The notes under the pieces were generated by a model that searched no databases, was not told the DNA's origin, and saw only the letters and a list, made by a program, of their open reading frames with translations. A stretch of DNA of 64,000 bases from an archaeon (GTDB lineage: Archaea; SpSt-1190; DYHY01): NCBI GenBank assembly GCA_037442745.1, contig JBBIPP010000009.1:1-64000 (forward strand), written 5' to 3'. This document shows, piece by piece, positions 1 to 64,000 of this stretch (its first letter is position 1; the number at the start of each line of letters is the position of its first letter). A program made the position numbers and the translations under genes.

Positions 1-136
1 CTCGCCAATTTTTCTTTTCAAAAAAGAAAAATCCGTTGACTGGCGTAAAGAAAACAAATTGCAGTTCGGATATCTCGGCTGATTCCTCTGGACAAGGATA
101 AGGGTTTTATTCTGGATCCTGATTTCCCCGTCTGAA

Positions 137-819
137 ATGGAACTATCCGGAAAAACCGCGGTCGTTATCGGCGGAGGAAGGGGCCCGGGGAAGGAGATTG
201 CCAGGTCGCTCTCGGAGAAAGGAGCTGTTGTCAAAATCCTTGCAAGAAGCCTGCCTGAGCTTGAACTTGCCTCGAAAGAATTTCCGGCAATTCCGATAAA
301 GTGTGACATAACAAAGGAAGAGGACGTCAAAACCGCTCTTGTGGAAATCGGGAAAATCGACGTCCTTGTCAACAATGCCGGAATCTGGGCGAAGACCGGA
401 GCATTCGAGAATTCGGACAATTCTGACACCCGGCGGATGTTTGAGGTCAACTTCTTCTCCCTTGCAAGGACATTAAAATTGGCTCTTCCGGGAATGAAAG
501 AGAGGAATTCTGGGACAATAGTGAATGTCCTCTCGACAAGCGCTCTTGATGGCAAGCCTAACCAGGCGCCCTATGTTGCCAGCAAGTTCACTGCAAAAGG
601 GCTCTCTGATGCCGTGAGAAGGGAGCTTTCAGGAACAGGAGTCAAAATAATCTGCGTATATCTAGGGGGAGTGAAGGCGGGAATTTTCTCAAAAGAGGAC
701 AGGAATCCTTCAAGCTATGGATATTTCATGGACCCGAAAGATGTTGCCGAAAAAATAGTCGCGAACATTGAAAAGTAAGCCCGGAAGAGGAGATTGTGAT
801 AAAGAGACCCGGCAAGTGA
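137..819 (+). CDS. Short-chain dehydrogenase/reductase (SDR) family oxidoreductase; probable 1-nt frameshift near the 3' end
   Basis: GGGRGPG (variant of TGxxxGxG), NNAG and YxxSK (PYVASK) motifs. The ORF stops at 778, but one extra A in the A-run at 771-774 gives the SDR-like tail VSPEEEIVIKRPGK ending at 819. Confidence 0.85.
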
Positions 820-832
820 GGAGAGGAAAGGA

Positions 833-1549
833 ATGGAAACTGAACTATTGTACCAAAAGGACATGTCAATGCGGGAATTCTCTGGGAAAATAGTCGAAGT
901 TCTTGATGGCGGAACGAAAATAATCCTTGACAGGACCGCTTTCTATCCGGCATCTGGAGGGATTGCGACTGACACAGGAACTCTCTGGCGGGGCGGGGAG
1001 GAATTCAAGGTTCTGGGAGCAAAGAAGAACGGATTGACAGTTGTCCATGAAGTTGATAGGGCCGGCCTTTTGGTTGGAGAGGAAATTCTCGGGAAAATAG
1101 ACTGGGGGAGAAGGGAAATCCTCTCTAAATACCACACCGCCGCCCACCTGATAACTGGGATGCTGACAACAAAGCACGGAATACTGGTAACTGGAAACCA
1201 GATGGATGTTTCCGGTGGGAGGATTGACGTTGACTGGGAAGGATTCTCCAGGGAGAATGTGCAGAAAGTAATTGATGAAGCGAACGAGTTTATCAGAAAA
1301 GACCTTCCAGTCAGAATCTACGAGCTCTCAAGAGAGGAGGTTGTGGAAAATCCGGAGTTCGTCAAGCTTGCAAAGGGGATACTCGACCTCCCGAAATACA
1401 GGATTGTTGAGATTGTCGGCTTGGACGCCCAGCCGGACGGAGGATGCCATGTCCCCTCTCTTGGGAAAATAGGCTCGTCCCTTGAATTCACCGGATATGA
1501 GAGCAAGGGAAAGAGGAACAAAAGGTTCAAGTTCGTTATCCGGGATTGA
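833..1549 (+). CDS. alaX: Alanyl-tRNA editing protein (AlaX-M type)
   Basis: LDRTAFYPASGG, HTAAH and GGCHV Zn-binding editing motifs; 238 aa; C-terminal KGKRNKR. Confidence 0.9.
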   Translation: METELLYQKDMSMREFSGKIVEVLDGGTKIILDRTAFYPASGGIATDTGTLWRGGEEFKVLGAKKNGLTVVHEVDRAGLLVGEEILGKIDWGRREILSKYHTAAHLITGMLTTKHGILVTGNQMDVSGGRIDVDWEGFSRENVQKVIDEANEFIRKDLPVRIYELSREEVVENPEFVKLAKGILDLPKYRIVEIVGLDAQPDGGCHVPSLGKIGSSLEFTGYESKGKRNKRFKFVIRD

Positions 1550-1689
1550 GTTTGCCCGTAAAGATTTGAAAAGGGAAACCGCCAATCCGATGGATTGGCT
1601 TTTTGGGGGGGTAGGATTACCCTAAAACTGGGGGGTGGAGCCCCACGGGTTGGGGAGGCAAAAGGTTCAAGTTCGTTATCCGGGATTGA
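1519..1689. repeat. 31-bp perfect direct repeat (1519-1549 and 1659-1689) flanking a 109-bp hairpin-rich spacer
   Basis: CAAAAGGTTCAAGTTCGTTATCCGGGATTGA occurs twice; the first copy is the end of alaX including its stop codon. Confidence 0.95.
1581..1604 (+). terminator. Hairpin plus T-tract downstream of alaX
   Basis: GCCAATCC-GAT-GGATTGGC followed by TTTTT. Confidence 0.5.
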
Positions 1690-1723
1690 TTCGATGCCGG
1701 TCTTTGTGCCGGCGTTGGTGGCT

Positions 1724-2170
1724 TTAGGAATCGGACCTCCAAGATCTTTCAAGTTCTGAAAACTCCATCTCAATCAGCGCGCCTGTCCTGATTTTTTTCA
1801 ATTCTTCGGACGCATCAGTGCCTTTCGCCTTGGAAAGCATTATTGAAAGGAACATTCCTTGCGTGACAACGAGCAAAGTCTTCTCATTCTTTCCGGAAAG
1901 AAGGGCAACCAATTGCCTTGCCCGATTCCTTGCTGAGGGAATTGACTCCCAGATTTCCGAGGCTTCCGAGGCGTCCTCTGAAAGATATCTCGACACAACA
2001 TCGAAATATCCTCAGTCAATGAACCCGGACTTTCTCCCGTCAATCTCTGACGCCGGGGGAGTCTCGTCCGGGGGAAGTTCAAGCCTATCAGAAATCTCTT
2101 TTGCAGTCAACAGCGCCTTTTTTCGGGGGAAGAGATTATTCTCCCGACCCCCGAGAGCTTTCCCGAAGAT
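1724..2170 (-). pseudogene. Histidine phosphatase (phosphoglycerate mutase-like) remnant
   Basis: Stitched minus-strand frames read RIISSPEK..ALLTAKEISDRLEL...WESIPSARNR...LLVVTQGMFL. There is an internal TGA and a frameshift, no N-terminal RHG, and the second catalytic His is replaced by Q. The upstream boundary is approximate. Confidence 0.65.
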
Positions 2171-2293
2171 AAAAGCGCTTCCAAAGATTGACGCGCAGAA
2201 TAATCATGGCCAAATTCGCTCGCATGCCTGTCCTTTTCCATTTTCGGCTTAATGGCGGAGGAACGGGATTTTTATGGGAGCCATTTTTTCATC

Positions 2294-2921
2294 TCAAAGG
2301 GGAGCGAGCCGTATTCCTGAGGCTTTGAGGTCTGAATGGAATTTCCCGAAATCCTCGTACAGAAATGCCCTGAAACCGAGAGCTTTTGCCGCCGAAACGT
2401 TTCCGTGGTTGTCGTCAGAAATGAAAATCTCTCCGGGGGCGAGCTCTGCTCTTCTGGCTAGCTCTAGGAAAATCTCTTTTTCTGGCTTGAGCGACCCCAG
2501 CTGATAGGACGCCACAATTGTATCGAATGTCTTTGATAGGGCGAATTTCCCCTCAAGGCCGTCCAACCTCTCCTTGAAGTTGTTCGTGCAGACAATGAGC
2601 CGGTATCCTGCTGTCTTCAGTGTCTTTGTCAGCTTCTCCGCCTCTCTGTTAACTTCATAGCCCGAGAGAAGGAGACCGACTAGCTCGTCCTTTGTCGCCC
2701 TTATTTTCCATTCCTTTGCAGCATATTCCCAGAACTCGTCCCCAGTCATTTTCCCGGCCTTGTAGAGCTTGTTCATCTCCGGGCTTTTCAGGAAAACCCT
2801 TTGGGCATCCGCGACCGAAACCCCGTACTTCTTCCCGAGATTCTCAATGAACCTTTCCTTGCCTTTCAGCAAGTACACTCCGTCCAGGTCGAACACAATT
2901 CCCTTTATTGCCGTTTTTCAT
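2294..2921 (-). CDS. HAD-superfamily phosphatase; apparent +1 frameshift just after the ATG
   Basis: FDLDGV motif I, CTNN, KPEKEIF and ISDD. The ATG at 2921 is one base out of frame with AIKGIVFDLD across an A5 run. Confidence 0.85.
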
Positions 2922-2930
2922 TCAACTCCT

Positions 2931-3425
2931 TTATTCGGGAACGAATCCGAACTTTCTCACCATTTCGCGGCGCTCCTTTTCCTCTTCCACGTTTTCGGCC
3001 CGCTCCGCGGGAGTGCCGTCAACAACTCCCAGAACCGATTTCCCGAACGTTGTTTTCCCGACAATTATCTCGAGGGGATTGCTTGTTGCGCAATAGATGC
3101 CGGCAACGCAAGGGTGGGAGCGGACTGCTGAGACGACTTGTATTGGGTATGCGTCCTTCATGAAAATGCAGAACACATGCCCGGCCCCTATTGCAATGGC
3201 AGCCTTTGCTGCTAGGCCTTTTGCAGTCTCATCGTTCCCTACGACCCTTGTCAGCTTCGGCTTTGCCTCGTTCATTGCAATCCCGAACTTGGCTTTGGGA
3301 ACTGCCGAATAGACAATTGTGTAGAGGTCGTCAATTGTCTTTACTGAAAAATTCCCCTGGCCAATTATCATTTCGTGGAGGTTGTCTTCGGGATTCTCTA
3401 TTTTCACTGCGGAAATTTCGACCAT
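2931..3425 (-). CDS. Adenosine-specific kinase family protein (DUF355)
   Basis: IIGQGNF..KT.DDL, GAGHVF, YCATSNPLEIIV and GVVDG motifs; 164 aa. Confidence 0.85.
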   Translation of the reverse strand: MVEISAVKIENPEDNLHEMIIGQGNFSVKTIDDLYTIVYSAVPKAKFGIAMNEAKPKLTRVVGNDETAKGLAAKAAIAIGAGHVFCIFMKDAYPIQVVSAVRSHPCVAGIYCATSNPLEIIVGKTTFGKSVLGVVDGTPAERAENVEEEKERREMVRKFGFVPE

Positions 3426-3449
3426 TCAGAAGAATTTGGAAGCGGAGTT

Positions 3450-4364
3450 TTAACATTTGTCCCAAATTAGCCGGTTTTCCCTCATTTCTGAGCGGACCTT
3501 TCCAGTTTCTTCGAGATAGGAAAGATGCGCCTTGAAAATTGTCAGGTGAAGGAAATACTGGGTGAGGCCAAAAGACTGACCAATTGACTCGGCATATCGG
3601 GAAACCATATATTCAACCGCGCAGGCGGAGGCGAACGAGAGCACAGTCTCTGACGCGGAAGATAACTTTGACTTGTTCCTCTCCAATATCCCGGGGATTT
3701 CCTCCCCTGAAAAAACGCTTCCGTGGCCTGGGACAACTCGGGTGATTTTTCCCTCCGAATGGAGCTCTTTTATTTTTTCCAGGGTTGAGATTGCCTGACC
3801 GACGTCCGAACAGAACAATAGCTTGTGTTTTTCAAGAGTCTCTCCGGAGAAAATCGAGTCGCCTGCAAAAAGGGTTCCCCGGGAAAGATAGCCCATCTGG
3901 TTGAACGAGTGCCCGGGAAGGGAGATTGCTTCTATTGAGAACGCTTCCGGAAGGTTCGGGACAGGTCCTTCCTTGGATATCTCGAAATCGACCGGAGACT
4001 GAACGCCCATCAAGTGCTTGTTTTTCGTTCCAGCCGGGGATTTCGCCATTCCCCAGAGAGCATATCCCTCGAGCTCTGGATTGCGGAGTGTGTCTGACTC
4101 TATTTTCGGGCAGAACACCTTGGCAGATGTCCGCTCAACAAGAATCGCGTTCCCGGAGAAGTGATCAGAATGCGCATGGGTGTTGAGAATTGCTACCAAG
4201 CGAAGTGAGTTTTCAGAGAGGATTGCGGAAATCCTCCTTCCGAAACCCTCGTCAATTCCGGTGTCAATAACTATTGCATTGTTCCCTGAGGTTACGACGC
4301 CACAGTTTACCCGCCCGAGTATTGCACCGAGGTCCTCGGACATTCTCGAGAATTCGGCGGCCAT
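3450..4364 (-). CDS. MBL-fold metallo-hydrolase
   Basis: THAHSDH, LPGHS, FAGD and VPGHG motifs. Confidence 0.9.
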   Translation of the reverse strand: MAAEFSRMSEDLGAILGRVNCGVVTSGNNAIVIDTGIDEGFGRRISAILSENSLRLVAILNTHAHSDHFSGNAILVERTSAKVFCPKIESDTLRNPELEGYALWGMAKSPAGTKNKHLMGVQSPVDFEISKEGPVPNLPEAFSIEAISLPGHSFNQMGYLSRGTLFAGDSIFSGETLEKHKLLFCSDVGQAISTLEKIKELHSEGKITRVVPGHGSVFSGEEIPGILERNKSKLSSASETVLSFASACAVEYMVSRYAESIGQSFGLTQYFLHLTIFKAHLSYLEETGKVRSEMRENRLIWDKC

Positions 4365-4367
4365 TCC

Positions 4368-5597
4368 CTAGAATACCTTTAGCTTCCCAGAGAGAACTTT
4401 CTCGCGCAGAGAGACAATATCGGAAAGCATCTTGTCGGAAACTTTTCTTGCCAGGGCTGAATCGCGCTCGAATTGTGAGGAAGCTATCTGGACTTCGCAG
4501 ACAAGGGGCCTGTCTATCGGAGTGCCTATTCTTGAGAGTATTTTGACATGGCACTCTCGGACAGTTCCGGATTTTGACACAATTTCCCGGGCAATCTCGT
4601 TCGCAAGGAGGTTGTATATTTTCCCGACATGGGAGACCGGGTTCTTTCCGGCAGCTGCTTCAAGACTCATTGGCCTCATCGGGGTTATCAGGCCGTTGAC
4701 CCTGTTGCCTCTCCCGACCGCGCCCGCGTCCCCTCCTTCTGCGGATGTCCCGGTTACCGTGATATAGCTTCCGTCAGCTTTCCCTCCGTCCGCGGTGTTC
4801 ACCTTTATTTCCTTCAGGGAATATCCTTTCCTCTTCGAAAGCGCCTTTTTTGCGAAGAGTGCAATGTCCTTCTCGAGGGTCTTCTTCACTTTTGAGTATT
4901 CTTCAAGGCTTTTCACCCTTGAAGCTATTATTGCCACTGCGACCGTGAGAGTTATTTCCCGCCCTTCCCGGAGCCCCATCACCTTTATGTCCGTTCCGAC
5001 CGCGGGGTTTTTCCTCTTGTATTCTTCCGAGTTCAACCTCTCCTCAATTTCCTTGACTAGGTTTTCAGTGGCGCTCAGGGGCCAAAAGCCTACTCCGAAG
5101 CTCGTGTCGTTCGCTCTAGGGACCTTTCCCTTGAGCCTTCCCTTCTCCATCTCGTAGTTCTTCGTCAGGTCAGTCGAGCATTCGGCAATCTTTGACTCTA
5201 TTTCCACCCGCTCTTCCATTGCTAGGAGGGGAACAGCTTTCCTCAAATATCCCATTGCCGCCCTCCTTGCAATCTCGTCGACCGGGATTTTTTTTCCCTC
5301 GTGCTCGAAAGTCGCCTGGCCGGAGAGAATGATGTTCACCGGCTTTAGGAACCTGCCCTCCCCGAAAGAGCGCTCAACTCGCCCGCTTGAGAGCTGGCCT
5401 TTGTCGGTGTTATGGTGCAGGATTGCTCCTGAGAACATTTTCTTGTATTCCCTCGAGAGTTCGCGCGAGACCTCCTCCATCATCCCATCCATTATTGAAT
5501 CTGGATGGCCTATGCCCTTCCGTTCGACAATTTCGACCGGAAGGTTCTCTATTTCCTCGGAAAGCAGGCCTTCCACTATTATGTTTCGCTCAGCCAT
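4368..5597 (-). CDS. mat: Archaeal S-adenosylmethionine synthetase
   Basis: EIVERKGIGHPD, HHNTDK, ANDTSFGVG, GRGNRVNGLITP and AAAGKNPVSHVGKIYN. Confidence 0.97.
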   Translation of the reverse strand: MAERNIIVEGLLSEEIENLPVEIVERKGIGHPDSIMDGMMEEVSRELSREYKKMFSGAILHHNTDKGQLSSGRVERSFGEGRFLKPVNIILSGQATFEHEGKKIPVDEIARRAAMGYLRKAVPLLAMEERVEIESKIAECSTDLTKNYEMEKGRLKGKVPRANDTSFGVGFWPLSATENLVKEIEERLNSEEYKRKNPAVGTDIKVMGLREGREITLTVAVAIIASRVKSLEEYSKVKKTLEKDIALFAKKALSKRKGYSLKEIKVNTADGGKADGSYITVTGTSAEGGDAGAVGRGNRVNGLITPMRPMSLEAAAGKNPVSHVGKIYNLLANEIAREIVSKSGTVRECHVKILSRIGTPIDRPLVCEVQIASSQFERDSALARKVSDKMLSDIVSLREKVLSGKLKVF

Positions 5598-5669
5598 TTT
5601 CCTGGAAATTGCCTTTCGGTTTAAATTGGAAACGATAATTCTTTAAAGAATATTAGTATTACTAAAAGA

Positions 5670-6233
5670 ATGATACTTCCGGAACTCTCAGAAATCAGGG
5701 AAAGGAGAAGGAGCCTGATGATAAGCCAGGCCATCCTTTCCAGAGTCGCGGGGATAAGCCAGGGCGCGCTCTCAAAAATTGAGCGAGGGGAGAGCGACCC
5801 CTCCTACTCGACAGTCAAGGGGCTATTCGGATTCTTTTCCACCATTGAAAGAGAGGCCAAGACAGGGACTGTTGAGAAAATAATGACCAAGAATGTAGTG
5901 AAAGTGGAGGAAGGGACGAGAGTGTCTGACGCGGCCCGCCTGATGAGGGGGCAGGGGCTGTCACAGCTCCCGGTTTTCCGGGGAAGGATCGCAATAGGGA
6001 GCGTCTCGGAAAAGTCGATAATTGCCGAGATAGAAAAGGCCGGATTCGGCTCAGCCTATGGAAAGAAGGTCGAGGAAGTTATGCTTCCCCCTTTCCCCGT
6101 CGTCCCGGAAGGGAGCCCGACAAAGGCGGTTTTCGGGATTCTTGAGAATTTTTCAGCAGTCCTGATCTCCTCGAAGAAGGACGGATCAATTGTGGGGATT
6201 GTTTCGAGAGCGGACGTCCTGAGAATGGGTTAG
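5670..6233 (+). CDS. XRE-type HTH plus CBS-pair transcriptional regulator
   Basis: N-terminal SQ..L...AGISQGALSKIERGESDP HTH followed by two CBS domains (SQLPV, GIVSRADVL). Confidence 0.9.
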   Translation: MILPELSEIRERRRSLMISQAILSRVAGISQGALSKIERGESDPSYSTVKGLFGFFSTIEREAKTGTVEKIMTKNVVKVEEGTRVSDAARLMRGQGLSQLPVFRGRIAIGSVSEKSIIAEIEKAGFGSAYGKKVEEVMLPPFPVVPEGSPTKAVFGILENFSAVLISSKKDGSIVGIVSRADVLRMG

Positions 6234-6261
6234 GAGATTTTTCGCAAACACTATTGCGTAA

Positions 6262-6670
6262 TTATGTCCGTATTCCTTCGAGCACTTGGCAATATGCATA
6301 GTTGATATGGTATTTCTCAGCCTTCTTTCCCTTGAGGCACTTTTCAGTCTCTCCTTCAGCCACTCTGGGACCGCGTTGTATTGGCCCTCGAAGACCTTTT
6401 AGACGAACCTCCGGGAAAGCCTGACGTTCTCTGCTCAACTGACCGCCTTCGTTACTGATATGTACATTCTGATTTCCATTTGGATTGGTTGTAGGCAATT
6501 GAGAGAAAGTCAACCAATTTTGGAAGCGCTTTTGCTTTTTCGGCATTAGAAATTCGGAAAGTCGTTGCCTGTCCGAAATTTTGGATGGTGTGCAGTATCT
6601 TGATGACCTCATACTTGAATGTTTTGTTCTTCCAGAAGAACTCTCTTTTGTCCAATTTCTTCGGGTTCAT
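6262..6670 (-). pseudogene. Fragmented ORFs of unknown origin upstream of tRNA-Gly
   Basis: Two overlapping short minus-strand ORFs (6452-6670 and 6262-6612) in an AT-richer stretch; no recognisable family. Confidence 0.25.
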
Positions 6671-6932
6671 CTTGGGGCAGGGGATTCCTTCAGTTTCCTT
6701 CCCCTCAGAACAATCGCCTTCGCAGCAGTCAATTCAACGGAAACTCGGCTGACTATAAGAAGGCTATCGGAGACTGCCCAAAATAAATTTGAAAACCTCA
6801 GGAATAGGCTGAATATTGAAATTCTGCTATAATTTGGTCAGTGCCGATGAGCGGATTTCGCTTCGCTCAACCTAGTTGGTTGGTTCTTGGATAATGTTAA
6901 AAACTGCCACAAAGTACCACATTTTGCTTAAC

Positions 6933-7005
6933 GCGGCTATCATCTAGCCTGGTAGGATTCGAGCCTTCCAAGCTCGCAACGCGGGTTCAAATCCCGCTGG
7001 CCGCA
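6933..7005 (+). tRNA. tRNA-Gly (TCC)
   Basis: Acceptor stem GCGGCTA/TGGCCGC, anticodon arm CGAGC-CTTCCAA-GCTCG, T-arm GCGGG-TTCAAAT-CCCGC; CCA not encoded. Confidence 0.95.
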
Positions 7006-7215
7006 CTTTAACCAATTTTATTTCGAGAAAGCCGTGGCTCTGCCCGGATTCTCTGCGGAGCAAAAATCCGTTGACGGGTGTAAGAAAGACTGCTGATTCT
7101 CTTCGAGCCCGCCATTTGGCCAATGTTTCCTAAAACTTGGTTGAGAATCCGGCTTGCTACACCTCAACCAATTTCTTGCCAATAATTATTAAGGGCTCTC
7201 TGAAAAGAGAGGATT

Positions 7216-8193
7216 ATGGCGAACTCACAAAAGGAAAAGAACATCTCGTTCAAGCGCAAAATAACCGAAAAGAGGACGTCTAGACAGGCCGCTAGGGGCT
7301 TCTCTCCATCCGGAAAAATGGCAGTATCCGAATTCCTCGAGAAATCCGCGACCCTAGGGTTCCAAGCGACCGAACTCTCGAGGGCAATTGGAATAATTAA
7401 GAAGGCCAGGGGCGAGGGCGCGAAAATATTCCTCTCAATTACTTCGAACATTGTCTCGTCTGGACTTCGGGAGGTTGTTGCCTCAATGTGCGAGAGGAAG
7501 CTCATCAACTCAATAATAACAACCACAGGTTCAGTCGAGGAGGATGTTATGAAAACCCGGTTCGACTTTTCCCTGGGAGAGTTCGATTCGGACGATTCGG
7601 AAACGAAGAAAATGGGGCTAAATCGGATTGGGAACGTCTTCGTCCCCGACGAAGCATACTGCTTCATGGAGGATTTCGACAATTCTATTTTCCCCGAATT
7701 CAAGGATGGCTGGCTAATTCCTTCGGAATACTGCAAAAAGGCGGGGGGACGGCTATCCGACAAGAAATCCTTCCTTTATTGGGCGGCGAAAAACGACATT
7801 CCCGTCTTCCTCCCGGGGTTTGTTGACGGGGCAATAGGGGACCATATCTATTTCTTCAACAAAGGAAAGAAAAGGGAAGACAGGCTTGTCGTCGACCAGT
7901 CAGCTGAACTGGAAAAATTCTATGACATTGTACTTTCGGCTGAAAAGACCGCTGGATTGATTGTCGGTGGCGGGATTGCGAAACACCACCTTATAGGCGC
8001 CGCAATCCTCAGGAACGGCCTTGACTATGCTGTCTATATCTCGACAGGAACTGCCGGGGATGGCTCCCTCTCAGGGGCAAGGCCGACTGAGGCTGTCAGC
8101 TGGAACAAGCTGAAGGACAGGAAAATGTCGGCGTTCGTCGAGTCGGAGGCAACGCTTGTCCTTCCCCTCCTTGTTGCCGGAATTTCCGAGTGA
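7216..8193 (+). CDS. dhs: Deoxyhypusine synthase / homospermidine synthase-like protein
   Basis: TSNIVSSGLRE, NRIGN, GGGIAKHH and DGSLSGARPTEAVSWNK, which retains the catalytic Lys. Confidence 0.93.
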   Translation: MANSQKEKNISFKRKITEKRTSRQAARGFSPSGKMAVSEFLEKSATLGFQATELSRAIGIIKKARGEGAKIFLSITSNIVSSGLREVVASMCERKLINSIITTTGSVEEDVMKTRFDFSLGEFDSDDSETKKMGLNRIGNVFVPDEAYCFMEDFDNSIFPEFKDGWLIPSEYCKKAGGRLSDKKSFLYWAAKNDIPVFLPGFVDGAIGDHIYFFNKGKKREDRLVVDQSAELEKFYDIVLSAEKTAGLIVGGGIAKHHLIGAAILRNGLDYAVYISTGTAGDGSLSGARPTEAVSWNKLKDRKMSAFVESEATLVLPLLVAGISE

Positions 8194-9909
8194 CTATTTC
8201 TGGGCTGGCTGTGGTTGCTGGACGTGCTTTTGAGGAGAGGCTTCTTTATGAGCCTGCTGAGCATAAGAGTGGGCGACAGACGCCTTTTCCTTTGCGTGGA
8301 GAGCAACTCCTTCCTGAATATCTGAGGAGCTCGGCTGGGCGTCAATTTCCCTGTTCATCACAGGCTCGCCTTCCCCTTCCCCGAAAATATCCTTTCCTAT
8401 TCCGAGCCTTGTCAGGTTGGTCAAGGTCTTCAGTTCGTGTGGTTCGGCGAGCTTCAAGACGTCTAGCTCGGGCGCGAACATGTCGGCATATCTCTCGCGC
8501 CTCCGGACAAGCTTCAACTCACCCGACTCCGTTACCATTACAATTGGCGCCCGCTTCAAGGTGTTGAAATTCGAGGCAATAACGTTGCTATAGCATCCGC
8601 AGTCCATTATTGCCATAATGTCCCCCGGGACTGTTGATTCCGGAAGCTTCCTGTTCTGCCCAAGAATGTCTTCAGAATCGCAGGTGTTCCCGGCAATGTC
8701 GAATATTGCGGAATGCTTCTGGCTCATTTTTGTTGCGGAGATTATCTCGTAATACCAGTCATATATCAGGGGGTCGGGGACAAATGCATAAGTCGATCCG
8801 TCGAGAATTACTGTCTTCTTCGAGCCCAGTGGCTTGACTGACACAGCCTTTGCGAGGCCAATTCCCGCGTTTGCGACAAGCGCTTTTCCGGGCTCAAAAA
8901 TCAGGGTCGGTTCAGCTCCCTTGAAGCCGTATTTGGAAACAAGCTCCTTGAACCTTGCTATTATTTTCGGGCCTTCAATTGATATGTCCATTACTTTTGT
9001 CTTTTCGTCATGCTCTATCGGAAAGCCCCCTCCGAGGTCAATGTATTTTATCGAGTGGCCATAGGCATCCCGGACATATTTCCCGAGGCGAAGAAGCTTT
9101 TCCGCCCCGAGCGTATATACCCAGGGCCCGTCAATATATGCCCCGTGGAAATGAAATCCCAAAAGCTCGAGCTTTGGGCTTTTCATTACCTTGTCAATTA
9201 GTGGCTTGGCAATGTCAATCGGAATCCCGTATTTGTGATGCAGGGTTGAATACCTTCCCCGACGTATAAGGGGGTTCACCCTGAAGAAAATGCCTATTTT
9301 CCGGTTGAGATATTCCCCGACTTTTTCAACCCGCTCTATCTCCTCTTCGGAATCGACGGTTATTGCCTTAACTCCGACTCTCGCGGCGAAGAGGATGTCT
9401 TGCGCGGTCTTGTAGAGGTTTGTGAAGGTTATCTGTTCAGGCTTGTGGTCGGCAAGGATTGCCAATATTATTTCTCCGACGCTTGATGCGTCAATTTCCA
9501 CCCCCTCTTCCTGGCAGATTTTCAGTATTGAGAGGTTGCTGTTCGCTTTCGCCGCATATTGGACCTCTAGCTTCTGGTAGGGAAAGGATTTCTTGAAATT
9601 CCTCATTCTCGCTCGTATTGTCTTTTCCGAGAGGACATAAACGGGGGTCCCGAATTTGTTCGCAAGCTCCTTTACGGATATCCCGTCAACTGTCATTGTG
9701 TCTTCGGGAGATATTCCGATGAAAGGCCACCTTTTCCGAAGGAAGTGCTCCCCTCCGTGGTGGGCTGGCTTGTCCTTGTGTGTAGCTGGAATTGCCTGGG
9801 AACTTTTCTGGGATTGGGACGGGTGGAGCTCTGGTTGAGAAACAATGTTGTTGTTATTCATTTCTTTTGTCTCGCGTCCCTCTTGGGGAGAGGAAAACCC
9901 GCGCGCCAA
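8194..9909 (-). CDS. PLP-dependent group IV decarboxylase (DAP/ornithine/lysine/arginine family) with low-complexity termini
   Basis: GTPVYV, YAAKAN (PLP Lys), HFHG, DLGGGF, EPGK, GNTCDSED and GCYS. Confidence 0.9.
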   Translation of the reverse strand: MARGFSSPQEGRETKEMNNNNIVSQPELHPSQSQKSSQAIPATHKDKPAHHGGEHFLRKRWPFIGISPEDTMTVDGISVKELANKFGTPVYVLSEKTIRARMRNFKKSFPYQKLEVQYAAKANSNLSILKICQEEGVEIDASSVGEIILAILADHKPEQITFTNLYKTAQDILFAARVGVKAITVDSEEEIERVEKVGEYLNRKIGIFFRVNPLIRRGRYSTLHHKYGIPIDIAKPLIDKVMKSPKLELLGFHFHGAYIDGPWVYTLGAEKLLRLGKYVRDAYGHSIKYIDLGGGFPIEHDEKTKVMDISIEGPKIIARFKELVSKYGFKGAEPTLIFEPGKALVANAGIGLAKAVSVKPLGSKKTVILDGSTYAFVPDPLIYDWYYEIISATKMSQKHSAIFDIAGNTCDSEDILGQNRKLPESTVPGDIMAIMDCGCYSNVIASNFNTLKRAPIVMVTESGELKLVRRRERYADMFAPELDVLKLAEPHELKTLTNLTRLGIGKDIFGEGEGEPVMNREIDAQPSSSDIQEGVALHAKEKASVAHSYAQQAHKEASPQKHVQQPQPAQK

Positions 9910-9927
9910 TTTTTAAGTTTTTTTATT

Positions 9928-11472
9928 TCACAAAAAGGCGTCGGAATCGTCCCTCCGTTTCCTTGCGCGCTCTTCAAACTCCCTTGCTGCGTCCTCAATC
10001 CCAATTGAATGCCGTGGTTGCGGGCTTTTCCGCCCACGGATTTTGACAAAAGTCGGATAGTTTATCGCTTCCCCGACAATCAGGGCTTCCCCGACGCGAA
10101 GACTCGTAATGCTGGAAAGAGTGTCTGAGCTTATTCCTTCTGAAGACTGGCCAATGTGGTCGAGATCGTTTGGGTTTGTCACCCTCATTATTATGTGGGT
10201 GTTGCACTGGGAGAGTATTGTTGTCGAGAGCCGGACTGGCCTTTGGGAAATCAAGACAAGGGATGCGCAGAATTTCCTTCCCTCCCGGGCAACTGTTTCC
10301 AAAATTCCCCTGGCAATCGCGTTCTCCCTCGCCTCTCCTTGGGGGACGAAATTGTGGGCTTCCTCCACAATCTCCGCATAGGGAGCGATCGAGTTCCTCT
10401 TCCGGAGCTCAAAGAGCTTTCTTGAGACATAGTTCACTACAATCTGCTTTGTATAAGAGCTGGTAATCCCCGAGAGGTCGAAAATTGTCATTGCGCCCGG
10501 GGAGACAATTTCCTCGACCGGGGGGAAGGGAGTTGGGGAAAATATTCTTGAAGAGTTGAGGTCCTCTAGCCAGCCAATTGCGACCGATTTGGAGTCCTTT
10601 TTTGCATCCTCAATTGCCCCGATTTCCCTGACAATGTCTGAAATTTCGTATGTCTTTCCAGTCTCCCGCATCTCCTTTCGAAGGGCCTGGATTGCTGAAT
10701 GAATCAGGCGTCTTTGGGAAGCCGAAATGCTCGGGTTGAAGGTGCAAATCTCGCGGGCGGAGAGATCGGGAACCGGAATCTTGAATTTCGTGCAATCTAC
10801 TAGTATTGTCCTCCCTTGGTAGAGGCCGGGATCTGAAAAGCTCGAGTATTCCCCGTGGACGTCAATAACAACTATTGCAATGCGCCCCTGCTCTTTCTTC
10901 CGGTCAAGGAGCTCCTCAAGAAGAACGCTTGTGAGGTGGCTCTTCCCAGCTCCGCTCATTGCTAGGATTGCGAGGTGCTTTTGGAGGAGGCGGGTCGGGT
11001 TAACCTTTGCCTCAATTTTGTGGTGCTCGACTGCTCCCAATGCAAGGCCCGTTCCGTCGAACCCGAGGAATTTCGAGAGCTTGTCCGGGTCAATTTCGGA
11101 AACTGTCGAACCAGGAGAGACGGGATAAGTTGAGCGGACAACCCGTCCTTCTTTTGAGAATACGCCTAGGACCCTGGCGTCTGCAACAAGGAATTCCCAG
11201 GCATCGATTGGGAAGAGGCTTGAAAGCTCCGTCTCCTTTCCGTATTCCCTGACAGTCTCCGCCCGCGCGAAATACTTGTTCGTCTTCCTTATTGTCTCAA
11301 TTCTCGCGACAACGAGGCCGTCCTCGAACTCGACTGAGACGAACTGGTCCTTTCTTGCTGGAGCGCTCTCCGCCTGCTCAATAACGAAGGAGAATCCTTC
11401 GGGAGATGGGCCCTCTAGGGTTGATATTATTTTTCCAATTGGTTTTTTGGGGATTTGGTGTGAGTCTGCCAT
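9928..11472 (-). CDS. herA: HerA helicase/ATPase
   Basis: N-terminal HAS-barrel, HLAILAMSGAGKS Walker A, DVHGEY, EEAHNF, AREGRKF and SQRP; nurA lies upstream on the same strand. Confidence 0.93.
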   Translation of the reverse strand: MADSHQIPKKPIGKIISTLEGPSPEGFSFVIEQAESAPARKDQFVSVEFEDGLVVARIETIRKTNKYFARAETVREYGKETELSSLFPIDAWEFLVADARVLGVFSKEGRVVRSTYPVSPGSTVSEIDPDKLSKFLGFDGTGLALGAVEHHKIEAKVNPTRLLQKHLAILAMSGAGKSHLTSVLLEELLDRKKEQGRIAIVVIDVHGEYSSFSDPGLYQGRTILVDCTKFKIPVPDLSAREICTFNPSISASQRRLIHSAIQALRKEMRETGKTYEISDIVREIGAIEDAKKDSKSVAIGWLEDLNSSRIFSPTPFPPVEEIVSPGAMTIFDLSGITSSYTKQIVVNYVSRKLFELRKRNSIAPYAEIVEEAHNFVPQGEARENAIARGILETVAREGRKFCASLVLISQRPVRLSTTILSQCNTHIIMRVTNPNDLDHIGQSSEGISSDTLSSITSLRVGEALIVGEAINYPTFVKIRGRKSPQPRHSIGIEDAAREFEERARKRRDDSDAFL

Positions 11473-11534
11473 TTTCTGTCTTTTTCTCTGAGAAACTGAA
11501 CAGGAGAATAAAAGGGTTTTCGGGGACGAGTTTC

Positions 11535-11574
11535 CGGTATTCGGCGGGGACGGATATTAATTCGCCGAATACCG
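11535..11574 (-). promoter_or_regulatory. Palindromic operator upstream of herA
   Basis: CGGTATTCGGCG-N16-CGCCGAATACCG with perfect 12-bp arms; the same 10-bp arms and spacing occur upstream of radA. Putative TATA TTTTATT (minus strand) at 11507-11513. Confidence 0.7.
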
Positions 11575-11667
11575 ACCTCGCGTCGTACCTCGCTCGGCCG
11601 GTTGGGGCGGGGACGGATATTAATTCGCCGAATACCGACCTCGCGTCGTACCTCGCTCGGCCGGTTG
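11543..11667. repeat. Tandem duplication, 2 x 62 bp (period 63)
   Basis: GGCGGGGACGGATATTAATTCGCCGAATACCGACCTCGCGTCGTACCTCGCTCGGCCGGTTG at 11543-11604 and 11606-11667. Confidence 0.95.
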
Positions 11668-11743
11668 AGTAATATAGACGAAAAATCGTAAAACCTTCCT
11701 AAATCTTAATCTTCTTTTTAATAGAGAAGCTCGTTTCTTCATT

Positions 11744-12279
11744 ATGGAAATAAATCAAGTAAGAACTGCTATAAAAATAGGTGATTTTATTCTAAGAAAG
11801 AATCATCGAAACAAAATAGATTTGATTTATTAGATTCTATTCCAAAAGAAACCTTGGTGGCGGACCTCCCTAGAGTTTATCTTTTTGTTGTTGACGGTGT
11901 TATTAAAAAAATTGGTGGTTCTTCAGGAAAAGGAGGAATAAAAAATACTATGAATTTTTACGTCTCCGCTATGACTGGCAGTCCGGGTGTTCCTAGATTC
12001 GTTCTGCATTTACTTATAGAAAAGGAACTAAAGAAAGATAGAAACGTGGAACTGTATATGATAACATCGCCTACTTGCCTCGCTGAAGTAAATGGATTAT
12101 TTTCATCAAAAAAGGTTGAAATTGCGAGCTTCAAGGAGATGGAGGATTTCTGCAAAGCTGATTATTTCTCCGTAGAGAAAAGGTTTCCTGATTGGAACTT
12201 TCAGGAGAACCATACGCCGTATCCACAGAAGGAAGCAAAACTTCACAACGAATATCACAAAAAAAGATTAAAAAAATAA
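11744..12279 (+). pseudogene. Putative GIY-YIG type II restriction endonuclease, frameshifted
   Basis: ATG at 11744 reads MEINQVRTAIKIGDF...IDLIY*, and a second frame continues LDSIPKETLVADLPRVYLFVVDGVIKKIGGS. This VY...KIG pattern is a GIY-YIG variant like that of Hpy188I. About 178 aa combined; convergent with a methyltransferase; AT-rich. Confidence 0.6.
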
Positions 12280-12283
12280 ATGG

Positions 12284-13268
12284 CTATACTCTAGGCGGGC
12301 TGAAAATAAGGATTTCATGAGAATCTTTGATATTCGTTTTCGTCCCGTTCATAAGGCGATTTTTACCTATTCGTGTCTCGCCTTGTCCCATTGTATATTG
12401 CCAAGAGGGAAAATGTTGTTCGAACTCTTGATAGTATTCGCGTATTGTTGGGCAGTTATTGTATGAAAGAATGAACCCGCCTTTATGTTTCTTTAATAAA
12501 TCCCGCAAAACTTCGTGAGGAAACCCTTTGTGATGAACGGGGATGTTTCTCATAGGATATATTCCTTTAAACATCTTTGAATCTGGACCGATATAATAAG
12601 GGGGATCCAAATACATAAAATCTGTTGGATATTTTTTAAGTACATTTTGGAAATCGGCACATTCAACTGTGAGCTTTCCCGGACGGAAAGCTCTTATTTT
12701 TTCTAACATTTTTCGGTATCTATCTTCGTTCAAGTATATTTCAGAACTCCAACCCATAAATCCGGGGCCGTATGACAAGTTGAAATTATACACAAAATAT
12801 GTGGCTAGTTTCAATTGGTCAAGGGTTGTTTCTTTCCTCCAAACTCTGTTGAGTGTTTTTCTTATGCGGTCAAACTCTTCCTTATTCGGCTTTAGTTTTT
12901 TGAGTTCGTGATAAAGTAGGTCGGGGGCGTCTATTTGAAATTTCCAATAATTGCACAAAATATCAAATATATCGAAGCCCTTAACCTAAGCCCGGGTGTT
13001 TACTTATTGCTATTTCAACAGAGCCTACGCCAAAAAATGGGGATATTACTCTCTTTGTATCAATAGGCAGTAGTTCTAGTATGTGCCCTACTGAAAGGCT
13101 TTTCCCGCCCGCATATCTTATTGTAGATTCCGCCACCCGTTTGTATCGGTTCATGCTATCGGGATTTTTGCTTGAAATATTTCTAAGAAATATTCGTTTC
13201 TTCTCGGCTAAGCTCACAAACTCATCTGGCGTAGTTTCGTATTCGGACATGAATGTTGTCAGTTCCAT
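12284..13268 (-). pseudogene. Dam/D12-class N6-adenine DNA methyltransferase, frameshifted near 12985
   Basis: The N-terminal part has RYAGGKS and SPFFGVGSVE. The second frame continues VKGFDIFDILCNYW, YLDPPYY and FILSYN. Confidence 0.88.
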
Positions 13269-13416
13269 ATCAAGTCTTTAAATAAAAATAATTGTTTAAC
13301 AATGTTGAGTGGCTATCTTTCCGCTAATCTTTTTTACTCCTGAAAACGACGGATTTGTTCTCTGGGAGGCCGCCCTTTAAACGAACCTCTTTTTTTGTAA
13401 AACTTTCGTAAATTTT

Positions 13417-14505
13417 CTAGAACGGTCTCTGCTTCCTTCTGAGAGCCATTGAAAGGGGCGTTGCTCCGGCCCTATCCGAAATCTGCTGGAAAATCAATTC
13501 AATATCCTCCTCAGAGAGCTTTGCCCGGGCGTCCGCCTCTATTATGACTGTGGGGAGCCCGTAGCTCCTGTTGAAGCGGGATGTGTTGTATATTGCGGAA
13601 GCTATTCTGTCAGCAACCTCGCCAACCTTTTCGGGTTCTGATAGGAAATCTATTTTCAGGGGGCGGTCGAACTCTGCCGAGCGAAGGTATATTGTGTAAA
13701 CCATTCTCGCGAATTCTCCGAGGCCCCCTTCCCCCAACTGGGACTTGCCCGGATGGGAGAATGCGCATGTCCGCTCTCCCGGGCTCAGGGAATCGAAAAG
13801 AATAACCGAGTCCCTGCAGTTCGTTTTCGGGGCTCCGGGAGAATCAGAAACTGAGCTGTAGAACCTGTTCTCCCTCGAATCCTCGACAACTCCCGAGAGG
13901 AAAATTCCGTTCTTCAAGCAGTATGAATAGAGTGACTTGTAGGCTGAGAGCATTTCCAGATAGTCAGCCCTAAGGGAGCTTCCTTCGCCCGCCTTGTTCG
14001 CCGGATGGGGGAGAATTGACCCGTGCATAACAAGGTGCTCCGGGTTTAGCGCTTTTGCGGAATCGAGCGCAATCTCAAACTCCTTTTTCGGGCGGATAAT
14101 GTTCACTGCAAGGAGAAAATCCATTTCAGACTCGGCATCGACAATTGTCTTTGGTTCTGGCGCGGGGTTCTTGGAAGGGAAATAGGAATGGTTCTTTAGC
14201 TTTCCCCGGGAATATTCAAAGAGAACGCCGACCGCTCGTATAAGTATCAGGTCAACCCCGTGATACTGCTCCTTTAGGAGACCGCCGTCAACTCCGAGTA
14301 TTTTGAAATCAGGCTCGTCTTTTCCGACTTTGATGAACAGGGGTTTCTCCGGTTCCGCCGACTCTTTGAGAACCTCGCCCGAGCGTTTTTCTGAAATCTC
14401 CCTCAGGAATTCGGAGGCAGCCCTCCTTTCAATTTCCTTGTTCCGGATTCCGTCAGCAGCTGATAGGACTGCTGTTGAGAGGTTCTTTGCGCCTGAAGGG
14501 GACAT
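13417..14505 (-). CDS. nurA: NurA 5'-3' nuclease
   Basis: ILGVDGG, MHGS, GVVEDS and YGLPTVIIEADARAK. Start placed at ATG 14505, downstream of TATTTAA at 14529-14535. Confidence 0.9.
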   Translation of the reverse strand: MSPSGAKNLSTAVLSAADGIRNKEIERRAASEFLREISEKRSGEVLKESAEPEKPLFIKVGKDEPDFKILGVDGGLLKEQYHGVDLILIRAVGVLFEYSRGKLKNHSYFPSKNPAPEPKTIVDAESEMDFLLAVNIIRPKKEFEIALDSAKALNPEHLVMHGSILPHPANKAGEGSSLRADYLEMLSAYKSLYSYCLKNGIFLSGVVEDSRENRFYSSVSDSPGAPKTNCRDSVILFDSLSPGERTCAFSHPGKSQLGEGGLGEFARMVYTIYLRSAEFDRPLKIDFLSEPEKVGEVADRIASAIYNTSRFNRSYGLPTVIIEADARAKLSEEDIELIFQQISDRAGATPLSMALRRKQRPF

Positions 14506-14547
14506 TGTTTTCCGTCTCTTGCGTTCGGTTAAATAGGCTTTTCCTGA

Positions 14548-14564
14548 ACTTTCCGATATTCGGC
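14548..14564 (-). promoter_or_regulatory. Single copy of the herA/radA operator arm upstream of nurA
   Basis: Plus-strand ACTTTCCGATATTCGGC has one mismatch to CCGGTATTCGGC and lies 20 nt from the TATA edge. Confidence 0.6.
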
Positions 14565-14638
14565 CTGTGCGTTGATTGATATTATTTCGCTCGTTTGGCC
14601 AGCTAAACAATATAAGCCCGAGGCGGAGTTTCTAGGAA

Positions 14639-16540
14639 ATGTCAAAGAAATATTATATTACAACAGCAATTCCCTATGTCAATGCACCTCCCCACATAGG
14701 CCATGCATTGGAATTCGTGCAAACAGACGTTATTGCCCGGTTTCACAGACTATTCGGGGAGGAAGTCTTCTTCCTCACCGGAACTGACGAGAACGCCCAG
14801 AAGAACGCCTTGGCTGCGGAAGCCCTCGGAATTCCCACGCAGACGCTTGTCGACAGGAACTCGGGCATTTTCGAACAAGTCCTCTCGAAGCTCTCAATAT
14901 CGAATACCGACTTTATCCGCACAACTGACAGGGCTAGGCATTGGGAAGGTGTGAAAGCCCTATGGAGCGCATGCGCCAAGTCTGGGGACATTTACAAGCG
15001 GGGCTATTCAGGCCTCTATTGCGTTGGATGCGAGGCTTTTGTTACTGACAAGGACCTAGTTGACGGAAAATGCCCGGAGCACATGAAGCCTCCTGAGGAG
15101 ATAATTGAGGAGAACTATTTCTTCCGGCTTTCGAAATACCAAAGAAAGCTCGAGGATCTGATAGAATCCGACTCTTTGAAAATAGTTCCTGAATCGAGAA
15201 AGAACGAGGTCCTCTCGTTCATACGGGAAGGGTTGGAAGATTTCAGTGTCTCTAGGCCCGCGTCTAGAATGGGAGGCTGGGGGATTCCGGTTCCGGGAGA
15301 CGAGAGCCAGACGATTTATGTCTGGTATGACGCCCTCGGAAACTACATAACTGCCCTCGGGTTCGGGACGAAAGCAGACGAGAAATACGAGAAATTCTGG
15401 CCGGCAAACCTACACGTTATTGGCAAAGGAATACTCAGGTTCCATGCAGTATACTGGCCGGCAATTCTTCTCTCGGCAGGAATCTCCCTCCCAAAGGAGA
15501 TTTTCGCCCACGGCTATATCACTGTCAACGGAACGAAGATGTCAAAATCCCTCGGAAACATTGTGGCCCCTATTGAGGTAGCGGAAAAGTTCGGGAGCGA
15601 TTCGTTCAGGTATTTCATTATGCGGGAAATCACGCCATTCGAGGACGGGGACTATTCAGAGGCTCTCCTTGCCGAGCGGGTCAATAACGAGCTTGTCGCC
15701 AATTTCGGAAACCTCGCGTACAGGACAATGACTTTTTCAGAAAAGAACTTTGGGGGGGTTCTGAAAAGGCCCTCCAATTTCTCGCCAAAAGAGGAAGCGC
15801 TTCTCGGCAGGAGGAAGGCTGTTGCCGAAAAGGTCAAGGGACTTGCTGAGGAGCTTAAACTCAGGGAAGCTCTTGAGGAGATTTTCACCCTCTCAAGCGA
15901 AGGGAACAAGTACTTTCAGGAGAGTAAGCCGTGGGTTCTTGTGAAGGAAAACCGGACAGAGTGCGAAAAGGCGCTATTTGTCGCGTCAGAAATAACAAAA
16001 ACTTGCGCAGTCCTCCTCTCCCCGTTCGTCCCTGTCGCGTCCGAGAAATGCCTAAGAATGCTCGGGGTAAGGAAAGAAACGCTTTTGCTTTCGGACGCAT
16101 ATTCGGATTCGGACTTGTTCTCAATTGGGAAGGTTGAAATACTTTTCAACAAAATAGAGGTTGCGAGAAAGGAAATTGGTGGGGGAGCTAAAATGGAATC
16201 CGGAAAGGAAAAGGTTTCGATTGATTACTTTAGGAAAGTCGAGCTACGCGTTGCGACAGTCCTCTCGGCGGAAAGGGTTCCCGGAGCGGAAAAGCTCCTG
16301 AAACTCTCCCTTGATGTCGGGGAGGGTATTCCGAGGGCAATTGTTTCAGGAATTTATCCTGTGTATTCTCCCGAAGATCTCCTTGGACGGCAGATAATAA
16401 TTGTCGCGAACTTGGAACCAGCGAAAATACGGGGAATTGAGAGCAACGGGATGCTCCTTGCAGCATGGGATGAAAAGAAAGGCCAGCTCGCCCTCATTCA
16501 CCCGGGAAAAGAGATACTTGCCGGAACGAGGATATCCTAG
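14639..16540 (+). CDS. metG: Methionine--tRNA ligase with fused C-terminal tRNA-binding (OB) domain
   Basis: YVNAPPHIGH, TGTDE, CVGC..CPEH knuckle, YVWYDAL, KMSKS and ANLEPAKIRGIESNGMLL. Confidence 0.97.
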   Translation: MSKKYYITTAIPYVNAPPHIGHALEFVQTDVIARFHRLFGEEVFFLTGTDENAQKNALAAEALGIPTQTLVDRNSGIFEQVLSKLSISNTDFIRTTDRARHWEGVKALWSACAKSGDIYKRGYSGLYCVGCEAFVTDKDLVDGKCPEHMKPPEEIIEENYFFRLSKYQRKLEDLIESDSLKIVPESRKNEVLSFIREGLEDFSVSRPASRMGGWGIPVPGDESQTIYVWYDALGNYITALGFGTKADEKYEKFWPANLHVIGKGILRFHAVYWPAILLSAGISLPKEIFAHGYITVNGTKMSKSLGNIVAPIEVAEKFGSDSFRYFIMREITPFEDGDYSEALLAERVNNELVANFGNLAYRTMTFSEKNFGGVLKRPSNFSPKEEALLGRRKAVAEKVKGLAEELKLREALEEIFTLSSEGNKYFQESKPWVLVKENRTECEKALFVASEITKTCAVLLSPFVPVASEKCLRMLGVRKETLLLSDAYSDSDLFSIGKVEILFNKIEVARKEIGGGAKMESGKEKVSIDYFRKVELRVATVLSAERVPGAEKLLKLSLDVGEGIPRAIVSGIYPVYSPEDLLGRQIIIVANLEPAKIRGIESNGMLLAAWDEKKGQLALIHPGKEILAGTRIS

Positions 16541-16660
16541 AACTGAAGCAGGGGCGGGGTATTGGCCACCTGTTAAGGGAAACTCCTCCGGGAGCTTGAA
16601 ACTCCTGCAAACGGGTTTTTTGGAAAAACCCTTTAAACTTTAACCCTTTATTCAGGGACA

Positions 16661-16945
16661 ATGTGCGGGTTTGAACTGAAGGCAAACGAAGGGGACACTG
16701 AGAGAATGGTGAGAGCGCTCCTCTCTGGAGCATTCCTCCTCTGGGGGTTCTTCCTCCTTGAGGGAATTCTCAGAACAGTAGCATATGTGCTCTCGGCAGT
16801 CCTTGCAATAACTGCAATAACCGGATTCTGCGGGCTGTATGCAATTATGGGAATAAGCACTTGCCACGTCCCTAAGAAGCCGGCTGTCCCGGAAGAGAAG
16901 GCTAAAAGGAAGCTTCCGGCAAGGGTCAAAGCCAGAAGAAAGTGA
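16661..16945 (+). CDS. DUF2892 (YgaP-like) small membrane protein
   Basis: NEG.TERMVR...TAITGFCGLYAIMGISTC pattern with two hydrophobic helices. Confidence 0.8.
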   Translation: MCGFELKANEGDTERMVRALLSGAFLLWGFFLLEGILRTVAYVLSAVLAITAITGFCGLYAIMGISTCHVPKKPAVPEEKAKRKLPARVKARRK

Positions 16946-17007
16946 AATTTCCCCTCCTGAAATAAAGTTTAAAAGGGACGTTCTAGCCAGTTTAGCCCGC
17001 GAGCTTT

Positions 17008-17084
17008 GGGCGCGTAGCTCAGTTGGTAGTAGCGCTGCTCTGATAAGGCAGAGGTCAAGGGTTCAAATCCCTTCGTGCCCACCA
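17008..17084 (+). tRNA. tRNA-Ile (GAT), CCA encoded
   Basis: Acceptor stem GGGCGCG/CGTGCCC-ACCA, anticodon arm CTGCT-CTGATAA-GGCAG, T-arm AAGGG-TTCAAAT-CCCTT; one extra T in the D-arm. Confidence 0.93.
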
Positions 17085-17179
17085 CCTCAGATTTCGGCTG
17101 ATTTCAGATGCCTCAACCTTCGTGCCCACCACCTCAGATTTCGGCTGATTTCAGATGCCTCAACCTTCGTGCCCACCAC
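17070..17179 (+). repeat. tRNA-linked tandem repeat, 47-bp period, three copies of the tRNA 3' end
   Basis: CCTTCGTGCCCACCAC at 17070, 17117 and 17164, separated by two identical 31-bp spacers. Confidence 0.95.
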
Positions 17180-17187
17180 GAAACCAC

Positions 17188-17306
17188 GGGGGCTAATCGC
17201 CCCCCTAGTTCTACGTTACTCCTGACCCCCCATGTGCGTCCTTTGGACGCACGAGCTCGCCTGAGTGTTTCGGAGAGCAGGCGAAATCCCGAAGGGCCTG
17301 AGCTCG
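17188..17306. ncRNA. Candidate structured RNA/DNA element
   Basis: Hairpins GGGGGC/GCCCCC and GTGCGTCC/GGACGCAC, then a multi-stem junction closed by GAGCTC...GAGCTC; family unknown. Confidence 0.3.
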
Positions 17307-17349
17307 GATAAATGCAACGCAATTAAACAATCGGGCAGTTCTATTGCCA

Positions 17350-17900
17350 ATGGAACTGCTCTTTGCGTCAACCAACAGCGGGAAATTCGAGCATCTGAAG
17401 GAACATCTCGCCCAGTTCGGGATATCTGTTGCCTAGGCGCGCCTAGAGCTCCCCGAAAGCCAGAGCTGGGAGCTCGCAGAAATTGTCAGGGAAAAGGCTC
17501 GCTTTGTTTTTTGGGAATTGAAAAGGCAGACCCTCAAGCTCGACTCGGGCTTCTTCATTGGTTCTCTCAAAGGTTTTCCCTGGCCGTATACAAAGTACGC
17601 CCTTGCTACAATCGGTGCAAGGGGGGATTGCAAGGCCAGTGGACTTGGGAAGCTTGGGTGGCTTTTTTGCGAACGCGCCCTGCTATTTCGATGGATAGGG
17701 CAACGGAATTGTCTTTGAATCCCAAATCATGGGAATTCTCGAGATTTCGCCGGGGGAAAGCTTCCCGAGGGAAAGGAAATCCTTTCGCGCTCTTTTGGAT
17801 GAAAAAATGGACGCCGGGAAAATTACTGCGAGGCTTAAGTTCGGGAGGCGTATCAGGCATCCGAGAGCGGCAATCAGGCCGAAAAGCCAGCCAGTCGTTT
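17350..17900 (+). pseudogene. Ham1/RdgB non-canonical purine NTP pyrophosphatase remnant
   Basis: MELLFASTNSGKF...SVA*(TAG 17434)ARLELPESQ...EIVREKA...LDSGFFIGSLKGFPWPYTK, followed by further frameshifts and stops (YFDG*GNGIVFES). The 3' boundary is approximate. Confidence 0.8.
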
Positions 17901-17930
17901 CTTCTTTTCCGGGAGGCGCATTTCCGGAAA

Positions 17931-18415
17931 TTAATTGGGGTCAATTCCGAGAGTCGTTGCCCGCGATTTTTCAATGCCGATTTTCTCGAGGGCCGAGAAA
18001 ACTTCCTTCTTCGAACTGCCATCTATTTCCGGGAGCTGGGGAATTTTCGGCAAATAGTCTATTGTGAGGACTGCCTCGGGAAGCTCCCACTTTTCCCTAA
18101 CATCCTCCCGATAATTTCTCCTACATCCGAGGCTTGTGAGTATTTTCGCGGTCGCATCAAAGCTTTCGACAATTGTCGTCGCTTCGAAAACATCCCCAAC
18201 CTTCCAGCTCTTGATTGACTTTGGTGTAAGTTCGGTCGTCGACCAGTCGGTTATCAGGCGTATCAATTTCTTCAGGCGCCTCTCTTTTGCTGGCAGATTA
18301 TAGACAATCCTCCGCAAAAGGGTTTTCTTTTGGGCCTTGCCCCAGCTCTCCTTAGGGTTGCCCGGAATTCCCCAAGGTCTATTGAAGGCACCCTTACTTC
18401 GTATTCTCTCGCAAT
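17931..18415 (-). pseudogene. CYTH-domain (class IV adenylate cyclase-like) gene, frameshifted
   Basis: REYEVR (ExExK-like) N-terminus in one frame and LLRRIVY...REKW...TIDYLP...EIDG in another. The shift is at an A-run near 18330, and the apparent start codon is ATT. Confidence 0.7.
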
Positions 18416-18478
18416 CCGGGAAAGTTCGCCTACGCTTTTGAGGAAACGCATTTTTAGAAGAGCTGGCAGTCCATCCAA

Positions 18479-18943
18479 ATGCTCCCCAAGTCGAACAGAA
18501 TGCATTTGCCTCTCTCCAAAACTCTTCTCGGATTGTCCTCGGGATTCCTTTTGGGAATTGTTTCGGGGCTCGCAATTGAGCTTCTTTTATCCATCGCGAA
18601 CGCGGAAATAAGGTATGTGGTTTTCCTCAAGGGAAACGGGTTTTTGACAATTGGGAGGATTTTTCTCGGGAACCTGATAATCTCGGCCCTCCTACACTAT
18701 CTTCCTGAAAAATTCCCGAAAAGAAAGAACCTTCCGGCAGTCCTGATTGGGACAATCGGATTTGTTCTCGGATTCTTCGGGGCAACTGCGGATTTCGGGA
18801 TATCCGAATATTTGCGGAGATTGCCCCACATGGTCCTTGAAATATTCGCATATGTTGTTTCCGCTCGGGGAGGCCGGCTTTACCCAGCAATAATTGCCCT
18901 CGGGGCGGGAGCGTTCTTCGAGTGGCTCTTTGTGCTGGAATGA
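18479..18943 (+). CDS. Membrane protein, stage II sporulation protein M-like
   Basis: IFLGN, LPHMVLEIFAY and AFFE pattern; about 5 hydrophobic segments. Confidence 0.6.
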   Translation: MLPKSNRMHLPLSKTLLGLSSGFLLGIVSGLAIELLLSIANAEIRYVVFLKGNGFLTIGRIFLGNLIISALLHYLPEKFPKRKNLPAVLIGTIGFVLGFFGATADFGISEYLRRLPHMVLEIFAYVVSARGGRLYPAIIALGAGAFFEWLFVLE

Positions 18944-19002
18944 GAGGAGCGTTTTCCCCTGCAAAAACAAAACAATAAAAGCTTGGCTAGGGACTTGTCA
19001 GG

Positions 19003-19344
19003 ATGTCCAATGTGGTGGGTCCAAAAAAGAAACCTGTCGGAAGAAGCAAGGCAACTACTGCAAATGGCAAGCCGGGGGGCAAGCCGGGGGGCAAGCCGGG
19101 GGGCAAGGGCGCCAAGAAACTTTCCACGGGACCAATCAAAAAAACCCTTCTGATAGGGGATGTTGTCAACAAATATCCGGAAACCGTCGAAATAATGCTT
19201 TCAAGGGGATTTCATTGCATTGGCTGCCATGTGAGCCCGTTTGAAACAATTGAGCAGGGCGCGTCAGTCCACGGGATTTCTGGCAAGGAACTTGACAAAA
19301 TGCTGATTGAAATGAACAAGGTTGCGTCGAAGAGGAGAAAATAG
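19003..19344 (+). CDS. DUF1858-domain protein with Lys/Gly-rich N-terminal tail
   Basis: IGDVVNKYPET...GFHCIGC...ETIEQGASVHG. The GKPG repeat is encoded by a 12-bp x3.5 tandem at 19066-19107. Confidence 0.85.
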   Translation: MSNVVGPKKKPVGRSKATTANGKPGGKPGGKPGGKGAKKLSTGPIKKTLLIGDVVNKYPETVEIMLSRGFHCIGCHVSPFETIEQGASVHGISGKELDKMLIEMNKVASKRRK

Positions 19345-19472
19345 GAAACTGGACAGAAGGAACCATCAGAAGCTACTCCTGTTCGTCATCTGTTGTATCA
19401 GAGTGTGTTCACTTCATCATCTGGCTTTTCCCCGCCTTATGCCAAAGTTTTTAAGACAATTGGGTTGAATCA

Positions 19473-19874
19473 GTGCCAATGGGAAAACGGATTGGCGGAA
19501 ACGCAAGCAATCTCCTTCTCTTCCTGAAAGACCCTCGGGCTGGGGCTTTTTTCGCTGTTCTTCTGCTTTCACTCCATATTGTGAACACTTTCCTTTCCAA
19601 AAACAACGTTATGCAAGTTCCCCTTGGCCTTGTTTCAACCCTTTTCGTTCCCGGATATTTGTGGCTCCCGGTAATTTCAAAGAGGGCTGTTGGCACAATG
19701 GAGCTTGTTTTGCTCTCAATTGCATTGAGCATATCCATTGTCATTTTTTCCGTCTCAATAGCCTCGCTTGCCCTCAAAATCCCCCTTACTGGCAGAAGCG
19801 TTCCGGTCATTTTGGCTCTTGTCTCCGGCCTTGGCCTCGCTCTTCGGAGAATTTTCCTCAAACGAATCCTCTAA
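19473..19874 (+). CDS. DUF1616-like membrane protein
   Basis: LFVPGY...ELVLLSIALSI pattern; 4 hydrophobic segments. Confidence 0.65.
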   Translation: MPMGKRIGGNASNLLLFLKDPRAGAFFAVLLLSLHIVNTFLSKNNVMQVPLGLVSTLFVPGYLWLPVISKRAVGTMELVLLSIALSISIVIFSVSIASLALKIPLTGRSVPVILALVSGLGLALRRIFLKRIL

Positions 19875-19959
19875 TGGTTGCAACGCATTGGTTGCGTTTG
19901 TCCGTAATTTTCTATTTATAGGCAAGTCTGCCAGGAATTTTCCGGGGTTCAAAAAAATA

Positions 19960-20226
19960 ATGAATGGCGCCGAGCTTTTCGTTTCATCGGAATGCGGTTT
20001 TTGCAAAAAAGTCGTTGAGGAAATGAAGGTAATTCTCGGTGAAAAGTTCTCAAAGGCAATACTCCTGAAGAACGTTGATTCTGAAGTGGAGTTCCAAAGG
20101 GAACTCTTGAAAATGAACTATCTCAGCACCCCTGTTCTCAGGGTGGAAGGGCGGACATGGGCAGTCGGACAGCTCAATGACGAGACAATAAGGCAGGTTT
20201 GCACGAACCTCTCTGCCAAATTCTAG
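19960..20226 (+). CDS. Glutaredoxin/thioredoxin-like protein
   Basis: CGFC active site, cis-Pro STP motif and VG; TATTTATA at 19913. Confidence 0.8.
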   Translation: MNGAELFVSSECGFCKKVVEEMKVILGEKFSKAILLKNVDSEVEFQRELLKMNYLSTPVLRVEGRTWAVGQLNDETIRQVCTNLSAKF

Positions 20227-20234
20227 GCAATTGC

Positions 20235-21302
20235 TCAGGTGGAAAAGAACAGTTTCATGTATTTCACAAGAATTCCCCAGTTCAGGGGGTTCCTGAAAAT
20301 CTCGTAGAATGCTCCCGAATGGAAATCCATATCTCCTTTCTTCTTGAGGGGCTCGATGTTCTTTTCGGCAAATAAGAGGAGTTCGTCATAATCCTCCTCA
20401 GACAGGCGGTTCAATACCCTTCTTATTTTCGATGCTAGAACGAGCTCTTTTCCAACAGTTTTTCTCCATTCAATCTCATAGCGTTCGGGGAAATCCTTGT
20501 TCCTTGCCGCAATTTCCGCGCAGAGCATCCCGGTTATTATTCCTCCCCCGGTGGTTGCTTTCGTCTGGCCGGCGCTGTCACCAACGAAAACAAGGTTTCC
20601 GAAAACCGCCCTCTTTAGGGGGGGCCCGCAGACAACATGGCTTCCTTGCCGCTCTGTTATTATAAAAGACTTGAATCTGCTTTTCAGAAAAGTTTCAAGA
20701 AGCTCCTTTGGAGCCTTTCCTGTCGCAACCCCGACCTTGGCAATGTGCGCGGTCTCTGGGACAACCCATGCGAAGAAATCGCTTTTAAGAAAATGTAGCT
20801 CAACATTTTCCGTATCGAGCTTCTCTGAGCTCCTCACAACATATTGGACTGCCGGGATTCTTGCGACTTTTTCCTTCTTCGGGACAAGGGATTCGGCCGT
20901 CCTTGATGCGATTCCCTCGCAGACAAACACCCTCTCCGATTTGGGAAGTGAAAGCGGATCGACCCGCTTTCCACTGACAATCTTGGCCCCGGCGCTCTCT
21001 GCAAGCTCAGACAGGTGGAGGTCGAATCCCGCTCTGTCAATTACTGTTGCCTCCTTTCTTCCTCTTGAGAGGAAGAGCTCCCTATTCTTCGAGAATAACT
21101 TGGCTCCTGAAATTGTGTTGAATTTCAGGGAATTGGGGAGCTTGAGGAGCTTTTCCTCTAGGCGGTTCGAGACAAGACCGGTGCAGTGCTCTGGCCTGCC
21201 GATTTTTTCATGCTCCTCATATAGAGTTGCATCTCGTCCAATGTTTTTCGCAGTCCACAGCCCTGCTGGACCTCCTCCAACAATGTGATACTTTTGGGAC
21301 AT
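20235..21302 (-). CDS. Geranylgeranyl reductase family flavoprotein
   Basis: VGGGPAG, PEHCTG, IDRAGFD, FAWVVP and VGDSAGQTKATTGGGI. Confidence 0.88.
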   Translation of the reverse strand: MSQKYHIVGGGPAGLWTAKNIGRDATLYEEHEKIGRPEHCTGLVSNRLEEKLLKLPNSLKFNTISGAKLFSKNRELFLSRGRKEATVIDRAGFDLHLSELAESAGAKIVSGKRVDPLSLPKSERVFVCEGIASRTAESLVPKKEKVARIPAVQYVVRSSEKLDTENVELHFLKSDFFAWVVPETAHIAKVGVATGKAPKELLETFLKSRFKSFIITERQGSHVVCGPPLKRAVFGNLVFVGDSAGQTKATTGGGIITGMLCAEIAARNKDFPERYEIEWRKTVGKELVLASKIRRVLNRLSEEDYDELLLFAEKNIEPLKKKGDMDFHSGAFYEIFRNPLNWGILVKYMKLFFST

Positions 21303-21425
21303 TCAGGAAAAGCTTATTATAGCCTAGGTATTTTAAGATTCTTGTTAGGGGGCTCAGGAAAGTCCGCAAAATTGTGGTCAAGGGAAGGAAGATTTATAAA
21401 TATTAACTACGAAAAGATGGTAAAA

Positions 21426-24400
21426 ATGGACAAAAAGGACATAAAGGGGACTCTGTTAAGCTTAATTCTTGTTGTTGTCGCATTCGGATTTGTCGGGTCA
21501 ATTCTTCTTGACTCGGGCTTTTCCTGGAGCTGTCATTGCACAAATCCAAGGGCTAACGGAGGATGCGGATCGGGCTGCTCCTTCTCTGGAGTCTCCTGCG
21601 GGCCGGGAGAAATCCAGTGGTGCGGGAGCGGAGGCCCTTGCAAGCCCCTTGTCAACACTCCTTGTTATTCCCAATGCAAAGATCTCCTAAAGACTGGGGG
21701 AATGTGCCATTGCGGGAACTATGTCTGGCCGACAACGACAATTCCCGGAACAACTACGACAATATGCGACCCTTGCACAACAACAACCTCCTGCGGAAGC
21801 TGTTCAACCACCACAACCAAGCCTTATTGCGACGGGGCGGACCTTATGAATGACCCGGACAATTGCGGATGGTGCGAACACGAATGCCCGGAGGGATACT
21901 GGTGCTCGAAGGGCTTTTGCGTTGGGGAGATTCCGGCGCCGAACTCCACCAACTATTGCGACGGGGCTGATCTCAGGACCGACGAACTCAACTGCGGATG
22001 GTGCGGGAACAAGTGCCCGCCCGATTACTACTGCTCGAACGGATTCTGCATACAGGACTTTGTAAGCGACAAGTGCGTACCAAAGACAATTGTTTCTGAT
22101 AATTTCACTGTCGGGGTTCCTGGCGCATGGCAGTTCAACCAGTCCGGAGGGAGGGTGGAATTCTCCGAGAGCGGAACATACCTTCTCATGGCTTCAAACG
22201 GGGTTGACAACGAGTTCCCCCTTGTCGGAAGGAGCGACGCATTCTCAGGGATAAGCCAGAAGGAAGGCTATTACTTCGAGGTCAGGTTCCAGTATCCTCA
22301 GGTGAAGGAGAGGGCGTCGGGAATCTATCTCGGGACATATTCGCCCTTTAGCGCATATACCAAAATGCCCGACAATGTCGGGTCATTTGACAGGGAAAAT
22401 GTCCTCTTAATCAAGGCCGATAGCGTATCAGGGATAATGAACATTACCGCTTTCGGGGAGCCGGTCTATTACCAGCCCTATGACACGGACTGGCATGTTG
22501 TCAGGCTTGAATCGGTCTCGAACTACTACAAGGTCTATATTGACGGGAAAATCTATTCGGCAGGAACCGCGACAACCAGACCAGTAATGCTGTGGTTCGG
22601 GAATTATACTTATTACAACAGCCTCTCTGACTGGAGCACTCTTCGGGTCGATTATGTAAAGACAGGGACGCTCTGCGAGAGCCCGTGCTCTGGCGACTAT
22701 ATGAGCGACAGCTTCAACTGCGGATGGTGCGGAAACATCTGCCCGATGGGATATTCGTGCTCAAGGGGCTTTTGCGTTGAACCAATGAAAATTACTACGA
22801 CAGTGAAACCTGTTGACAGCACATGCAAGACCCCCGAACAATGGGGGCAGAGGGAATCTTGTTGCGACGGAACTGACAACAACCAGAACAACCTGATTGA
22901 CGCAAGGGACCCCTCCTGCAATGTTGACAAAATGTATGGTTGGGGGATTAACGAGGCATGCTACGGGACAGAGCATCCCTATAGGACGGCAATCCGCACA
23001 GAATCCGGATATTTCCGGTGCCCTGATGGGACTGAAAAAATGCGCCTTTACATGAAATCAGTTTCTGAGAGTTCCGACAAGCTCTCAATTTTCGACGGGA
23101 ATAGGGGTAACCAGATGATTGGGGTCCTTGAGTCGAATCTCAACAAAGGGCAGTACGGATGGACAGAATACTATCCGACGTCAAGAGTCAAACTGGTATT
23201 CAACAGCGACGGGATTGCCCCCAACTGGGGGTTCGATGTTGCCAAGGTCGAGTGCTACAACGGGTACAACTATTCAATACCGCCATGCGACAGCCATCTA
23301 TGTAGTCTGAAAAGCGGGAACTACTGCAACGGCCCGGTGACCGAGTACAGGAACTATTTCTGCTCTGAAAGCGTCTGCAAATACTCGGTCAGTTCCGCCG
23401 GCCAGAAGAGCGGGTCCTGCGGAGTATATGGGTTGACTGTCGAGACTGACAAAGATTCCTACAGGGACGGAGAGGAAGTCAAAGTAAGGGGAAAGGTCTC
23501 AAATGTTGCATGCCCGACAAAATATGCGGCAGATGTCTATCTTGAGGTCGCGACCAAGTTCGGGAAATGGAACACTTACACTGACTTTGCCGGGAATTAT
23601 TATGTCTCAATGTTCAATGTTCCTGCCGGGGACAACGAGGTTATTGTCCGTGCGTTTTCGGAGCCAACTGGCGCAGTCGTTGCCTACGGGAGCAAATGGT
23701 TCTCGAAGAGCTCTGAAGGGCTGAAAGTAACAATACAGGCTGTCCCGATGACAGTCCTCGCCGGAGAGAAAATAAAAATAACTGGAAAGGTGAGCGAGAA
23801 AGGTGTTCCTGTAAAGCAGGCTGCTGTAGATTTGAGAACTCCTTGGGGGAAAGAAATTCTCTATACGAACACTTTCGGAGAGTATTCAACGGACGTCTGG
23901 ACAACCTCCTGGTATGGGAACAGCAACGTGACAGCATATGCGAACACTGGGGACAGGGCGGGGTCGGCGTCCACAATGATAACTGTGAACCCTGCGGGGA
24001 ACGGCTCAGAGATATTCACCCTTGACGCTCCGGCAATTGTAAAGCCGAATAAATTATTCTCTGCCGGGGGCAAGTGGTTCATTGACGGGGTTCCGGCAAG
24101 CGAGCCTTTCATTCTGACTTTCGGGGATTCCCGGAAGACTGCGAGGCCGTCTGAGGGCTATTACAATGTTACCTTGCTATCGCCTCCGATCGAAACATGC
24201 ACGTTCGTTGTTGCAAGGAACCTCTCAAAACAGGTCTGCACAAGAAAGCACGATTCAATGACCCTTTCAATCGGATATGAGGAAGCGACTGACCGGCTCT
24301 ATTTCGAGGGCAAGTACGAGAACGGGGAGCCAGTTAACGGCACACTTGCATATTCTGTCGGGTCCGAAAGGTACAGATACGAGAGGATTGTTGGCGGACT

Positions 24401-25217
24401 GTATGAAACAACGAGGGATTTCCCCGCCGGCAGGTCGGTTGTTTATGCGAATTTGAACGACGACAGGCTCTATGCATCAGCAACAAAGGAAATTGTTGTT
24501 ATTGGAGAGCAGGAGACAACTGTTCCGACATCTGGATATCCTGATGACGAACCGACGTCTTCGACAATAGTTGCGACAAGCATTCAAGTCGATTCAAGCT
24601 CCCTTGTCAAGGCAACTGCTCCTGTTGAAGTAACAGTATATCGCTTTGAAGAAGAGACATTTTCCGTGACAATTGAGAACAAGGACTCTGTTGAAAGGCA
24701 GGCTCTTGTTGTTTTTGGGTCCGAGAGCGCGGTTGTCAGAATAGGGCCGGGGGGAAGCGCGCAGGCTTCTTTCTTGGTTAGCGGAACAGGGGCAAGTGAA
24801 AAAGTCGTCCCGGTAAGGGTCGAGAGCCTCGGAAAGACCGTTTTTGCGAAGAATGTGAAGGTTTATGTGAAGGATTTCGGGATAATCTGGCCAAAGGTGG
24901 TCTTCTACAAGGGAAGCGCCTCGATTCCATATCTACTGACAGGCCAGACTAGTGGAGCGGTTGTAAACGACAGCCTTGAGAACGAGAACGGGACAATTCT
25001 TGTCTCTTCGGGAGCGGTGAGCGACCTTCCGAGCAACGGAACAGTCTCAGCAGTCCTCGAAAAGGGCGAATATACTGTGTGCGCGAACGCAACAAACACA
25101 AAGGGCAATATGATAATTGACGATTGCGTGCAAGTGACTGTAAAGGAAGGAATGGGGCTGTCTGTCTGGTTCATTGTCGCAATAGGAATCGCGGCAGTTG
25201 CGCTGTTTTTCTTCTAG
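21426..25217 (+). CDS. Large Cys-rich cell-surface protein (Stig1-like repeats, LamG-like, CUB-like and Ig-like domains)
   Basis: Signal/TM segment at the N-terminus; three D..NCGWC...CP..Y.CS.GFC repeats; Thr-rich linkers; a CCDGTDNNQNNLID motif; CUB-like KLVFNSDG....GF; C-terminal TM. TTTATAAATA at 21393 supports the start. Confidence 0.8.
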   Translation: MDKKDIKGTLLSLILVVVAFGFVGSILLDSGFSWSCHCTNPRANGGCGSGCSFSGVSCGPGEIQWCGSGGPCKPLVNTPCYSQCKDLLKTGGMCHCGNYVWPTTTIPGTTTTICDPCTTTTSCGSCSTTTTKPYCDGADLMNDPDNCGWCEHECPEGYWCSKGFCVGEIPAPNSTNYCDGADLRTDELNCGWCGNKCPPDYYCSNGFCIQDFVSDKCVPKTIVSDNFTVGVPGAWQFNQSGGRVEFSESGTYLLMASNGVDNEFPLVGRSDAFSGISQKEGYYFEVRFQYPQVKERASGIYLGTYSPFSAYTKMPDNVGSFDRENVLLIKADSVSGIMNITAFGEPVYYQPYDTDWHVVRLESVSNYYKVYIDGKIYSAGTATTRPVMLWFGNYTYYNSLSDWSTLRVDYVKTGTLCESPCSGDYMSDSFNCGWCGNICPMGYSCSRGFCVEPMKITTTVKPVDSTCKTPEQWGQRESCCDGTDNNQNNLIDARDPSCNVDKMYGWGINEACYGTEHPYRTAIRTESGYFRCPDGTEKMRLYMKSVSESSDKLSIFDGNRGNQMIGVLESNLNKGQYGWTEYYPTSRVKLVFNSDGIAPNWGFDVAKVECYNGYNYSIPPCDSHLCSLKSGNYCNGPVTEYRNYFCSESVCKYSVSSAGQKSGSCGVYGLTVETDKDSYRDGEEVKVRGKVSNVACPTKYAADVYLEVATKFGKWNTYTDFAGNYYVSMFNVPAGDNEVIVRAFSEPTGAVVAYGSKWFSKSSEGLKVTIQAVPMTVLAGEKIKITGKVSEKGVPVKQAAVDLRTPWGKEILYTNTFGEYSTDVWTTSWYGNSNVTAYANTGDRAGSASTMITVNPAGNGSEIFTLDAPAIVKPNKLFSAGGKWFIDGVPASEPFILTFGDSRKTARPSEGYYNVTLLSPPIETCTFVVARNLSKQVCTRKHDSMTLSIGYEEATDRLYFEGKYENGEPVNGTLAYSVGSERYRYERIVGGLYETTRDFPAGRSVVYANLNDDRLYASATKEIVVIGEQETTVPTSGYPDDEPTSSTIVATSIQVDSSSLVKATAPVEVTVYRFEEETFSVTIENKDSVERQALVVFGSESAVVRIGPGGSAQASFLVSGTGASEKVVPVRVESLGKTVFAKNVKVYVKDFGIIWPKVVFYKGSASIPYLLTGQTSGAVVNDSLENENGTILVSSGAVSDLPSNGTVSAVLEKGEYTVCANATNTKGNMIIDDCVQVTVKEGMGLSVWFIVAIGIAAVALFFF

Positions 25218-25243
25218 GGAAGAACGGCGGGAGAGGGAAACGG

Positions 25244-25921
25244 CTATTTCCCAAAGCGCCTGTTTCGCTGTTCGAACCCTGAAACAGATCTCTTCAGGTC
25301 CTCCCTTGAGAACTCGGGCCACATTTTCGAGACGAAATCGAGCTCAGCATAGCTAGAGCCCCACAGGAGAAAGCCGGACAAGCGCTTTTCCCCGCCAGTC
25401 CGTATTATCAGGTCCGGCTTGGGGAACCGACCTATATAGGTCGCCTGCTCAATCTCCTTTTCAGTCCTGGCTCCGCCGGAGACAGCATCCACAATCTCGG
25501 AATGGCCGTCATATGCCAAAGCAATGTTCAGGTTGAACCTGTCGTTCTCCTTTGTTGCCATCTCGGCTGACCGGAGAGCCTTCTGGAACGCCGGAGGGAA
25601 AATATTGGTTCTCCCAATGAAGTTTATCCTGACATTCTCCATCATGAACTTGTCCGTCTTTTTGGCATCGGAGAGGCCCCATTTTATCAGATTGAGTATT
25701 TTCGAGACTTCTATTTTCGGCCGGGACAGGTTCTTCGAAGAGAGGCCGTATACTGTGAGGACGGGTATTTGCCAGTCCTCAAAAATCCAGTGGAAGAATT
25801 CGCGCATTTTTTCAACGCCTTTTTCGTGTCCCCACCAAGGAAGCTGGTTTCTTTCCTTTGCGAACCTGCGGTTGCCATCGGGTATTAGGCCGAGGTGTCT
25901 TATTGAAGTTCGCGCTGTCAT
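25244..25921 (-). CDS. uppS: cis-prenyltransferase (polyprenyl diphosphate synthase)
   Basis: HLGLIPDGNRRFA, PDLIIRTGGEKRLSGFLLW and RNRRFG. Confidence 0.96.
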   Translation of the reverse strand: MTARTSIRHLGLIPDGNRRFAKERNQLPWWGHEKGVEKMREFFHWIFEDWQIPVLTVYGLSSKNLSRPKIEVSKILNLIKWGLSDAKKTDKFMMENVRINFIGRTNIFPPAFQKALRSAEMATKENDRFNLNIALAYDGHSEIVDAVSGGARTEKEIEQATYIGRFPKPDLIIRTGGEKRLSGFLLWGSSYAELDFVSKMWPEFSREDLKRSVSGFEQRNRRFGK

Positions 25922-25949
25922 TTTCGGGAATTCCGGGAAAAATTAAGGT

Positions 25950-28196
25950 TTATTTGTCTTTCTTATCGGACTGGGCATTGTCCCCTTCCTCTCCGAAAAC
26001 TACCCTGCGTATTGTCGCAGATGTCGCCTTGCCAATTCCGCGGACATTTTCGAGTGCGCTTTTTTCTGCGAGAAATACTGCTCCCGGGGTTTTGAATTCG
26101 GAAAGAAGCCTCCTTGCAAGGGTTATATTCACTTCCGGAATGGATGCGACAAGGGCTTCCTGCTGTTCGGAGAGAGTCTTTCCCCGCTTCTTTCCCTTCA
26201 ACTGGGGGGGATTCCCCTCAGAGAACTCCCGCTTGGCAATTGAAATTATTAGGGCGGCAGTCTCATCCGTTCCTGAGGAGAATATTGTCGGTATCCCAAA
26301 CTCAAGGGCAACTGCCGCAAAGGCACCCCTTATTGCGTTAGGGTGGATGTTTCGCTCAGAATAGAGAGTCTCAATCCCCTTTTCAGCTTCTATTATTATC
26401 AGGGGCCGGTCAAATGATTTGGCAAGCTCCCCCGCCTGCTCGAAGAGACGGCCATCCATTATTGAGGAAACGAAATCTCCAGCCTCCTTCCGCTCTATTG
26501 CAATAGAATCCGAGATAATATAGTCGGCGACAGGCAAGTTCGTTATCTCGAGGGCGAACCCGGAATTCCGAAGAATCGGGAGGATTCCAGATGGCATTTC
26601 CCGGGAATCGGCAATTATTTTCTGGGAGATGTCGCCCTTGGCGCCGTCCTTCTCCTCGTCAATGAAGGGGACAAGCGTCTTGTTTGCGGAAACTTCCTCC
26701 CTCTTCGCCATCCTGGCCGAGCGTATTATCTCATTCATTGCTTTCTCGTTCCGATGCGATATCCACCTGTATGCCTCGTCCCGAGTCCCTTTGGCGAAAA
26801 GAACAATAACTTTTCCATCCCCTTTTCTTCCGGTCCGCCCCCTTCTTTGAATATGCCTTATTGCGCTCGGGACAGGCTCGTAGAATATTATCAGGTCAAC
26901 TGAAGGTATGTCAATTCCCTCCTCCCCGACAGAAGTGCTGACGAGGACTGCGAACTTGCCCTCTCGGAACTCTTCAATTGTCTCCTTTTGCTTTTTCTGG
27001 GTGAACCCCTCCTTCTGCCCAAGGAAAATGTGCGAGGTTATCCCTGCGTTTGAGAGCTCTTCGGATATTTTCTTCGCCTGCGAGCGGTAGTGGGAGAAAA
27101 CTATTGCCTGCCTTCCGTCTTCTCTGTCCTTGATTAGGGAGACGAGTGCTGGAAGCTTTGGATGGTCGAGTCCCTTTGCCCGCAGATGCCTTGCGATCGC
27201 TTCCGCCTGCCGGAAATCCTCGAGAAGGGATATTTGCTTTGAGGATTTCGAGCCATCTGCCTTCATTTTCACGAGGAATTCCGTTAGGGAGAAAATCCCT
27301 TGGGTCTCTAGGAGCTCTATTGAATGGAGTATTTTTATTGCACCCGCAGTGTTCGCAATTGCGGAGAAATCCCGGAGCGCGGCCGCCCTTGACTTTGCCC
27401 CGAGGAGTTCCCTTTTTGAGACAAATGACGAGTCGGCGGACTCTATAAGGCCGGAGGCTTTCAGGCCCCGAAGGTAGCTCCGGAGGACTGAGAAGAGGAG
27501 CTCTCGCACACGGAGGAACTCTTTGGGAAGATCTATTTGCCTAAAGTCAACTGACACCTTGGAAACATAAGGCGAGACGTCCGGGTCGCTCTCTGTCCGG
27601 GCCTCCACCCTTGAAATCCGAAGGTTCCTGCATATTTCGTCAACCTTCTCCTTTGTGTTTCCCGGGGACGCGGTTAGGGCGAGAATCAGAGGATTCTCGG
27701 AGGAGTTTGCATATTCCCCTGCCAAGAAAACATATGAATCGCTTTTCACGCAATGGTGGGCCTCGTCGAAAACCGCAATGGATGTCCGCTTGAATGAGAA
27801 CGCTCCTGTCAGTATGTCATTTCGGAGAGCGGGGGCAGTGACGGAGATTAGGCGCGATTTTGAGTAGAGCTCCTTTCTCTTTTCGGGGGGAGTTTCCCCG
27901 GTTATTGGAACTGCCTCTATTGAGAGGAAGGAAGAGAGCGTTTTCGCGTGCTGTTCCACTAGGGGCTTTGTCGGGGCAATTATCACTGCGTTTGTTTCCG
28001 GAAATTTGGAAAGGCGGGAAGATATTACAAGGGCCGCGATTGCAGTCTTTCCGAGAGCTGTCGGGAGGACAACCAAGGTGTTTTGGCCCTTTAGGATTGC
28101 CCCCGCAATAACTTCCTGATAGAGTCTCCTCTCTATTTTCTCAGGAGAAATGAAACCACCTGAGAAATATTCTTTTCCGGCGGAGTTTTCGGGCAT
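25950..28196 (-). CDS. hef: Hef (FANCM-like helicase plus ERCC4/XPF nuclease and HhH)
   Basis: LPTALGKT, DEAHH, LTASPG, QRRGRTGR, DSRE and IERKEAGDF. Confidence 0.95.
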   Translation of the reverse strand: MPENSAGKEYFSGGFISPEKIERRLYQEVIAGAILKGQNTLVVLPTALGKTAIAALVISSRLSKFPETNAVIIAPTKPLVEQHAKTLSSFLSIEAVPITGETPPEKRKELYSKSRLISVTAPALRNDILTGAFSFKRTSIAVFDEAHHCVKSDSYVFLAGEYANSSENPLILALTASPGNTKEKVDEICRNLRISRVEARTESDPDVSPYVSKVSVDFRQIDLPKEFLRVRELLFSVLRSYLRGLKASGLIESADSSFVSKRELLGAKSRAAALRDFSAIANTAGAIKILHSIELLETQGIFSLTEFLVKMKADGSKSSKQISLLEDFRQAEAIARHLRAKGLDHPKLPALVSLIKDREDGRQAIVFSHYRSQAKKISEELSNAGITSHIFLGQKEGFTQKKQKETIEEFREGKFAVLVSTSVGEEGIDIPSVDLIIFYEPVPSAIRHIQRRGRTGRKGDGKVIVLFAKGTRDEAYRWISHRNEKAMNEIIRSARMAKREEVSANKTLVPFIDEEKDGAKGDISQKIIADSREMPSGILPILRNSGFALEITNLPVADYIISDSIAIERKEAGDFVSSIMDGRLFEQAGELAKSFDRPLIIIEAEKGIETLYSERNIHPNAIRGAFAAVALEFGIPTIFSSGTDETAALIISIAKREFSEGNPPQLKGKKRGKTLSEQQEALVASIPEVNITLARRLLSEFKTPGAVFLAEKSALENVRGIGKATSATIRRVVFGEEGDNAQSDKKDK

Positions 28197-28290
28197 TTGG
28201 GTCAGTTTTCCTCATTTCGGGTTTTTAGAGTGTTTGGATGGGCTTGCCGGTATTGGTAGTCTGGAGGCGGGGGGCCGGAAAGCTTATAAG

Positions 28291-28314
28291 TAATATTCTG
28301 AAATCTGAATATTA
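28291..28314 (+). promoter_or_regulatory. Inverted repeat, likely PadR operator
   Basis: TAATATTC-N8-GAATATTA between TATA (CTTATAAG 28283-28290) and the padR ATG at 28321. Confidence 0.6.
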
Positions 28315-28320
28315 GAAAAT

Positions 28321-28707
28321 ATGAATAAGGATTCGGGCGATGCCGGCCTCTCAAGGCATATGGCAAAGGGAATGCTGAAGCTATTCATACTCTTCTCAAT
28401 TGCCAAATCCCCGAGCCACGGCTATTCTCTCTTGAAGGAATTCAGGAACAAGTCCAAATCCTGCCCGGCGGATGCGAGGAAAGACATCGGAATCGGGCAA
28501 TTCTATTCTATTATTGACGTACTAGAAGAGTCGGGCCTTGTGAAATCGTCCATTGAGGGCAGGACGGGGCGCCAGAGGAAAATGCTCTCAATAACGCCCA
28601 AGGGCAGGCAAGTTGTCCGAAAAGCGAAAAGGCATTTCGCATCCGCAATCGGGATGTTCAAAGAAGTTGTTCCAGAACTCTTCGGGAATCCCGGGAGGGC
28701 CCCTTGA
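28321..28707 (+). CDS. PadR-family transcriptional regulator
   Basis: SHGYSL...G.FY....LEESGLV...RK...ITPKG. Confidence 0.88.
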   Translation: MNKDSGDAGLSRHMAKGMLKLFILFSIAKSPSHGYSLLKEFRNKSKSCPADARKDIGIGQFYSIIDVLEESGLVKSSIEGRTGRQRKMLSITPKGRQVVRKAKRHFASAIGMFKEVVPELFGNPGRAP

Positions 28708-29705
28708 TGCCGAAGATTGCTGTCGAGGCATCTGGTCTCTCGAAGAAGTTCGGGCAGTTCGACGCGGTAAAGTCAATTGATTTTTCGGTGAACGAGGGGG
28801 AGATTTTTGGATTCCTAGGACCGAACGGAGCCGGAAAGAGCACTACAATAAACATGCTGACAACCCTTCTACCTGTTACCGGGGGGCGGGTAACTGTCTC
28901 GGGGTTTGACGTTTCTAGGAACCCGGAAGAGGTGAGGAAGCGTATCTGCCTCATTTCCCAAGAAGGGAGCGCTGACGGGGACCTCACAGCGGAGGAAAAC
29001 TTGATTTTCTATGGCAAACTATACCATGTTCCAAAGAAGGAGCTCTCCGGGCGGGTGAAGAGGGCGCTCTCGTTCGTCAATCTGTCAGAAAAAAAGGACG
29101 TCCGCGTGAGGTTCTTCTCTGGGGGTATGCGGAGGCGCCTTGAGATTGCAAAAGTCTTTGTCTCCGACCCGAAAATCGTCTTTTTGGACGAGCCCACAAT
29201 TGGCCTCGACCCACAGTCGAGGGAAATGATATGGAAGAAAGTCTTTGAAATAAACAGGAATAGTGGAATAACCGTTTTCATAACAACCCACTATATGCAG
29301 GAGGCGGAAGCACTCTGCAACAGGATTGCGATAATTGACAAGGGCAGGATAATCGCAATAGGGACTCCAAACGAACTCAAGAAGAGTATTGGAATTGCGG
29401 AGATTTGCGAATTCTCTGTCAATGAAAAGGGCGAAGCTCCCCTTGAAGGCCTCCTGAAAAAGCGCGGATTCTCGCCAGAACTCCTCTCAAAGGGAAGGAT
29501 GAGGATTCTTTCAAGGAAAGAGGGAAGCGAAAGAATAGTTTCTTCAGATGCCAAAAAGGCGGGGGCAACTGTCTCGGAATTCCGGGCAAGGCGCCCGAAC
29601 ATGGAGGACGTCTTTCTTTATTATACAGGTCATGACGTAAGGGATTCCGATTCCGACGGGGCGCAATTGACAAGGAACCTTGCGAAAAACATCAGGGGGG
29701 GTTAG
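28707..29705 (+). CDS. ABC exporter ATP-binding protein (DrrA-like)
   Basis: GPNGAGKST, FSGGMRRRLEIA, LDEPT and TTHY. Confidence 0.95.
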   Translation: MPKIAVEASGLSKKFGQFDAVKSIDFSVNEGEIFGFLGPNGAGKSTTINMLTTLLPVTGGRVTVSGFDVSRNPEEVRKRICLISQEGSADGDLTAEENLIFYGKLYHVPKKELSGRVKRALSFVNLSEKKDVRVRFFSGGMRRRLEIAKVFVSDPKIVFLDEPTIGLDPQSREMIWKKVFEINRNSGITVFITTHYMQEAEALCNRIAIIDKGRIIAIGTPNELKKSIGIAEICEFSVNEKGEAPLEGLLKKRGFSPELLSKGRMRILSRKEGSERIVSSDAKKAGATVSEFRARRPNMEDVFLYYTGHDVRDSDSDGAQLTRNLAKNIRGG

Positions 29706-29710
29706 AAAAA

Positions 29711-30790
29711 ATGGGGGAATTGTTCAGGGAACTTGCTGGGGACATCTGGACTGTCTGGGAAAAGGATCTTCAGGTATGGATGAAAAAGCCGTTTGTCGCA
29801 ATTTCGAGGGCTCTGATATTCCCCTTGGTATATCTCCTGATTTTCGCAAATGCTTTCGGAGGGACCCTCTATGACCTCCCGATTGCGGTCGTTGACCTCG
29901 ACGGTGGGGCGGAATCCCTCAAAATAATCGGCAACCTCCAGAACTCGAGAACCGTCAAAATATATGCAATTCCGAGCTATGAGGAGGCGCTCGAGCTCTT
30001 CAAGGCGCGGCAAGTCTATGCAATTGTCCTTATCCCTGCGGGAGCGGGCCAGATAAACGTTGTTCTTGACCAATCCTCGCCACAAGTCTCCTCGGCAATC
30101 ACTGGCTCAATAACAAACTCCGCCCTTGCGCAGAGGGGGATGTCAATTGATATTCGAAAGGACGTCCATTATGCGAGGGGCGCAAGCTATCTAGATTTTC
30201 TCACTCCGGGAGTAATTATCCAGACAATTGCAATGGGAGCGCTATTTTCGGGAGGAGTAAGCCTCCTGTTTGAAAAGCAGCTCGGAGTTTTCAACCAGCT
30301 CCTCGTTGCCCCGATATCGAAGACTGCGATAATACTCGGAAAAATTCTCTCGGCAGTCACCCAGTCAATGGTGAGCGGGCTTGCGGCAGTTGTTATTGCA
30401 GTTCTTCTTGGAGCCAAGATACGGACCGGACTATCTGGCGTTTTCTTTCTCATCCTCTTGATGTTCCTAGTGTCTTTCTGCTTCCTCGGACTTGGAATCG
30501 CGATGACCGCCTACATCAGCGACTTTCAGGCATGGATGATGACAATGCAATTGATAATACTCCCGCTCTGGTTCGTCAGCGGGACATTCTATCCAATAGA
30601 GTCAATTGTCTGGTGGCTGAAACCAATTGCGACAATTAGCCCGATGACTTATGCGACGAACGCAGCGCGGAACATAATGATACGGGGATTTGAATTCTCC
30701 TCAATTGCCGGGGATTTGGGCATTCTAGCGCTAATTGGCTTTGGGATGCTAATATTCGGGATAAAATCCTTCAGGAGAAGCGTTGAATGA
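29711..30790 (+). CDS. ABC-2 type permease
   Basis: Six TM segments, PIAVVDLD extracellular loop, SGTFYP and PMTYA. Confidence 0.92.
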   Translation: MGELFRELAGDIWTVWEKDLQVWMKKPFVAISRALIFPLVYLLIFANAFGGTLYDLPIAVVDLDGGAESLKIIGNLQNSRTVKIYAIPSYEEALELFKARQVYAIVLIPAGAGQINVVLDQSSPQVSSAITGSITNSALAQRGMSIDIRKDVHYARGASYLDFLTPGVIIQTIAMGALFSGGVSLLFEKQLGVFNQLLVAPISKTAIILGKILSAVTQSMVSGLAAVVIAVLLGAKIRTGLSGVFFLILLMFLVSFCFLGLGIAMTAYISDFQAWMMTMQLIILPLWFVSGTFYPIESIVWWLKPIATISPMTYATNAARNIMIRGFEFSSIAGDLGILALIGFGMLIFGIKSFRRSVE

Positions 30791-30816
30791 AAAAAATGTG
30801 TGTGTGAGGAATTAAA

Positions 30817-31131
30817 ATGGTGAAAGGAAACGGAATAAGGGACTTCCTAATCGGAAGCACGGTGACTGCGACCCTCGCAGTAACGGGAATTGTCTTCCTG
30901 TTCGTTTATGCAATATTGGGAGCGCTCTTTGGCGCTGTTGCCGGCTGGTTCGTCCAGATTGCCCCTGTAATCGGGCCTGCAGTGAGGGAAGGCTTCGCCC
31001 AGTTGGGCTTTCCAGTTACTGACCTAGCAACTGTCGGGGCTGCCCTCGGCTTTGCGAGCGGGTTCTTCAAGCAGAACAGCGGTCGGGAAGGCTCCAAGTC
31101 CTACCAGTCGGGTGGTTTTGAATCGTGGTAA
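30817..31131 (+). CDS. Small hypothetical membrane protein
   Basis: GAGGA RBS, hydrophobic 104-aa ORF, translationally coupled to the next gene. Confidence 0.7.
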   Translation: MVKGNGIRDFLIGSTVTATLAVTGIVFLFVYAILGALFGAVAGWFVQIAPVIGPAVREGFAQLGFPVTDLATVGAALGFASGFFKQNSGREGSKSYQSGGFESW

Positions 31132-32339
31132 GCGGAAAATCCTCCGGGTTGCTCCTGGCAGCAATGCTTCTTTTCGGTTTCCTTGGAGCTGGATATTCGG
31201 CAGGGTTTGCCCAGCTTGAGAATGTCAGGGTCGGGGAAGTTAGGGCTGGCGAGACGTTTGTCGTAAGTTTCCAGGTCCACAATACCCTAAACGACAGGCT
31301 GAGATATGTTGTTGTCAAGGCGCCCGCAGGGACCAGCTTTTCTCCCGTAGGGGGAGACACCTGGTCGAGCGGAGGGGAGGTTGAACGGAACTCTCTAGTT
31401 TCGGGAAGCCTGACGTTTCGGGCGGACGAAAACATTGTCGCAGGAGTCTACTCAATCCCGTTCTCAATAACCAGCGAATCGAAAACCCTGAGCGGGGCAA
31501 GCTTTTCCGGGAACGTTGTCAATTCCATTCAGACTCTTTCGACAACGGAAAACGTGAACGTCAGGGTTGTCGGGGAACCCGAGCTCTTCCTAACCCTCAG
31601 GAGCTCGCAGCCCGCATTCGTTGAAGCAGGAAGGGAAGCGCTCCTGAATTTCGAGATTTCGAACGGCGGGAACGATTATGCTAGGGATGTTGTGGTTTCC
31701 GTCGGTGAGCCGGAAGGTTCCGACCTCGGCTCGTCCTCCCGGGAAATCCATCTCGGAGACCTCGCTCCGAACGGGAAGGGGGCATTTTCCCTGTCAATAA
31801 TACCGGAGAACGCGGTTGACAGACTATCAGTTTCAATTCCCTTGAGCGCGAGGCACTCTGGCGGGATTGAAAAATGGGTTCAGCTCGTTCCCCTCGAGAT
31901 GACTGCGGAACTCGAGGCCCGCTCAGAAGAAGGCCTTGTCGCTTTTGCCGGAAGGAACGAGGAGAGGCTCGATTTCGTTGTCAGGAACTCCGGGAGAGAT
32001 TCGGCAAAAAACGTAAGGATTTCCCTAATAACTGAATTCCCGATAACCCCTTCCGGAAGGAGCGCGACAATTGACTTTCTTGCCCCGGGGGAAGAGAAAA
32101 CTGTTTCATTCACTGTTGACGTTGATTCCAAGGCGGCTGAGCGGAATTATCCGGTCCAACTAGGGGTGTCTTTTGAGGAAAACAAAGAAAGGAAAACATC
32201 CGTCCTTGAGGCGGAGTTCTCGGTGAAAAAGTCGGCAAGCAATGCGCCCTATTTCATCGGAATAGGGGGGGCGGCAATCCTTGCAATCCTTGTTTTCAGG
32301 AAAATGAGAGGGAATAAAAGGGGGAGAAAAGGTGACTAG
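31125..32339 (+). CDS. COG1361-like S-layer/Ig-like domain membrane-anchored protein
   Basis: Signal peptide, repeated N.G...A..V / L..GE...V.F Ig-like units, C-terminal TM plus basic tail. Confidence 0.8.
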   Translation: MVSGKSSGLLLAAMLLFGFLGAGYSAGFAQLENVRVGEVRAGETFVVSFQVHNTLNDRLRYVVVKAPAGTSFSPVGGDTWSSGGEVERNSLVSGSLTFRADENIVAGVYSIPFSITSESKTLSGASFSGNVVNSIQTLSTTENVNVRVVGEPELFLTLRSSQPAFVEAGREALLNFEISNGGNDYARDVVVSVGEPEGSDLGSSSREIHLGDLAPNGKGAFSLSIIPENAVDRLSVSIPLSARHSGGIEKWVQLVPLEMTAELEARSEEGLVAFAGRNEERLDFVVRNSGRDSAKNVRISLITEFPITPSGRSATIDFLAPGEEKTVSFTVDVDSKAAERNYPVQLGVSFEENKERKTSVLEAEFSVKKSASNAPYFIGIGGAAILAILVFRKMRGNKRGRKGD

Positions 32340-33567
32340 AATGGAAAAGGAAAAGCTCTTTGCCGCAATTGTTGCCGTTGTTCTCGTTTTGGGAACTGTT
32401 GGATTTTCGTTATCATCTCCATCAGGCACTCCAGATATAATTTTCCTCTCAAGCAGGATTGACCCTGCATCGGCAACTCCGGGGGGAAACCTGGAATTCA
32501 ATGTAATTACCCAGAACTGGGCAACAATTCCCGCTGACAATGCCGTCCTTCGAATAACTCTGCCGGACGATCTCATTCTCAAGGACTCGGAGATGAAGGA
32601 AATATCTGTCGGAAAGGTCTGCTCGCTTTGCAACTTTGAAACTAAATATTCCCTCAAGGTTTCGGAGAAGGCGGTGTCCGGGGAATACAGGATAAAAATC
32701 CTCCTTTCCTGGGACGGGGGTTCAAGGGAACGGGACTTTGTTGTTTCGGTTTCCGGGACTCCGAAGGTTGTTATAACAAACATCTCCTACTCGCCTGAGA
32801 AGGTGGAACCTGGAGAGAGCACGGCAGTGACTCTGACAGTGAAAAATATCGGGGGTGCGCCGGCTTTGAACGGGGCGCTCGGCCTCACAATCCCGACGCT
32901 CACCGGAGACACAAAGCAGAGATTCTCAATAATTGGCTCCGGGACAGAGCTTGCCATCGGGACGCTTTCCGTCGGAGAGTCGAAGACAATTGTGTTCGAG
33001 CTCGCGGCGGACGACAATGTGGAAGCGGGGGTGTACAACTTCCCGGCAACCCTCAGCTATTCGGGGACTGGCTCATCAACCGGAATAGGCCTAGTTGTTG
33101 TTTCAAGGGCTGAGCTCACACTTCCCAAGGTCCAGACAGATCCCGTTACTGTGAAACCAGACAAACCTTTCCTTCTCTCGGCAACTGTCGAGAATTCGGG
33201 GAAGAACGAGGCGAAAAGCGCGAAAGTCAGGTTCGTTATTGACGACCCGAGGTTCTCGGGAACGAAGAGCGCATATCTCGGGACAATAAAGTCCGGGGAC
33301 AAGGATGTTGCCTTGTTTGAGATGACATATGCCGGGCCGGTGCTCTCGAAAAAGGATATTCCAGTCGCCTTCGAGGTTACATATGTCGATGATTTCGGGG
33401 AGCACTCTTTCACAGAGAGCGGGGAAATAACCGTTGATGCGGGAATCTCGACCGACGGTGGGATAAACCAGATTGCAATAGGGGCTTTGGTCCTTGCAAT
33501 TGCGGTCGTGATATTGTTCGTTTTTTTCAGGAAAAAAAGAGGGCCCCCTTCCGGAAAGAGGGTCTAA
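32332..33567 (+). CDS. COG1361-like S-layer/Ig-like domain membrane-anchored protein
   Basis: Same architecture as the previous gene (VKNIGGAPA, VENSGKNEA, TYVDDFG); TM followed by RKKR. Confidence 0.8.
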   Translation: MTRMEKEKLFAAIVAVVLVLGTVGFSLSSPSGTPDIIFLSSRIDPASATPGGNLEFNVITQNWATIPADNAVLRITLPDDLILKDSEMKEISVGKVCSLCNFETKYSLKVSEKAVSGEYRIKILLSWDGGSRERDFVVSVSGTPKVVITNISYSPEKVEPGESTAVTLTVKNIGGAPALNGALGLTIPTLTGDTKQRFSIIGSGTELAIGTLSVGESKTIVFELAADDNVEAGVYNFPATLSYSGTGSSTGIGLVVVSRAELTLPKVQTDPVTVKPDKPFLLSATVENSGKNEAKSAKVRFVIDDPRFSGTKSAYLGTIKSGDKDVALFEMTYAGPVLSKKDIPVAFEVTYVDDFGEHSFTESGEITVDAGISTDGGINQIAIGALVLAIAVVILFVFFRKKRGPPSGKRV

Positions 33568-33576
33568 TCGCGGGAA

Positions 33577-34746
33577 ATGCTACTCGCCCTTGCGACAAGA
33601 AACCTCCTTCGACGCAAGTCAAGGACAATTCTCTCCGCCATTGGGATAATCCTCGGGGTAGCAATGATAATTTCCCTCGTCTCGGTTGCGCAGGGCCTTC
33701 GGAACAGCGCGGAATCTTTCGCAAACCAGATAGGGAACAACATTGTCATTTCCCAGGCGAATAATTTCGGTCCCCCGATGACGAGTAGCCTCGACGAATC
33801 GCTTGTCGAGGAAATTGAAAAAATCCCGGGGGCGAGGGTGGTTTCTCCAGTTGTTATTGTCCCTGTGAAAACTCGCGACAAGACGGGAAGAAAGGGGTTC
33901 TTCGCGTCCGAGAACCAGCTTGGTTTGGTTGGCGTTGATGCTTCAAGGGAAAGCCAGGCATCTTCAGACTATACGAAAATAGCTGCAGGACGATTCCTCA
34001 GAAGAGATGATAAGGAGAGAGTTGTCCTAGGGGCGACAGTTGCCGCAAACCTTGGGAAAAGGGTTGGAGACGATCTTGAATTCAAGCAGAGGGGAAGGGA
34101 ATTCTCATTTGAAATAGTTGGGATTTATGAGACGGGGGATGAGGAAGCCGATCAGGATGTTGTTACAACTCTTGCGGAAGCTAGAAGGGTTGGCGACATT
34201 CCAAAGACAAGGGTGAACCTGATAACTGTTGTCCCGTCGAACCCGGGGCAAAGTGAGGCCCTTGAGAGGAAAATAAAGCTCCTGATACCCGGAGTTGACC
34301 CTTCATACGGGAGGACTTATGCAAACCTCCTTTCAACTTTCACTGGGACTCTCCAGATTGCCACATGGGTAATTGCCGGGATTGCTGCATTCATCGGGGG
34401 GATAGGGATAATGAACACAATGGTAATGTCGGTCATTGAGCAGACAAAGGAGATTGGTGTTCTTCGGGCATGCGGATGGAAACGTGGGGACATTCTCCTG
34501 ATAATACTTGCCGAGAGCGTCGGAATAAGTCTTGTCGGGGGAATTCTCGGGGGAGTCCTCGGCATTGTGGTGACTCTTTGGATTCTTCCGGCAATTTTCA
34601 AGGGCGTCCTCTCTCCAGTTGTCACTCCCCTTATTGTTTCCCAGGCGTTCTTCTTCGCCCTAGCTCTCGGGATATTCGGAGGTTTCCTTCCGGCCAAGAG
34701 GGCGTCTGATTTGGATCCGGTGGAGGCGTTCAGAAATGAGGAATGA
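33577..34746 (+). CDS. MacB/FtsX-family ABC permease
   Basis: RNLLRRKSRT, GIMNTMVMSVIEQTKEIGVLRACG and PAKRASDLDPVEA. Confidence 0.93.
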   Translation: MLLALATRNLLRRKSRTILSAIGIILGVAMIISLVSVAQGLRNSAESFANQIGNNIVISQANNFGPPMTSSLDESLVEEIEKIPGARVVSPVVIVPVKTRDKTGRKGFFASENQLGLVGVDASRESQASSDYTKIAAGRFLRRDDKERVVLGATVAANLGKRVGDDLEFKQRGREFSFEIVGIYETGDEEADQDVVTTLAEARRVGDIPKTRVNLITVVPSNPGQSEALERKIKLLIPGVDPSYGRTYANLLSTFTGTLQIATWVIAGIAAFIGGIGIMNTMVMSVIEQTKEIGVLRACGWKRGDILLIILAESVGISLVGGILGGVLGIVVTLWILPAIFKGVLSPVVTPLIVSQAFFFALALGIFGGFLPAKRASDLDPVEAFRNEE

Positions 34747-35458
34747 GAAGAAAAAGGAAATCTTGATTGAGACAATTGGCCTGAAAAAGTTCTATGAGGT
34801 CGGAAAAGTCTGGGCTCTCGGGGGTGTTGACATACAAATTGAGCGCGGGGACTTTGTCTCAATAATGGGCCCATCTGGATGCGGGAAAAGCACGCTCCTC
34901 CATATGCTCGGGGGGGTTGACCGGCCGAGCGAAGGCGTTGTGAGAGTTGGCGGAGCGAACCTATCTGAGCTTGAAAGCGACGAACTTGCCCTTTTCAGGC
35001 GCGAGAAAGTCGGAATAATTTTCCAGAGCTTCAACCTCCTTCCGACGTTGACAGTCCTTGAGAATGTCCTTGTCCCAGTAATGCCGTTCTCCTCAATTGG
35101 GGGGAACGGCTACAGGGAAAAAGCGACCCTCCTTCTCAAGAGGTTCGGCTTGGGCGATAAGCTGAACAATTCGCCAAACGAGCTCTCTGGCGGACAGAAC
35201 CAACGGGTGGCAATTGCGCGGGCTTTGATAAACTCTCCGGACATCATATTGGCGGACGAACCAACGGGACAGCTAGATTCCCGAAACGGAAAGGAGATAA
35301 TGGAGCTTTTGCGGGAGTTAAACGAAGAGGACGGAGTCACAATAATACTCGTCACCCATGACGAGAAAACTGCCGATTATGCCAAGAGGAAGATACTCCT
35401 CAGGGACGGCCTTGTCGTTTCCGGAGGAGTTGGGCGGGCGGATGGGAGAAAGCGCTAG
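34736..35458 (+). CDS. LolD/MacB-type ABC ATP-binding protein
   Basis: GPSGCGKST, LSGGQNQRVAIARAL, ADEPTG and VTHD. Confidence 0.95.
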   Translation: MRNEKKKEILIETIGLKKFYEVGKVWALGGVDIQIERGDFVSIMGPSGCGKSTLLHMLGGVDRPSEGVVRVGGANLSELESDELALFRREKVGIIFQSFNLLPTLTVLENVLVPVMPFSSIGGNGYREKATLLLKRFGLGDKLNNSPNELSGGQNQRVAIARALINSPDIILADEPTGQLDSRNGKEIMELLRELNEEDGVTIILVTHDEKTADYAKRKILLRDGLVVSGGVGRADGRKR

Positions 35459-36619
35459 ATGTATCCAGCGTTCGCTCTGAAGAACATTTCGAGGAGGAAG
35501 CTAAGGAGTTTCCTTTCAACTCTTGGAATACTTTTGGGCGTTGCCCTGATAGTCTCGCTTGCATCGATTTCGGACGGGCTTGAGAAGACAATGGAAGGCG
35601 TCTCAAAACAGATCGGGGGGACGATATATGTTGTCGAGGCTGGCAAGTTCGGGAACACTTTTGCAAGCAGGATAAGCTCGTCTCAAATAGAGCAAATAGA
35701 AAAAATACCCGGGGTAAAAACCGTTGCTCCTGTCTCAATTGCGCTGGCCGAAATGGAAGGATATGTCGGCGCATACTCATTCATAGGGGATTTCGTATAC
35801 CTGACGGGCGTCCTTCCCGACAAAGAAAAGCAGGTAAACAGCATGTTCACTAAAATGCTCTCCGGGCGGTTCGTTTCAAAGGGGGAGACTGAAATGGTTG
35901 TCCTTGGAAGCTCCCTTGCGGAAAAGACAGGAAAGAATGTCGGAGACCTTATCAAGGTGAAGGCAAGGGGAACCTGGCACGAGTTCGGTGTTGTCGGAAT
36001 TTTCGAGAGCGCGAGCGACGACGATGACCATGTGATTCTTGACATGGCAGTCTACAAGAAAATCACCGGAGAGCCCCCGCTGGAATACAACATTGTGGGA
36101 GTTGTCCCGACAAGCGACGCGCTTTCTGGAACAGTTGAGAGGAAAATAAAAATCCTCATTCCGACTCTCGACCCGAGCTATGCAAGGGCAGCAATCCAGA
36201 GCGCCCAGGCATTCGCGAGAACCCTCAAAATAGCGACATGGGTTATTGCGGGAATTGCTGCTCTTATAGGGGGCCTCGGGATTGCGAACGCAATGATAAT
36301 GTCAGTTTCCGAGAGGACGAAGGACTTTGGAATCCTGAAAGCCGTCGGCTGGAAGAATTCAGACATTGTCGGAATTGTCGTCCTCGAGAGCGTGATAATA
36401 AGTTCGGTTGGCGCAATAATCGGAATTGCCATCGGCTTTTTGGTTTCAAAAGGGCTTCTTCCTATAATTATCAGGCAGTTCGAGACCGACGTTTCCCTGA
36501 CAACAATTGTCTGGGCGTTCCTCTTCGCCTTAGTTCTCGGGGTCGGGGGGGCAATTGCCCCGGCGAAGAGAGCTGCCGATCTTGACCCGGTCGCCGCATT
36601 CAGGGGCGGGGCGAAATAG
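35459..36619 (+). CDS. MacB/FtsX-family ABC permease (paralog of 33577-34746)
   Basis: KNISRRKLRS, MSVSERTKDFGILKAVG and PAKRAADLDPV. Confidence 0.93.
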   Translation: MYPAFALKNISRRKLRSFLSTLGILLGVALIVSLASISDGLEKTMEGVSKQIGGTIYVVEAGKFGNTFASRISSSQIEQIEKIPGVKTVAPVSIALAEMEGYVGAYSFIGDFVYLTGVLPDKEKQVNSMFTKMLSGRFVSKGETEMVVLGSSLAEKTGKNVGDLIKVKARGTWHEFGVVGIFESASDDDDHVILDMAVYKKITGEPPLEYNIVGVVPTSDALSGTVERKIKILIPTLDPSYARAAIQSAQAFARTLKIATWVIAGIAALIGGLGIANAMIMSVSERTKDFGILKAVGWKNSDIVGIVVLESVIISSVGAIIGIAIGFLVSKGLLPIIIRQFETDVSLTTIVWAFLFALVLGVGGAIAPAKRAADLDPVAAFRGGAK

Positions 36620-36650
36620 ATATAAAAGCGCCCGGGAAATATTGGAAATA

Positions 36651-37475
36651 ATGGGCATTCTTGAATGGCTCGGGCTGAGGAGGGATTCTCCGAAGAAGGA
36701 TGAAATTCCTTCCCAGCCAGTTCCTTTGGTTCAAACGGCCACTCAAACAAGCACTTCCAAACAATCTCCGGAGCAGGAAAAAAAAACCCAGCCGGAAATG
36801 CCTTCGTTCAAAAAGCCGGCGGACTGGCGTCTTCCGAGGGATGACCTCCGGTTCAAGAGCGATTCGGAAAAAATAAACTACATTCTCCAGGGAGTCTATT
36901 CAATCTATGACGAACTGAAGCCAATGGCGGACGACGGGACAAGGGTATCTCGACTCCAGCTTCTTCTAGAGAACTTGACTCCATATGAAAGGGAGCAGGC
37001 TCGGAGAACAATTGAGGATCTGGACATTGACAACCTTGTAATAAAGTTCCTCGATTATCCAAAATCAATTGAGGAAATTTCGGAGAGCATCCGGAAGAGC
37101 TATGGATATACTGCGGCAAGGCTCCGGCACCTGCGCTCAATTGGTCGCGTTGCAAGGCTTCGGGACCCTGTCACTAACAAATACAAATACACAATAATTT
37201 CAAAGCAGGGGGCTGGCGACAAGCCAGAAATCCCTGAAGAGCTTCTGCCCGGGAGCCTTGAAGCAGTTACTGAGGGAGAGGTTGATGAGAGTGGGCCTTT
37301 TCCTGAAGGAAATCCGTTCTCGGGGAAAGATTCTGTTTCGGGGAAAACGGAAGCTAGTGAACTTCCAATGGAATCCTTGGGAGAGCCGATTATTCTTGAA
37401 CAGCAACAGCCATCCACTGAGGAAGAAAAGAAGCCAAATGAAGAGCAGAGAAAGAGCCCGGAAAGCCCGGTCTAA
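36651..37475 (+). CDS. Hypothetical protein with central winged-HTH and disordered termini
   Basis: PKSIEEISESIRKSYGYTAARLRHLRSIGRV; ATATAAAA about 30 nt upstream of ATG 36651. Confidence 0.65.
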   Translation: MGILEWLGLRRDSPKKDEIPSQPVPLVQTATQTSTSKQSPEQEKKTQPEMPSFKKPADWRLPRDDLRFKSDSEKINYILQGVYSIYDELKPMADDGTRVSRLQLLLENLTPYEREQARRTIEDLDIDNLVIKFLDYPKSIEEISESIRKSYGYTAARLRHLRSIGRVARLRDPVTNKYKYTIISKQGAGDKPEIPEELLPGSLEAVTEGEVDESGPFPEGNPFSGKDSVSGKTEASELPMESLGEPIILEQQQPSTEEEKKPNEEQRKSPESPV

Positions 37476-37478
37476 ACC

Positions 37479-38558
37479 CTATTCCTCCTCAATATCCTCT
37501 ATCCCTTTTTCAGTGACCTGGAAGACTGCTTCCCCTTCCGGGAGGTCTGGAGAGTCTATAAGTTTCGCAACCCTCTTTGTTCCCTTTGATTTGCGGAGAA
37601 ACATCCGGTATGTTGCTGCATGGGCAAGGACGTTTCCCCCAATTGCCTCAACCGTTGGGCCCCAGAAAGCGTCTGGCTTGGCCGAAACCTGGTTCGTAAT
37701 ATAGACAATAAGATTGTAGACGTCCGCCAATCGTTGAAGCCTGTGGAGGTGGCGGTTGAGTTTCTGCTGGCGATCAGCCAAGGTGCCTCTTCCCATAAAT
37801 TCCGCTCTGAAATGGCTCGTTATTGAGTCAACTACAATTAGCCTTATTTTCTTTCCTCTATTAATCATCTCCTCAATCTGGTCAACGAGGAGCATCTGGT
37901 GGTCGCTGTTATATGCTCGGGCAATTATTATTTTTGAGAGGATCTCGTCTTGGGAGATTCCCTGGGCCTCTGCGAGCTGGATAATTCTCTCAGGACGGAA
38001 AGTGTTTTCAGTGTCAATGAATGCGACAGAGCCGTCCAACCCCCCCTTTTCAACCGGAAGGGTTGTGTTCACTGCCAATTGAAACCCAAGCTGGGATTTT
38101 CCAGAGCCGAATGCCGCAAACGACTCGGTTATTGCCTGGGTCTGCACGCCACCCCCGAGAAGATCGTCAAGCGTCTTTGACCCGGTTTTCACTCTGCCGA
38201 CTTTTTTCCTCTTTTCAAGGAGCTGGCTTGCTGGCTCGAATCCTATTTCGAGATGTTCCCTCGCCACATTGATTATTTTCGCGCAGGTTGCTTCCCCTAT
38301 TTCAGTAATTGCCGCTATTTCCGCGGGGGACGCTGCCGCAACTGCAAGCATGTCAATATATCCGGCAGCGGCAAGCTTTTCCGCTGTCTTTGACCCGACT
38401 CCGGGGAGGTCTTCAACTGAAGTTATTTTCTCCTCTTTGCCCTTTTTCTTTGCCCTGGGGGATTCCTCTTCTGTTGGCTGAGCGGGCGTTTCCTCAACTG
38501 CAGGGGAATTTTCTATTTCAGTATCTTTGTTTTCAGCTGCCGATTTTTTCGTTGCCAT
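37479..38558 (-). CDS. radA: DNA repair and recombination protein RadA
   Basis: DLPGVG HhH, GFEPA polymerisation motif, [19 protein letters not shown] and [11 protein letters not shown]. Confidence 0.98.
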
Positions 38559-38583
38559 TTTGTTTTCTCAGTAAATTGGTGGG

Positions 38584-38609
38584 CTCTGTCTCTATTTATA
38601 GAGACAGAG
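38584..38609 (-). promoter_or_regulatory. radA TATA box embedded in a perfect palindrome
   Basis: CTCTGTCTCTAT-TT-ATAGAGACAGAG; the minus strand reads TATAAATA at 38600-38593. Confidence 0.6.
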
Positions 38610-38620
38610 AGTAACTTACC

Positions 38621-38658
38621 GGTATTCGGCAGGGGTTGCTTTTATTTCGCCGAATACC
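38621..38658 (-). promoter_or_regulatory. Palindromic operator upstream of radA
   Basis: GGTATTCGGC-N18-GCCGAATACC, with arms and spacing identical to the herA site. Confidence 0.7.
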
Positions 38659-39293
38659 AGTTTCTCCTGCGACAGTCAAATTTTGTCGCAAAACGCTCTG
38701 GGAAGGTTCTTCGTACTCGGGAGCTGCCGAGCATCACTAGGCCAGTTCCTGACTGAAATTGATTTTAAAAAACTCAGACAATTAGCCAAAAATTTTCTTT
38801 CTGATTAAAAACCTTGAATATTTTCCCGGCGCTCGCATTTTCCTGAAAAACGCCTATTTGACAAGGAGAAGCTGGCCTTTTGGAATATTCCGAATAATGG
38901 GGAAGAGTTTCTGGCTTTACGTTTCTAGGGAGCGGGAATTTTCCTTTGAAGCCCCGGTTATCAGGACAATCTCCTTTCGCTCGAGCTTTCCTGTGGGAAG
39001 GGGGTGAAGCTGTCTGCTTTGTATCTGGCAGGAAAAGAAGGGGAACTGCACGTGTCTTTCCTCGAGAGCAACTATTGCCGGGGCGAACGCAAATATTTGG
39101 CGGACATTGTTTTGTTCCTTGTTGAGAATGTTCCGCCTTCTTTAGGACGGCAAAATGATTATTGCTTTTCTCTTTTGAGTTTCGTCCGCAGGGGAATTTC
39201 CGAAAACGCTAATTATTCGATTGGGAGCTTTTCTTTTTGGGCTGGAAAATTCCTGTTAGATATTCGGAGGCTTTCGGAAATGTGGCAATCGCC

Positions 39294-40316
39294 CTATGCT
39301 TCTTGTTCCAATTCCTTTGTGAGTTTTTCAATCTCCCGTGAAACGTTCACTTCTGAGACGGAATTAACTACTAGTTCCATGCGATCGAAAACGGAGTTGT
39401 ATCTTGCCCGCCCGGAGAATACCCTCTCCTGACCTATCAATTTCGTTGTCGCGGCATAGATTACCATCGGGTTTCCGGCGAGGTCTGAGAGCTTTTCAGC
39501 GTCTTCCGTCTTCATTCCAAGAAGGCTTTCGGCCGCCTGCTTGAAAAGAGTTGCCCGAATTGTTCCGGAGCCGTCGTCAATGAGAATGTTCAGTATCAGG
39601 GCGCGCTTTGTTTCTGTATTGTCGTGCTCGGCGCAGGTGTTAATTGACCTTCCGCACTCTTTGCAGGTTTCGTAGAAGGGGCTTCTTGTGTCGAAGAATT
39701 TCATTACATTCGCCCGGATAATTACTGGCGAGGTCTCGTTCTCTGTTAGGGAGCTGATTTCCTTCTCCTTTCCGAAAATCGGAAGGGAGCCGGCTCCCTT
39801 TGCACCGACTTCCGGAAGGGTTTTCCCCTCGCCTTCGGGGTTGAGTAGTAGCCTTGTCCTGTTCGATGCGTGGATTTCCGGGCGGCCCTCCCGGTCTGTC
39901 TTTACATATGCGTTCGATATTTGCAGTATGTCCCCGACTTGGGCGGTTTCTATGAAATTTGCAAGAACTCCCCAGAGAACTAGGCGCGTTGTCCCTGTCT
40001 CGTCAAGAATTAGGAGGTTTGCAACTTGCCCTTTCCTTCCGCCCTTGTCGAATTCTCGCTTTTCGTAGACCCGTAGAACGCGGGCTACAAGATTAACCGG
40101 GCTACCCGGCTTCAAATCCTCTATTTTGCCAACTGATTTCAGGGACGGAAGAGTCTGAATCCCGAGTTCGTTCGCAATAATATGGGCTGCTCCCAAGTCT
40201 GATACTAGGCCTGCGAGCTCTTTTTTCTTCCCGTCAATCAGGTTCATTATCTCCTCTCTTGGGAGCTGGGAATCCTCTACGAGCTTGTTCACAATTGAAT
40301 CAAAGTCTGCCTGCAT
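39294..40316 (-). CDS. rpa: Replication protein A (OB folds plus Zn-finger-like motif)
   Basis: DUF2240-like N-terminus (LAGLVSDLGAAHIIANELG), ILDETG..RLVLW, CKEC...C.EH and DDGSGTIRATLF. Confidence 0.9.
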   Translation of the reverse strand: MQADFDSIVNKLVEDSQLPREEIMNLIDGKKKELAGLVSDLGAAHIIANELGIQTLPSLKSVGKIEDLKPGSPVNLVARVLRVYEKREFDKGGRKGQVANLLILDETGTTRLVLWGVLANFIETAQVGDILQISNAYVKTDREGRPEIHASNRTRLLLNPEGEGKTLPEVGAKGAGSLPIFGKEKEISSLTENETSPVIIRANVMKFFDTRSPFYETCKECGRSINTCAEHDNTETKRALILNILIDDGSGTIRATLFKQAAESLLGMKTEDAEKLSDLAGNPMVIYAATTKLIGQERVFSGRARYNSVFDRMELVVNSVSEVNVSREIEKLTKELEQEA

Positions 40317-40430
40317 TGCCGGACGAGGGCTCGTCCGGTTTATAGGGTTTTTGAGGGCGTTTCCGGTGAATTGGGAGCAATTTGGCTAAAAAGGGCAAAA
40401 TTAAATAATAGGGTTTCCTTTTTCTCATTC

Positions 40431-40676
40431 GTGGCAGAACATTCCCCTTCGAAAAAGCGCTCTCCTGCCGAAGGAAGCGCCCTTCCCCGCGCAGGGGTTG
40501 TTAGGCTTGTGAGAAAGGGGGGGAAATTCAGGTTTGAAAAGAATGCGATTTCGGAGCTCCATTCTTTCCTTGAAGCAACGGCATCAGACATTGCAAAGCG
40601 GTCAGGAAGGCTTGCGTCTCTTGCAAAGCGGAAAACAATAACAAAGGAGGATGTTGGCTTTGCCTCGACAGAATAG
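40431..40676 (+). CDS. Archaeal histone with N-terminal extension
   Basis: LPRAGVVRL...R...LE...IA...AKRKTITKEDV aligns to HMfB without gaps. GTG 40431 lies about 25 nt after TTAAATA (40401). Confidence 0.85.
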   Translation: MAEHSPSKKRSPAEGSALPRAGVVRLVRKGGKFRFEKNAISELHSFLEATASDIAKRSGRLASLAKRKTITKEDVGFASTE

Positions 40677-41724
40677 GGCTTCCTCGCCAACCAAAGACAA
40701 GAAGAAGCTGATTGTCATTTGCATTGATAGGGATGATGATCTTGGGCGGAAAACCCGGTTCGACGGGCCGATTATAGGGGAAAAAAATGTTCTTGAAGCC
40801 GCAGTTGCCCTTTCACTTGCAGACCCTGCAGACAATGATTCTAACACAATGTTTGAGGCAATTAAGGTCGCGCGGGAGGTGTCAGGAGAAGTTGCAGTAA
40901 TTACAGGGAGCGTCAAAGTGGGCGTCGCGTCCGACAGGATTGTTGCCGAACAGCTCGAAAGCGTCCTTGACCGGGGGAAATACTCGGAGACAATTCTTGT
41001 GACTGACGGGGCGGATGACGAGCAGATTCTTCCGCTAATTCAATCTAGGACGAAAATCAGCGGAATACGCAGGCTTGTAATAAAACAGGCGGAAAGGCTT
41101 GAGAACACCTATTATACGGCAATTGACTGGTTGAAGAAAATTGCAAAAGACCCGGAAATGGCAAGGCTTGTCCTCGGGGTTCCCGGGATTGCTGCTGTAA
41201 TGCTCGCCCTTTTCGGAATGTCCGGATGGCGGATAATTTTCGGGGTTGTCGGGAGCTATCTTCTCCTGCGGGGATTCCGGCTTGAAAGCGTTCTCACAGG
41301 CTTTTTCACCGATTTTCGAACATCTTTCAAGTTCATGCGGTTCTCTTTCCTCACATATATTGTCTCAATTGTAATGATTGGGGTTGCAATATACAGGGGC
41401 CTTGCCACAATGGCCGGAAGCACGAGCATTGTGAATACGATTTTCTCCTTCCTGCACGGCTCGCTTTTCTTCCTAATGATGGCGGCAATCTCAATTGTTG
41501 TCGGGAAAACAATTGATTCCTTTCCAAATTTCTCCCTAATGCTCCACTATATCAATACAGGCGTAATTGCAGGCGTCTCAATCTGGGTTCTCAAGAGCGC
41601 ATCTAGCTACTTTTTGGAACCCACTATAGGGTTAACAAACCTTGTTACCTCTGTAATTATAGGATTAATATTCACCTTTTTAATGGAAATAATAAAAAAT
41701 GTTGCTATAAAGTGGTATTTTTAG
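40651..41724 (+). CDS. DUF373 family membrane protein
   Basis: LIVICIDRDDDLGRK, DPADNDSN, LVTDGADDE and KQAERLENTYY, followed by several TM segments. Confidence 0.9.
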   Translation: MLALPRQNRASSPTKDKKKLIVICIDRDDDLGRKTRFDGPIIGEKNVLEAAVALSLADPADNDSNTMFEAIKVAREVSGEVAVITGSVKVGVASDRIVAEQLESVLDRGKYSETILVTDGADDEQILPLIQSRTKISGIRRLVIKQAERLENTYYTAIDWLKKIAKDPEMARLVLGVPGIAAVMLALFGMSGWRIIFGVVGSYLLLRGFRLESVLTGFFTDFRTSFKFMRFSFLTYIVSIVMIGVAIYRGLATMAGSTSIVNTIFSFLHGSLFFLMMAAISIVVGKTIDSFPNFSLMLHYINTGVIAGVSIWVLKSASSYFLEPTIGLTNLVTSVIIGLIFTFLMEIIKNVAIKWYF

Positions 41725-41832
41725 TTCAATTGTTGCTTGAAAAAAATACTAACTGAATGGTTGCATCAAAACAGATATATATAAAAGATATTTATCAACG
41801 CTCTAATTGACAAAAAGGAGTGTTTATTGACA

Positions 41833-42114
41833 ATGCCCGGAATTGCGAAAAAAAACCTTGAAATAATGTTCCTTCATGACAAGCCAGCAAGAATAATTAC
41901 GAAAATGAAGGGCCAAAAGAAGTATGCGTCAGTTCTTGCAAAGGAGGTTGATTGCACATATTCCCATTGCGTCAGGATTCTCCAGGATATGAAGAAATTG
42001 GGGCTTGTGGAGTTCGAGAAAAAGGGAAGAATAAAGCACGTAATTCTTACTAAAAACGGGGAAGAAATTGCCCATTCAATGGAAGGTGTCTACATGGCTT
42101 TTGACAAAATTTAA
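41833..42114 (+). CDS. Winged-helix (MarR-like) DNA-binding protein
   Basis: KPA...YASVLAKEVDCTYSH...GLV.FEKKGRIK...LTKNG; AAGGAG RBS upstream. Confidence 0.85.
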   Translation: MPGIAKKNLEIMFLHDKPARIITKMKGQKKYASVLAKEVDCTYSHCVRILQDMKKLGLVEFEKKGRIKHVILTKNGEEIAHSMEGVYMAFDKI

Positions 42115-42119
42115 CCTTT

Positions 42120-42545
42120 TCAGGATGTTTTGAGCTTATTCTGAAGAGCTTCAGCATACTCCAGCAATCTATTGAAAATATCATCAATAACATGTTCTTT
42201 CAGCGCGTATTTAATTGAATAAACCAAATTTCCGCCTTCCGCTATGCTGTATTTTGTCTTTTTATGATCTAATAGCTTTCTTTCTTCTAACCGTCTTAAA
42301 TGTCGTCTTATTCCTGAGAGGGCTAATTTCCTTTCAAGCAATTCAAAGACCTGTTCAGCATCTAAAGACTCCTTCGAGTCGAAAACCGTTTGAAAAACTT
42401 CAACAATTCCAGTTCGATTATCTCCCGGGTTAATTAACCCTAAAGATATGCAAAATCTCCTTATTAGCGTTTTTTTGTCAATATTTTCGGGTCTTTCAAA
42501 TTTTCTAATTGTTATTTCCGCTAAAGGAAGGTCTGTTGTTGACAT
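42120..42545 (-). CDS. Conserved archaeal winged-helix protein
   Basis: PLAEITIRKFERP, FCISLGLINPGD.R and SGIRRHLRRL. Confidence 0.75.
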   Translation of the reverse strand: MSTTDLPLAEITIRKFERPENIDKKTLIRRFCISLGLINPGDNRTGIVEVFQTVFDSKESLDAEQVFELLERKLALSGIRRHLRRLEERKLLDHKKTKYSIAEGGNLVYSIKYALKEHVIDDIFNRLLEYAEALQNKLKTS

Positions 42546-42810
42546 TATAAATTATAATAAACTAATATATTTAATTATTTCTATGGCTAGATTTTTTTCA
42601 GCAAATTGCATATCAGAAAGAGAAACTATTACCGGCAATGTTGCGTTAACAGATAAATAGAGTTGTCTCAATTAGATGGGACAATGTATTCAAAAACCAG
42701 CTCTTTTAGTTGTTTAGGGGAAGTTTGGCATATAAGGGGGGTTGAACTGCAGAAATATATATTTATCTCAAAAATTCGGAAAAATAGGGAAAAGGAATTG
42801 GGGGGTTTCA

Positions 42811-43167
42811 ATGGATCCTGTTGATACCTCTCAATTTGATGAGATTGTGAAATCTGATGAAACTTTCGAGCTGGTCAAAGGAATTATCAAGGATTTTGTT
42901 GCAAAAAGCCAGCTTGAAATTGCAATTGGGATTGTTCTTGAGCTCAAAGAATCTGGTTGTTTTTCCAGATCAAGCAGGCAAAAATTCGCGTCAGAACTAA
43001 AGGTTCCGGGCCCAAGAGCAACTGTTTATCGGGTAGTCTCCGTCTTGGAAGATCTCGGAATACTTGACAGAGAGAGCAAATATTCAGGTTATTTCCTAAG
43101 CCATAATTTCTCGAACAGGTTAGAATCTTGTGCAGAAAAGTGGAGAAGATTCAGCAAAGGAACATAA
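42811..43167 (+). CDS. Hypothetical winged-helix protein
   Basis: RATVYRVVSVLEDLGIL...YFLS..FSNRL. Confidence 0.7.
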   Translation: MDPVDTSQFDEIVKSDETFELVKGIIKDFVAKSQLEIAIGIVLELKESGCFSRSSRQKFASELKVPGPRATVYRVVSVLEDLGILDRESKYSGYFLSHNFSNRLESCAEKWRRFSKGT

Positions 43168-43468
43168 ATAAAGAGGTCCTAATGTATTTTTTTGTAGAAT
43201 TTTCGAAAAATAATTCAGGGTTCAACCCGGTTTTGTCAAATAAATAAAGGTTTTCTGAGGATAATAAAATAAATAATTATTATAACTTATAATAAATTAT
43301 TAAAGAACTTTTTAGTATTAAATTTGCATATAATGTATATTATAATATAATGTTTATAATAATTATTTGAAAATAATTAGTTTGTTTTGTAATGTAAAGT
43401 TACCATTTTAAAATAGTTTTTTATTTGAAGAAAACTTTATAACCCCCGCGCCATTAACTTTTTGGAAC

Positions 43469-43541
43469 AGCCCCGTCGTCTAGCGGTCAAGGATATGGGC
43501 CTCTGGAGCCTGGGACAGCAGTTCGAATCTGCTCGGGGCTA
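43469..43541 (+). tRNA. tRNA-Gln (CTG)
   Basis: Archaeal Gln-type acceptor stem AGCCCCG/CGGGGCT, anticodon loop CTCTGGA, T-arm AGCAG-TTCGAAT-CTGCT; CTTTATAA upstream. Confidence 0.95.
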
Positions 43542-44461
43542 CTTGTTCTCCTCAAGTTAAATGGACTTTTGGTTATTTATGCACAAGTTGTCTATTTTAG
43601 GCATATTTGCCTAGCCAGACCAGATTATTTGGGCTTGTTTTCTCCAATTTATTGCCAGCTGTTTTGTATTTTTTCCAATAAATGGACTAAGAAAAGGCTT
43701 TTAGGCAAAAATCTTTTTGTTCAGTTAGTTATTATTGGTTAATTTTCTAATTAATGAAAAAACGAAACTTTTTAACCTTTTGAAGTATTTTTTGAACGTT
43801 ATAAGTGTAAATAAACTACAAAATGGTTTTTTTTAATTATTCTATTGACTAAAATCAGATTAAATTGATTTATAGGCAATTTTGTATATCCAAATAGCGA
43901 AAATGTCAAAATATTGTAAGATAGTTTTAAGAAGTTTTTTACATCCTCTTTTGAATAAATTTTGAGATATTTGTGATCTCTACTTTGCTCAATTAATATC
44001 AGTTCAACTTTAGAAAATCTACATTATTGATATTAATAACCTTATTCATATGAAAAAAATGAAAAAGTATTTATATTTAGCTTTAAAAAAAGTGCATTAA
44101 TGTTAATAACATTATTAAGAGGACTAATATTATTGATATTAATTGTTAATCTGATTATGTCAAAAAATAAAAACTCTAGATCCTCTTTTTACCCTCATTT
44201 GGCCTTAAAAACTAGTTATAATGTAAAAAATGAAGCTAATTGTGAGAGAAATGTTATATACTTGAAGTTGCAATATATTTCAGTGGGAGCGTAATGTTAG
44301 ATATGTGTTACTACCAAAAATTTTATGTAAGGGGAATGTGTGAAGTATTTCATTCTAGTAATTGTTGTTCTTTTTCATTGATTTGATATTGATATCAATG
44401 ATGTTAATGCGGTTAATAAATTAAACATATACTTTTATACTAGTTAAAGAGCCATATTAAT

Positions 44462-47188
44462 GTGTCATTTGAAAATCTTTCAGAAAAAATTCAGAAAATC
44501 CTGGTTAAGAAGGGTTTCTCAAAGCCTACTGAAATACAAAAACGTACTATAAAGTTTATTTTGGATAAAAAGCAGGTTCTTGTGATTTCTGAGACTGGAA
44601 GTGGCAAAACAGAAGCAGTAATGCTCCCTCTGCTTGATTTGGCATTGAAAAGTCCCGAAAAACGAATTTTCTGTATTTACATAACTCCTTTAAAGGCTCT
44701 AAATAGGGACATTTTTGAGCGAGTTCTTTCAATTTCTTCAGAACTCGGGCTTGATGTAGATATCCGACATGGAGATACCAGCTCGCATCAAAGACGCTTG
44801 CAACTTGTGGATCCACCCAATATATTGATAACAACTCCTGAAAGTTTCCAGGGATTCTTAATTGGAAAGAAAATGCGTGAACTTCTCAATAATTTGGAAT
44901 ATATTGTTATTGACGAAATACATGAAATAATAGGGAATAAAAGAGGAGAACAGCTATTATTTGGGTTAGAACGTTTAAAAAACATTATTAAACGAGATTT
45001 CAAGAGAATTGGAATTTCGGCAACTTTAAAAGATCCAAAAAGCATTTCTGTCTCTTTAAATGGCTCTAATAGGGAAAAACTCAATATAGTATGTGTAGAA
45101 AGTGTCAGAAAACCAAAAATTTCGATTTTTTGGCCTAATGATATTTCTGAAGAGAACGAAAATTCTGATTGGTTTTCCAATACTTTAAGGGCAATAAAAG
45201 AACTTTCAAAGGAAAAAGATGGAACTATTGTTTTTGTGAACACCAGAAATAATGCAGAAATACTTGGAGCCAAGTTGAAGGAAGGGTCATCTCGTTTTGA
45301 TGTACATCATGGCTCTCTATCAAAGGAATCCCGCTTAAATGCTGAAAAAGGGCTAAAAAATAGGGATATTGATTCAATTGTCGCAACTTCTTCCCTTGCT
45401 TTGGGAATTGATATTGGTCATGTTAGCCAAATAATACAAATAAACTCTCCACGAAGAATTGAGGCATTTATACAGAGAATTGGCAGGGCAGGGCACAGCT
45501 TACTTAAAGAGTCAAAAGGAACAATTATTGTAAGCGATGAAGATGATGCTTTAGAAGCTTGCGCAATTGCCAAACTTACACTTCTCCAAGTTCTTGAAGA
45601 AAAGCCGTTAATGGAAGGTTCCCTTGATGTTTTGGCAAATCAAATTGTTGCTATGGGATTTGAAGGGACTTGTACAAGGGATTCCGCCTTTGAAATTGCA
45701 AAAAGAGTTGTTCCCTTTTCCAAGATATCCCGGGTTAAATTCGATGATGTATTTAACCTTCTTTTGAACCTTAGATTAATAAAAATAACTGAAAATGGGA
45801 CCTATTCAATAAAAAAAGCTGCTTTTGGTTATTTTTTCTCAAATATGTCAATGATTAAAGATAGAAAGAAGTTGGAAGTAGTCAAATTCAGCAGTAGAGA
45901 AAGAATTGCCGATATTGACGAAGAATTTGCTACTGAAATTGATATTAGTTCAACTTTTGTTTGCAGAGGAAGTTATTGGCGGGTTATTTCAAAGAAAGGC
46001 CCAAAAATCTTTGTTGAGGAAGCTATTGCTGCTGAAAATGTGCCGGAGTGGGCAGGCGAGTTACTGCCTGTCGACTATATTGTTGCAAGACAAGTAAATC
46101 TAATGCGGTCCTATTGGCCAACAGTTAAAGAAGACTATTCCGTTCTTATTGACCGCTTTTCTATTGAAAAAATAACTGCTGATTATTCAAAATGCGGGCG
46201 ATTTCCAGAAAATGAGATTGGGATTGAGCTTGGACCGGATTTCTTTGTTCTTCGCAGTTTTTTCGGAAATAAAGTAAATGAAACTCTTGGACTACTTTTA
46301 TCGTCTTATTTTTCCCTTAAGGTTGGAGAATCAGTTGGTTTTAGGGCGGATGCGTATAGAATACTAATAAAATTGCCCGGAAAAGTCAATGAAGTTGAAA
46401 TATTTGACTTTTTCAAGGGGATAAATGAAAATTATCTTGAGAAAACCCTCAGAACAGTTATCCGAAACAGCACACAGTTCAAACAGAAATTCGTTCATAT
46501 TGCCAAGAAATTCGGAGTAGTTTCGGCTGACGCCGTTTTTTCAAAAATTTCGATACAAAAGCTTGTTGATGTTTATGAGGGGACTCCTGTTTTTGAAGAA
46601 ACTCTGGCTGAATATTTCTTTGAAAAAATGGACTTGAATAAAGCTAAAGTAATTATCAGAGATATTCGGGAGAAGAGAATTTCTCTGAAGACATATTCGG
46701 AAATTACACAGTTCTCAAAGCGCTTTCTTGAAAAATATTCTCCGGAACTTGTTTTTTCGGGTTTGCCTCTTGCCAAAATACACAAAATAGTCTCCAAACG
46801 CCTTGAAGAGAAAAAAATAACTCTTGCGTGCGCAACTTGCCTTGCCTGGCTCGGGCAATTCTCCGTCAAGAACGTTGATTTCAAATGCCCGTCCTGCGGA
46901 TCTGGAATGCTTGGAATACTGTCAAAAGAAAACCGTTCTTTGTTGTCCAAAAAGGATCTTAAAAGACAGGAACGAGTTGTTATTGAAAAATTCAAGAAAA
47001 CGGCGAACCTTTATCTGACATATGGAAATCGCGCGTTTTTTGTCCTTTCTGGCAATGGAATTGGACCTGAAATCGGCGGACGAATACTTGGCAAAACAGC
47101 TCTTTTGGGGAATTCTGAAGTTGTAAATGAGATAATTAATGCTGAAAAGAACTTTGCAAGAACGCGTATTTTCTGGGACAAGGTGTAG
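44462..47188 (+). CDS. lhr: Lhr-family ATP-dependent helicase with C-terminal Zn finger
   Basis: ETGSGKT, ITPLKALNRD, DEIH, SAT, HHGSLS, QRIGRAGH and CATC..CPSC. Confidence 0.95.
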   Translation: MSFENLSEKIQKILVKKGFSKPTEIQKRTIKFILDKKQVLVISETGSGKTEAVMLPLLDLALKSPEKRIFCIYITPLKALNRDIFERVLSISSELGLDVDIRHGDTSSHQRRLQLVDPPNILITTPESFQGFLIGKKMRELLNNLEYIVIDEIHEIIGNKRGEQLLFGLERLKNIIKRDFKRIGISATLKDPKSISVSLNGSNREKLNIVCVESVRKPKISIFWPNDISEENENSDWFSNTLRAIKELSKEKDGTIVFVNTRNNAEILGAKLKEGSSRFDVHHGSLSKESRLNAEKGLKNRDIDSIVATSSLALGIDIGHVSQIIQINSPRRIEAFIQRIGRAGHSLLKESKGTIIVSDEDDALEACAIAKLTLLQVLEEKPLMEGSLDVLANQIVAMGFEGTCTRDSAFEIAKRVVPFSKISRVKFDDVFNLLLNLRLIKITENGTYSIKKAAFGYFFSNMSMIKDRKKLEVVKFSSRERIADIDEEFATEIDISSTFVCRGSYWRVISKKGPKIFVEEAIAAENVPEWAGELLPVDYIVARQVNLMRSYWPTVKEDYSVLIDRFSIEKITADYSKCGRFPENEIGIELGPDFFVLRSFFGNKVNETLGLLLSSYFSLKVGESVGFRADAYRILIKLPGKVNEVEIFDFFKGINENYLEKTLRTVIRNSTQFKQKFVHIAKKFGVVSADAVFSKISIQKLVDVYEGTPVFEETLAEYFFEKMDLNKAKVIIRDIREKRISLKTYSEITQFSKRFLEKYSPELVFSGLPLAKIHKIVSKRLEEKKITLACATCLAWLGQFSVKNVDFKCPSCGSGMLGILSKENRSLLSKKDLKRQERVVIEKFKKTANLYLTYGNRAFFVLSGNGIGPEIGGRILGKTALLGNSEVVNEIINAEKNFARTRIFWDKV

Positions 47189-47386
47189 AGGATTGCTTAA
47201 AAACATGTAGTTTTTGGATAAAAATCAAAAAATTGTTGAAAAACAAGTCAGTATTTGAAGCTATTTTATTAAAAAGGGGTTGTTTTCAGATATTTTTGTT
47301 TGTTGAAAGAAGAAAAAATGTTTTTTAGGAAGTTGATTTTAATTATGCGTTTTTAATTTCTTATAATGGAATACGTTGTTTCCCTA

Positions 47387-47839
47387 TTATTCGAACTCTT
47401 CAAGAATAAGGGAAGTTATTGTCCTAGAAATTGAGTTAATGCGCCGAAGTCCTATTATGAACTCGTTCAGTTCATAGGTGCTTTTGAAGTTCGCTTTGAA
47501 TACAATGTCTGCTTCTCCTGTGACTGAAATGAAGCATTCTATTTTCCCGAGCTTCCTTACCTTCTCGGCAATTGCCCTATGGATTGTTTTTATGCTCGAA
47601 CTTTCCCGGGAGTTTTCGTTGTTCAGATTAATTGAAATAAGGGCTTTAATCGGATAACCGAGTTTTTTCCTGTCTATTTTCGCGCCGTATTTTTCCACAA
47701 TTCCCTCTTTTTTCAGTCGGGCGACAATGTTGTGAACTGTTGTTGTCGGGAGCTTTAGAAGTTCTCCGATTTCCCGGTTTGTCAGGGAAGAGTCCTTCTC
47801 GAGAATCTCAGCAACTGCTTCCTTTGCCCATTTGTGCAT
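47387..47839 (-). CDS. Lrp/AsnC-family transcriptional regulator
   Basis: N-terminal HTH (TTVHN.V.RLKKEGIV), ID.KKLG linker and RAM domain (VTGEAD). Confidence 0.9.
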   Translation of the reverse strand: MHKWAKEAVAEILEKDSSLTNREIGELLKLPTTTVHNIVARLKKEGIVEKYGAKIDRKKLGYPIKALISINLNNENSRESSSIKTIHRAIAEKVRKLGKIECFISVTGEADIVFKANFKSTYELNEFIIGLRRINSISRTITSLILEEFE

Positions 47840-47944
47840 CTGGTTGTCAAAAATATACAACTGGATGAGATTTTAACTTTTGCTGTTTCGGGAGGCCAGA
47901 TTGGGTTCCAGTGCCAAATCGCATGGCCCTTTGGGTCCCTGTAA

Positions 47945-49360
47945 TTGCCTGAAAAATTATTTAATTGCCCTTCATTGCACTTGCCTGTGAAGTTCGGGCT
48001 TCCGGTATGGCACGGGAACATTGAATCAATTGAGAGCGAAATAAGGAGGGCTTATTTGCTCGGGTTCGATTATGTCGAAATATCCCTCGATTATCCCTGG
48101 CCAGAGACACTTTCCAAAAGCAGGATAAAAAAAATTGTCGGACTTGCCCGTGATTTGGGAATAGGAATTGCTTTCCATGCCCCCCCAGAAGGGGTTGATA
48201 TTGGGAGCCCGTTTCCGGAAACCAGGAAAAATTCTGTGAAATTCTTGCTTTTCCTTGTCAAATGGTCAAAGCAGTTTGGCCCCCTCTACCTGAATTTCCA
48301 CGGGAGCGCAGGGGAGCAATTCAGCCCCTCTGATGACGACCTTTTCCTCGGGGCAGTCCTTTCCGCAACAAGGAGGAGCGCGAGGGAAATTTCCTCCGGC
48401 GCAAGAAAGCTCAGAGTTCCGGTCACTTTCGAGAACACTCCGGACCCAATTTTCGGGATTTCGAGAAACATTGACTTTATTCTCGGGTCAGGGGTCAGCC
48501 TGTGCCTTGACATTGGGCATTCCGAAATAATTAATTGCGTTTCGAAGAAGGTTCTCGGAAAGGAGGATCGCCAATACAAGAAATGGGCAAAACTTTCAGG
48601 GAAACGCATCCTGACAATACATCTTCACAAGGTGAAGCGGGGAAGCGACCATTATCCGTTCTCAAAAAAGGACAGGGAGCTGGGGAAAGGGTATGGGGCT
48701 CTTGCCAGGAACTCGCGCGCAAAGTTCACGACAATTGAGATAATGAAAGAGGAACATGGAGCTGTCCACAAAGTGTCTGACCGGACAATGAAATCCTGCC
48801 TTGAGGCTGCGCGCTCATGGACGGGAGAAGAGGGGGAAGACCCCGGGAAGAAGTTTGTTTATTCGGTAAAAAGAGAGCACCTTTCGTTCCTCAGGTCATC
48901 TGGGCGCGGAAAAATCGTTTCGGGGGAGATAAGGGAAGCGGACCTTCCGAAAGGTCGCCGGATAATTGTTGTTGGAGACGAATGCTCCGCCAAAATCCCA
49001 GTATCTTCTGTCTTTAGCCTTTTTTATGATGGGAAAACCCGGAGGCGCAAGGTTTCTTCCAAGAAGCTCGAGAGGCTTTCCTCGTTTCGCCTGCCGGAAA
49101 TTAGGGTTGAAAACCCGAGGGGAAAAATAACAAAGGAGCTATGGAATGCCTCAAAAACCGCGCTTGCCAAAAGAACGAAGGTTTTCGTCAAGGGTGAAGA
49201 GGATTTGGCAACTCTTGCAATAATTGCCATTGCCCCTTTGGGAACTGTTGTTGTGTATGGGATTCCCCTAAAGGGCTCTTGCATACTGACAATAGGAAAG
49301 GAAGAACGGGAGCGGGCCCGGGAACTTATTGGAGAGGGCGTTGATTATGCAATCAGCTGA
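47945..49360 (+). CDS. Fusion of a xylose-isomerase/AP-endonuclease-2-like TIM barrel and DUF359 (GTP-dependent dephospho-CoA kinase family)
   Basis: N-terminal part: GFDYVEI, FHAP, FEN, CLDIGH, IHLH, DH. C-terminal part: VVGD, DGKTRR, VENPRGKIT, VKGEEDL, VVYGIP. Start position uncertain. Confidence 0.8.
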   Translation: MPEKLFNCPSLHLPVKFGLPVWHGNIESIESEIRRAYLLGFDYVEISLDYPWPETLSKSRIKKIVGLARDLGIGIAFHAPPEGVDIGSPFPETRKNSVKFLLFLVKWSKQFGPLYLNFHGSAGEQFSPSDDDLFLGAVLSATRRSAREISSGARKLRVPVTFENTPDPIFGISRNIDFILGSGVSLCLDIGHSEIINCVSKKVLGKEDRQYKKWAKLSGKRILTIHLHKVKRGSDHYPFSKKDRELGKGYGALARNSRAKFTTIEIMKEEHGAVHKVSDRTMKSCLEAARSWTGEEGEDPGKKFVYSVKREHLSFLRSSGRGKIVSGEIREADLPKGRRIIVVGDECSAKIPVSSVFSLFYDGKTRRRKVSSKKLERLSSFRLPEIRVENPRGKITKELWNASKTALAKRTKVFVKGEEDLATLAIIAIAPLGTVVVYGIPLKGSCILTIGKEERERARELIGEGVDYAIS

Positions 49361-50381
49361 ACGGAGCCTTCCCTATGGAATTGTCGGATTCGACCCCGGG
49401 AACACTTCTGCAATCGGGATTGTCGATTTCGAAGGTAACGTCCTTTTGGTGGAAAGCTTCAAAGGAGAGCCGATTGAATTCTTTGCGAGGAAAACGGGCG
49501 AAGTTTGCATCCCGTCCATTTTCGCGTCGGACGTCACGCCAGTCCAGGGCGCAACAAAAAAACTCGCCTCCTTCTTCAGATGCAAGACATGGGCGCCCGA
49601 TATTGACCTTGGAATACTCGAAAAAAGGCGGATTGTTTTCGAGAATTTTTCGGGGAAAACGGACGTCCATGAGAGGGACGCGCTTTCAGCCGCATTATTC
49701 TGCCTTTTTTCATATTCCGGCTTTTTTGAGCGAGCCAGAAAGAAGGGGATTTCCGACTGGAAGCGCCGGGCGCACGATGTTCTGAAAGGGGATGCTGTAA
49801 ACCTTAGTGCGGAGGAGCGCTCAGAAATATTGAATCTTGAGCGCGAGCGAAAGGATAGCCTGCCTTTTTTCCTAAAGGAGCGGATTTTGAAGGAGCGAAT
49901 AGCCTCGCTTGAAAGGAGGTTTTCGGCCGAGAGGGAGCGGGCAATCCGGCTTGAGCGGGAACTTTTGCGCGAGCAGAAATCTTCTAGGGGAAGGGCTCCT
50001 GTGAAAGTGGAGAGAATTGTTGTCGAGAACAGGGAACTTGTGAGAAACGCGGCGCTTGAGAGCGAGAACGCAAGAAGGGTTCTTGAAAGCCTCTCCGGGA
50101 AGGGAAAGCTAATCCTCCTAGAATCGGGAAAGCCCGTTTCCGGAGGGCTCCTCTATGTCAGGAATTCGGACAGCCTGACAGAATCAGCAATATTCTCATG
50201 GAAAGTGAAAATTGTCTTTTCTGAGGAGGGAAACAGGAAGCTCCCTTGCAAGAACCTGCGGATTTCCGGCCGAAGCATATTTAACGGACGCTTCTTCATT
50301 GCGCGGGAGGAGGAAATCTTTCTTGGGAAAGATGAGGAACGCGAATGGCAGAAAAAATATCTGGAGTTCGTTTCTCGTTAG
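49347..50381 (+). CDS. DUF460-domain protein (RNase H-like fold plus coiled coil)
   Basis: IVGFDPGNTSAIG, ASDVTP and HERDALSAA. Confidence 0.85.
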   Translation: MQSAERSLPYGIVGFDPGNTSAIGIVDFEGNVLLVESFKGEPIEFFARKTGEVCIPSIFASDVTPVQGATKKLASFFRCKTWAPDIDLGILEKRRIVFENFSGKTDVHERDALSAALFCLFSYSGFFERARKKGISDWKRRAHDVLKGDAVNLSAEERSEILNLERERKDSLPFFLKERILKERIASLERRFSAERERAIRLERELLREQKSSRGRAPVKVERIVVENRELVRNAALESENARRVLESLSGKGKLILLESGKPVSGGLLYVRNSDSLTESAIFSWKVKIVFSEEGNRKLPCKNLRISGRSIFNGRFFIAREEEIFLGKDEEREWQKKYLEFVSR

Positions 50382-50898
50382 ACTCTCGTACAAATGGAGG
50401 GAGATTTTCGGATTCTTCGGGATTTTCCTAGCGCTCTCAATACCTCTCTACATCCTGATATACACAAAGGCTGACTTTACTTTCGCCCAGACAGAGGTCG
50501 CGCGCCAGGTCGCCTTCCTCTCAAGGCTAATCGGAAATCCGGCGGTTTCTGAAGGCTATCTTGTCCGGAGCGGAAACGTTGTCCTAGAAGTTATCGAGGC
50601 GTGCGTCGCATGGAAGGACATTTTCGCATTCATTGCCCTCGTTCTTGCGGTCCCGAACAGGACAATCCGGGCAAAGGCAATAGGGATTGTTCTCGGGTCA
50701 ATTGGCATATATTTCGCGAACCTTGTGAGGCTCCTGACAGTCCTAATTGTCGCAATCAAGGAACCGTCGCTCGCGGAGGTCGTGCATTCTGTTCTCTGGA
50801 AATTCGGAATGATTTCGATTATACTCGTTTTCTGGATAGTCTGGATGCTCGCCTCCGGGAAAGTGATAAATAAGGAAAAAACCGGCCGTGCGGAATGA
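50332..50898 (+). CDS. Exosortase/archaeosortase family protein
   Basis: Cys-Arg-His pattern (EVIEAC, NLVR, VH) within TM segments; start uncertain. Confidence 0.8.
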   Translation: MRNANGRKNIWSSFLVRLSYKWREIFGFFGIFLALSIPLYILIYTKADFTFAQTEVARQVAFLSRLIGNPAVSEGYLVRSGNVVLEVIEACVAWKDIFAFIALVLAVPNRTIRAKAIGIVLGSIGIYFANLVRLLTVLIVAIKEPSLAEVVHSVLWKFGMISIILVFWIVWMLASGKVINKEKTGRAE

Positions 50899-51530
50899 AC
50901 TGGGGATTTATGTTTTACTGCTTCATAACGTTCTTCCTGATAATTGACGCTGTCGCAAACATCCCCATTTTCAGTGGCCTCATTTCCGGAAAGCCGGAGA
51001 AAAAAAGGAAGAAAATCGTCAGGCAGGCCCTCCTAATTGCGGCAATTGTCCTCGGGGTTCTAACTGTTGTCGGAAAGCCCTTCTTTTCCTCCCTCGGAAT
51101 CGAGATGTATTCGTTCAGGATTGCCGGAGGGATTCTCCTTTTCATAATCGCCCTCGAAATGCTCTTTGGCAAGCACACGCGAACGGAATATAGCGAGGAA
51201 GAGAACCGGAACGCAAAGGAACTAGACGACGTGACAGTCACTCCAATGGCAATCCCTCTTCTGACGGGCCCGGGCGCAATAACGACAGGTATTGTGCTAT
51301 TTGATTCGGCGAGCCCGGCGGACAAGCCTCTTGTGCTAGTCGGACTTTTTTTAGCATTCCTCGCATCTTGGATTGTCCTTGAGCTCGGGGAACGAGTTTT
51401 TGAAAAAGTTGGGCCAATTGCGGTAAAAGTTGTCGTGAGGGCAATGGGGCTCGTTCTTGCAGGAATTTCTGTCCAGTTCGTTTTCAACGGGCTTTCCGAA
51501 GGAATACGGACAATTTGGCCAATCTTATAA
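50895..51530 (+). CDS. MarC family integral membrane protein
   Basis: SFRIAGGILLF, PMAIPLLTGPGAI and RAMGLVL. Confidence 0.93.
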   Translation: MNWGFMFYCFITFFLIIDAVANIPIFSGLISGKPEKKRKKIVRQALLIAAIVLGVLTVVGKPFFSSLGIEMYSFRIAGGILLFIIALEMLFGKHTRTEYSEEENRNAKELDDVTVTPMAIPLLTGPGAITTGIVLFDSASPADKPLVLVGLFLAFLASWIVLELGERVFEKVGPIAVKVVVRAMGLVLAGISVQFVFNGLSEGIRTIWPIL

Positions 51531-51556
51531 AGTAAAAGAGTATTACGTTGTATTAC

Positions 51557-52960
51557 ATGGATAATTTGAAAATAAATCCGGCAATATTTCGGGCATATGA
51601 TGTCAGGGGAATTGTCGGAGTTGACATTGACAATGAGAGAATGGCTCTCTTCGGCAGGGCATATGCGGAATATTTCAAATTGGTAGGGGCCGATTCGGTT
51701 GTCTTGGGGCACGACAACAGGTCAACTTCCCCTTCCCTTGCGAAATCACTGGCGGAAGGGCTGATTGCTTCGGGAATTTCCGTCACAAATATCGGAGAAA
51801 TAACAACTCCTTGCATTCTTTTCGCATGCAGGCATCTCGGAATCCGGGCGGGGCTAGTTGTTTCCGCAAGCCACAATCCGGCGAAATATAACGGAATAAA
51901 GCTTGTCTTGGATGGCAAGGACAGGGGTGGAAAGGTAATTGAGGCAGTCAGAGATATTGCGATTTCCGGGAAATTCTCGGAACCGGAAAAGAGGGGGGGA
52001 TATTACGAGAGGAGCATTTTCGGCGAATATCTTGAGGCTCTCTCGAAAGGAATTTCACTTGGCAGGAAAATGAGGGTCGCAATCGATTGCGGGAACGGGG
52101 TTGTAGGACCTTACGCGACGAAATATTTCAGGAAAATAGGGTGCGAGGTAATTGAGGTCAATTGCGAGAGCGACTCCAATTATCCGAACCATCCGCCTGA
52201 TACGGTGAAACCTGAATACTATCCGCAGCTGATACGGGCAGTCAGGGAGAATTCGTGCGACCTCGGGCTAATGTTTGACGGGGACGGGGACAGGATTGCC
52301 GGGGTTGATGAAATGGGAGAAATTCTCTGGGCCGACAAGTTACTGATTCTTTTCTCAAGGGAATTCCTGAAAACGAGAAAAGGCGGAAAAGTTATTGTCG
52401 AAATAAAATGCTCTCAGGCTGTTCTTGACGATGTGAAAAACCACGGGGGAATTCCAATATTGTGGCAGACCGGCCGGACGAAAATAGAGGACAAGATGTT
52501 CGAAGAGGGGGCTATTCTCGGGGGCGAGATGAGCGGGCACATGTTCTTCCGACTCCCTGACGGGACTGATTGGCTCTCGGAAGCCCTCTATGCAGGTGGC
52601 CTTGCCTGCCAGATAATTTCCAATTCAGGAAAGACAATTTCGGAACTTTTGTCGGACATTCCAAAATACTATTCAACCAAGGAATACCGCCCGCACTATT
52701 CGGGAAAGCCCGAAGAGAAGAAATTCACCCTAATGGATGAGATTGTCTCCGATTTCAAGAAGGAATGGGGGGACAAGGTCCTTGACATTGACGGGGCGCG
52801 GATCGACTTTGGCTATGGCTGGGCATTGGTAAGGGTGTCAAACGGGGAGCCAGTTTTCTCAATAAGGTTCGAAGGGAAGACTGAAAGAGATTTGGAAAAA
52901 ATCGTCTCCCTTTTCAGAGAGAGAATGAAGAAATACCCCGAAATAGAGTGCGACTTTTGA
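51557..52960 (+). CDS. Phosphomannomutase/phosphoglucomutase
   Basis: IFRAYDVRG, SASHNP, FDGDGDR and GEMSGH. Confidence 0.96.
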   Translation: MDNLKINPAIFRAYDVRGIVGVDIDNERMALFGRAYAEYFKLVGADSVVLGHDNRSTSPSLAKSLAEGLIASGISVTNIGEITTPCILFACRHLGIRAGLVVSASHNPAKYNGIKLVLDGKDRGGKVIEAVRDIAISGKFSEPEKRGGYYERSIFGEYLEALSKGISLGRKMRVAIDCGNGVVGPYATKYFRKIGCEVIEVNCESDSNYPNHPPDTVKPEYYPQLIRAVRENSCDLGLMFDGDGDRIAGVDEMGEILWADKLLILFSREFLKTRKGGKVIVEIKCSQAVLDDVKNHGGIPILWQTGRTKIEDKMFEEGAILGGEMSGHMFFRLPDGTDWLSEALYAGGLACQIISNSGKTISELLSDIPKYYSTKEYRPHYSGKPEEKKFTLMDEIVSDFKKEWGDKVLDIDGARIDFGYGWALVRVSNGEPVFSIRFEGKTERDLEKIVSLFRERMKKYPEIECDF

Positions 52961-52962
52961 GA

Positions 52963-53541
52963 ATGAAGGGGAAAATCTCGCTTTTCTATGTGGAACAGCC
53001 GGCTTTTCTAGAATATGGGGGAAGCGCATACTGGTTTTACTCCAAAGGCAGGGTTGGAAAAATTCCTGAATATTGGGAGCTCGAGAGAAAAAGGCGGCTA
53101 GTGAAAATCCGAGAGCGGGCAGAAGAGGTTCTCGGTAGTGGTGGAATTGTTGTTGCCAATTGGGGAATTGCATCCCTTGAGGTTCCTTTTCCCGAAGGAA
53201 CAATCGGATGCATTTTTTCTGATTATAGAAGAGTTTTGGAGGAACTCGGAGAGTCTCATTTGGAGGGGAGGGCCGAATTCGCAGGAGCCCATATGTGGGC
53301 GCTCCCGGAAAATGGAAGGGGAAATCTTGTTTTGGGATGTGTCTCCGATTCAGCAAGAGTCTTTCTCGAAGGAAAAGGGAGCGAATTCGAAAGAGTAGGA
53401 CTTTTGCCGGAACTATCCCTTTTTTACACGGGAAAACTAGGGCAAAAAATACCAAGAAACTTTGAGGAAGGCTGTTGCTATTACCCAATAGGGCTGGGAG
53501 AGAAAGCCGGCCTATACTGCGAACGGTCTCTTGTCGGCTAG
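52963..53541 (+). CDS. Hypothetical protein
   Basis: ORF fills the gap directly after the mutase gene; no recognisable motif. Confidence 0.55.
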   Translation: MKGKISLFYVEQPAFLEYGGSAYWFYSKGRVGKIPEYWELERKRRLVKIRERAEEVLGSGGIVVANWGIASLEVPFPEGTIGCIFSDYRRVLEELGESHLEGRAEFAGAHMWALPENGRGNLVLGCVSDSARVFLEGKGSEFERVGLLPELSLFYTGKLGQKIPRNFEEGCCYYPIGLGEKAGLYCERSLVG

Positions 53542-53813
53542 ACAATATCCTCTTCTGAGACAATCAAAAAGTCCCCGACTGAGATTACTGCTGAAAAGGG
53601 AACCCTGAAAATCCCCGTCTTGTCCCCGGCGACAATTCCCCTGCAATAGTCTGTGGGCTTTGTTATCAGGATGTCAATAAGCTCCCCTGTCCTCGGGTCG
53701 AAGCGGATGTCCCCAACTTCTCCGAATTTCCGTCCTTCCTTACTCACAATCACTTTTCCTAGAAGCGTCCGCGAGTGTTTCTGTATTTCATTGTTCTGTC
53801 CTGCTGGGGCCAT
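53538..53813 (-). CDS. PRC-barrel protein (CdpB-like)
   Basis: LLGKVIVSKEGRKFGEV.DI.FD..TGEL...VPFSAVISVGDFLIV; GGTGA RBS. Confidence 0.88.
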   Translation of the reverse strand: MAPAGQNNEIQKHSRTLLGKVIVSKEGRKFGEVGDIRFDPRTGELIDILITKPTDYCRGIVAGDKTGIFRVPFSAVISVGDFLIVSEEDIV

Positions 53814-53921
53814 TCTTCGATATTCACCTTTTTCTGAGATTGCTAGTGGTTCTTTCTTTCCCCTGCCAATTATATAAAGTTTTTCAGTCAATAATGCCTG
53901 ATTCGGGCGTTTTCGGGGGTT

Positions 53922-54560
53922 TTACATTGCGGCGTTCGCGAGGAAAGCTATTCCAGCCCCGAAAAGGGAAGCTAGGAAATTGACCTGGTGCTTGTTCAGA
54001 ATTCCATTGTTCTCAAAGATGGCTCCAAGAAGGCTGTCGAAATTGGCTCCTAGAAAGCCTGAGATTGCGCCCAAGGAAAGGGAATGAAATAGGGAAATTT
54101 GTGGAAAGAATAGGAAGAAAATCAGCCCAATTGCAAGGCCGGACAATATTGATGCCAGCTCCCCAAGAAGAGTTATTCCCCCGTTAGTCCCGGTCTTGAC
54201 GGACTTTCCTGAAGTTATCAGTATTGGGGGCTTTTTTGAGAGCTGTCCTATCTCCCCTGCAAGCTTGTCTGCTGTTATTGCCGAAACTGCCCCGAGGAAG
54301 AGGACTGGATTTGAGAAAATCGCGGTTGTTGCCGGAACCGCTCCGTTAGCAAGAACGTTCCTCCACCCCCTCGGCTTGTGGACTCCCTTCACTGATGAGC
54401 CGTATTTCGTGAAAAATGCGGCAATTAGGAAGAAAGCAAGAAGGACGAGAAAATACCCGATTCCCGATGCCAAGAGGATTATTGCCAGAGGAATTGAGAA
54501 GAGGATTCCCTTTGAATCTAGGCTGTCAAAAACGAATTTCAAGGAAATTGATGTGCCCAT
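53922..54560 (-). CDS. DUF92 (TMEM19-like) membrane protein
   Basis: RGWRNVLANG, ADKLAGEIG, GTNGGITLLG, DSLLGAIFE and VNFL. Confidence 0.92.
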   Translation of the reverse strand: MGTSISLKFVFDSLDSKGILFSIPLAIILLASGIGYFLVLLAFFLIAAFFTKYGSSVKGVHKPRGWRNVLANGAVPATTAIFSNPVLFLGAVSAITADKLAGEIGQLSKKPPILITSGKSVKTGTNGGITLLGELASILSGLAIGLIFFLFFPQISLFHSLSLGAISGFLGANFDSLLGAIFENNGILNKHQVNFLASLFGAGIAFLANAAM

Positions 54561-55006
54561 TGGTTTTCCTCTCCTTCTGGCCCGGGTTTTCTGACGGGAA
54601 GCCCTTCCCTTGTCTCCGGGGAGAACCAGTCAATGAATTTGAATAGGGGATTTGCGGATATTGATATTTTCACCGCGCCTAGAGGGCTCTCGCCTTCTGA
54701 ATCCACAATTGACACCTTTCCGACCGATAGCGCCTGCTTGTGGAGGAGGAGAAACGTTCCGTTCCCTGAAGCATTCGAGACAAGCCTTGAGCGGAAAGTG
54801 TCGAGAACCCTCTTTTCGAATATTCTTGTTCTCAGCTTTTCCATGTCTGAAAGGGAGGAAGCGCGTCCGACAATAATGTTCCCGATTCGCTCGAACGCCA
54901 CGTCCTCGAAAATCGCGAAAAAGAGGGAGCGGATTTTCTCCTCTGATTCTGTCGGGGCTATTTTCGTCGATATTTCGGCGGAAAATTCCAAATCCGCGGA
55001 AATCAC
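54539..55006 (-). CDS. UPF0201/DUF54 RNA-binding protein
   Basis: IAPTESEEKI, LDTFR, LHKQA...GKVS and ESPLG. Confidence 0.85.
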   Translation of the reverse strand: MISADLEFSAEISTKIAPTESEEKIRSLFFAIFEDVAFERIGNIIVGRASSLSDMEKLRTRIFEKRVLDTFRSRLVSNASGNGTFLLLHKQALSVGKVSIVDSEGESPLGAVKISISANPLFKFIDWFSPETREGLPVRKPGPEGEENQWAHQFP

Positions 55007-55584
55007 TGCGAATTGCCCCCTCCGCTCGAAAGCAATCTCCCTATTTCAGTTTTCGCTTTCCTCCTAAAATCCTCCAAGCTCGAATTGTTCTCGAGAACAA
55101 CGTCGGCTTCCTCCGTCAGCTTTGCAATTCCCCAGGCTCCCCCGGATTCGCTGTCCTTTTTCCTGACATCGTCAATTGTGCCCAAGTCATCCCATCGCTT
55201 CCTTGAAAGAATCCTCGAGTACCTAGTCTCGTTATTAGAAACTACTGCGAACACCCGGAGGGACGGATTTTGGGATTTCAGATAGCTGATTTCCTCCGGC
55301 GTGCGCGGGTCGTCAAAGCATATTAGGGCGTGTCCTTTCGCTTTTTTTTCGGCTTCGCGGGCAATCCAGTCTGGGCCAATCTCCTTTCTCAGGCGGTTTG
55401 CGACCTCTGTGACCGTGAACGCGTTTGTTTCAGTCTCTTCCCTCGCCTCCTTTCTAGTCACTTCCCTAGTAATGTCACCGAACGCGACAACGAAAAACCC
55501 GGCTTCGCGGGCAACTTCTGAGAAGGTTCCTTTGCCGGAGCCCGGGAGACCGACAACCGCAATTGCTTTTCCTTTTTCAGTCAT
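55003..55584 (-). CDS. UPF0200 nucleotide-kinase-like P-loop protein
   Basis: VVGLPGSGKG, GDI.RE, R...E and ADVVLEN; adjacent to UPF0201 as is common in archaea. Confidence 0.85.
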   Translation of the reverse strand: MTEKGKAIAVVGLPGSGKGTFSEVAREAGFFVVAFGDITREVTRKEAREETETNAFTVTEVANRLRKEIGPDWIAREAEKKAKGHALICFDDPRTPEEISYLKSQNPSLRVFAVVSNNETRYSRILSRKRWDDLGTIDDVRKKDSESGGAWGIAKLTEEADVVLENNSSLEDFRRKAKTEIGRLLSSGGGNSQ

Positions 55585-56275
55585 CTGAAACAATCGTCCC
55601 AGCTGTTCCGGCAATTGCCAATTCCAAGTCGGCAAATCTGCAGATAGTTGTCCTGATTTTCGAGCGAGAAATTATCTTTGCCCCGATAAAATCAAAAATC
55701 GGATAGTTTCCGGCAGTGCTTTCCAGGCCCTCGCATATTTTGATCATTTCTGAAAATGAGAGCTTTGGGATTAGCTTTGCATCCGGGAATTTCTTCGGGT
55801 CCTTGTCGAACACCCCGCCAACGTCCGTCAGGATATAGAGGTGCTCTGCGTCAAGATACTCCGCGACAACTGTTGCGACAGCGTCGTGGCTCTGGCCCGG
55901 AATCAATCCCCCCATGACAGGAGTCATTCCGCCTTCCGCAACATATCTAGCCTCTTCCAAAGTCTGGACGAACCTTCCGTCAGCCATTTTGGCAACAACC
56001 CGTGCGTTCAATCGCCCTATCTGGATTCCGAGCTCGTCTAGGAATGCCTCGTTTATCCCATAGCCCCGAAGAGCAGACACATAATCCCTGACAAGCTTAC
56101 CTCCGCCAATAACAAGCGCAACACGCTTTCCCTGGCTCTTGAAATATGTGACGTATTTTACAAGCTTCGTTATTGTCTCTGGGTCGGGCTTTCCCGGGAA
56201 GGCGACAGAGCCACCGACCTTGAGAACAACCATCCTCTTTCTGTTCCCGATTATTTTCTGCGCAACAGGCTCCAT
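55577..56275 (-). CDS. pyrH: Uridylate kinase
   Basis: VLKVGGS, VIGGGKLVRDY, DELGI, PGQSHDAVA and TDVGGVFDKDP. Confidence 0.93.
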   Translation of the reverse strand: MEPVAQKIIGNRKRMVVLKVGGSVAFPGKPDPETITKLVKYVTYFKSQGKRVALVIGGGKLVRDYVSALRGYGINEAFLDELGIQIGRLNARVVAKMADGRFVQTLEEARYVAEGGMTPVMGGLIPGQSHDAVATVVAEYLDAEHLYILTDVGGVFDKDPKKFPDAKLIPKLSFSEMIKICEGLESTAGNYPIFDFIGAKIISRSKIRTTICRFADLELAIAGTAGTIVSDD

Positions 56276-56341
56276 TTGGACAATTCTCTCCTCGAAAAGA
56301 AAAAACGCTTTAATTCCTTTAAAACATTCCCTATTGGAAGA

Positions 56342-56831
56342 ATTGCAGAGCAGTCTCCAAGGAGGGCTTTTGTCGCAATTGAGCAAGATTCCGAAACAGG
56401 GAACAGGATTTCGATTGTCGCCGGGAAAATTGGGCAGTTCGGGCTCCCGATGAAATATGCGGAACCAGAAAACTACCACATTAACCTCGATTTCCTCGGG
56501 GAAGTGAGAGAAAGGGAGCTAGCAGTCCAGGGTAAAAGTGGGAGGGGTTTTCCAAAAGCCTTGGCTATTTCAAAATAGCTGTCAAAGGGGTTTCCGCATT
56601 CCCGAACGCTTTCGCTCCGGGGGTAATTTTCGCCGGATGCGAATCGGCGGAGCTCGCTTCCCTAGGCTCCCGGGAGCTCGGGAGGGAATTTCTGCGGATT
56701 GTTCGAAAAGCTCTGGGAAATCGGCTTGGCACTTTATTGCAAAGGAAATTCTATTAAAGGAATGCGTTCTCGCTAGGGAAGTTCCTATATATTGGACAAT
56801 TGGGGAATTCAAACTGAGAGGAAAGCAATAG
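56342..56831 (+). pseudogene. RNA 2',3'-cyclic phosphodiesterase (ThpR/2'-5' RNA ligase) remnant
   Basis: RAFVAI...EPENYHINLDFLGEV, then FKIAVKGVSAFPN in a second frame and L.ECVL....PIY.TIGEFKL in a third. The second HxT motif is not seen. Confidence 0.75.
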
Positions 56832-56835
56832 AAAA

Positions 56836-57369
56836 ATGGCAACTGTTCCATCCGCAAAGCCGGGGTATCAGCAAGGGGCGAGGCAATATCCTTATCCAAC
56901 CCAGCAACAGCAGAGGCCGATTGGATACCCTCAGCAACAGCAGCAAATTCCGGCGGGATATTGGCAGCCTCCTAGGACGGGATACGCAATTCCCGGAACT
57001 CCGGGAGGGTACAAAGGGCCATTGGCTGAAAAGAAGGCTGACCCGAAAAAGGCGCTCTATCTTGTCGCGATAATTCTGCTTCTTGTCGGAGGCTTTCTTG
57101 TCTACAAAGGGTTCACGTCAACACCCCCGAAAATAAGCATAACGCTCGAAGGGCTTGGCGCAAAGGAGAGCGCAATTGTCGGAATTGTCTGCAAGCCCTG
57201 CGGGAGCGTTCAGGAGACAAGCCTCCAGCAGGTTGTGGGCAAGGACAATTACAAGGGGACGACAAAAACTCAATTCGGAACGGAGATAATGATTGCAAAA
57301 GCAAATGGAGACCAAATCTTTACCCTCTCAGACAAGGACTGGGTAAAATATATTGACAGGATTGAATGA
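56836..57369 (+). CDS. Hypothetical membrane protein with Gln/Pro/Tyr/Gly-rich N-terminus
   Basis: Low-complexity QPY-rich region, a single TM and a small C-terminal domain with CKPC. Confidence 0.7.
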   Translation: MATVPSAKPGYQQGARQYPYPTQQQQRPIGYPQQQQQIPAGYWQPPRTGYAIPGTPGGYKGPLAEKKADPKKALYLVAIILLLVGGFLVYKGFTSTPPKISITLEGLGAKESAIVGIVCKPCGSVQETSLQQVVGKDNYKGTTKTQFGTEIMIAKANGDQIFTLSDKDWVKYIDRIE

Positions 57370-58361
57370 GGGGAGTTTAAGACAGTCCGTTCAGCCGGAA
57401 CATCTCACCAGAAGGCCCGCTTCTGAACTGCCCTTGCCCGAAACTTTTGAGAGGGGCGCCAAACTTTCCGAAAAATCAACGCCCTTTCTTCCGGCGGATT
57501 CGGAAAGGCAGTAGAGCTCCCGAAGGGGTGCGTGCTTTTTCCCGGAAGAAAGCCTGCAGTCCGAGCAATTTCCTCCTTCGAGTATTCCTGGCTTTTTCTC
57601 CGGCTGGACAATATTTTCCTGAAAAGAGAGACTGTCTCAAGGATCTCCGCTTCGCTCTTGTGGAGGCCTATCAGGTCAATGAGGGATTTTTTCGCAAGGC
57701 CTGACGCAACATCTTTTGGAGGGGAGGGGGAGAAATTCGTCCGGCCTTTTACGGGGGGTCGGAAATATCGGGGTGCTCTGTCGGAGTCCTTGCCAAGGGG
57801 TTTGGCAGGGAGTTTGGGTCTGCGGAAGGGGTTCTCCAAAAGTTCGTTTCCTATTGCGAAAGGGAAATACCAAAGGTGGCTGAACAGCGAGGAATTTAGG
57901 GAAAACCCGGAAAAATCATCTGACTAGAGCGATAAATTAGGAATCTTCGTGACTTCTATACCTGTTGGGATGGACAAAGTTGGGGGAAAGGAGATGTGCA
58001 ATGAAAAATTGCTCATACCGACTTGAAATCTCCAAGAGCTCCCTTTTTTAGGGAGTTTCCGGTAATTCACAGAAAAACTAATGAATGCTTCCTTTCCTAA
58101 GCATAACCCAAGCTGAATTGTTCGCAAAACCAAGAAAAGGGGATTTCGCGCTTATTAGACTGCTCTCCCCAAAACTGATTGGACATGAGAGAGCAAAACT
58201 TCATATTGTCTATTGCGCAAACAAAACCTGCCAGAATTGAGTTGGCTCTATAAGTGTCTACTTGTCCCAAATGCGGTTCCTTTCAAGAGGGCATGAAAGA
58301 ACAAATAAGAGATTGCAAAACCAAAGCTTGTTGTTTTGGCCGGAACAGAAAGGTCGCCAAT

Positions 58362-59021
58362 TCATGCAATCAGTGCAAGAAGCAAGGTATTTTTCTTGCC
58401 TGTAATATCCCCACAACCTTCCACCGCAACCCTCCCAAAATCAGTCAGCCCGTCGGAAGAGTCTATGAACCCGTCGTCCCTCAGCTTCTTGATCAAAGAA
58501 TAAACCCTCGATTTCTTCAGGGAAGAATCCTTTCCGGCTATTTTGTAGCCCCTCTTCTCCCCTTTGCCAATTGATTTCAAGACAGCGAGCTTTTCCTCGT
58601 TCAGCTTCAGGTCGAATATGGGGAGTTTCGAGTTCTTTGGCTTTTTCAGGTCCCCGTGGGAAATGAACGCGCCCTTGACCTTGTCCTTCATAATGGACGC
58701 AACCAAAATGCAGGAGACAATCCCCGCCCTCGGCCCTTCGCTCCAATGGAGATAGAACTCGCTCTCCGAGGGATTCTCTTTGATTATTGAGACGATCTCT
58801 TTCCCTATCTCAAATACTCCGGGCGTTTCATAGGGCCGAATGGAGTAGTTGAACTGGGAAAGGCGGGCAGGTATTTCTTTCAGAGTTTTTTTCAGTTCAG
58901 AAACGTATTTCGGGTGGCTCTTGTCATTGCAATACAGGACAATTGTCTTGTCAGCGTCCCTCCGGTAAATCTCCGAATAGCATATATTCCCCCTGTGGAT
59001 TGAGCATATTAGAGTCGCCAT
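58362..59021 (-). CDS. CARF-domain plus winged-HTH regulator (Csa3-like)
   Basis: MATLICSI first strand, DK.IVL, FYLHWSEGPR (CARF SGG.R-like), LP linker, then KSRVYSLIKKLRDDGFI...LTDFGR HTH. Confidence 0.7.
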   Translation of the reverse strand: MATLICSIHRGNICYSEIYRRDADKTIVLYCNDKSHPKYVSELKKTLKEIPARLSQFNYSIRPYETPGVFEIGKEIVSIIKENPSESEFYLHWSEGPRAGIVSCILVASIMKDKVKGAFISHGDLKKPKNSKLPIFDLKLNEEKLAVLKSIGKGEKRGYKIAGKDSSLKKSRVYSLIKKLRDDGFIDSSDGLTDFGRVAVEGCGDITGKKNTLLLALIA

Positions 59022-59129
59022 CTTTTCAGACAATCCTTTGACAGGCAGAAAACCTCCTCTCTTTTTTAGCGTTTTTCCGTTAAAAGGCGGAAAAAGGATT
59101 TTAATTGGGCAACTGGGAGATTTCTCCAA

Positions 59130-61763
59130 ATGCTAATTGAAGGGGTTTTCAGGGAAATCAAGGCGAAAAACCCCTCCCTAATCCTCACCCCCCTCCCCCA
59201 GCTGAAGGAGGAAATAAACGCCAGATGGGACAGGCCGGTCCTTGGAATGCCCTGCTATACAGTGAGGGAGATTGCCCGCGCCGGAAAGAGGGTGCTATCT
59301 GAAAGGGACGCTGTCCTTCTCCTTGGAAAGGAACTTGGAAATCTAGGGGACGCCGAATATTCATATTCGATAATTGTCCCTGCCTGGCTCGGCCTTGGCT
59401 CCCTTGAAAAGGCTCTCCGGGCCCTGAAGGAGAATCCTAGACGCGAACTCCTCGAGAGGGCCGGAAAAATACTCCTCGGGCTCGATTTTGATTATTCCCT
59501 GCTTGAGAGAAAATGGGAGAATCCCGGATATGTCAGGACGGAGAAAATCCTCCTTATAGGGGAAGAGTTCATCGATGCCCTCGACAGGAATTTCCTTTCG
59601 GAAAATTTCGGAGGCTCTATTGAGCGGATTTCCTTGGAAAGCGTTCTCCCTGAAAAGGGCAAAATTCTGCCGGTAAAGTGTTTCGGGCGTTCCCAGGCAC
59701 TTTCCGCCGCAATTGAGCTAGTTCGGAAATTCGGCCCTGACAACTGCGCAATAATTCAGGATTCTGGGAAATATCCGGAGCTCGAAAGGCTCTTTTCAGC
59801 CAGAGGAATTCCGGTCAAGGCTCAGCCAATTCGCTTGATTCAGACAAAGGAATTTGGCAAATTCATTTCCTTGGGAAAGGCTATCTTGGGAAAAACTGTC
59901 GGAAGGGAAACTTTGGCTTTTCTCTCGGCTGAGGGCCTTTTAGGAAATGAAACCGGGGGGAATTTCTCAAGGGGCCTTTATCTTGAGGAAGGGGAACTCG
60001 GGGAAAAGGCGCGGGAATTCCTCTCGGATGCTAGAGAAAAGGGAAAAACTCTCGGGAGCCTTGCGGAATTCGCCGGGGAAAACCTTGAAGGGGATTTCTC
60101 AATTCTCCTAGACTTTTTGGGGAGGGCGGGGCTTTCTGAAGAGCCAGTCTCGAGGAAATCCCTCAATTCGACTCTCTCTGCCTTGATTTTCGTAAAGCCC
60201 TCCCTTCCAAGGGAAAAGGTAACTGGGGGGGTTGTCCTTTCGGAGCCGGAAAACGCGAGCGGGATAGGGAGACCAGTACAAATACTTCTTGGGATTGACT
60301 CTTCTTGGCTTGAGGAACGCCTTGGATTGGAAGAAGCCAAATTGGCAGGTGAAACTGGGCTTGGAAAGGGCAGGGAAAGGAAAAGGGAAGCGACTTTTTC
60401 CGCACTTTTCAGGCAAGGCAATCTTTGCTATCCAATACTTGTCGAAAGAGCGGGAAAAGACCATGTCTTTGCCTCCGCGCGCCTCTTTTCGGAAATCGGC
60501 CTTTCGGTTTCCGACAAGGAAAAACCTTACTATGTTCCGAAAAACTCGGACTTGCCAGAAGAGCTAGCAACAAGGCATGGAAAAACCCTCTCTTTTCCGG
60601 GGGAAAAATCAAAATTCTCCGGAAAGCTCCTGCTCGAAAATCCGGCGGGAAAGAAGCTTTCCTCAAGCACTCTTGACTTGTTCTGCCAGTGCAGGAGGAA
60701 ATACTATTATTCCAAGGTCCTCGGGCTTTCATATTCTGCGGAAGCGAGCGAATTCGGAAGCCTTGTCCATTCCCATATTGAGCGCCTTTTTTCTGAGAGG
60801 GCAAAGCATATTGACAGGGCGGAGAAAGCCCTTAAAGATGAAAAGGAGCACGAGAGGATTCTCCTTTCCCTTGTCCCAAAAGAAAGGAAGGGGGTTGTTC
60901 TCGCAAAAATCGGCCGTTTCCGGGAAATATCCGAACGGATAGTTAACAATTTCGGAGATGGCTGGGAATCCGAGAAATGGCTCGAGAGCGCTGACAAGAA
61001 ATTCCGCGGGAAAATAGACTATCTCAATGGGAATGTTGCAGTTGATTTCAAGACAGGACGGAATGTTGATGCTAAAGGAAAGCTCGGGAAACTGCCCTTT
61101 GCCCGCTTTGACCCGAAAGACTTGAAGAGGGGAAAAAGAAAGTTCGAGGCCCAGACAGCGAGCTATTGCTACTTGCTGTCAGAAAACGGGGAGAAAATGC
61201 CCAAAATCAGGTTCGTTTTCCTGAAGGAGTTCGATTGTCCTTCCCCGGACCCTGAACGACTGGAAACTTCCATTTCCCCGGAAATCTTCGAGTATTCGGA
61301 GGAGAATTTCCTCTCCCTCTTCTGCCAAAAGGGGGGAAGGGGCAAATTCTATTCTAATGAACTCGGGCGCGCCCGGGCAATTTTGACTGAAATCCCGGAC
61401 AAGGAGGAGATATTCAAAAGAACGCTTGAATCCGGCTCTTCTTTTTTCGGTGAGGGAAGGGATTTCAGAAAAGAGGTGAGGGAACTCTTCCTCAATGCGC
61501 TTCCCGGAGAAGACCCTTCCTTCCATTCCAAATGCTCCGAATCGGCAAGGGCTTTCCTTTCAGGGAAGCTTCTTTTCGGGGATTTGGAGTCTTTCCGGGA
61601 AATGGTCGAATATGTCCTCTCGGAAATAAAAGATGCCGGCTTTTTCCGAACCCCGTTTTCAAAGGCCTCGTGCTCCGAGTGCGCATTCGTTGACTTGTGC
61701 GGGAACCTCGGGTATTTCTCGGAAAATTCGGAGGAAGAGGGTGCAGGGGAGGGGCAGGAATAA
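59130..61763 (+). CDS. AddB-like protein with C-terminal PD-(D/E)xK nuclease and 4-Cys Fe-S motif
   Basis: LSSS.L..F.QCRRKYYY, FGSLVH, E...FRGKID...VDFKTG, Q...Y and CSECAFVDLC; degenerate helicase-like N-terminus. Confidence 0.85.
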   Translation: MLIEGVFREIKAKNPSLILTPLPQLKEEINARWDRPVLGMPCYTVREIARAGKRVLSERDAVLLLGKELGNLGDAEYSYSIIVPAWLGLGSLEKALRALKENPRRELLERAGKILLGLDFDYSLLERKWENPGYVRTEKILLIGEEFIDALDRNFLSENFGGSIERISLESVLPEKGKILPVKCFGRSQALSAAIELVRKFGPDNCAIIQDSGKYPELERLFSARGIPVKAQPIRLIQTKEFGKFISLGKAILGKTVGRETLAFLSAEGLLGNETGGNFSRGLYLEEGELGEKAREFLSDAREKGKTLGSLAEFAGENLEGDFSILLDFLGRAGLSEEPVSRKSLNSTLSALIFVKPSLPREKVTGGVVLSEPENASGIGRPVQILLGIDSSWLEERLGLEEAKLAGETGLGKGRERKREATFSALFRQGNLCYPILVERAGKDHVFASARLFSEIGLSVSDKEKPYYVPKNSDLPEELATRHGKTLSFPGEKSKFSGKLLLENPAGKKLSSSTLDLFCQCRRKYYYSKVLGLSYSAEASEFGSLVHSHIERLFSERAKHIDRAEKALKDEKEHERILLSLVPKERKGVVLAKIGRFREISERIVNNFGDGWESEKWLESADKKFRGKIDYLNGNVAVDFKTGRNVDAKGKLGKLPFARFDPKDLKRGKRKFEAQTASYCYLLSENGEKMPKIRFVFLKEFDCPSPDPERLETSISPEIFEYSEENFLSLFCQKGGRGKFYSNELGRARAILTEIPDKEEIFKRTLESGSSFFGEGRDFRKEVRELFLNALPGEDPSFHSKCSESARAFLSGKLLFGDLESFREMVEYVLSEIKDAGFFRTPFSKASCSECAFVDLCGNLGYFSENSEEEGAGEGQE

Positions 61764-64000
61764 TGGGAATACGCCTTGTAAACGCGAGCGCAGGAACAGG
61801 AAAAACTTATCGGGTTGTCCAAGAGTATTCCGAGAAATGCGCGCGGGACTGGAAAAACAGGGGGGACAACCTCCTTCTCACTTTCACTAACGCGGCCGCC
61901 GAGGAAATGCGCGAGAGAGCGCGTGCCCGCCTGCTTTCGGCGGGAATGTCTGAGATGGAAATGGGGAGCCTGAGAATCGGGACTTTTGACAGCCTGTGCC
62001 TTGAAATTGTCAGGGAATATGGGACCGATTCCCCTTCCCTTGCGGGCGCGGGGGGGAGGATTCCCGGGAGAGTTGTGTCAATTGTGGAGAGCGAGGCAAT
62101 TGAGAAGCGGGCTTTTTCCGAATTCTGGGAAACCCTTGATTTTTCGGGGATTCCCGCGGAATTCCTTCCAATTGCAACTGACAGCGGGCTTTTCAGGGAA
62201 ATAATGGGTCTTCTCGCCTCAAGAGCAGTTCTTCCACGGAAAAAGGAAATTGAGCGGGCAGTTCTCGGGGACCAGCAGGCGCTAACTGAGGAGGCTCTTC
62301 CCGCGACAGTTCCGGGGGAGGGAAAAAATGGCGAGCCTGTCCAAAACAAGGCCCTGAAGAAATATTCCTCCCGGGTTCTCGGGAAAAAACACTTGCTCGG
62401 GGAGGATGCGTGGGTTCCCGAAAAGCAGGACAAAAAAGCGGGAATTGAAGGGGAAAAGGCAATTCCCAAAAATGCTCTCCTGGAAGCTGTGGCTGAAGAC
62501 AGGGGCTTGCTCTCTAGTTTCCTAAAGGAAATTTATCCGAAATATGTGAGGTTCGTTGCTGAAAAGGGGCTTTTGACATTCCCGATTGCGCGCCTTCTTG
62601 CTTTCTCAACCCTCGCATTCTCGAAGAAGGCAAGGGAAGCGTGCGGGGCGGGAACTGTTATTGTCGACGAGTTTCAGGACACTGACAGCGTCCAGTTCAA
62701 GATATGCCTGCTTCTCGCCAAGGGCGAGCTAGTCCTTGTAGGGGATGAAAAGCAAGGAATATACGGATGGAGGAACGCGGAAATAGAGAATATTCTCGAC
62801 TTTGACGCCCGCCTCGAGAGGTTCAAGGGCGAGCTTTCCTCCCTCGACCCTTCCCTTGATTTTTCCTGGACTAGAGATGTTGACAAAACGGAGCGACTCT
62901 CAACGAACTGGCGGAGCGCACCCCAAATACTCTCGTTTGCCAGGCATTCCTTCTCGGCCGACCTTGGCAATAATGAGCCCATTCCTGAGGAGGGGGCGCT
63001 TCCAATACCGGAAATATTCCCGTCGAAGAAAACTGTTGGGCTTGTCGGCAAGATCGGATATTTCAGGGTGGAGAAAGGGGAGGGCTTGGCAATTTGGAAG
63101 ATTATTGGGAAATTCGGCCTTGAACCCGGGAAAACGGCAATACTTTCGAGGAACAAGGAAACCCTTGAGAGGATTTCTGAGGAGTTCAGGGAGCTAGGAC
63201 TGCCTTATTCAATTGCAACCAAGACTGATGCATACAGGAGCAGGGCGGGAATTCTTTCCCTCGCATGGCTCCGCCTGCTTTCCGACCCGAATGACCTGCG
63301 GGCGCTCTCCGTTATTTCGGAGGCTTGCGGGCGACCTGACTTTGAAATTGGGGTTGATCCGGAGTTCCTTTTGGAAATCAAGAAAGCGAAAAGGCTCTCG
63401 GAAATCCCGCTTCTTTCCGCCAGGTTCCACGGCCTTTCAGGGGAGGAGGTCTCGAAAGCTCTCGCGATTTCTGAAGCAATTGAAGGGATGTCTTCCTGCC
63501 TCGGGATGCCCATCCAGGAGATTTCGATGGCCCTTGAGGAGTTAGTCTATGAGAACGCCGACTGTGACTATGACTATAGCGTTGGCTCGGAAGCTGTAAC
63601 CCTTTCCACAATACACGGGGCAAAGGGCCTTGAATGGGAGAATGTTTTCGTTGCCGGGATGCGGGATGGCGTTTTCCCGAATTCGGAGGGAGGGGATTGG
63701 CAGAGCAGGAAGAACGACTATTTCTTCTCGGAAAACGGGGGCTTGCGCCTGATGAAGGTTTTCTCGGAATCTGGTCAGGAGCGGGCAAACTGGAAAGCCG
63801 GCCTTTTGATTGCGTGCGCTCGTGAAAATGAAGGAATTGAAGAGGAGGAACGGCTTCTTTATGTCGCTCTTACTCGGGCAAAGAGACGGCTTTTCCTTTC
63901 TTTTATGGGGGAGGAAAGAGAGGGAAGCAAATATTGGAACTTTCTCTCAAGGGTTGCGAAGGAGAGGGGATATTCGGAAAAGGCGGAAGAGCTGCCCGAA
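61763..64000 (+). CDS. UvrD/AddA-like SF1 helicase (3' end beyond the window)
   Basis: TAATG overlap with the previous gene. VNASAGTGKT, LTFTNAAAEEM, VDEFQDT, VGDEKQGIYGWRNA, STIHGAKGLEW and EEERLLYVALTRAK; spot-checked motifs are in one frame. Confidence 0.92.
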   Translation, partial: MGIRLVNASAGTGKTYRVVQEYSEKCARDWKNRGDNLLLTFTNAAAEEMRERARARLLSAGMSEMEMGSLRIGTFDSLCLEIVREYGTDSPSLAGAGGRIPGRVVSIVESEAIEKRAFSEFWETLDFSGIPAEFLPIATDSGLFREIMGLLASRAVLPRKKEIERAVLGDQQALTEEALPATVPGEGKNGEPVQNKALKKYSSRVLGKKHLLGEDAWVPEKQDKKAGIEGEKAIPKNALLEAVAEDRGLLSSFLKEIYPKYVRFVAEKGLLTFPIARLLAFSTLAFSKKAREACGAGTVIVDEFQDTDSVQFKICLLLAKGELVLVGDEKQGIYGWRNAEIENILDFDARLERFKGELSSLDPSLDFSWTRDVDKTERLSTNWRSAPQILSFARHSFSADLGNNEPIPEEGALPIPEIFPSKKTVGLVGKIGYFRVEKGEGLAIWKIIGKFGLEPGKTAILSRNKETLERISEEFRELGLPYSIATKTDAYRSRAGILSLAWLRLLSDPNDLRALSVISEACGRPDFEIGVDPEFLLEIKKAKRLSEIPLLSARFHGLSGEEVSKALAISEAIEGMSSCLGMPIQEISMALEELVYENADCDYDYSVGSEAVTLSTIHGAKGLEWENVFVAGMRDGVFPNSEGGDWQSRKNDYFFSENGGLRLMKVFSESGQERANWKAGLLIACARENEGIEEEERLLYVALTRAKRRLFLSFMGEEREGSKYWNFLSRVAKERGYSEKAEELPE

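Follow-up and report, generated by a model that had tools for sequence, protein, structure and literature searches.

A promoter box shared by replication, recombination and repair genes in uncultured DPANN-type archaea, with a divergent Orc1/Cdc6 paralogue as candidate reader

Sequence comparisons give good support to the view that one short promoter box defines a replication, recombination and repair (3R) regulon in the archaeal genome GCA_037442745.1, of which a stretch of 64,000 nucleotides (JBBIPP010000009.1:1-64000, hereafter the window) was the starting point. The single box groups the genes for HerA, NurA, Mre11-Rad50, RadA and RPA, those for Hef, XPD and Hel308, and those for NreA, MCM and the PCNA operon, and this grouping spans at least 13 genera of uncultured archaea with small genomes. 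In the family of this genome the box has the consensus (A/T)TACCGG[A/C]AAG, occurs in a single orientation and lies just beyond the BRE; in the five repair-gene promoters of the window CCGG in gene sense is followed, after 17-22 nt, by the TATA box. The account that we favor, with about even confidence, is that the box is a transcription-factor site and that the regulon would be read by an autoregulated Orc1/Cdc6 paralogue acting as an activator of its targets.

The first-pass annotation of the window had pointed to a related word upstream of five minus-strand genes, at a constant spacing from the presumed TATA run. All five words lie where they had been placed, the spacing is as described, and the five genes are confirmed by Pfam (Table 1; gene and TATA calls follow our own heuristics). 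Known RNA families in the window amount to three tRNAs only. The core TTnCCGRT from which that annotation had worked is by itself unspecific, a property that it missed, with 513 matches genome-wide, and the same holds for CCGG[AC]AA (75 sense versus 65 antisense matches in 552 upstream regions). The longer forms behave differently: the exact 11-mer CCGGTATTCGG is present in six copies, both strands taken together, in the 1.136 Mb genome, where about 0.5 would be expected by our own arithmetic, and the 15-mer GCCGAATACCGGAAA, with up to two mismatches, has 15 genome matches versus one for the reversed word. A 10-mer search across five genomes with one mismatch was too noisy for use.

Table 1. 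Genes, boxes and associated promoter features in the window
Feature	Position	Strand	Sequence	Remark
Repair-gene box			GCCGAATACCGGAAA	gene sense; GG 16-22 nt 5' of TATA box
herA	9928-11472	minus		HerA (Pfam); ATG at 11472
herA word	11536-11545		GGTATTCGGC	
herA box	11531-11545	minus	GCCGAATACCGGAAA	gene sense; proximal arm of inverted repeat
herA TATA run	11507-11514	minus	CTTTTATT	gene sense; 19 nt after CCGG
herA inverted repeat, distal arm	11563-11574	plus	CGCCGAATACCG	
Tandem duplication 5' of herA	11543-11667	none		62 nt twice, 63-nt period
Box before split D12 adenine methyltransferase gene (12284-13268)	13318-13330	minus	GATTAGCGGAAAG	matrix rank 7; Pfam
nurA	13417-14505/14610	minus		NurA (Pfam); ATG at 14505
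nurA word	14555-14564		GATATTCGGC	
nurA box	14550-14564	minus	GCCGAATATCGGAAA	TATA CTATTTAA at 14530-14537
hef	25950-28196	minus		Hef (Pfam)
hef word	starts 28249		GGTATTGG	
hef box	28243-28258	minus	TACCAATACCGGCAAG	TATA TCTAAAAA at 28222-28229
radA	37479-38558	minus		RadA (Pfam)
radA word	38621-38630		GGTATTCGGC	
radA box	38616-38630	minus	GCCGAATACCGGTAA	TATA TATAAATA at 38593-38600; proximal arm of inverted repeat
radA inverted repeat, distal arm	38649-38661	plus	GCCGAATACCAGT	
rpa	39294-40316	minus		RPA (Pfam)
rpa word	starts 40365		GGTGAATTGG	
rpa box	40361-40375	minus	CCCAATTCACCGGAAAC	5' part degenerate; TATA CCTATAAAC at 40338-40346

In orthologous promoters of relatives the box is kept while the flanking sequence diverges, as the first-pass annotation would have it. 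The herA orthologue of the relative G001 retains GGAATACCGGCAAAG 20 nt before TTTTATT, and its hef gene has GATTACCGGCAAAT 20 nt before TAAAAACC; in this genome the hef intergenic region is common to a divergent PadR gene (28321-28707), and by eye the hef box is also present in five genomes of a further family, f3. The nurA boxes read AAAATACCGGCAAG in G003 and TTAGTGGCAGG in G002. At rpa, G003 has CTAACCGGAAAC 20 nt before TAAAAGG and G001 has TTTTACAGGAAAC, with one change in the core. At radA, G001 keeps GCGAATACCGGAAAG and an identical TATA box, and the short core is found class-wide, the long 11-mer having not been found beyond the genus. Two of the boxes in the window also form arms of inverted repeats, which had been overlooked along with the 62-nt duplication upstream of herA. 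The herA arms (11535-11546 and 11563-11574) are 12 nt long, 100% complementary and 16 nt apart, and the duplication creates a second distal arm at 11626-11637. The radA arms of 13 nt match at 92% and are 18 nt apart; in G001 this repeat is GGTATTCGC-N20-GCGAATACC, with a rewritten spacer.

Beyond the family the element is recognizable in a shorter form, (A/T)TA-n-YGG[C/A]A, in which YGG[CA]A has (A/T)TA on its 5' side. This shorter form is class-wide, and the element extends beyond one genus. The position of this core is sharply defined: across eight 3R families, in the 73 of 99 promoters with a detectable TATA box, YGG[CA]A in gene sense has 38 matches at offsets of 17-21 from TATA, as against three or fewer at any other offset or in antisense. 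An automated test for the box architecture in 17 genomes of the class, which are kin and not independent samples, recovered it in 61 of 126 promoters of ten 3R families versus 56 of 554 promoters of all kinds in this genome (Fisher odds ratio 8.3, p = 1.4e-20). Controls on the same 126 promoters gave 6 matches in antisense, and 15 and 10 at shifted offsets. Genes outside the set rarely carry the box, in keeping with the earlier impression from several non-repair promoters: it stands at the set offset in 16 of 371 promoters of this genome, the 56 of 554 above coming from a laxer test, and before 5 of 135 neighboring genes in the loci of relatives, two of the five being nurA and radA themselves. 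Conservation extends across 13 genera, and in the ten genomes of family f3 the box is kept at radA, hef, mcm, mre11, hel308 and nreA. In the two genomes of family f4 (G006 and G008) no box was found at hef, mcm, mre11, nurA, hel308 or nreA, and mre11 in five distant genomes has no clear box. The box therefore behaves as a site that defines a regulon: its place and direction with respect to the core promoter are fixed, it is enriched in front of genes of related function and rare elsewhere, and it is conserved amid diverged flanks.

Chance is excluded by these statistics of position, strand and gene class and by the conservation in 13 genera, and it is vanishingly improbable that the box is either a chance match or part of a mobile repeat dispersed through the genome. 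Such an origin might be suggested by the herA copy, which has a tandem duplication and inserted DNA at its flanks, and by the boxes that precede orphan or methylase genes. However, a blastn-short comparison of seven upstream regions against the genome led us to reject a dispersed repeat, the longest common stretch being 41 nt (herA versus contig 5), and revealed no MITE-like copies extending well past the word, other matches being local tandem duplication only. This outcome, too, favors the first-pass annotation.

A different objection concerns the core promoter itself, since the box might serve the basal machinery, namely TFB or one of its paralogues, as an additional core-promoter element, or be a decoy that resembles a BRE. 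The word CCGGAAAA doubles as an ordinary BRE-like word directly 5' of many TATA boxes in this genome, which renders weak box matches ambiguous, and the 3' half of the box is itself BRE-like. Nevertheless, the box lies 13-17 nt from TATA with a distinct BRE-like word (GAAAACCC or one much like it) in between, no A+T-rich run follows it on its 3' side, its conserved 5' part (A/T)TAC falls outside the BRE-like word, and the great majority of promoters in this genome lack it at that offset. We regard this reading as quite improbable.

The regulon extends well past the five genes first noted. In this genome the genes for XPD, Hel308, MCM, NreA and an RPA-like OB protein, as well as mre11-rad50 and the PCNA operon, have a box at matching spacing. 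Of these, mre11-rad50, hel308 and the PCNA operon had been anticipated by the first-pass annotation, as had a cdc6 gene, which is represented by the paralogue discussed below. Its notion of a co-regulated repair set thus captures the repair genes but is too narrow, as replication genes belong to the set as well. An independent matrix built solely from 11 sites of G001 and G003 ranked, among this genome's promoters, the cdc6 paralogue first, XPD third, herA fourth, hef sixth, the RPA-like OB protein eighth, radA eleventh, mre11(-rad50) twelfth and MCM nineteenth (gene identities from Pfam). The boxed D12 methyltransferase gene (Table 1) sits in DNA inserted between nurA and herA, which are adjacent in G001-G004. 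Three of the strongest boxes of the genome (C3:41786, C5:71273 and C12:42407) have no conserved gene downstream; the 245-aa orphan ORF behind the last of them has no Pfam family, no Atlas neighbor and no homologue in 16 relatives. Genes for a DUF4364-like small protein (C12:47359, a weak Pfam match) and an RHH protein (C3:83517) also bear boxes. A match before a 1185-aa surface-type protein (C6:30499) was dropped for its wrong spacing, and one 137 nt upstream of a DNA ligase gene (contig 13) is doubtful.

The gene with the top-ranking promoter encodes a second, divergent Orc1/Cdc6 paralogue of 385 aa on contig 7, and it differs from the other targets in the arrangement of its sites, with two boxes forming a palindrome between the TATA box and the start codon. 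Five genomes of the order (G000-G004) have this palindrome between TATA and ATG. A similar one, which changes in sequence along with the boxes, is found in DPANN-type genomes that are more distant; in all, TATA with an inverted pair of half-sites was seen at 10 of 59 loci with cdc6 homologues. The half-site variants track the boxes of their own genomes, being ATACCGGAAA in G000 and G001, GTGGCA/TCGGCA in G002 and G004, and CTCGGCA in G041, G042, G044 and G045; in G043 GGAAAA appears in the palindrome and in the hel308 box alike. The co-variation is seen in three separate lineages. From this and from the palindrome in its own promoter we infer that the paralogue is the most likely reader of the box.

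An appreciably less probable alternative is that the same regulon has another DNA-binding reader, such as a winged-helix protein, and that the paralogue is one more target, repressed via its palindrome. The short cdc6 paralogue (~336 aa) of family f3 has no palindrome in its promoter in ten genomes that nevertheless keep the boxes, so that the reader in f3 would be either a paralogue that is not autoregulated or another protein. The link between paralogue and boxes is moreover drawn from sequence, and the box-bearing DUF4364-like and RHH genes could encode regulators. Against this stand the three-lineage co-variation and the ORB-like character of the box, which lies beside a true mini-ORB at MCM promoters. 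No second regulator gene with a palindromic box at the operator position in several lineages came to light, and the DUF4364-like gene lies near an orphan (C12:42469) for which 16 relatives have no homologue. The MCM box of G042, G044 and G045, AATACYGG[AC]AGT with a G-string, is unlike both the CTCGGCA boxes and the palindrome of these genomes, and therefore two related readers may exist. A G-string 3' of the box is present in three distant genomes.

The likeness to origin sequences raises a further candidate, the initiator Orc1-1 encoded on contig 3, which by reading the boxes could couple gene expression to origin licensing, leaving the paralogue uninvolved. In sequence the box is similar to one half of the canonical mini-ORB adjoining orc1-1, and the mini-ORBs there, CCAGTGGAAA and CCAATGGAAA, have GGAAA in common with it. 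MCM promoters have a full mini-ORB immediately 5' of the box. Among structures, those of the Orc1-1 type give the best scores for both paralogues; for the contig 7 protein the values are 6.4e-44 (2v1u) and 8.1e-43 (2qby_A), versus 1.6e-12 for the ORC2 structure 1w5s. However, the ORBs of the origin differ from the boxes in their 3' flank and in having the dyad TCCA-nn-TGGA, which the boxes lack and which occurs beside a box at MCM promoters only, and the palindrome is at the promoter of the paralogue rather than that of orc1-1. A role of Orc1-1 as the reader is accordingly improbable.

If the divergent paralogue is the reader, its two kinds of sites would imply opposite effects. Archaeal repressors bound to operators between TATA and the start codon block polymerase recruitment; the palindrome is in this position, and therefore the paralogue would repress itself and hold its own level down. 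At the upstream boxes it would most likely help to recruit TBP/TFB and so activate the predicted targets, which are herA, nurA, mre11-rad50, radA, rpa, the RPA-like OB protein, hef, xpd, hel308, nreA, mcm and the PCNA operon. The role as activator is suggested by the position of the box, and DNA damage as a possible inducing signal by the gene content; replication state or the cell cycle might also serve. More tentatively, this divergent paralogue, distinct from the Orc1-2 of Sulfolobales, might have made a promoter box out of a half-site derived from an ORB and now run an autoregulated network over replication, recombination and excision-repair genes, which would be old, present across the whole DPANN-type class and modified in Iainarchaeum- and Micrarchaeota-labelled lineages. 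For archaea that cannot yet be cultured, these observations define a regulon open to direct testing and put a name to its candidate regulator. They also suggest that Orc1/Cdc6 paralogues act as transcription factors more widely, and in more varied ways, than the single known case would indicate.

To our knowledge no archaeal lineage other than Sulfolobales has a defined transcription network for DNA-damage or replication genes, and no such box outside that order is described in the literature searched (subscription journals and supplements lay outside its scope). The Sulfolobus Orc1-2 targets are pili, DNA import and tfb3, and repair genes fall outside the Sulfolobus response, in contrast to the set described here, which consists of the recombination, repair and replication genes themselves. 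In one report, DNase I footprints and reporter assays show that Sulfolobus Orc1-2, a non-initiator, recognizes a promoter word and switches on genes of the damage response (PMC6061795); according to another, Sulfolobus repair genes are not UV-induced (PMC2246294). The Sulfolobales element, ANTTTC within AATAGTTTCRGWDTACTCWS, is likewise a short promoter word common to damage-related genes. The resemblance to it proposed in the first-pass annotation is real for herA (AGTTTC) and nurA (ACTTTC), on the non-coding strand, but does not extend to radA (ACTTAC) and hef (GCTTGC). Further, membership in the Sulfolobales system would call for ANTTTC at 23-55 nt before the ATG of the regulated genes, a pattern that the genes here do not follow; the present box is on the opposite strand relative to the gene, lies further upstream, and is class-wide YGGCA rather than GAAAnT. 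The candidate reader is also closer to the Orc1-1 type than to Orc1-2/ORC2 and does not fall with the Orc1-2 clade, as judged from structure-match scores. On the best reading the system would be analogous to that of Sulfolobales Orc1-2 but not orthologous.

Other systems share individual features with the one described here. The ORB and mini-ORB elements bound by Orc1-1 have a GGAAA-type core in common with the box and form a true mini-ORB cluster upstream of orc1-1, but the boxes are single, show no clustering round an A+T-rich unwinding element, and are constant in their distance from TATA and in their orientation. Sites of Ptr2- and TFB-RF1-type activators lie just beyond the BRE/TATA in fixed orientation, much like the box, although the word differs and the presumed reader here is an AAA+ plus winged-helix protein. 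In the haloarchaeal virus SNJ2 the Orc1/Cdc6 homologue Orf8 is reported to act in a DNA-damage-dependent transcription switch (PMC10123103), but it is viral, of another lineage, and has no known box in common with this genome. By analogy only, with no homology of word or factor implied, the arrangement is reminiscent of the eukaryotic E2F/MBF G1/S regulons and the LexA SOS box, in which one word controls many genes and the regulator carries its own site; the genes grouped here in a comparable manner include MCM, PCNA, RPA, Rad51/RadA, Mre11-Rad50 and repair helicases. If the proposed reading is true, this would be an archaeal counterpart of such a G1/S or damage regulon, built from a replication initiator.

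The HerA, NurA, Hef (helicase plus ERCC4), RadA and RPA-type OB proteins of the window, which is contig 9 of a genome of 1.136 Mb in 20 contigs (~49% G+C, estimated completeness 94.5%), are all encoded on the minus strand and were all confirmed by Pfam. The first-pass annotation had proposed that a word shared upstream of these five genes marks a candidate DNA-damage/recombination regulon, and all five words were recovered in place. At each gene the word, hereafter the box, is followed by 17-22 nt, a TATA-like run, a further 23-34 nt and the start codon. At herA and radA it also forms the proximal arm of an inverted repeat, with perfect 12-nt arms spaced by 16 nt in the former, and 13-nt arms that are 92% complementary and spaced by 18 nt in the latter. 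Upstream of herA a 62-nt stretch is tandemly duplicated (63-nt period), resulting in a second distal arm.

The DNA around these boxes has further features. The nurA and herA genes, adjacent in four relatives (G001-G004), are separated here by 1.9 kb, comprising an ORF, a split methyltransferase gene and the tandem duplication adjoining herA. The hef box sits between the hef TATA and that of a divergent PadR-family gene, and could be one site acting on both. Past the radA distal arm lies a ~90-nt block with two hairpins (GCGACA..TGTCGC and CTCGG..CCGAG), which recurs at a box on contig 5 and partly upstream of radA in G001 (locus L002). It matches no Rfam family; possible identities are a small RNA, a second control region or a terminator belonging to the gene upstream.

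Boxes and associated features (C, contig of the same genome)
Feature	Location	Sequence or remark
herA word, gene sense		GCCGAATACCGGAAAC
nurA word, gene sense		GCCGAATATCGGAAAG
radA word, gene sense		GCCGAATACCGGTAAG
hef word, gene sense		TACCAATACCGGCAAG
rpa word, gene sense		CCAATTCACCGGAAAC
nurA-herA gap	window 11473-13416	
ORF in gap	window 11854-12279	141 aa, no Pfam family
Split D12 adenine methyltransferase in gap	window 12284-12958 + 12981-13268	own box
hef/PadR-family intergenic region	window 28197-28320	
TATA of PadR-family gene	window ~28281	CTTATAAG
Two-hairpin block, radA	window 38661-38760	
Two-hairpin block, recurrence	C5:71340-71450	
Perfect 15-mer box	C3:41786-41800	upstream of 116-aa Cys-rich ORF, weak DUF5817 match
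Perfect 15-mer box	C5:71273-71287	no ORF; 249 nt upstream of CCA-adding enzyme
Three-box region	C12:42400-51400	
DNA methylase pair	C2:130722-132480	
Mini-ORB cluster	C3:71005-71700 (L092 1-700)	CCAGTGGAAA, CCAATGGAAA, CCACAGGAAA, CCATATGGAAA

Across both strands the genome contains the exact 11-mer six times, where ~0.5 occurrences are expected by arithmetic; four copies (herA, radA, C3:41789 and C5:71276) are intergenic and lie at the same distance from a TATA. When two or fewer mismatches are allowed, the 15-mer has 15 matches, as against one for the reversed word. The possibility that the word belongs to a dispersed mobile repeat is not borne out, because blastn-short comparison of seven upstream regions with the whole genome recovered no shared stretch beyond 41 nt; an Rfam search of the window found three tRNAs and no other RNA family. 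Many promoters of this genome carry an ordinary BRE-like word (~CCGGAAAA) 2-4 nt before the TATA, and its resemblance to the box core renders short core matches ambiguous.

A weight matrix derived solely from 11 G001 and G003 sites was used to rank the promoters of 1134 crude ORF-based gene calls by the top-scoring box followed at 15-23 nt by a TATA-like run; the top entries were named from Pfam. The Orc1/Cdc6 paralogue ranked first, followed by an orphan 245-aa ORF (2), XPD (3), herA (4), hef (6), the split D12 methyltransferase of the window (7), the RPA-like OB protein (8), a DUF4364-like protein (10), radA (11), a Metallophos protein preceding an 847-aa SMC_N/AAA_23 protein, i.e. mre11-rad50 (12), an N6_N4 DNA methylase (14) and MCM (19). 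Orphan or unrelated ORFs occupy ranks 5, 9, 13 and 15-18, rank 9 being an EamA transporter; GH57, nitroreductase, iPGM, HAD hydrolase and L37ae genes are further unrelated entries, and RIO1 kinase, the RFC large subunit and an AP_endonuc_2 protein rank lower. Boxes are also present in the promoters of Hel308 (CTAGTATCGGAAGAG), NreA and an operon ending in PCNA (ATTTTACGGAAAAA, 13 nt before TTTTAAAC). The first-pass annotation had named a same-spacing box at mre11/rad50, hjc, hel308, pcna, cdc6 or nrd promoters as support for the regulon, and one was found at mre11-rad50, hel308, the PCNA operon and the cdc6 paralogue.

Two perfect 15-mer boxes with the correct TATA spacing, on contigs 3 and 5, precede no conserved gene. 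On contig 12 three boxes occur within 9 kb, before the orphan 245-aa ORF, which has no homologue among 16 relatives, the DUF4364-like protein and an orphan 128-aa ORF; this region may be an integrated element using the host box. On contig 2 a box-like word lies upstream of each of two genes arranged back to back, one for an N6_N4 DNA methylase and one for a D12 methyltransferase fragment; counting the D12 gene of the window, three DNA methylase genes carry the box.

Conservation was assessed across 17 genomes from 13 genera of the class, which we take only as an uncultured DPANN-type lineage. The radA promoter of G001, from the same genus, retains GGTATTCGC-N20-GCGAATACCGGAAAG and the same TATA with a rewritten spacer. 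Its herA (GGAATACCGGCAAAG), hef (GATTACCGGCAAAT) and rpa (TTTTACAGGAAAC) boxes are kept and its nurA box is degenerate. G003 has boxes at nurA (AAAATACCGGCAAG) and rpa (CTAACCGGAAAC), while those of G002 and G004 are GGCA variants. At the class level, radA promoters all carry a shorter core in the same place (e.g. TCACCGGCAC, AGTGGCAC, AATGGCAAC, AGCGGCAC, ATTGGCAGG and GTACCGGCACG). The sequence logo is A-T-T-A-C-C-G-G-[A/C]-A-A-G in families f1/f2 (25 sites) and A-[T/C]-A-C-T-G-G-C-A-[A/C]-G in f3 (32 sites); in the two large genomes of f4 the box is absent from most of the tested gene families. Upstream of hel308 in G005 (L313), three tandem copies of (G/A)TTGGCAAG precede the TATA.

For the orthologues of ten families from the 17 genomes, we took the 120 nt preceding each inferred start. 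In a set of 99 promoters from eight of the families, a TATA was detectable in 73, and in these gene-sense YGG[CA]A lies at offsets 17-21 in 38 cases, with at most three at any other offset or antisense. A laxer automated test was positive for 61 of 126 promoters, a set that includes operon-internal genes without their own promoter (e.g. f3 rpa and nurA), as against 56 of 554 for all promoters of the source genome; owing to mis-called start codons or TATA boxes, these counts miss several sites that are clear on visual inspection. By family, the positives were mcm 11/16, mre11 8/13, hel308 7/13, nreA 7/14, radA 7/12, xpd 6/10, nurA 6/15, hef 5/12, herA 2/5 and rpa 2/16. Controls on the same promoters gave 6/126 antisense and 15/126 and 10/126 at shifted offsets; neighboring non-target genes in the relatives' loci gave 5/135, including the G004 nurA and the G008 radA. 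The genome-wide offset profile of the source genome had no peak (16/371 positive). The original observation is confirmed, and the regulon interpretation is supported and widened to XPD, Hel308, mre11-rad50, MCM, NreA, the RPA-like OB protein and the PCNA operon; the box very probably defines a regulon.

Two Orc1/Cdc6 genes are present in the source genome, of which the contig-3 copy encodes a typical Orc1-1 (2qby_A, 2.5e-102). At least four mini-ORBs, among them the canonical CCAGTGGAAA, CCAATGGAAA and CCACAGGAAA, lie in the A+T-rich DNA directly upstream of this gene, a cluster that is probably a replication origin. The contig-7 paralogue is 28% identical to this Orc1-1; its PDB scores are 6e-44 with Orc1-1-type chains and 1.6e-12 with ORC2. 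The paralogue promoter (GTATAAATACCGGAAAGGTCCCCCTTTCCGGTAATATG) contains two boxes as a palindrome between TATA and ATG. This arrangement is kept in G001-G004, with half-sites that follow each genome's own boxes. A TATA with an inverted half-site pair beside the start was found at 10 of 59 cdc6-homologue loci of the species collection, namely the four relatives, five at 35-37% identity (TTTTATTCTCGGCAA-n-TTCCGAyATG) and one labeled Woesearchaeota. In the genomes of the distant loci, hel308 has CCTCGGCAAG, CTCTCGGCAAC or CTCTCGGCATA ~15 nt before the TATA; radA of G044 likewise has CCTCGGCAAG, and in G043 GGAAAA is found in hel308 box and cdc6 promoter alike. This co-variation of palindrome and box in three lineages argues that one factor reads both. 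On the simplest reading this candidate reader would be the Orc1/Cdc6 paralogue itself, which we regard as about as likely as not. Two observations speak against it: family f3 keeps the boxes yet lacks the palindrome at its shorter paralogue, and in G042, G044 and G045 the box before MCM differs in type (AATACYGG[AC]AGT followed by a G-string). In G008 and G006 a palindrome lies ~50 nt before the start of the cdc6 paralogue (L165/L166) with symmetric substitutions (ACCGGCATCATCCGGT versus ACTGGTATTATCCAGT), and may fall within an upstream coding region.

Archaeal activators usually sit just upstream of the BRE in a fixed orientation, and repressors between the TATA and the transcription start. 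Given these usual positions, we propose that the target genes would be activated from the site just upstream of the BRE, and that the paralogue would be subject to negative autoregulation via its own palindrome. The gene set (MCM, PCNA operon, RPA, RadA, Mre11-Rad50, HerA-NurA, Hef, XPD, Hel308 and NreA) is as compatible with control coupled to replication or the cell cycle as with damage induction.

In the open-access articles searched, no such box is described outside Sulfolobales. Neither ORBs nor promoters are mentioned in a 2026 preprint on Nanobdellota, and a 2026 paper on Haloferax considers Orc1/Cdc6 homologues that may not be initiators, but no regulon (PMC12890983). In Sulfolobales, damage-response genes are activated by Orc1-2, which recognizes ANTTTC as part of a 20-bp consensus lying 23 to 55 nt before the ATG (PMC6061795). 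If the paralogue does read the box, its way of working would be similar to that of Orc1-2; however, the present case is not a member of that system, since by PDB scores the paralogue is not of the Orc1-2 type, and the word, strand, position and target set are all different here.

Follow-up and report, generated by a model that had tools for sequence, protein, structure and literature searches.

A long-spacer palindrome before radA and herA as a probable regulatory site of nucleic-acid-repair genes in an archaeon

To our knowledge, the control of recombination and repair genes in archaea outside the Sulfolobales is largely unknown. The window, by which we mean the whole stretch of 64,000 nucleotides that was analysed, is contig C9 of an archaeal genome (G000; 1.136 Mb in 20 contigs, 94.5% complete), and two of its genes, radA and herA, are each preceded by a palindrome with the same arms and the same long spacing. 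Is this palindrome a site through which a protein controls a set of repair genes, or does it have another origin, as a hairpin, a copied piece of promoter or the promoter of a divergent transcript? For the study of repair-gene control, the element offers a concrete DNA site of high information content, a short list of targets across species, and a clear geometry.

Two palindromes in the promoters of radA and herA

The first-pass annotation had described two sites with identical 10-nt arms and an 18-nt spacing at 11536-11573 and 38621-38658, and we found both coordinates and sequence to be correct. Pfam searches place the former before herA and the latter before radA, with both genes on the minus strand, and subtraction of the coordinates returns the reported distances to the ATG of 64 nt for the herA site and 63 nt for the radA site. 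The features of the two promoters are as follows.

38621..38658, minus strand: radA palindrome (distal arm, 18-nt spacer, proximal arm), GGTATTCGGC-N18-GCCGAATACC on the gene strand, 10/10 pairing
38616..38630, minus strand: radA extended promoter-proximal arm GCCGAATACCGGTAA, one of five genomic copies of GCCGAATAYCGGNAA
38584..38609, no strand assigned: radA core promoter, TATA-like TATAAATA (38593-38600, gene strand) centred in a perfect 12+2+12 palindrome
37479..38558, minus strand: radA, 359 aa, Rad51/RadA recombinase (PF08423 Rad51, E 2.7e-88)
11536..11573, minus strand: herA palindrome, whose arms extend to 12 nt (11535-11546 / 11563-11574)
11531..11545, minus strand: herA extended promoter-proximal arm GCCGAATACCGGAAA, a copy of GCCGAATAYCGGNAA
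11506..11513, minus strand: herA TATA-like box TTTTATTC (gene strand), assigned by eye, 22 nt after the proximal arm and 41 nt before the ATG
11543..11667, no strand assigned: perfect tandem duplication at herA, 62 nt with period 63 (11543-11604 / 11606-11667)
9928..11472, minus strand: herA, 514 aa (PF01935 HerA central domain (HerA/DUF87), E 7.9e-32)

The sequence GGTATTCGGC-N18-GCCGAATACC occurs exactly twice in the window against an expectation of zero, and when the spacer is allowed to vary from 14 to 22 nt there are still two matches, with none in 100 dinucleotide-preserving shuffles of the window. No third exact palindrome was found in the 1.136 Mb genome, and among the 61 archaeal genomes searched for the exact palindrome with a spacer of 14-22 nt it was present in this one and absent from the 60 others. 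The 10-mer arm with up to one mismatch has 11 matches in the window (2.85 expected), and the exact arm has 13 copies on either strand of the genome as counted from the match list, seven of them within four promoter modules (three at herA, two at radA, and one each at C5:71278 and C3:41791). The extended proximal arm GCCGAATAYCGGNAA is found three times in the window, with zero expected, and five times in the genome, with zero copies for a backwards control. The palindrome is thus real and non-random.

We also scanned larger collections. For TATTCGGC-N18-GCCGAATAYCGG, the genome contig collection gave 11 matches, ten of which are bacterial records of 62-70% G+C (four of them near-identical to each other) that we read as chance; the eleventh lies on an archaeal MAG contig, and its coordinates and sequence fit the C47 site of a sister species (G001; RadA 84% and HerA 81% identical to G000), which is presumably the same site. 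The viral contig collection gave a single match in a G+C-rich stretch, which was likewise read as chance.

Part of the element is made of a common word. The commonest heptamer of all is CCGGAAA/TTTCCGG, which occurs 1226 times in the genome where the mean is 138.5; its abundance is fully explained by lower-order composition (observed/expected 1.04). The outer CGGAAA of the site belongs to this heptamer, which counts against a regulator reading it. The prefix AATA shows no enrichment before CCGGMAR, ranking 47th of 256 four-base prefixes (14 of 2635 cases), and because the word itself is not enriched, the weight of the short half site lies in its position and orthology.

Two details of the original description have to be revised. 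The spacers had been said to differ and drift, and they do differ, but not freely. The spacers of the radA and herA sites agree at 11 of 18 positions, and BLAST of one site against the other within the genome gives 81% identity over 43 nt. Since the spacers are this similar, duplication of a whole module would be possible from these two sites alone. The proximal arm had also been described as a small palindrome in its own right (CCG-N5-CGG). This dyad is present in all five sites of the genome, but only one of five proximal arms in the sister species keeps it, and it is therefore probably incidental. At herA, the tandem duplication covers the spacer, the distal arm and a further 31 nt, which leaves a third copy of the arm at 11627-11636.

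A promoter module shared with other genes

The extended arm and shorter half sites lead to further promoters, three of them in the window (nurA, hef and rpa) and two on other contigs of the same genome.

14550..14564, minus strand: nurA half site GCCGAATATCGGAAA, without a distal arm; TATA-like TATTTAAC at 14528-14535
13417..14505, minus strand: nurA (PF09376 NurA, E 5.8e-10), ATG at 14505
28244..28254, minus strand: weak hef half site AATACCGGCAA, upstream of a TATA-like word and hef (25950-28196)
40359..40370, minus strand: doubtful rpa half site TTCACCGGAAAC, 14 nt before TATAAAC; rpa at 39294-40316
C3:41786: extended arm at a gene row for a 119-aa four-cysteine Zn-ribbon protein, a membrane protein of about 200 aa, archease and RtcB
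C5:71273: extended arm at a putative ncRNA, a conserved non-coding stretch of about 100 nt, about 250 nt before the gene for the CCA-adding enzyme (cca)

All five extended arms have the same orientation and point toward a downstream gene or the conserved candidate RNA. The gap from the arm to the TATA-like box is 20 nt at radA, 22 nt at herA, 19 nt at nurA, 22 nt at the ncRNA and 24 nt at the Zn-ribbon operon, so that all five arms lie within a range of 19-24 nt. On the gene strand, four promoters of the genome share the module RRTATTyGGC, 18 nt, GCCGAATAYCGGAAA, 19 to 24 nt, TATA-like box and ATG, with a spacer that frequently begins GAAATAAT. Of the ten positions of the distal arm, all match at radA and herA, seven at the C5 site and six at the C3 site. 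The fifth member, nurA, has only the proximal arm and the sequence after it; its half site, which had been listed in the first-pass annotation, was confirmed as GCCGAATATCGGAAA 19 nt before a TATA-like box. The whole module is about 48 nt long, and the palindrome at radA and herA is its strongest form.

The stretch before cca is called a putative ncRNA because of its conservation between G000 and the sister species only, and its fold is no better than that of shuffles (z -0.22). For the Zn-ribbon protein, no usable lead came from Pfam, NCBIfam or the ESM Atlas.

The other half sites that had been proposed fared unequally. That at hef is supported by conservation, as TACCGGMAA is kept in the hef promoters of G000, G001 and a member of a different genus of the same family (G003), at 16-17 nt from the TATA-like box in the first two and about 20 nt in the third. 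The rpa half site is weak: CACCGGAAAC is mostly CCGGAAA and indistinguishable from background, and the corresponding word is TACAGGAAAC in G001 and AACCGGAAAC in G003. No site was found in the mre11-rad50 promoter. Further promoters that match the half site are those of a cdc6 paralogue, of an unknown ORF of 245 aa within an integrase/C5-methylase island, of a protein of 169 aa that weakly resembles winged-helix/Panacea-like domains, and of a 153-aa ORF present in G001 only; because AATACCGGMAR is not enriched, these four are possibly chance.

The position of these sites can be set against the promoter geometry of the genome as a whole. Across a crude set of 1021 gene calls, TATA-like words are most frequent at 25-34 nt ahead of the start codon, with 73 and 145 matches in the two peak bins and 45 at most in every other bin, which suggests that the mRNAs are mostly leaderless. 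This spacing fits nurA, hef and the Zn-ribbon gene, and the boxes of radA and herA are farther away, at 41-42 nt. Since the TATA boxes assigned here fit the geometry seen across the genome, we place the palindrome upstream of BRE/TATA. Counted from the transcription start, these distances would put the proximal arm at roughly -45 to -65 and the distal arm at about -75 to -85.

Relatives, arm pairing and rival readings

In the sister species, radA is preceded at the orthologous place by GGTATTCGCA-N18-TGCGAATACC, again with 10/10 pairing. The radA promoters provide an orthologous test in which the site is retained where the surrounding non-coding DNA has diverged: 16 of 20 arm positions are identical between G000 and G001, only 4 of 18 spacer positions are, and nothing further upstream aligns. 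The G001 herA promoter has an 8/10 palindrome that starts 4 nt after the nurA stop codon and, 22 nt before the TATA box, an additional half site. Two tandem palindromes precede the Zn-ribbon operon, and the ncRNA/cca locus has a perfect palindrome with 12-nt arms. The sequence CGAATAYCGGNAA occurs only three times in this genome, at radA, the Zn-ribbon operon and the ncRNA. A metagenome contig whose RadA is 96% identical (L040) keeps TATTCGGC-N18-GCCGAATACC with an almost identical core promoter. In G000, the proximal arm is 20 nt upstream of the radA box and the ATG 42 nt downstream of it, and the radA core promoter is retained in L040 and, with one change, in G001; the herA word TTTTATTC is found as an identical word in the identical place in the herA promoters of G001 and G003.

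Farther away the palindrome gives way to the half site. G003 has no palindrome, and all three of its genomic copies of AATACCGGMAR lie before radA, nurA(-herA) and the Zn-ribbon operon, those at radA and nurA(-herA) being 14-16 nt before TATA-like boxes. Because a backwards control gives four copies, the copy number in G003 is unremarkable and it is the locations that matter. Membership of the set varies, which counts against the regulator reading: the nurA site is present in G000 and G003 and absent in G001. We found nothing convincing in G002 and G004 (G002 is 84% complete and has no detectable radA), and by eye there was neither a site nor an ncRNA-like stretch upstream of cca in G003, G002 and G004. 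At seven more distant RadA loci (55-69% identity) there was no palindrome, and one of the seven (L046) has a similar half site. The consensus of the half site is GCCGAATAYCGGAAA in the genus and ATACCGGMAR at the family level. Conservation in relatives, which the first-pass annotation had proposed as a check, is therefore borne out at two depths: the element is kept as a palindrome within the genus (G001, L040) and as a half site within the family (G003).

That annotation had also preferred protein recognition to recent duplication. The relatives support the preference; the argument from drifting spacers on which it was based does not hold. The opposing reading is that an intergenic module of about 50-130 nt has been duplicated or gene-converted as a promoter cassette or mosaic repeat, comparable to the bacterial REP/BIME mosaics, with no dedicated regulator. 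Several features agree with such copying, as the modules share their spacer and downstream C/T-rich stretches besides the arms, the radA site and the second Zn-ribbon site of G001 share a spacer, and herA has its perfect tandem duplication with period 63. In addition, the palindromes have short hairpin-rich modules upstream of them that reappear at different loci and in different genomes, in changing order and in very few copies, and large indels separate these upstream modules even between G000 and L040. Within G000, the modules are 76-90% alike over 36-43 nt, which weighs against the regulator reading, and some of this similarity may be common descent of promoter cassettes. Against a copied cassette stand the count of only five copies, in one orientation, at a fixed distance from TATA and before functionally related genes, and the radA comparison, where the arms were kept and the spacer and flanks were not. 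The copies appear to be old and maintained, because they hold orthologous positions across two species and, as a half site, across genera. Many copies at unrelated intergenic sites or gene 3' ends, which had been named as the sign of a REP- or MITE-like repeat, were not seen in G000: each of the five extended arms of the genome lies at a promoter, and none was seen at the 3' end of a gene. We consider the cassette reading unlikely.

Another reading concerns the spacer itself, whose A+T-rich stretch would be the TATA box of a divergent small RNA flanked by the arms, with the palindrome mainly controlling that divergent transcript. On the opposite strand, an A+T-rich stretch near ATATTATTTC is present in four of the five G000 module spacers, and the spacer between rpa and radA, about 640 nt long, has no convincing ORF. 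On that side, the radA and C5 sites are also followed by an element of 79 nt, at 78% identity, that contains two or three hairpins and a run of T. But the A+T-rich word is missing from three of the five G001 spacers, that of radA included, while the 79-nt element accompanies only two of the five G000 sites, stands at a different distance from the palindrome in G001 and L040, and has no Rfam match. We regard a bidirectional promoter as very improbable. A 233-aa ORF lies between rpa and radA in G001, and no remnant of it was found in G000.

The arms also co-vary within sites, more than a plain dimer site would need. We compared ten palindromes with ten arm pairs each and counted pairs with a custom script; 87 of the 100 positions pair, against a mean of 76.9 for re-partnered arms, and 0.22% of 10000 permutations reach 87, a figure that is inflated by sites copied from each other. 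Compensatory pairs occur at arm positions 1, 2, 9 and 10. A homodimer site needs no such co-variation, and the selected feature could instead be arm pairing in single-stranded DNA or in RNA that traverses the site, with the sequence secondary and the hairpin serving as a signal for structure-specific binding, processing or stalling. Consistent with this, five of the ten palindromes are perfect, five of six single strands of 48-51 nt fold into the expected hairpin (z -3.1 to -5.6; the Zn-ribbon module does not form it, z -1.6), and the G001 herA palindrome, which begins just past the nurA stop, could occupy the nurA 3' end. Part of the co-variation may be shared descent, as three G001 sites have the same CGCA/TGCG inner pairs and two have the same spacer.

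Several observations do not favour a hairpin. The other five palindromes pair at only 6-9 of 10 positions and have not lost the proximal arm, and sites with one arm alone (nurA in G000, every site in G003) stand where the palindromes stand relative to the promoter. Departures from consensus per 100 positions number 9 in the proximal arm and 17 in the distal arm, so that the former is about twice as constrained; because the proximal arm is the tighter one and half-only sites exist, recognition of a half site by a protein fits better than a need for base pairing. The site is absent from the mRNA of its own gene, since it is upstream of that gene's TATA box. In duplex DNA, an 18-nt loop disfavours cruciform extrusion, and templated quasipalindrome correction could make the arms symmetric without selection. 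Rfam offers no family for the element either: with Rfam 15, the window and four loci gave only tRNAs at the gathering score, and around the C5 site nothing meaningful appeared at E<=1, where one miRNA matched at E 0.45. A hairpin as the selected feature is, in our judgement, quite unlikely.

A probable regulator site and comparable systems

We believe that the palindrome is most likely the binding site of a regulator that would define a small repair regulon. More specifically, we think it somewhat probable that it is an upstream site for the regulator of a recombination and nucleic-acid-repair regulon, one that probably activates. The grounds for this are the high information content and very few copies of the site, its fixed orientation and distance to TATA, and its orthologous conservation. 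A sequence-specific DNA-binding protein would bind the palindrome at a small shared set of promoters. The invariant part is the proximal half site, which keeps a fixed orientation and ends 19-24 nt short of the TATA box. At radA and herA, this genus has the half site a second time, inverted and 18 nt further upstream, and this completes the 10-18-10 palindrome; the distal copy is degenerate at the Zn-ribbon/archease/RtcB operon and at the putative ncRNA before cca, and absent at nurA. The arms may be bound by two units of one dimer or tetramer, or by two cooperating dimers. They are 28 bp apart from centre to centre, or about 2.7 helical turns, and for this reason do not lie on the same face of the helix, a point against this reading.

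The factor would most likely help to recruit TBP/TFB and so activate; activation is the more likely sign because the site is upstream of BRE/TATA, the position that goes with activation under the rule described for TrmBL1. Sites with two arms would be bound more tightly than half sites, with the distal arm raising affinity or cooperativity at radA and herA, and graded regulation from full and half sites, as the first-pass annotation had suggested, is plausible. A damage response is what the target genes, and only they, would point to. The set groups the RadA recombinase and the resection machine HerA-NurA with an operon for RtcB/archease RNA ligation, which hints at joint control of DNA and RNA repair. 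The site should also suffice to fish for its regulator by DNA-affinity methods, although the organism is uncultured.

Which protein might read the site? No WYL domain was found in G000, at 94.5% completeness. Candidate binders include the PadR protein encoded divergently from hef (28321-28707), a winged-helix protein of 141 aa (42120-42545) and the Zn-ribbon protein. Two Orc1/Cdc6 paralogues are encoded in each of G000, G001 and G003. One of them (cdc6 at G000:C3:71647) has ORB-like TTCCA-N2-GGAAA repeats upstream. In the promoter of the other (G000:C7:75877-77034), AATACCGGAAAG is fused to the TATA box, and in G000 an inverted copy comes next; G001 conserves this arrangement, as does G003 apart from one change. 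This second paralogue is a candidate binder, and no more than that, because its own promoter carries AATACCGGAAAG at the TATA box. It is intriguing, if doubtful, to consider that this paralogue, which is not the origin-associated one, reads ATACCGGAAA, represses its own gene and, from the upstream palindrome or half site, activates a regulon for nucleic-acid damage. If so, the regulon would join double-strand-break repair (radA, nurA-herA, hef) to RNA repair and maturation, represented by the archease-RtcB operon and the new RNA of about 100 nt before the gene for the CCA-adding enzyme, and one switch would couple the repair of DNA and RNA. A damage response of the Orc1-2 type, known only from the Sulfolobales, would then extend to a small-genome DPANN-like archaeon.

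In the literature listings and abstract openings we consulted, there was no operator at radA or herA promoters of Euryarchaeota or DPANN-type archaea. REP, BIME and MITE sequences are scattered through a genome in many copies, frequently at the 3' ends of genes or in unrelated intergenic places. Like them, the element described here is an imperfect palindrome that could form a hairpin, has a tandem duplication nearby and is flanked by modules that may form a mosaic, but its five extended arms and two exact palindromes are promoter-positioned, in one orientation and orthologous between species. The LexA SOS box, CIRCE (9-N9-9, bound by HrcA) and the RDRM of Deinococcus (bound by DdrO) are inverted-repeat operators of stress repressors that overlap the promoter. 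They are similar in placing an inverted repeat before a recA-type recombinase and repair or stress genes, with strong and weaker sites in one regulon. They differ as repressor operators with short spacers that overlap the promoter, whereas the site here is upstream of TATA, has an 18-nt spacer, and is conserved as a half site alone in another genus. With the TTCCA-N2-GGAAA repeats of ORB elements the palindrome shares only GGAAA, and it sits at the promoters of repair genes.

Among archaeal regulators, TrmBL1 of Pyrococcus activates when bound upstream of BRE/TATA and represses when bound downstream (PMC4706686). The Thermococcales glycolytic motif that it reads is likewise an archaeal palindrome placed relative to BRE/TATA, although its sequence and regulon are unrelated to those described here. 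In the Sulfolobales, the DNA-damage-responsive element (DDRE) is a 5'-ANTTTC-3' word within a 20-bp consensus that is bound by the Orc1/Cdc6 paralogue Orc1-2 (PMC6061795; see also PMC5817253). The element is found 23-55 bp before the ATG, and four reporters were tested in Saccharolobus, namely upsA, upsE, tfb3 and cedA1 (PMC6061795). The likeness is that of a short element common to the promoters of damage and repair genes, at a set distance from the start, that is read as an activator site. In contrast to the DDRE, the element here is a 10-18-10 inverted repeat or a half site of 10-15 nt with another sequence and no hexanucleotide, and only the TTTC of its outer flank resembles ANTTTC. Its distance from the ATG is 49-78 nt for herA and radA and 39-53 nt for nurA. 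Its targets would be radA, herA/nurA, hef and the RtcB/archease operon, in another lineage. Because sequence, architecture, targets and lineage differ despite the shared logic, the palindrome is not a member of the DDRE class, and the DDRE with Orc1-2 is the nearest described system.

Tandem duplication, possible insertion and core elements at herA and radA

The 62-nt tandem duplication beside the herA palindrome (window 11536-11573) copies its spacer, its distal arm and 31 nt further out, and it gives rise to a third arm copy at 11627-11636. The gap between nurA and herA in G000, the genome to which the window belongs, is about 1.9 kb (ORFs within window 11854-13268), and it contains a 141-aa ORF without a family as well as the two parts of a methyltransferase.

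window 11543-11667: 62 nt duplicated perfectly in tandem with a period of 63, at the distal end of the herA palindrome
window 12284-12958: C-terminal part of a D12 adenine methyltransferase, separate ORF
window 12981-13268: N-terminal part of a D12 adenine methyltransferase, separate ORF

Because herA directly follows a conserved ORF in the relatives G001-G004 (nurA itself in the sister species G001 and in G003, a different genus of the same family), the gap in G000 looks like an insertion carrying a broken methylase.

At radA, a perfect 12+2+12 palindrome (window 38584-38609) has the TATA box in its middle; this palindrome is identical in L040, a metagenome relative, has one change in G001 and is not kept in G003. 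It could give radA a second control element. The spacer between rpa and radA (window 38659-39293, about 640 nt) is without a convincing ORF; G001 has a 233-aa ORF of unassigned family between the two genes, and no remnant of it was found in the G000 spacer. Adjoining the radA palindrome (window 38621-38658) is a 79-nt hairpin-rich element with 78% identity to one at G000:C5:71353-71430, beside the C5 site, a palindrome module that precedes a putative non-coding RNA and the CCA-adding enzyme gene (cca). Window 40001-48000 has a G+C content of 0.35-0.39, compared with about 0.49 elsewhere, and may be acquired DNA. Two features were located inside this segment:

window 43469-43541: tRNA-Gln
window 44462-47188: Lhr-type large helicase

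The putative RNA before cca

L002 3125-3240 (G000:C5), minus strand: putative RNA of about 100 nt, upstream of the CCA-adding enzyme gene

The start of this candidate lies about 30 nt past the TATA box that follows the C5 site, and a T-run marks its end; G001 keeps one hairpin of it as well as the 5' part. It had no match in Rfam, and its fold energy was no better than that of shuffles.

Half sites and genome-wide promoter context

A half site is a single promoter-proximal arm.

L031 4030-4075 (G000:C7:77030-77075): promoter of the second Orc1/Cdc6 paralogue, with TATAAATACCGGAAAGG-N5-CCTTTCCGGTA immediately before the ATG
L029 (G000:C12:41000-48500): integrase, uncharacterised 245-aa ORF and C5 cytosine methylase
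L074 1430-1497 (G003:C9): 20-nt unit in three tandem copies, directly upstream of the G003 nurA half site

The first half before the Orc1/Cdc6 paralogue, TATAAATACCGGAAAGG, is kept in both G001 and G003. L029 has the look of an integrated element that carries a restriction-modification pair, and GAATACCGGAAA lies 57 nt upstream of the ATG of its 245-aa ORF. This match could mean that the element borrows the half site of its host, or it may be due to chance. The commonest heptamer in G000 is CCGGAAA/TTTCCGG (1226 copies vs a mean of 138.5), an abundance accounted for by lower-order composition, which is rich in GGAAAA/TTTTCC. TATA-like words in G000 peak at 25-34 nt upstream of start codons, which suggests that its mRNAs are mostly leaderless.
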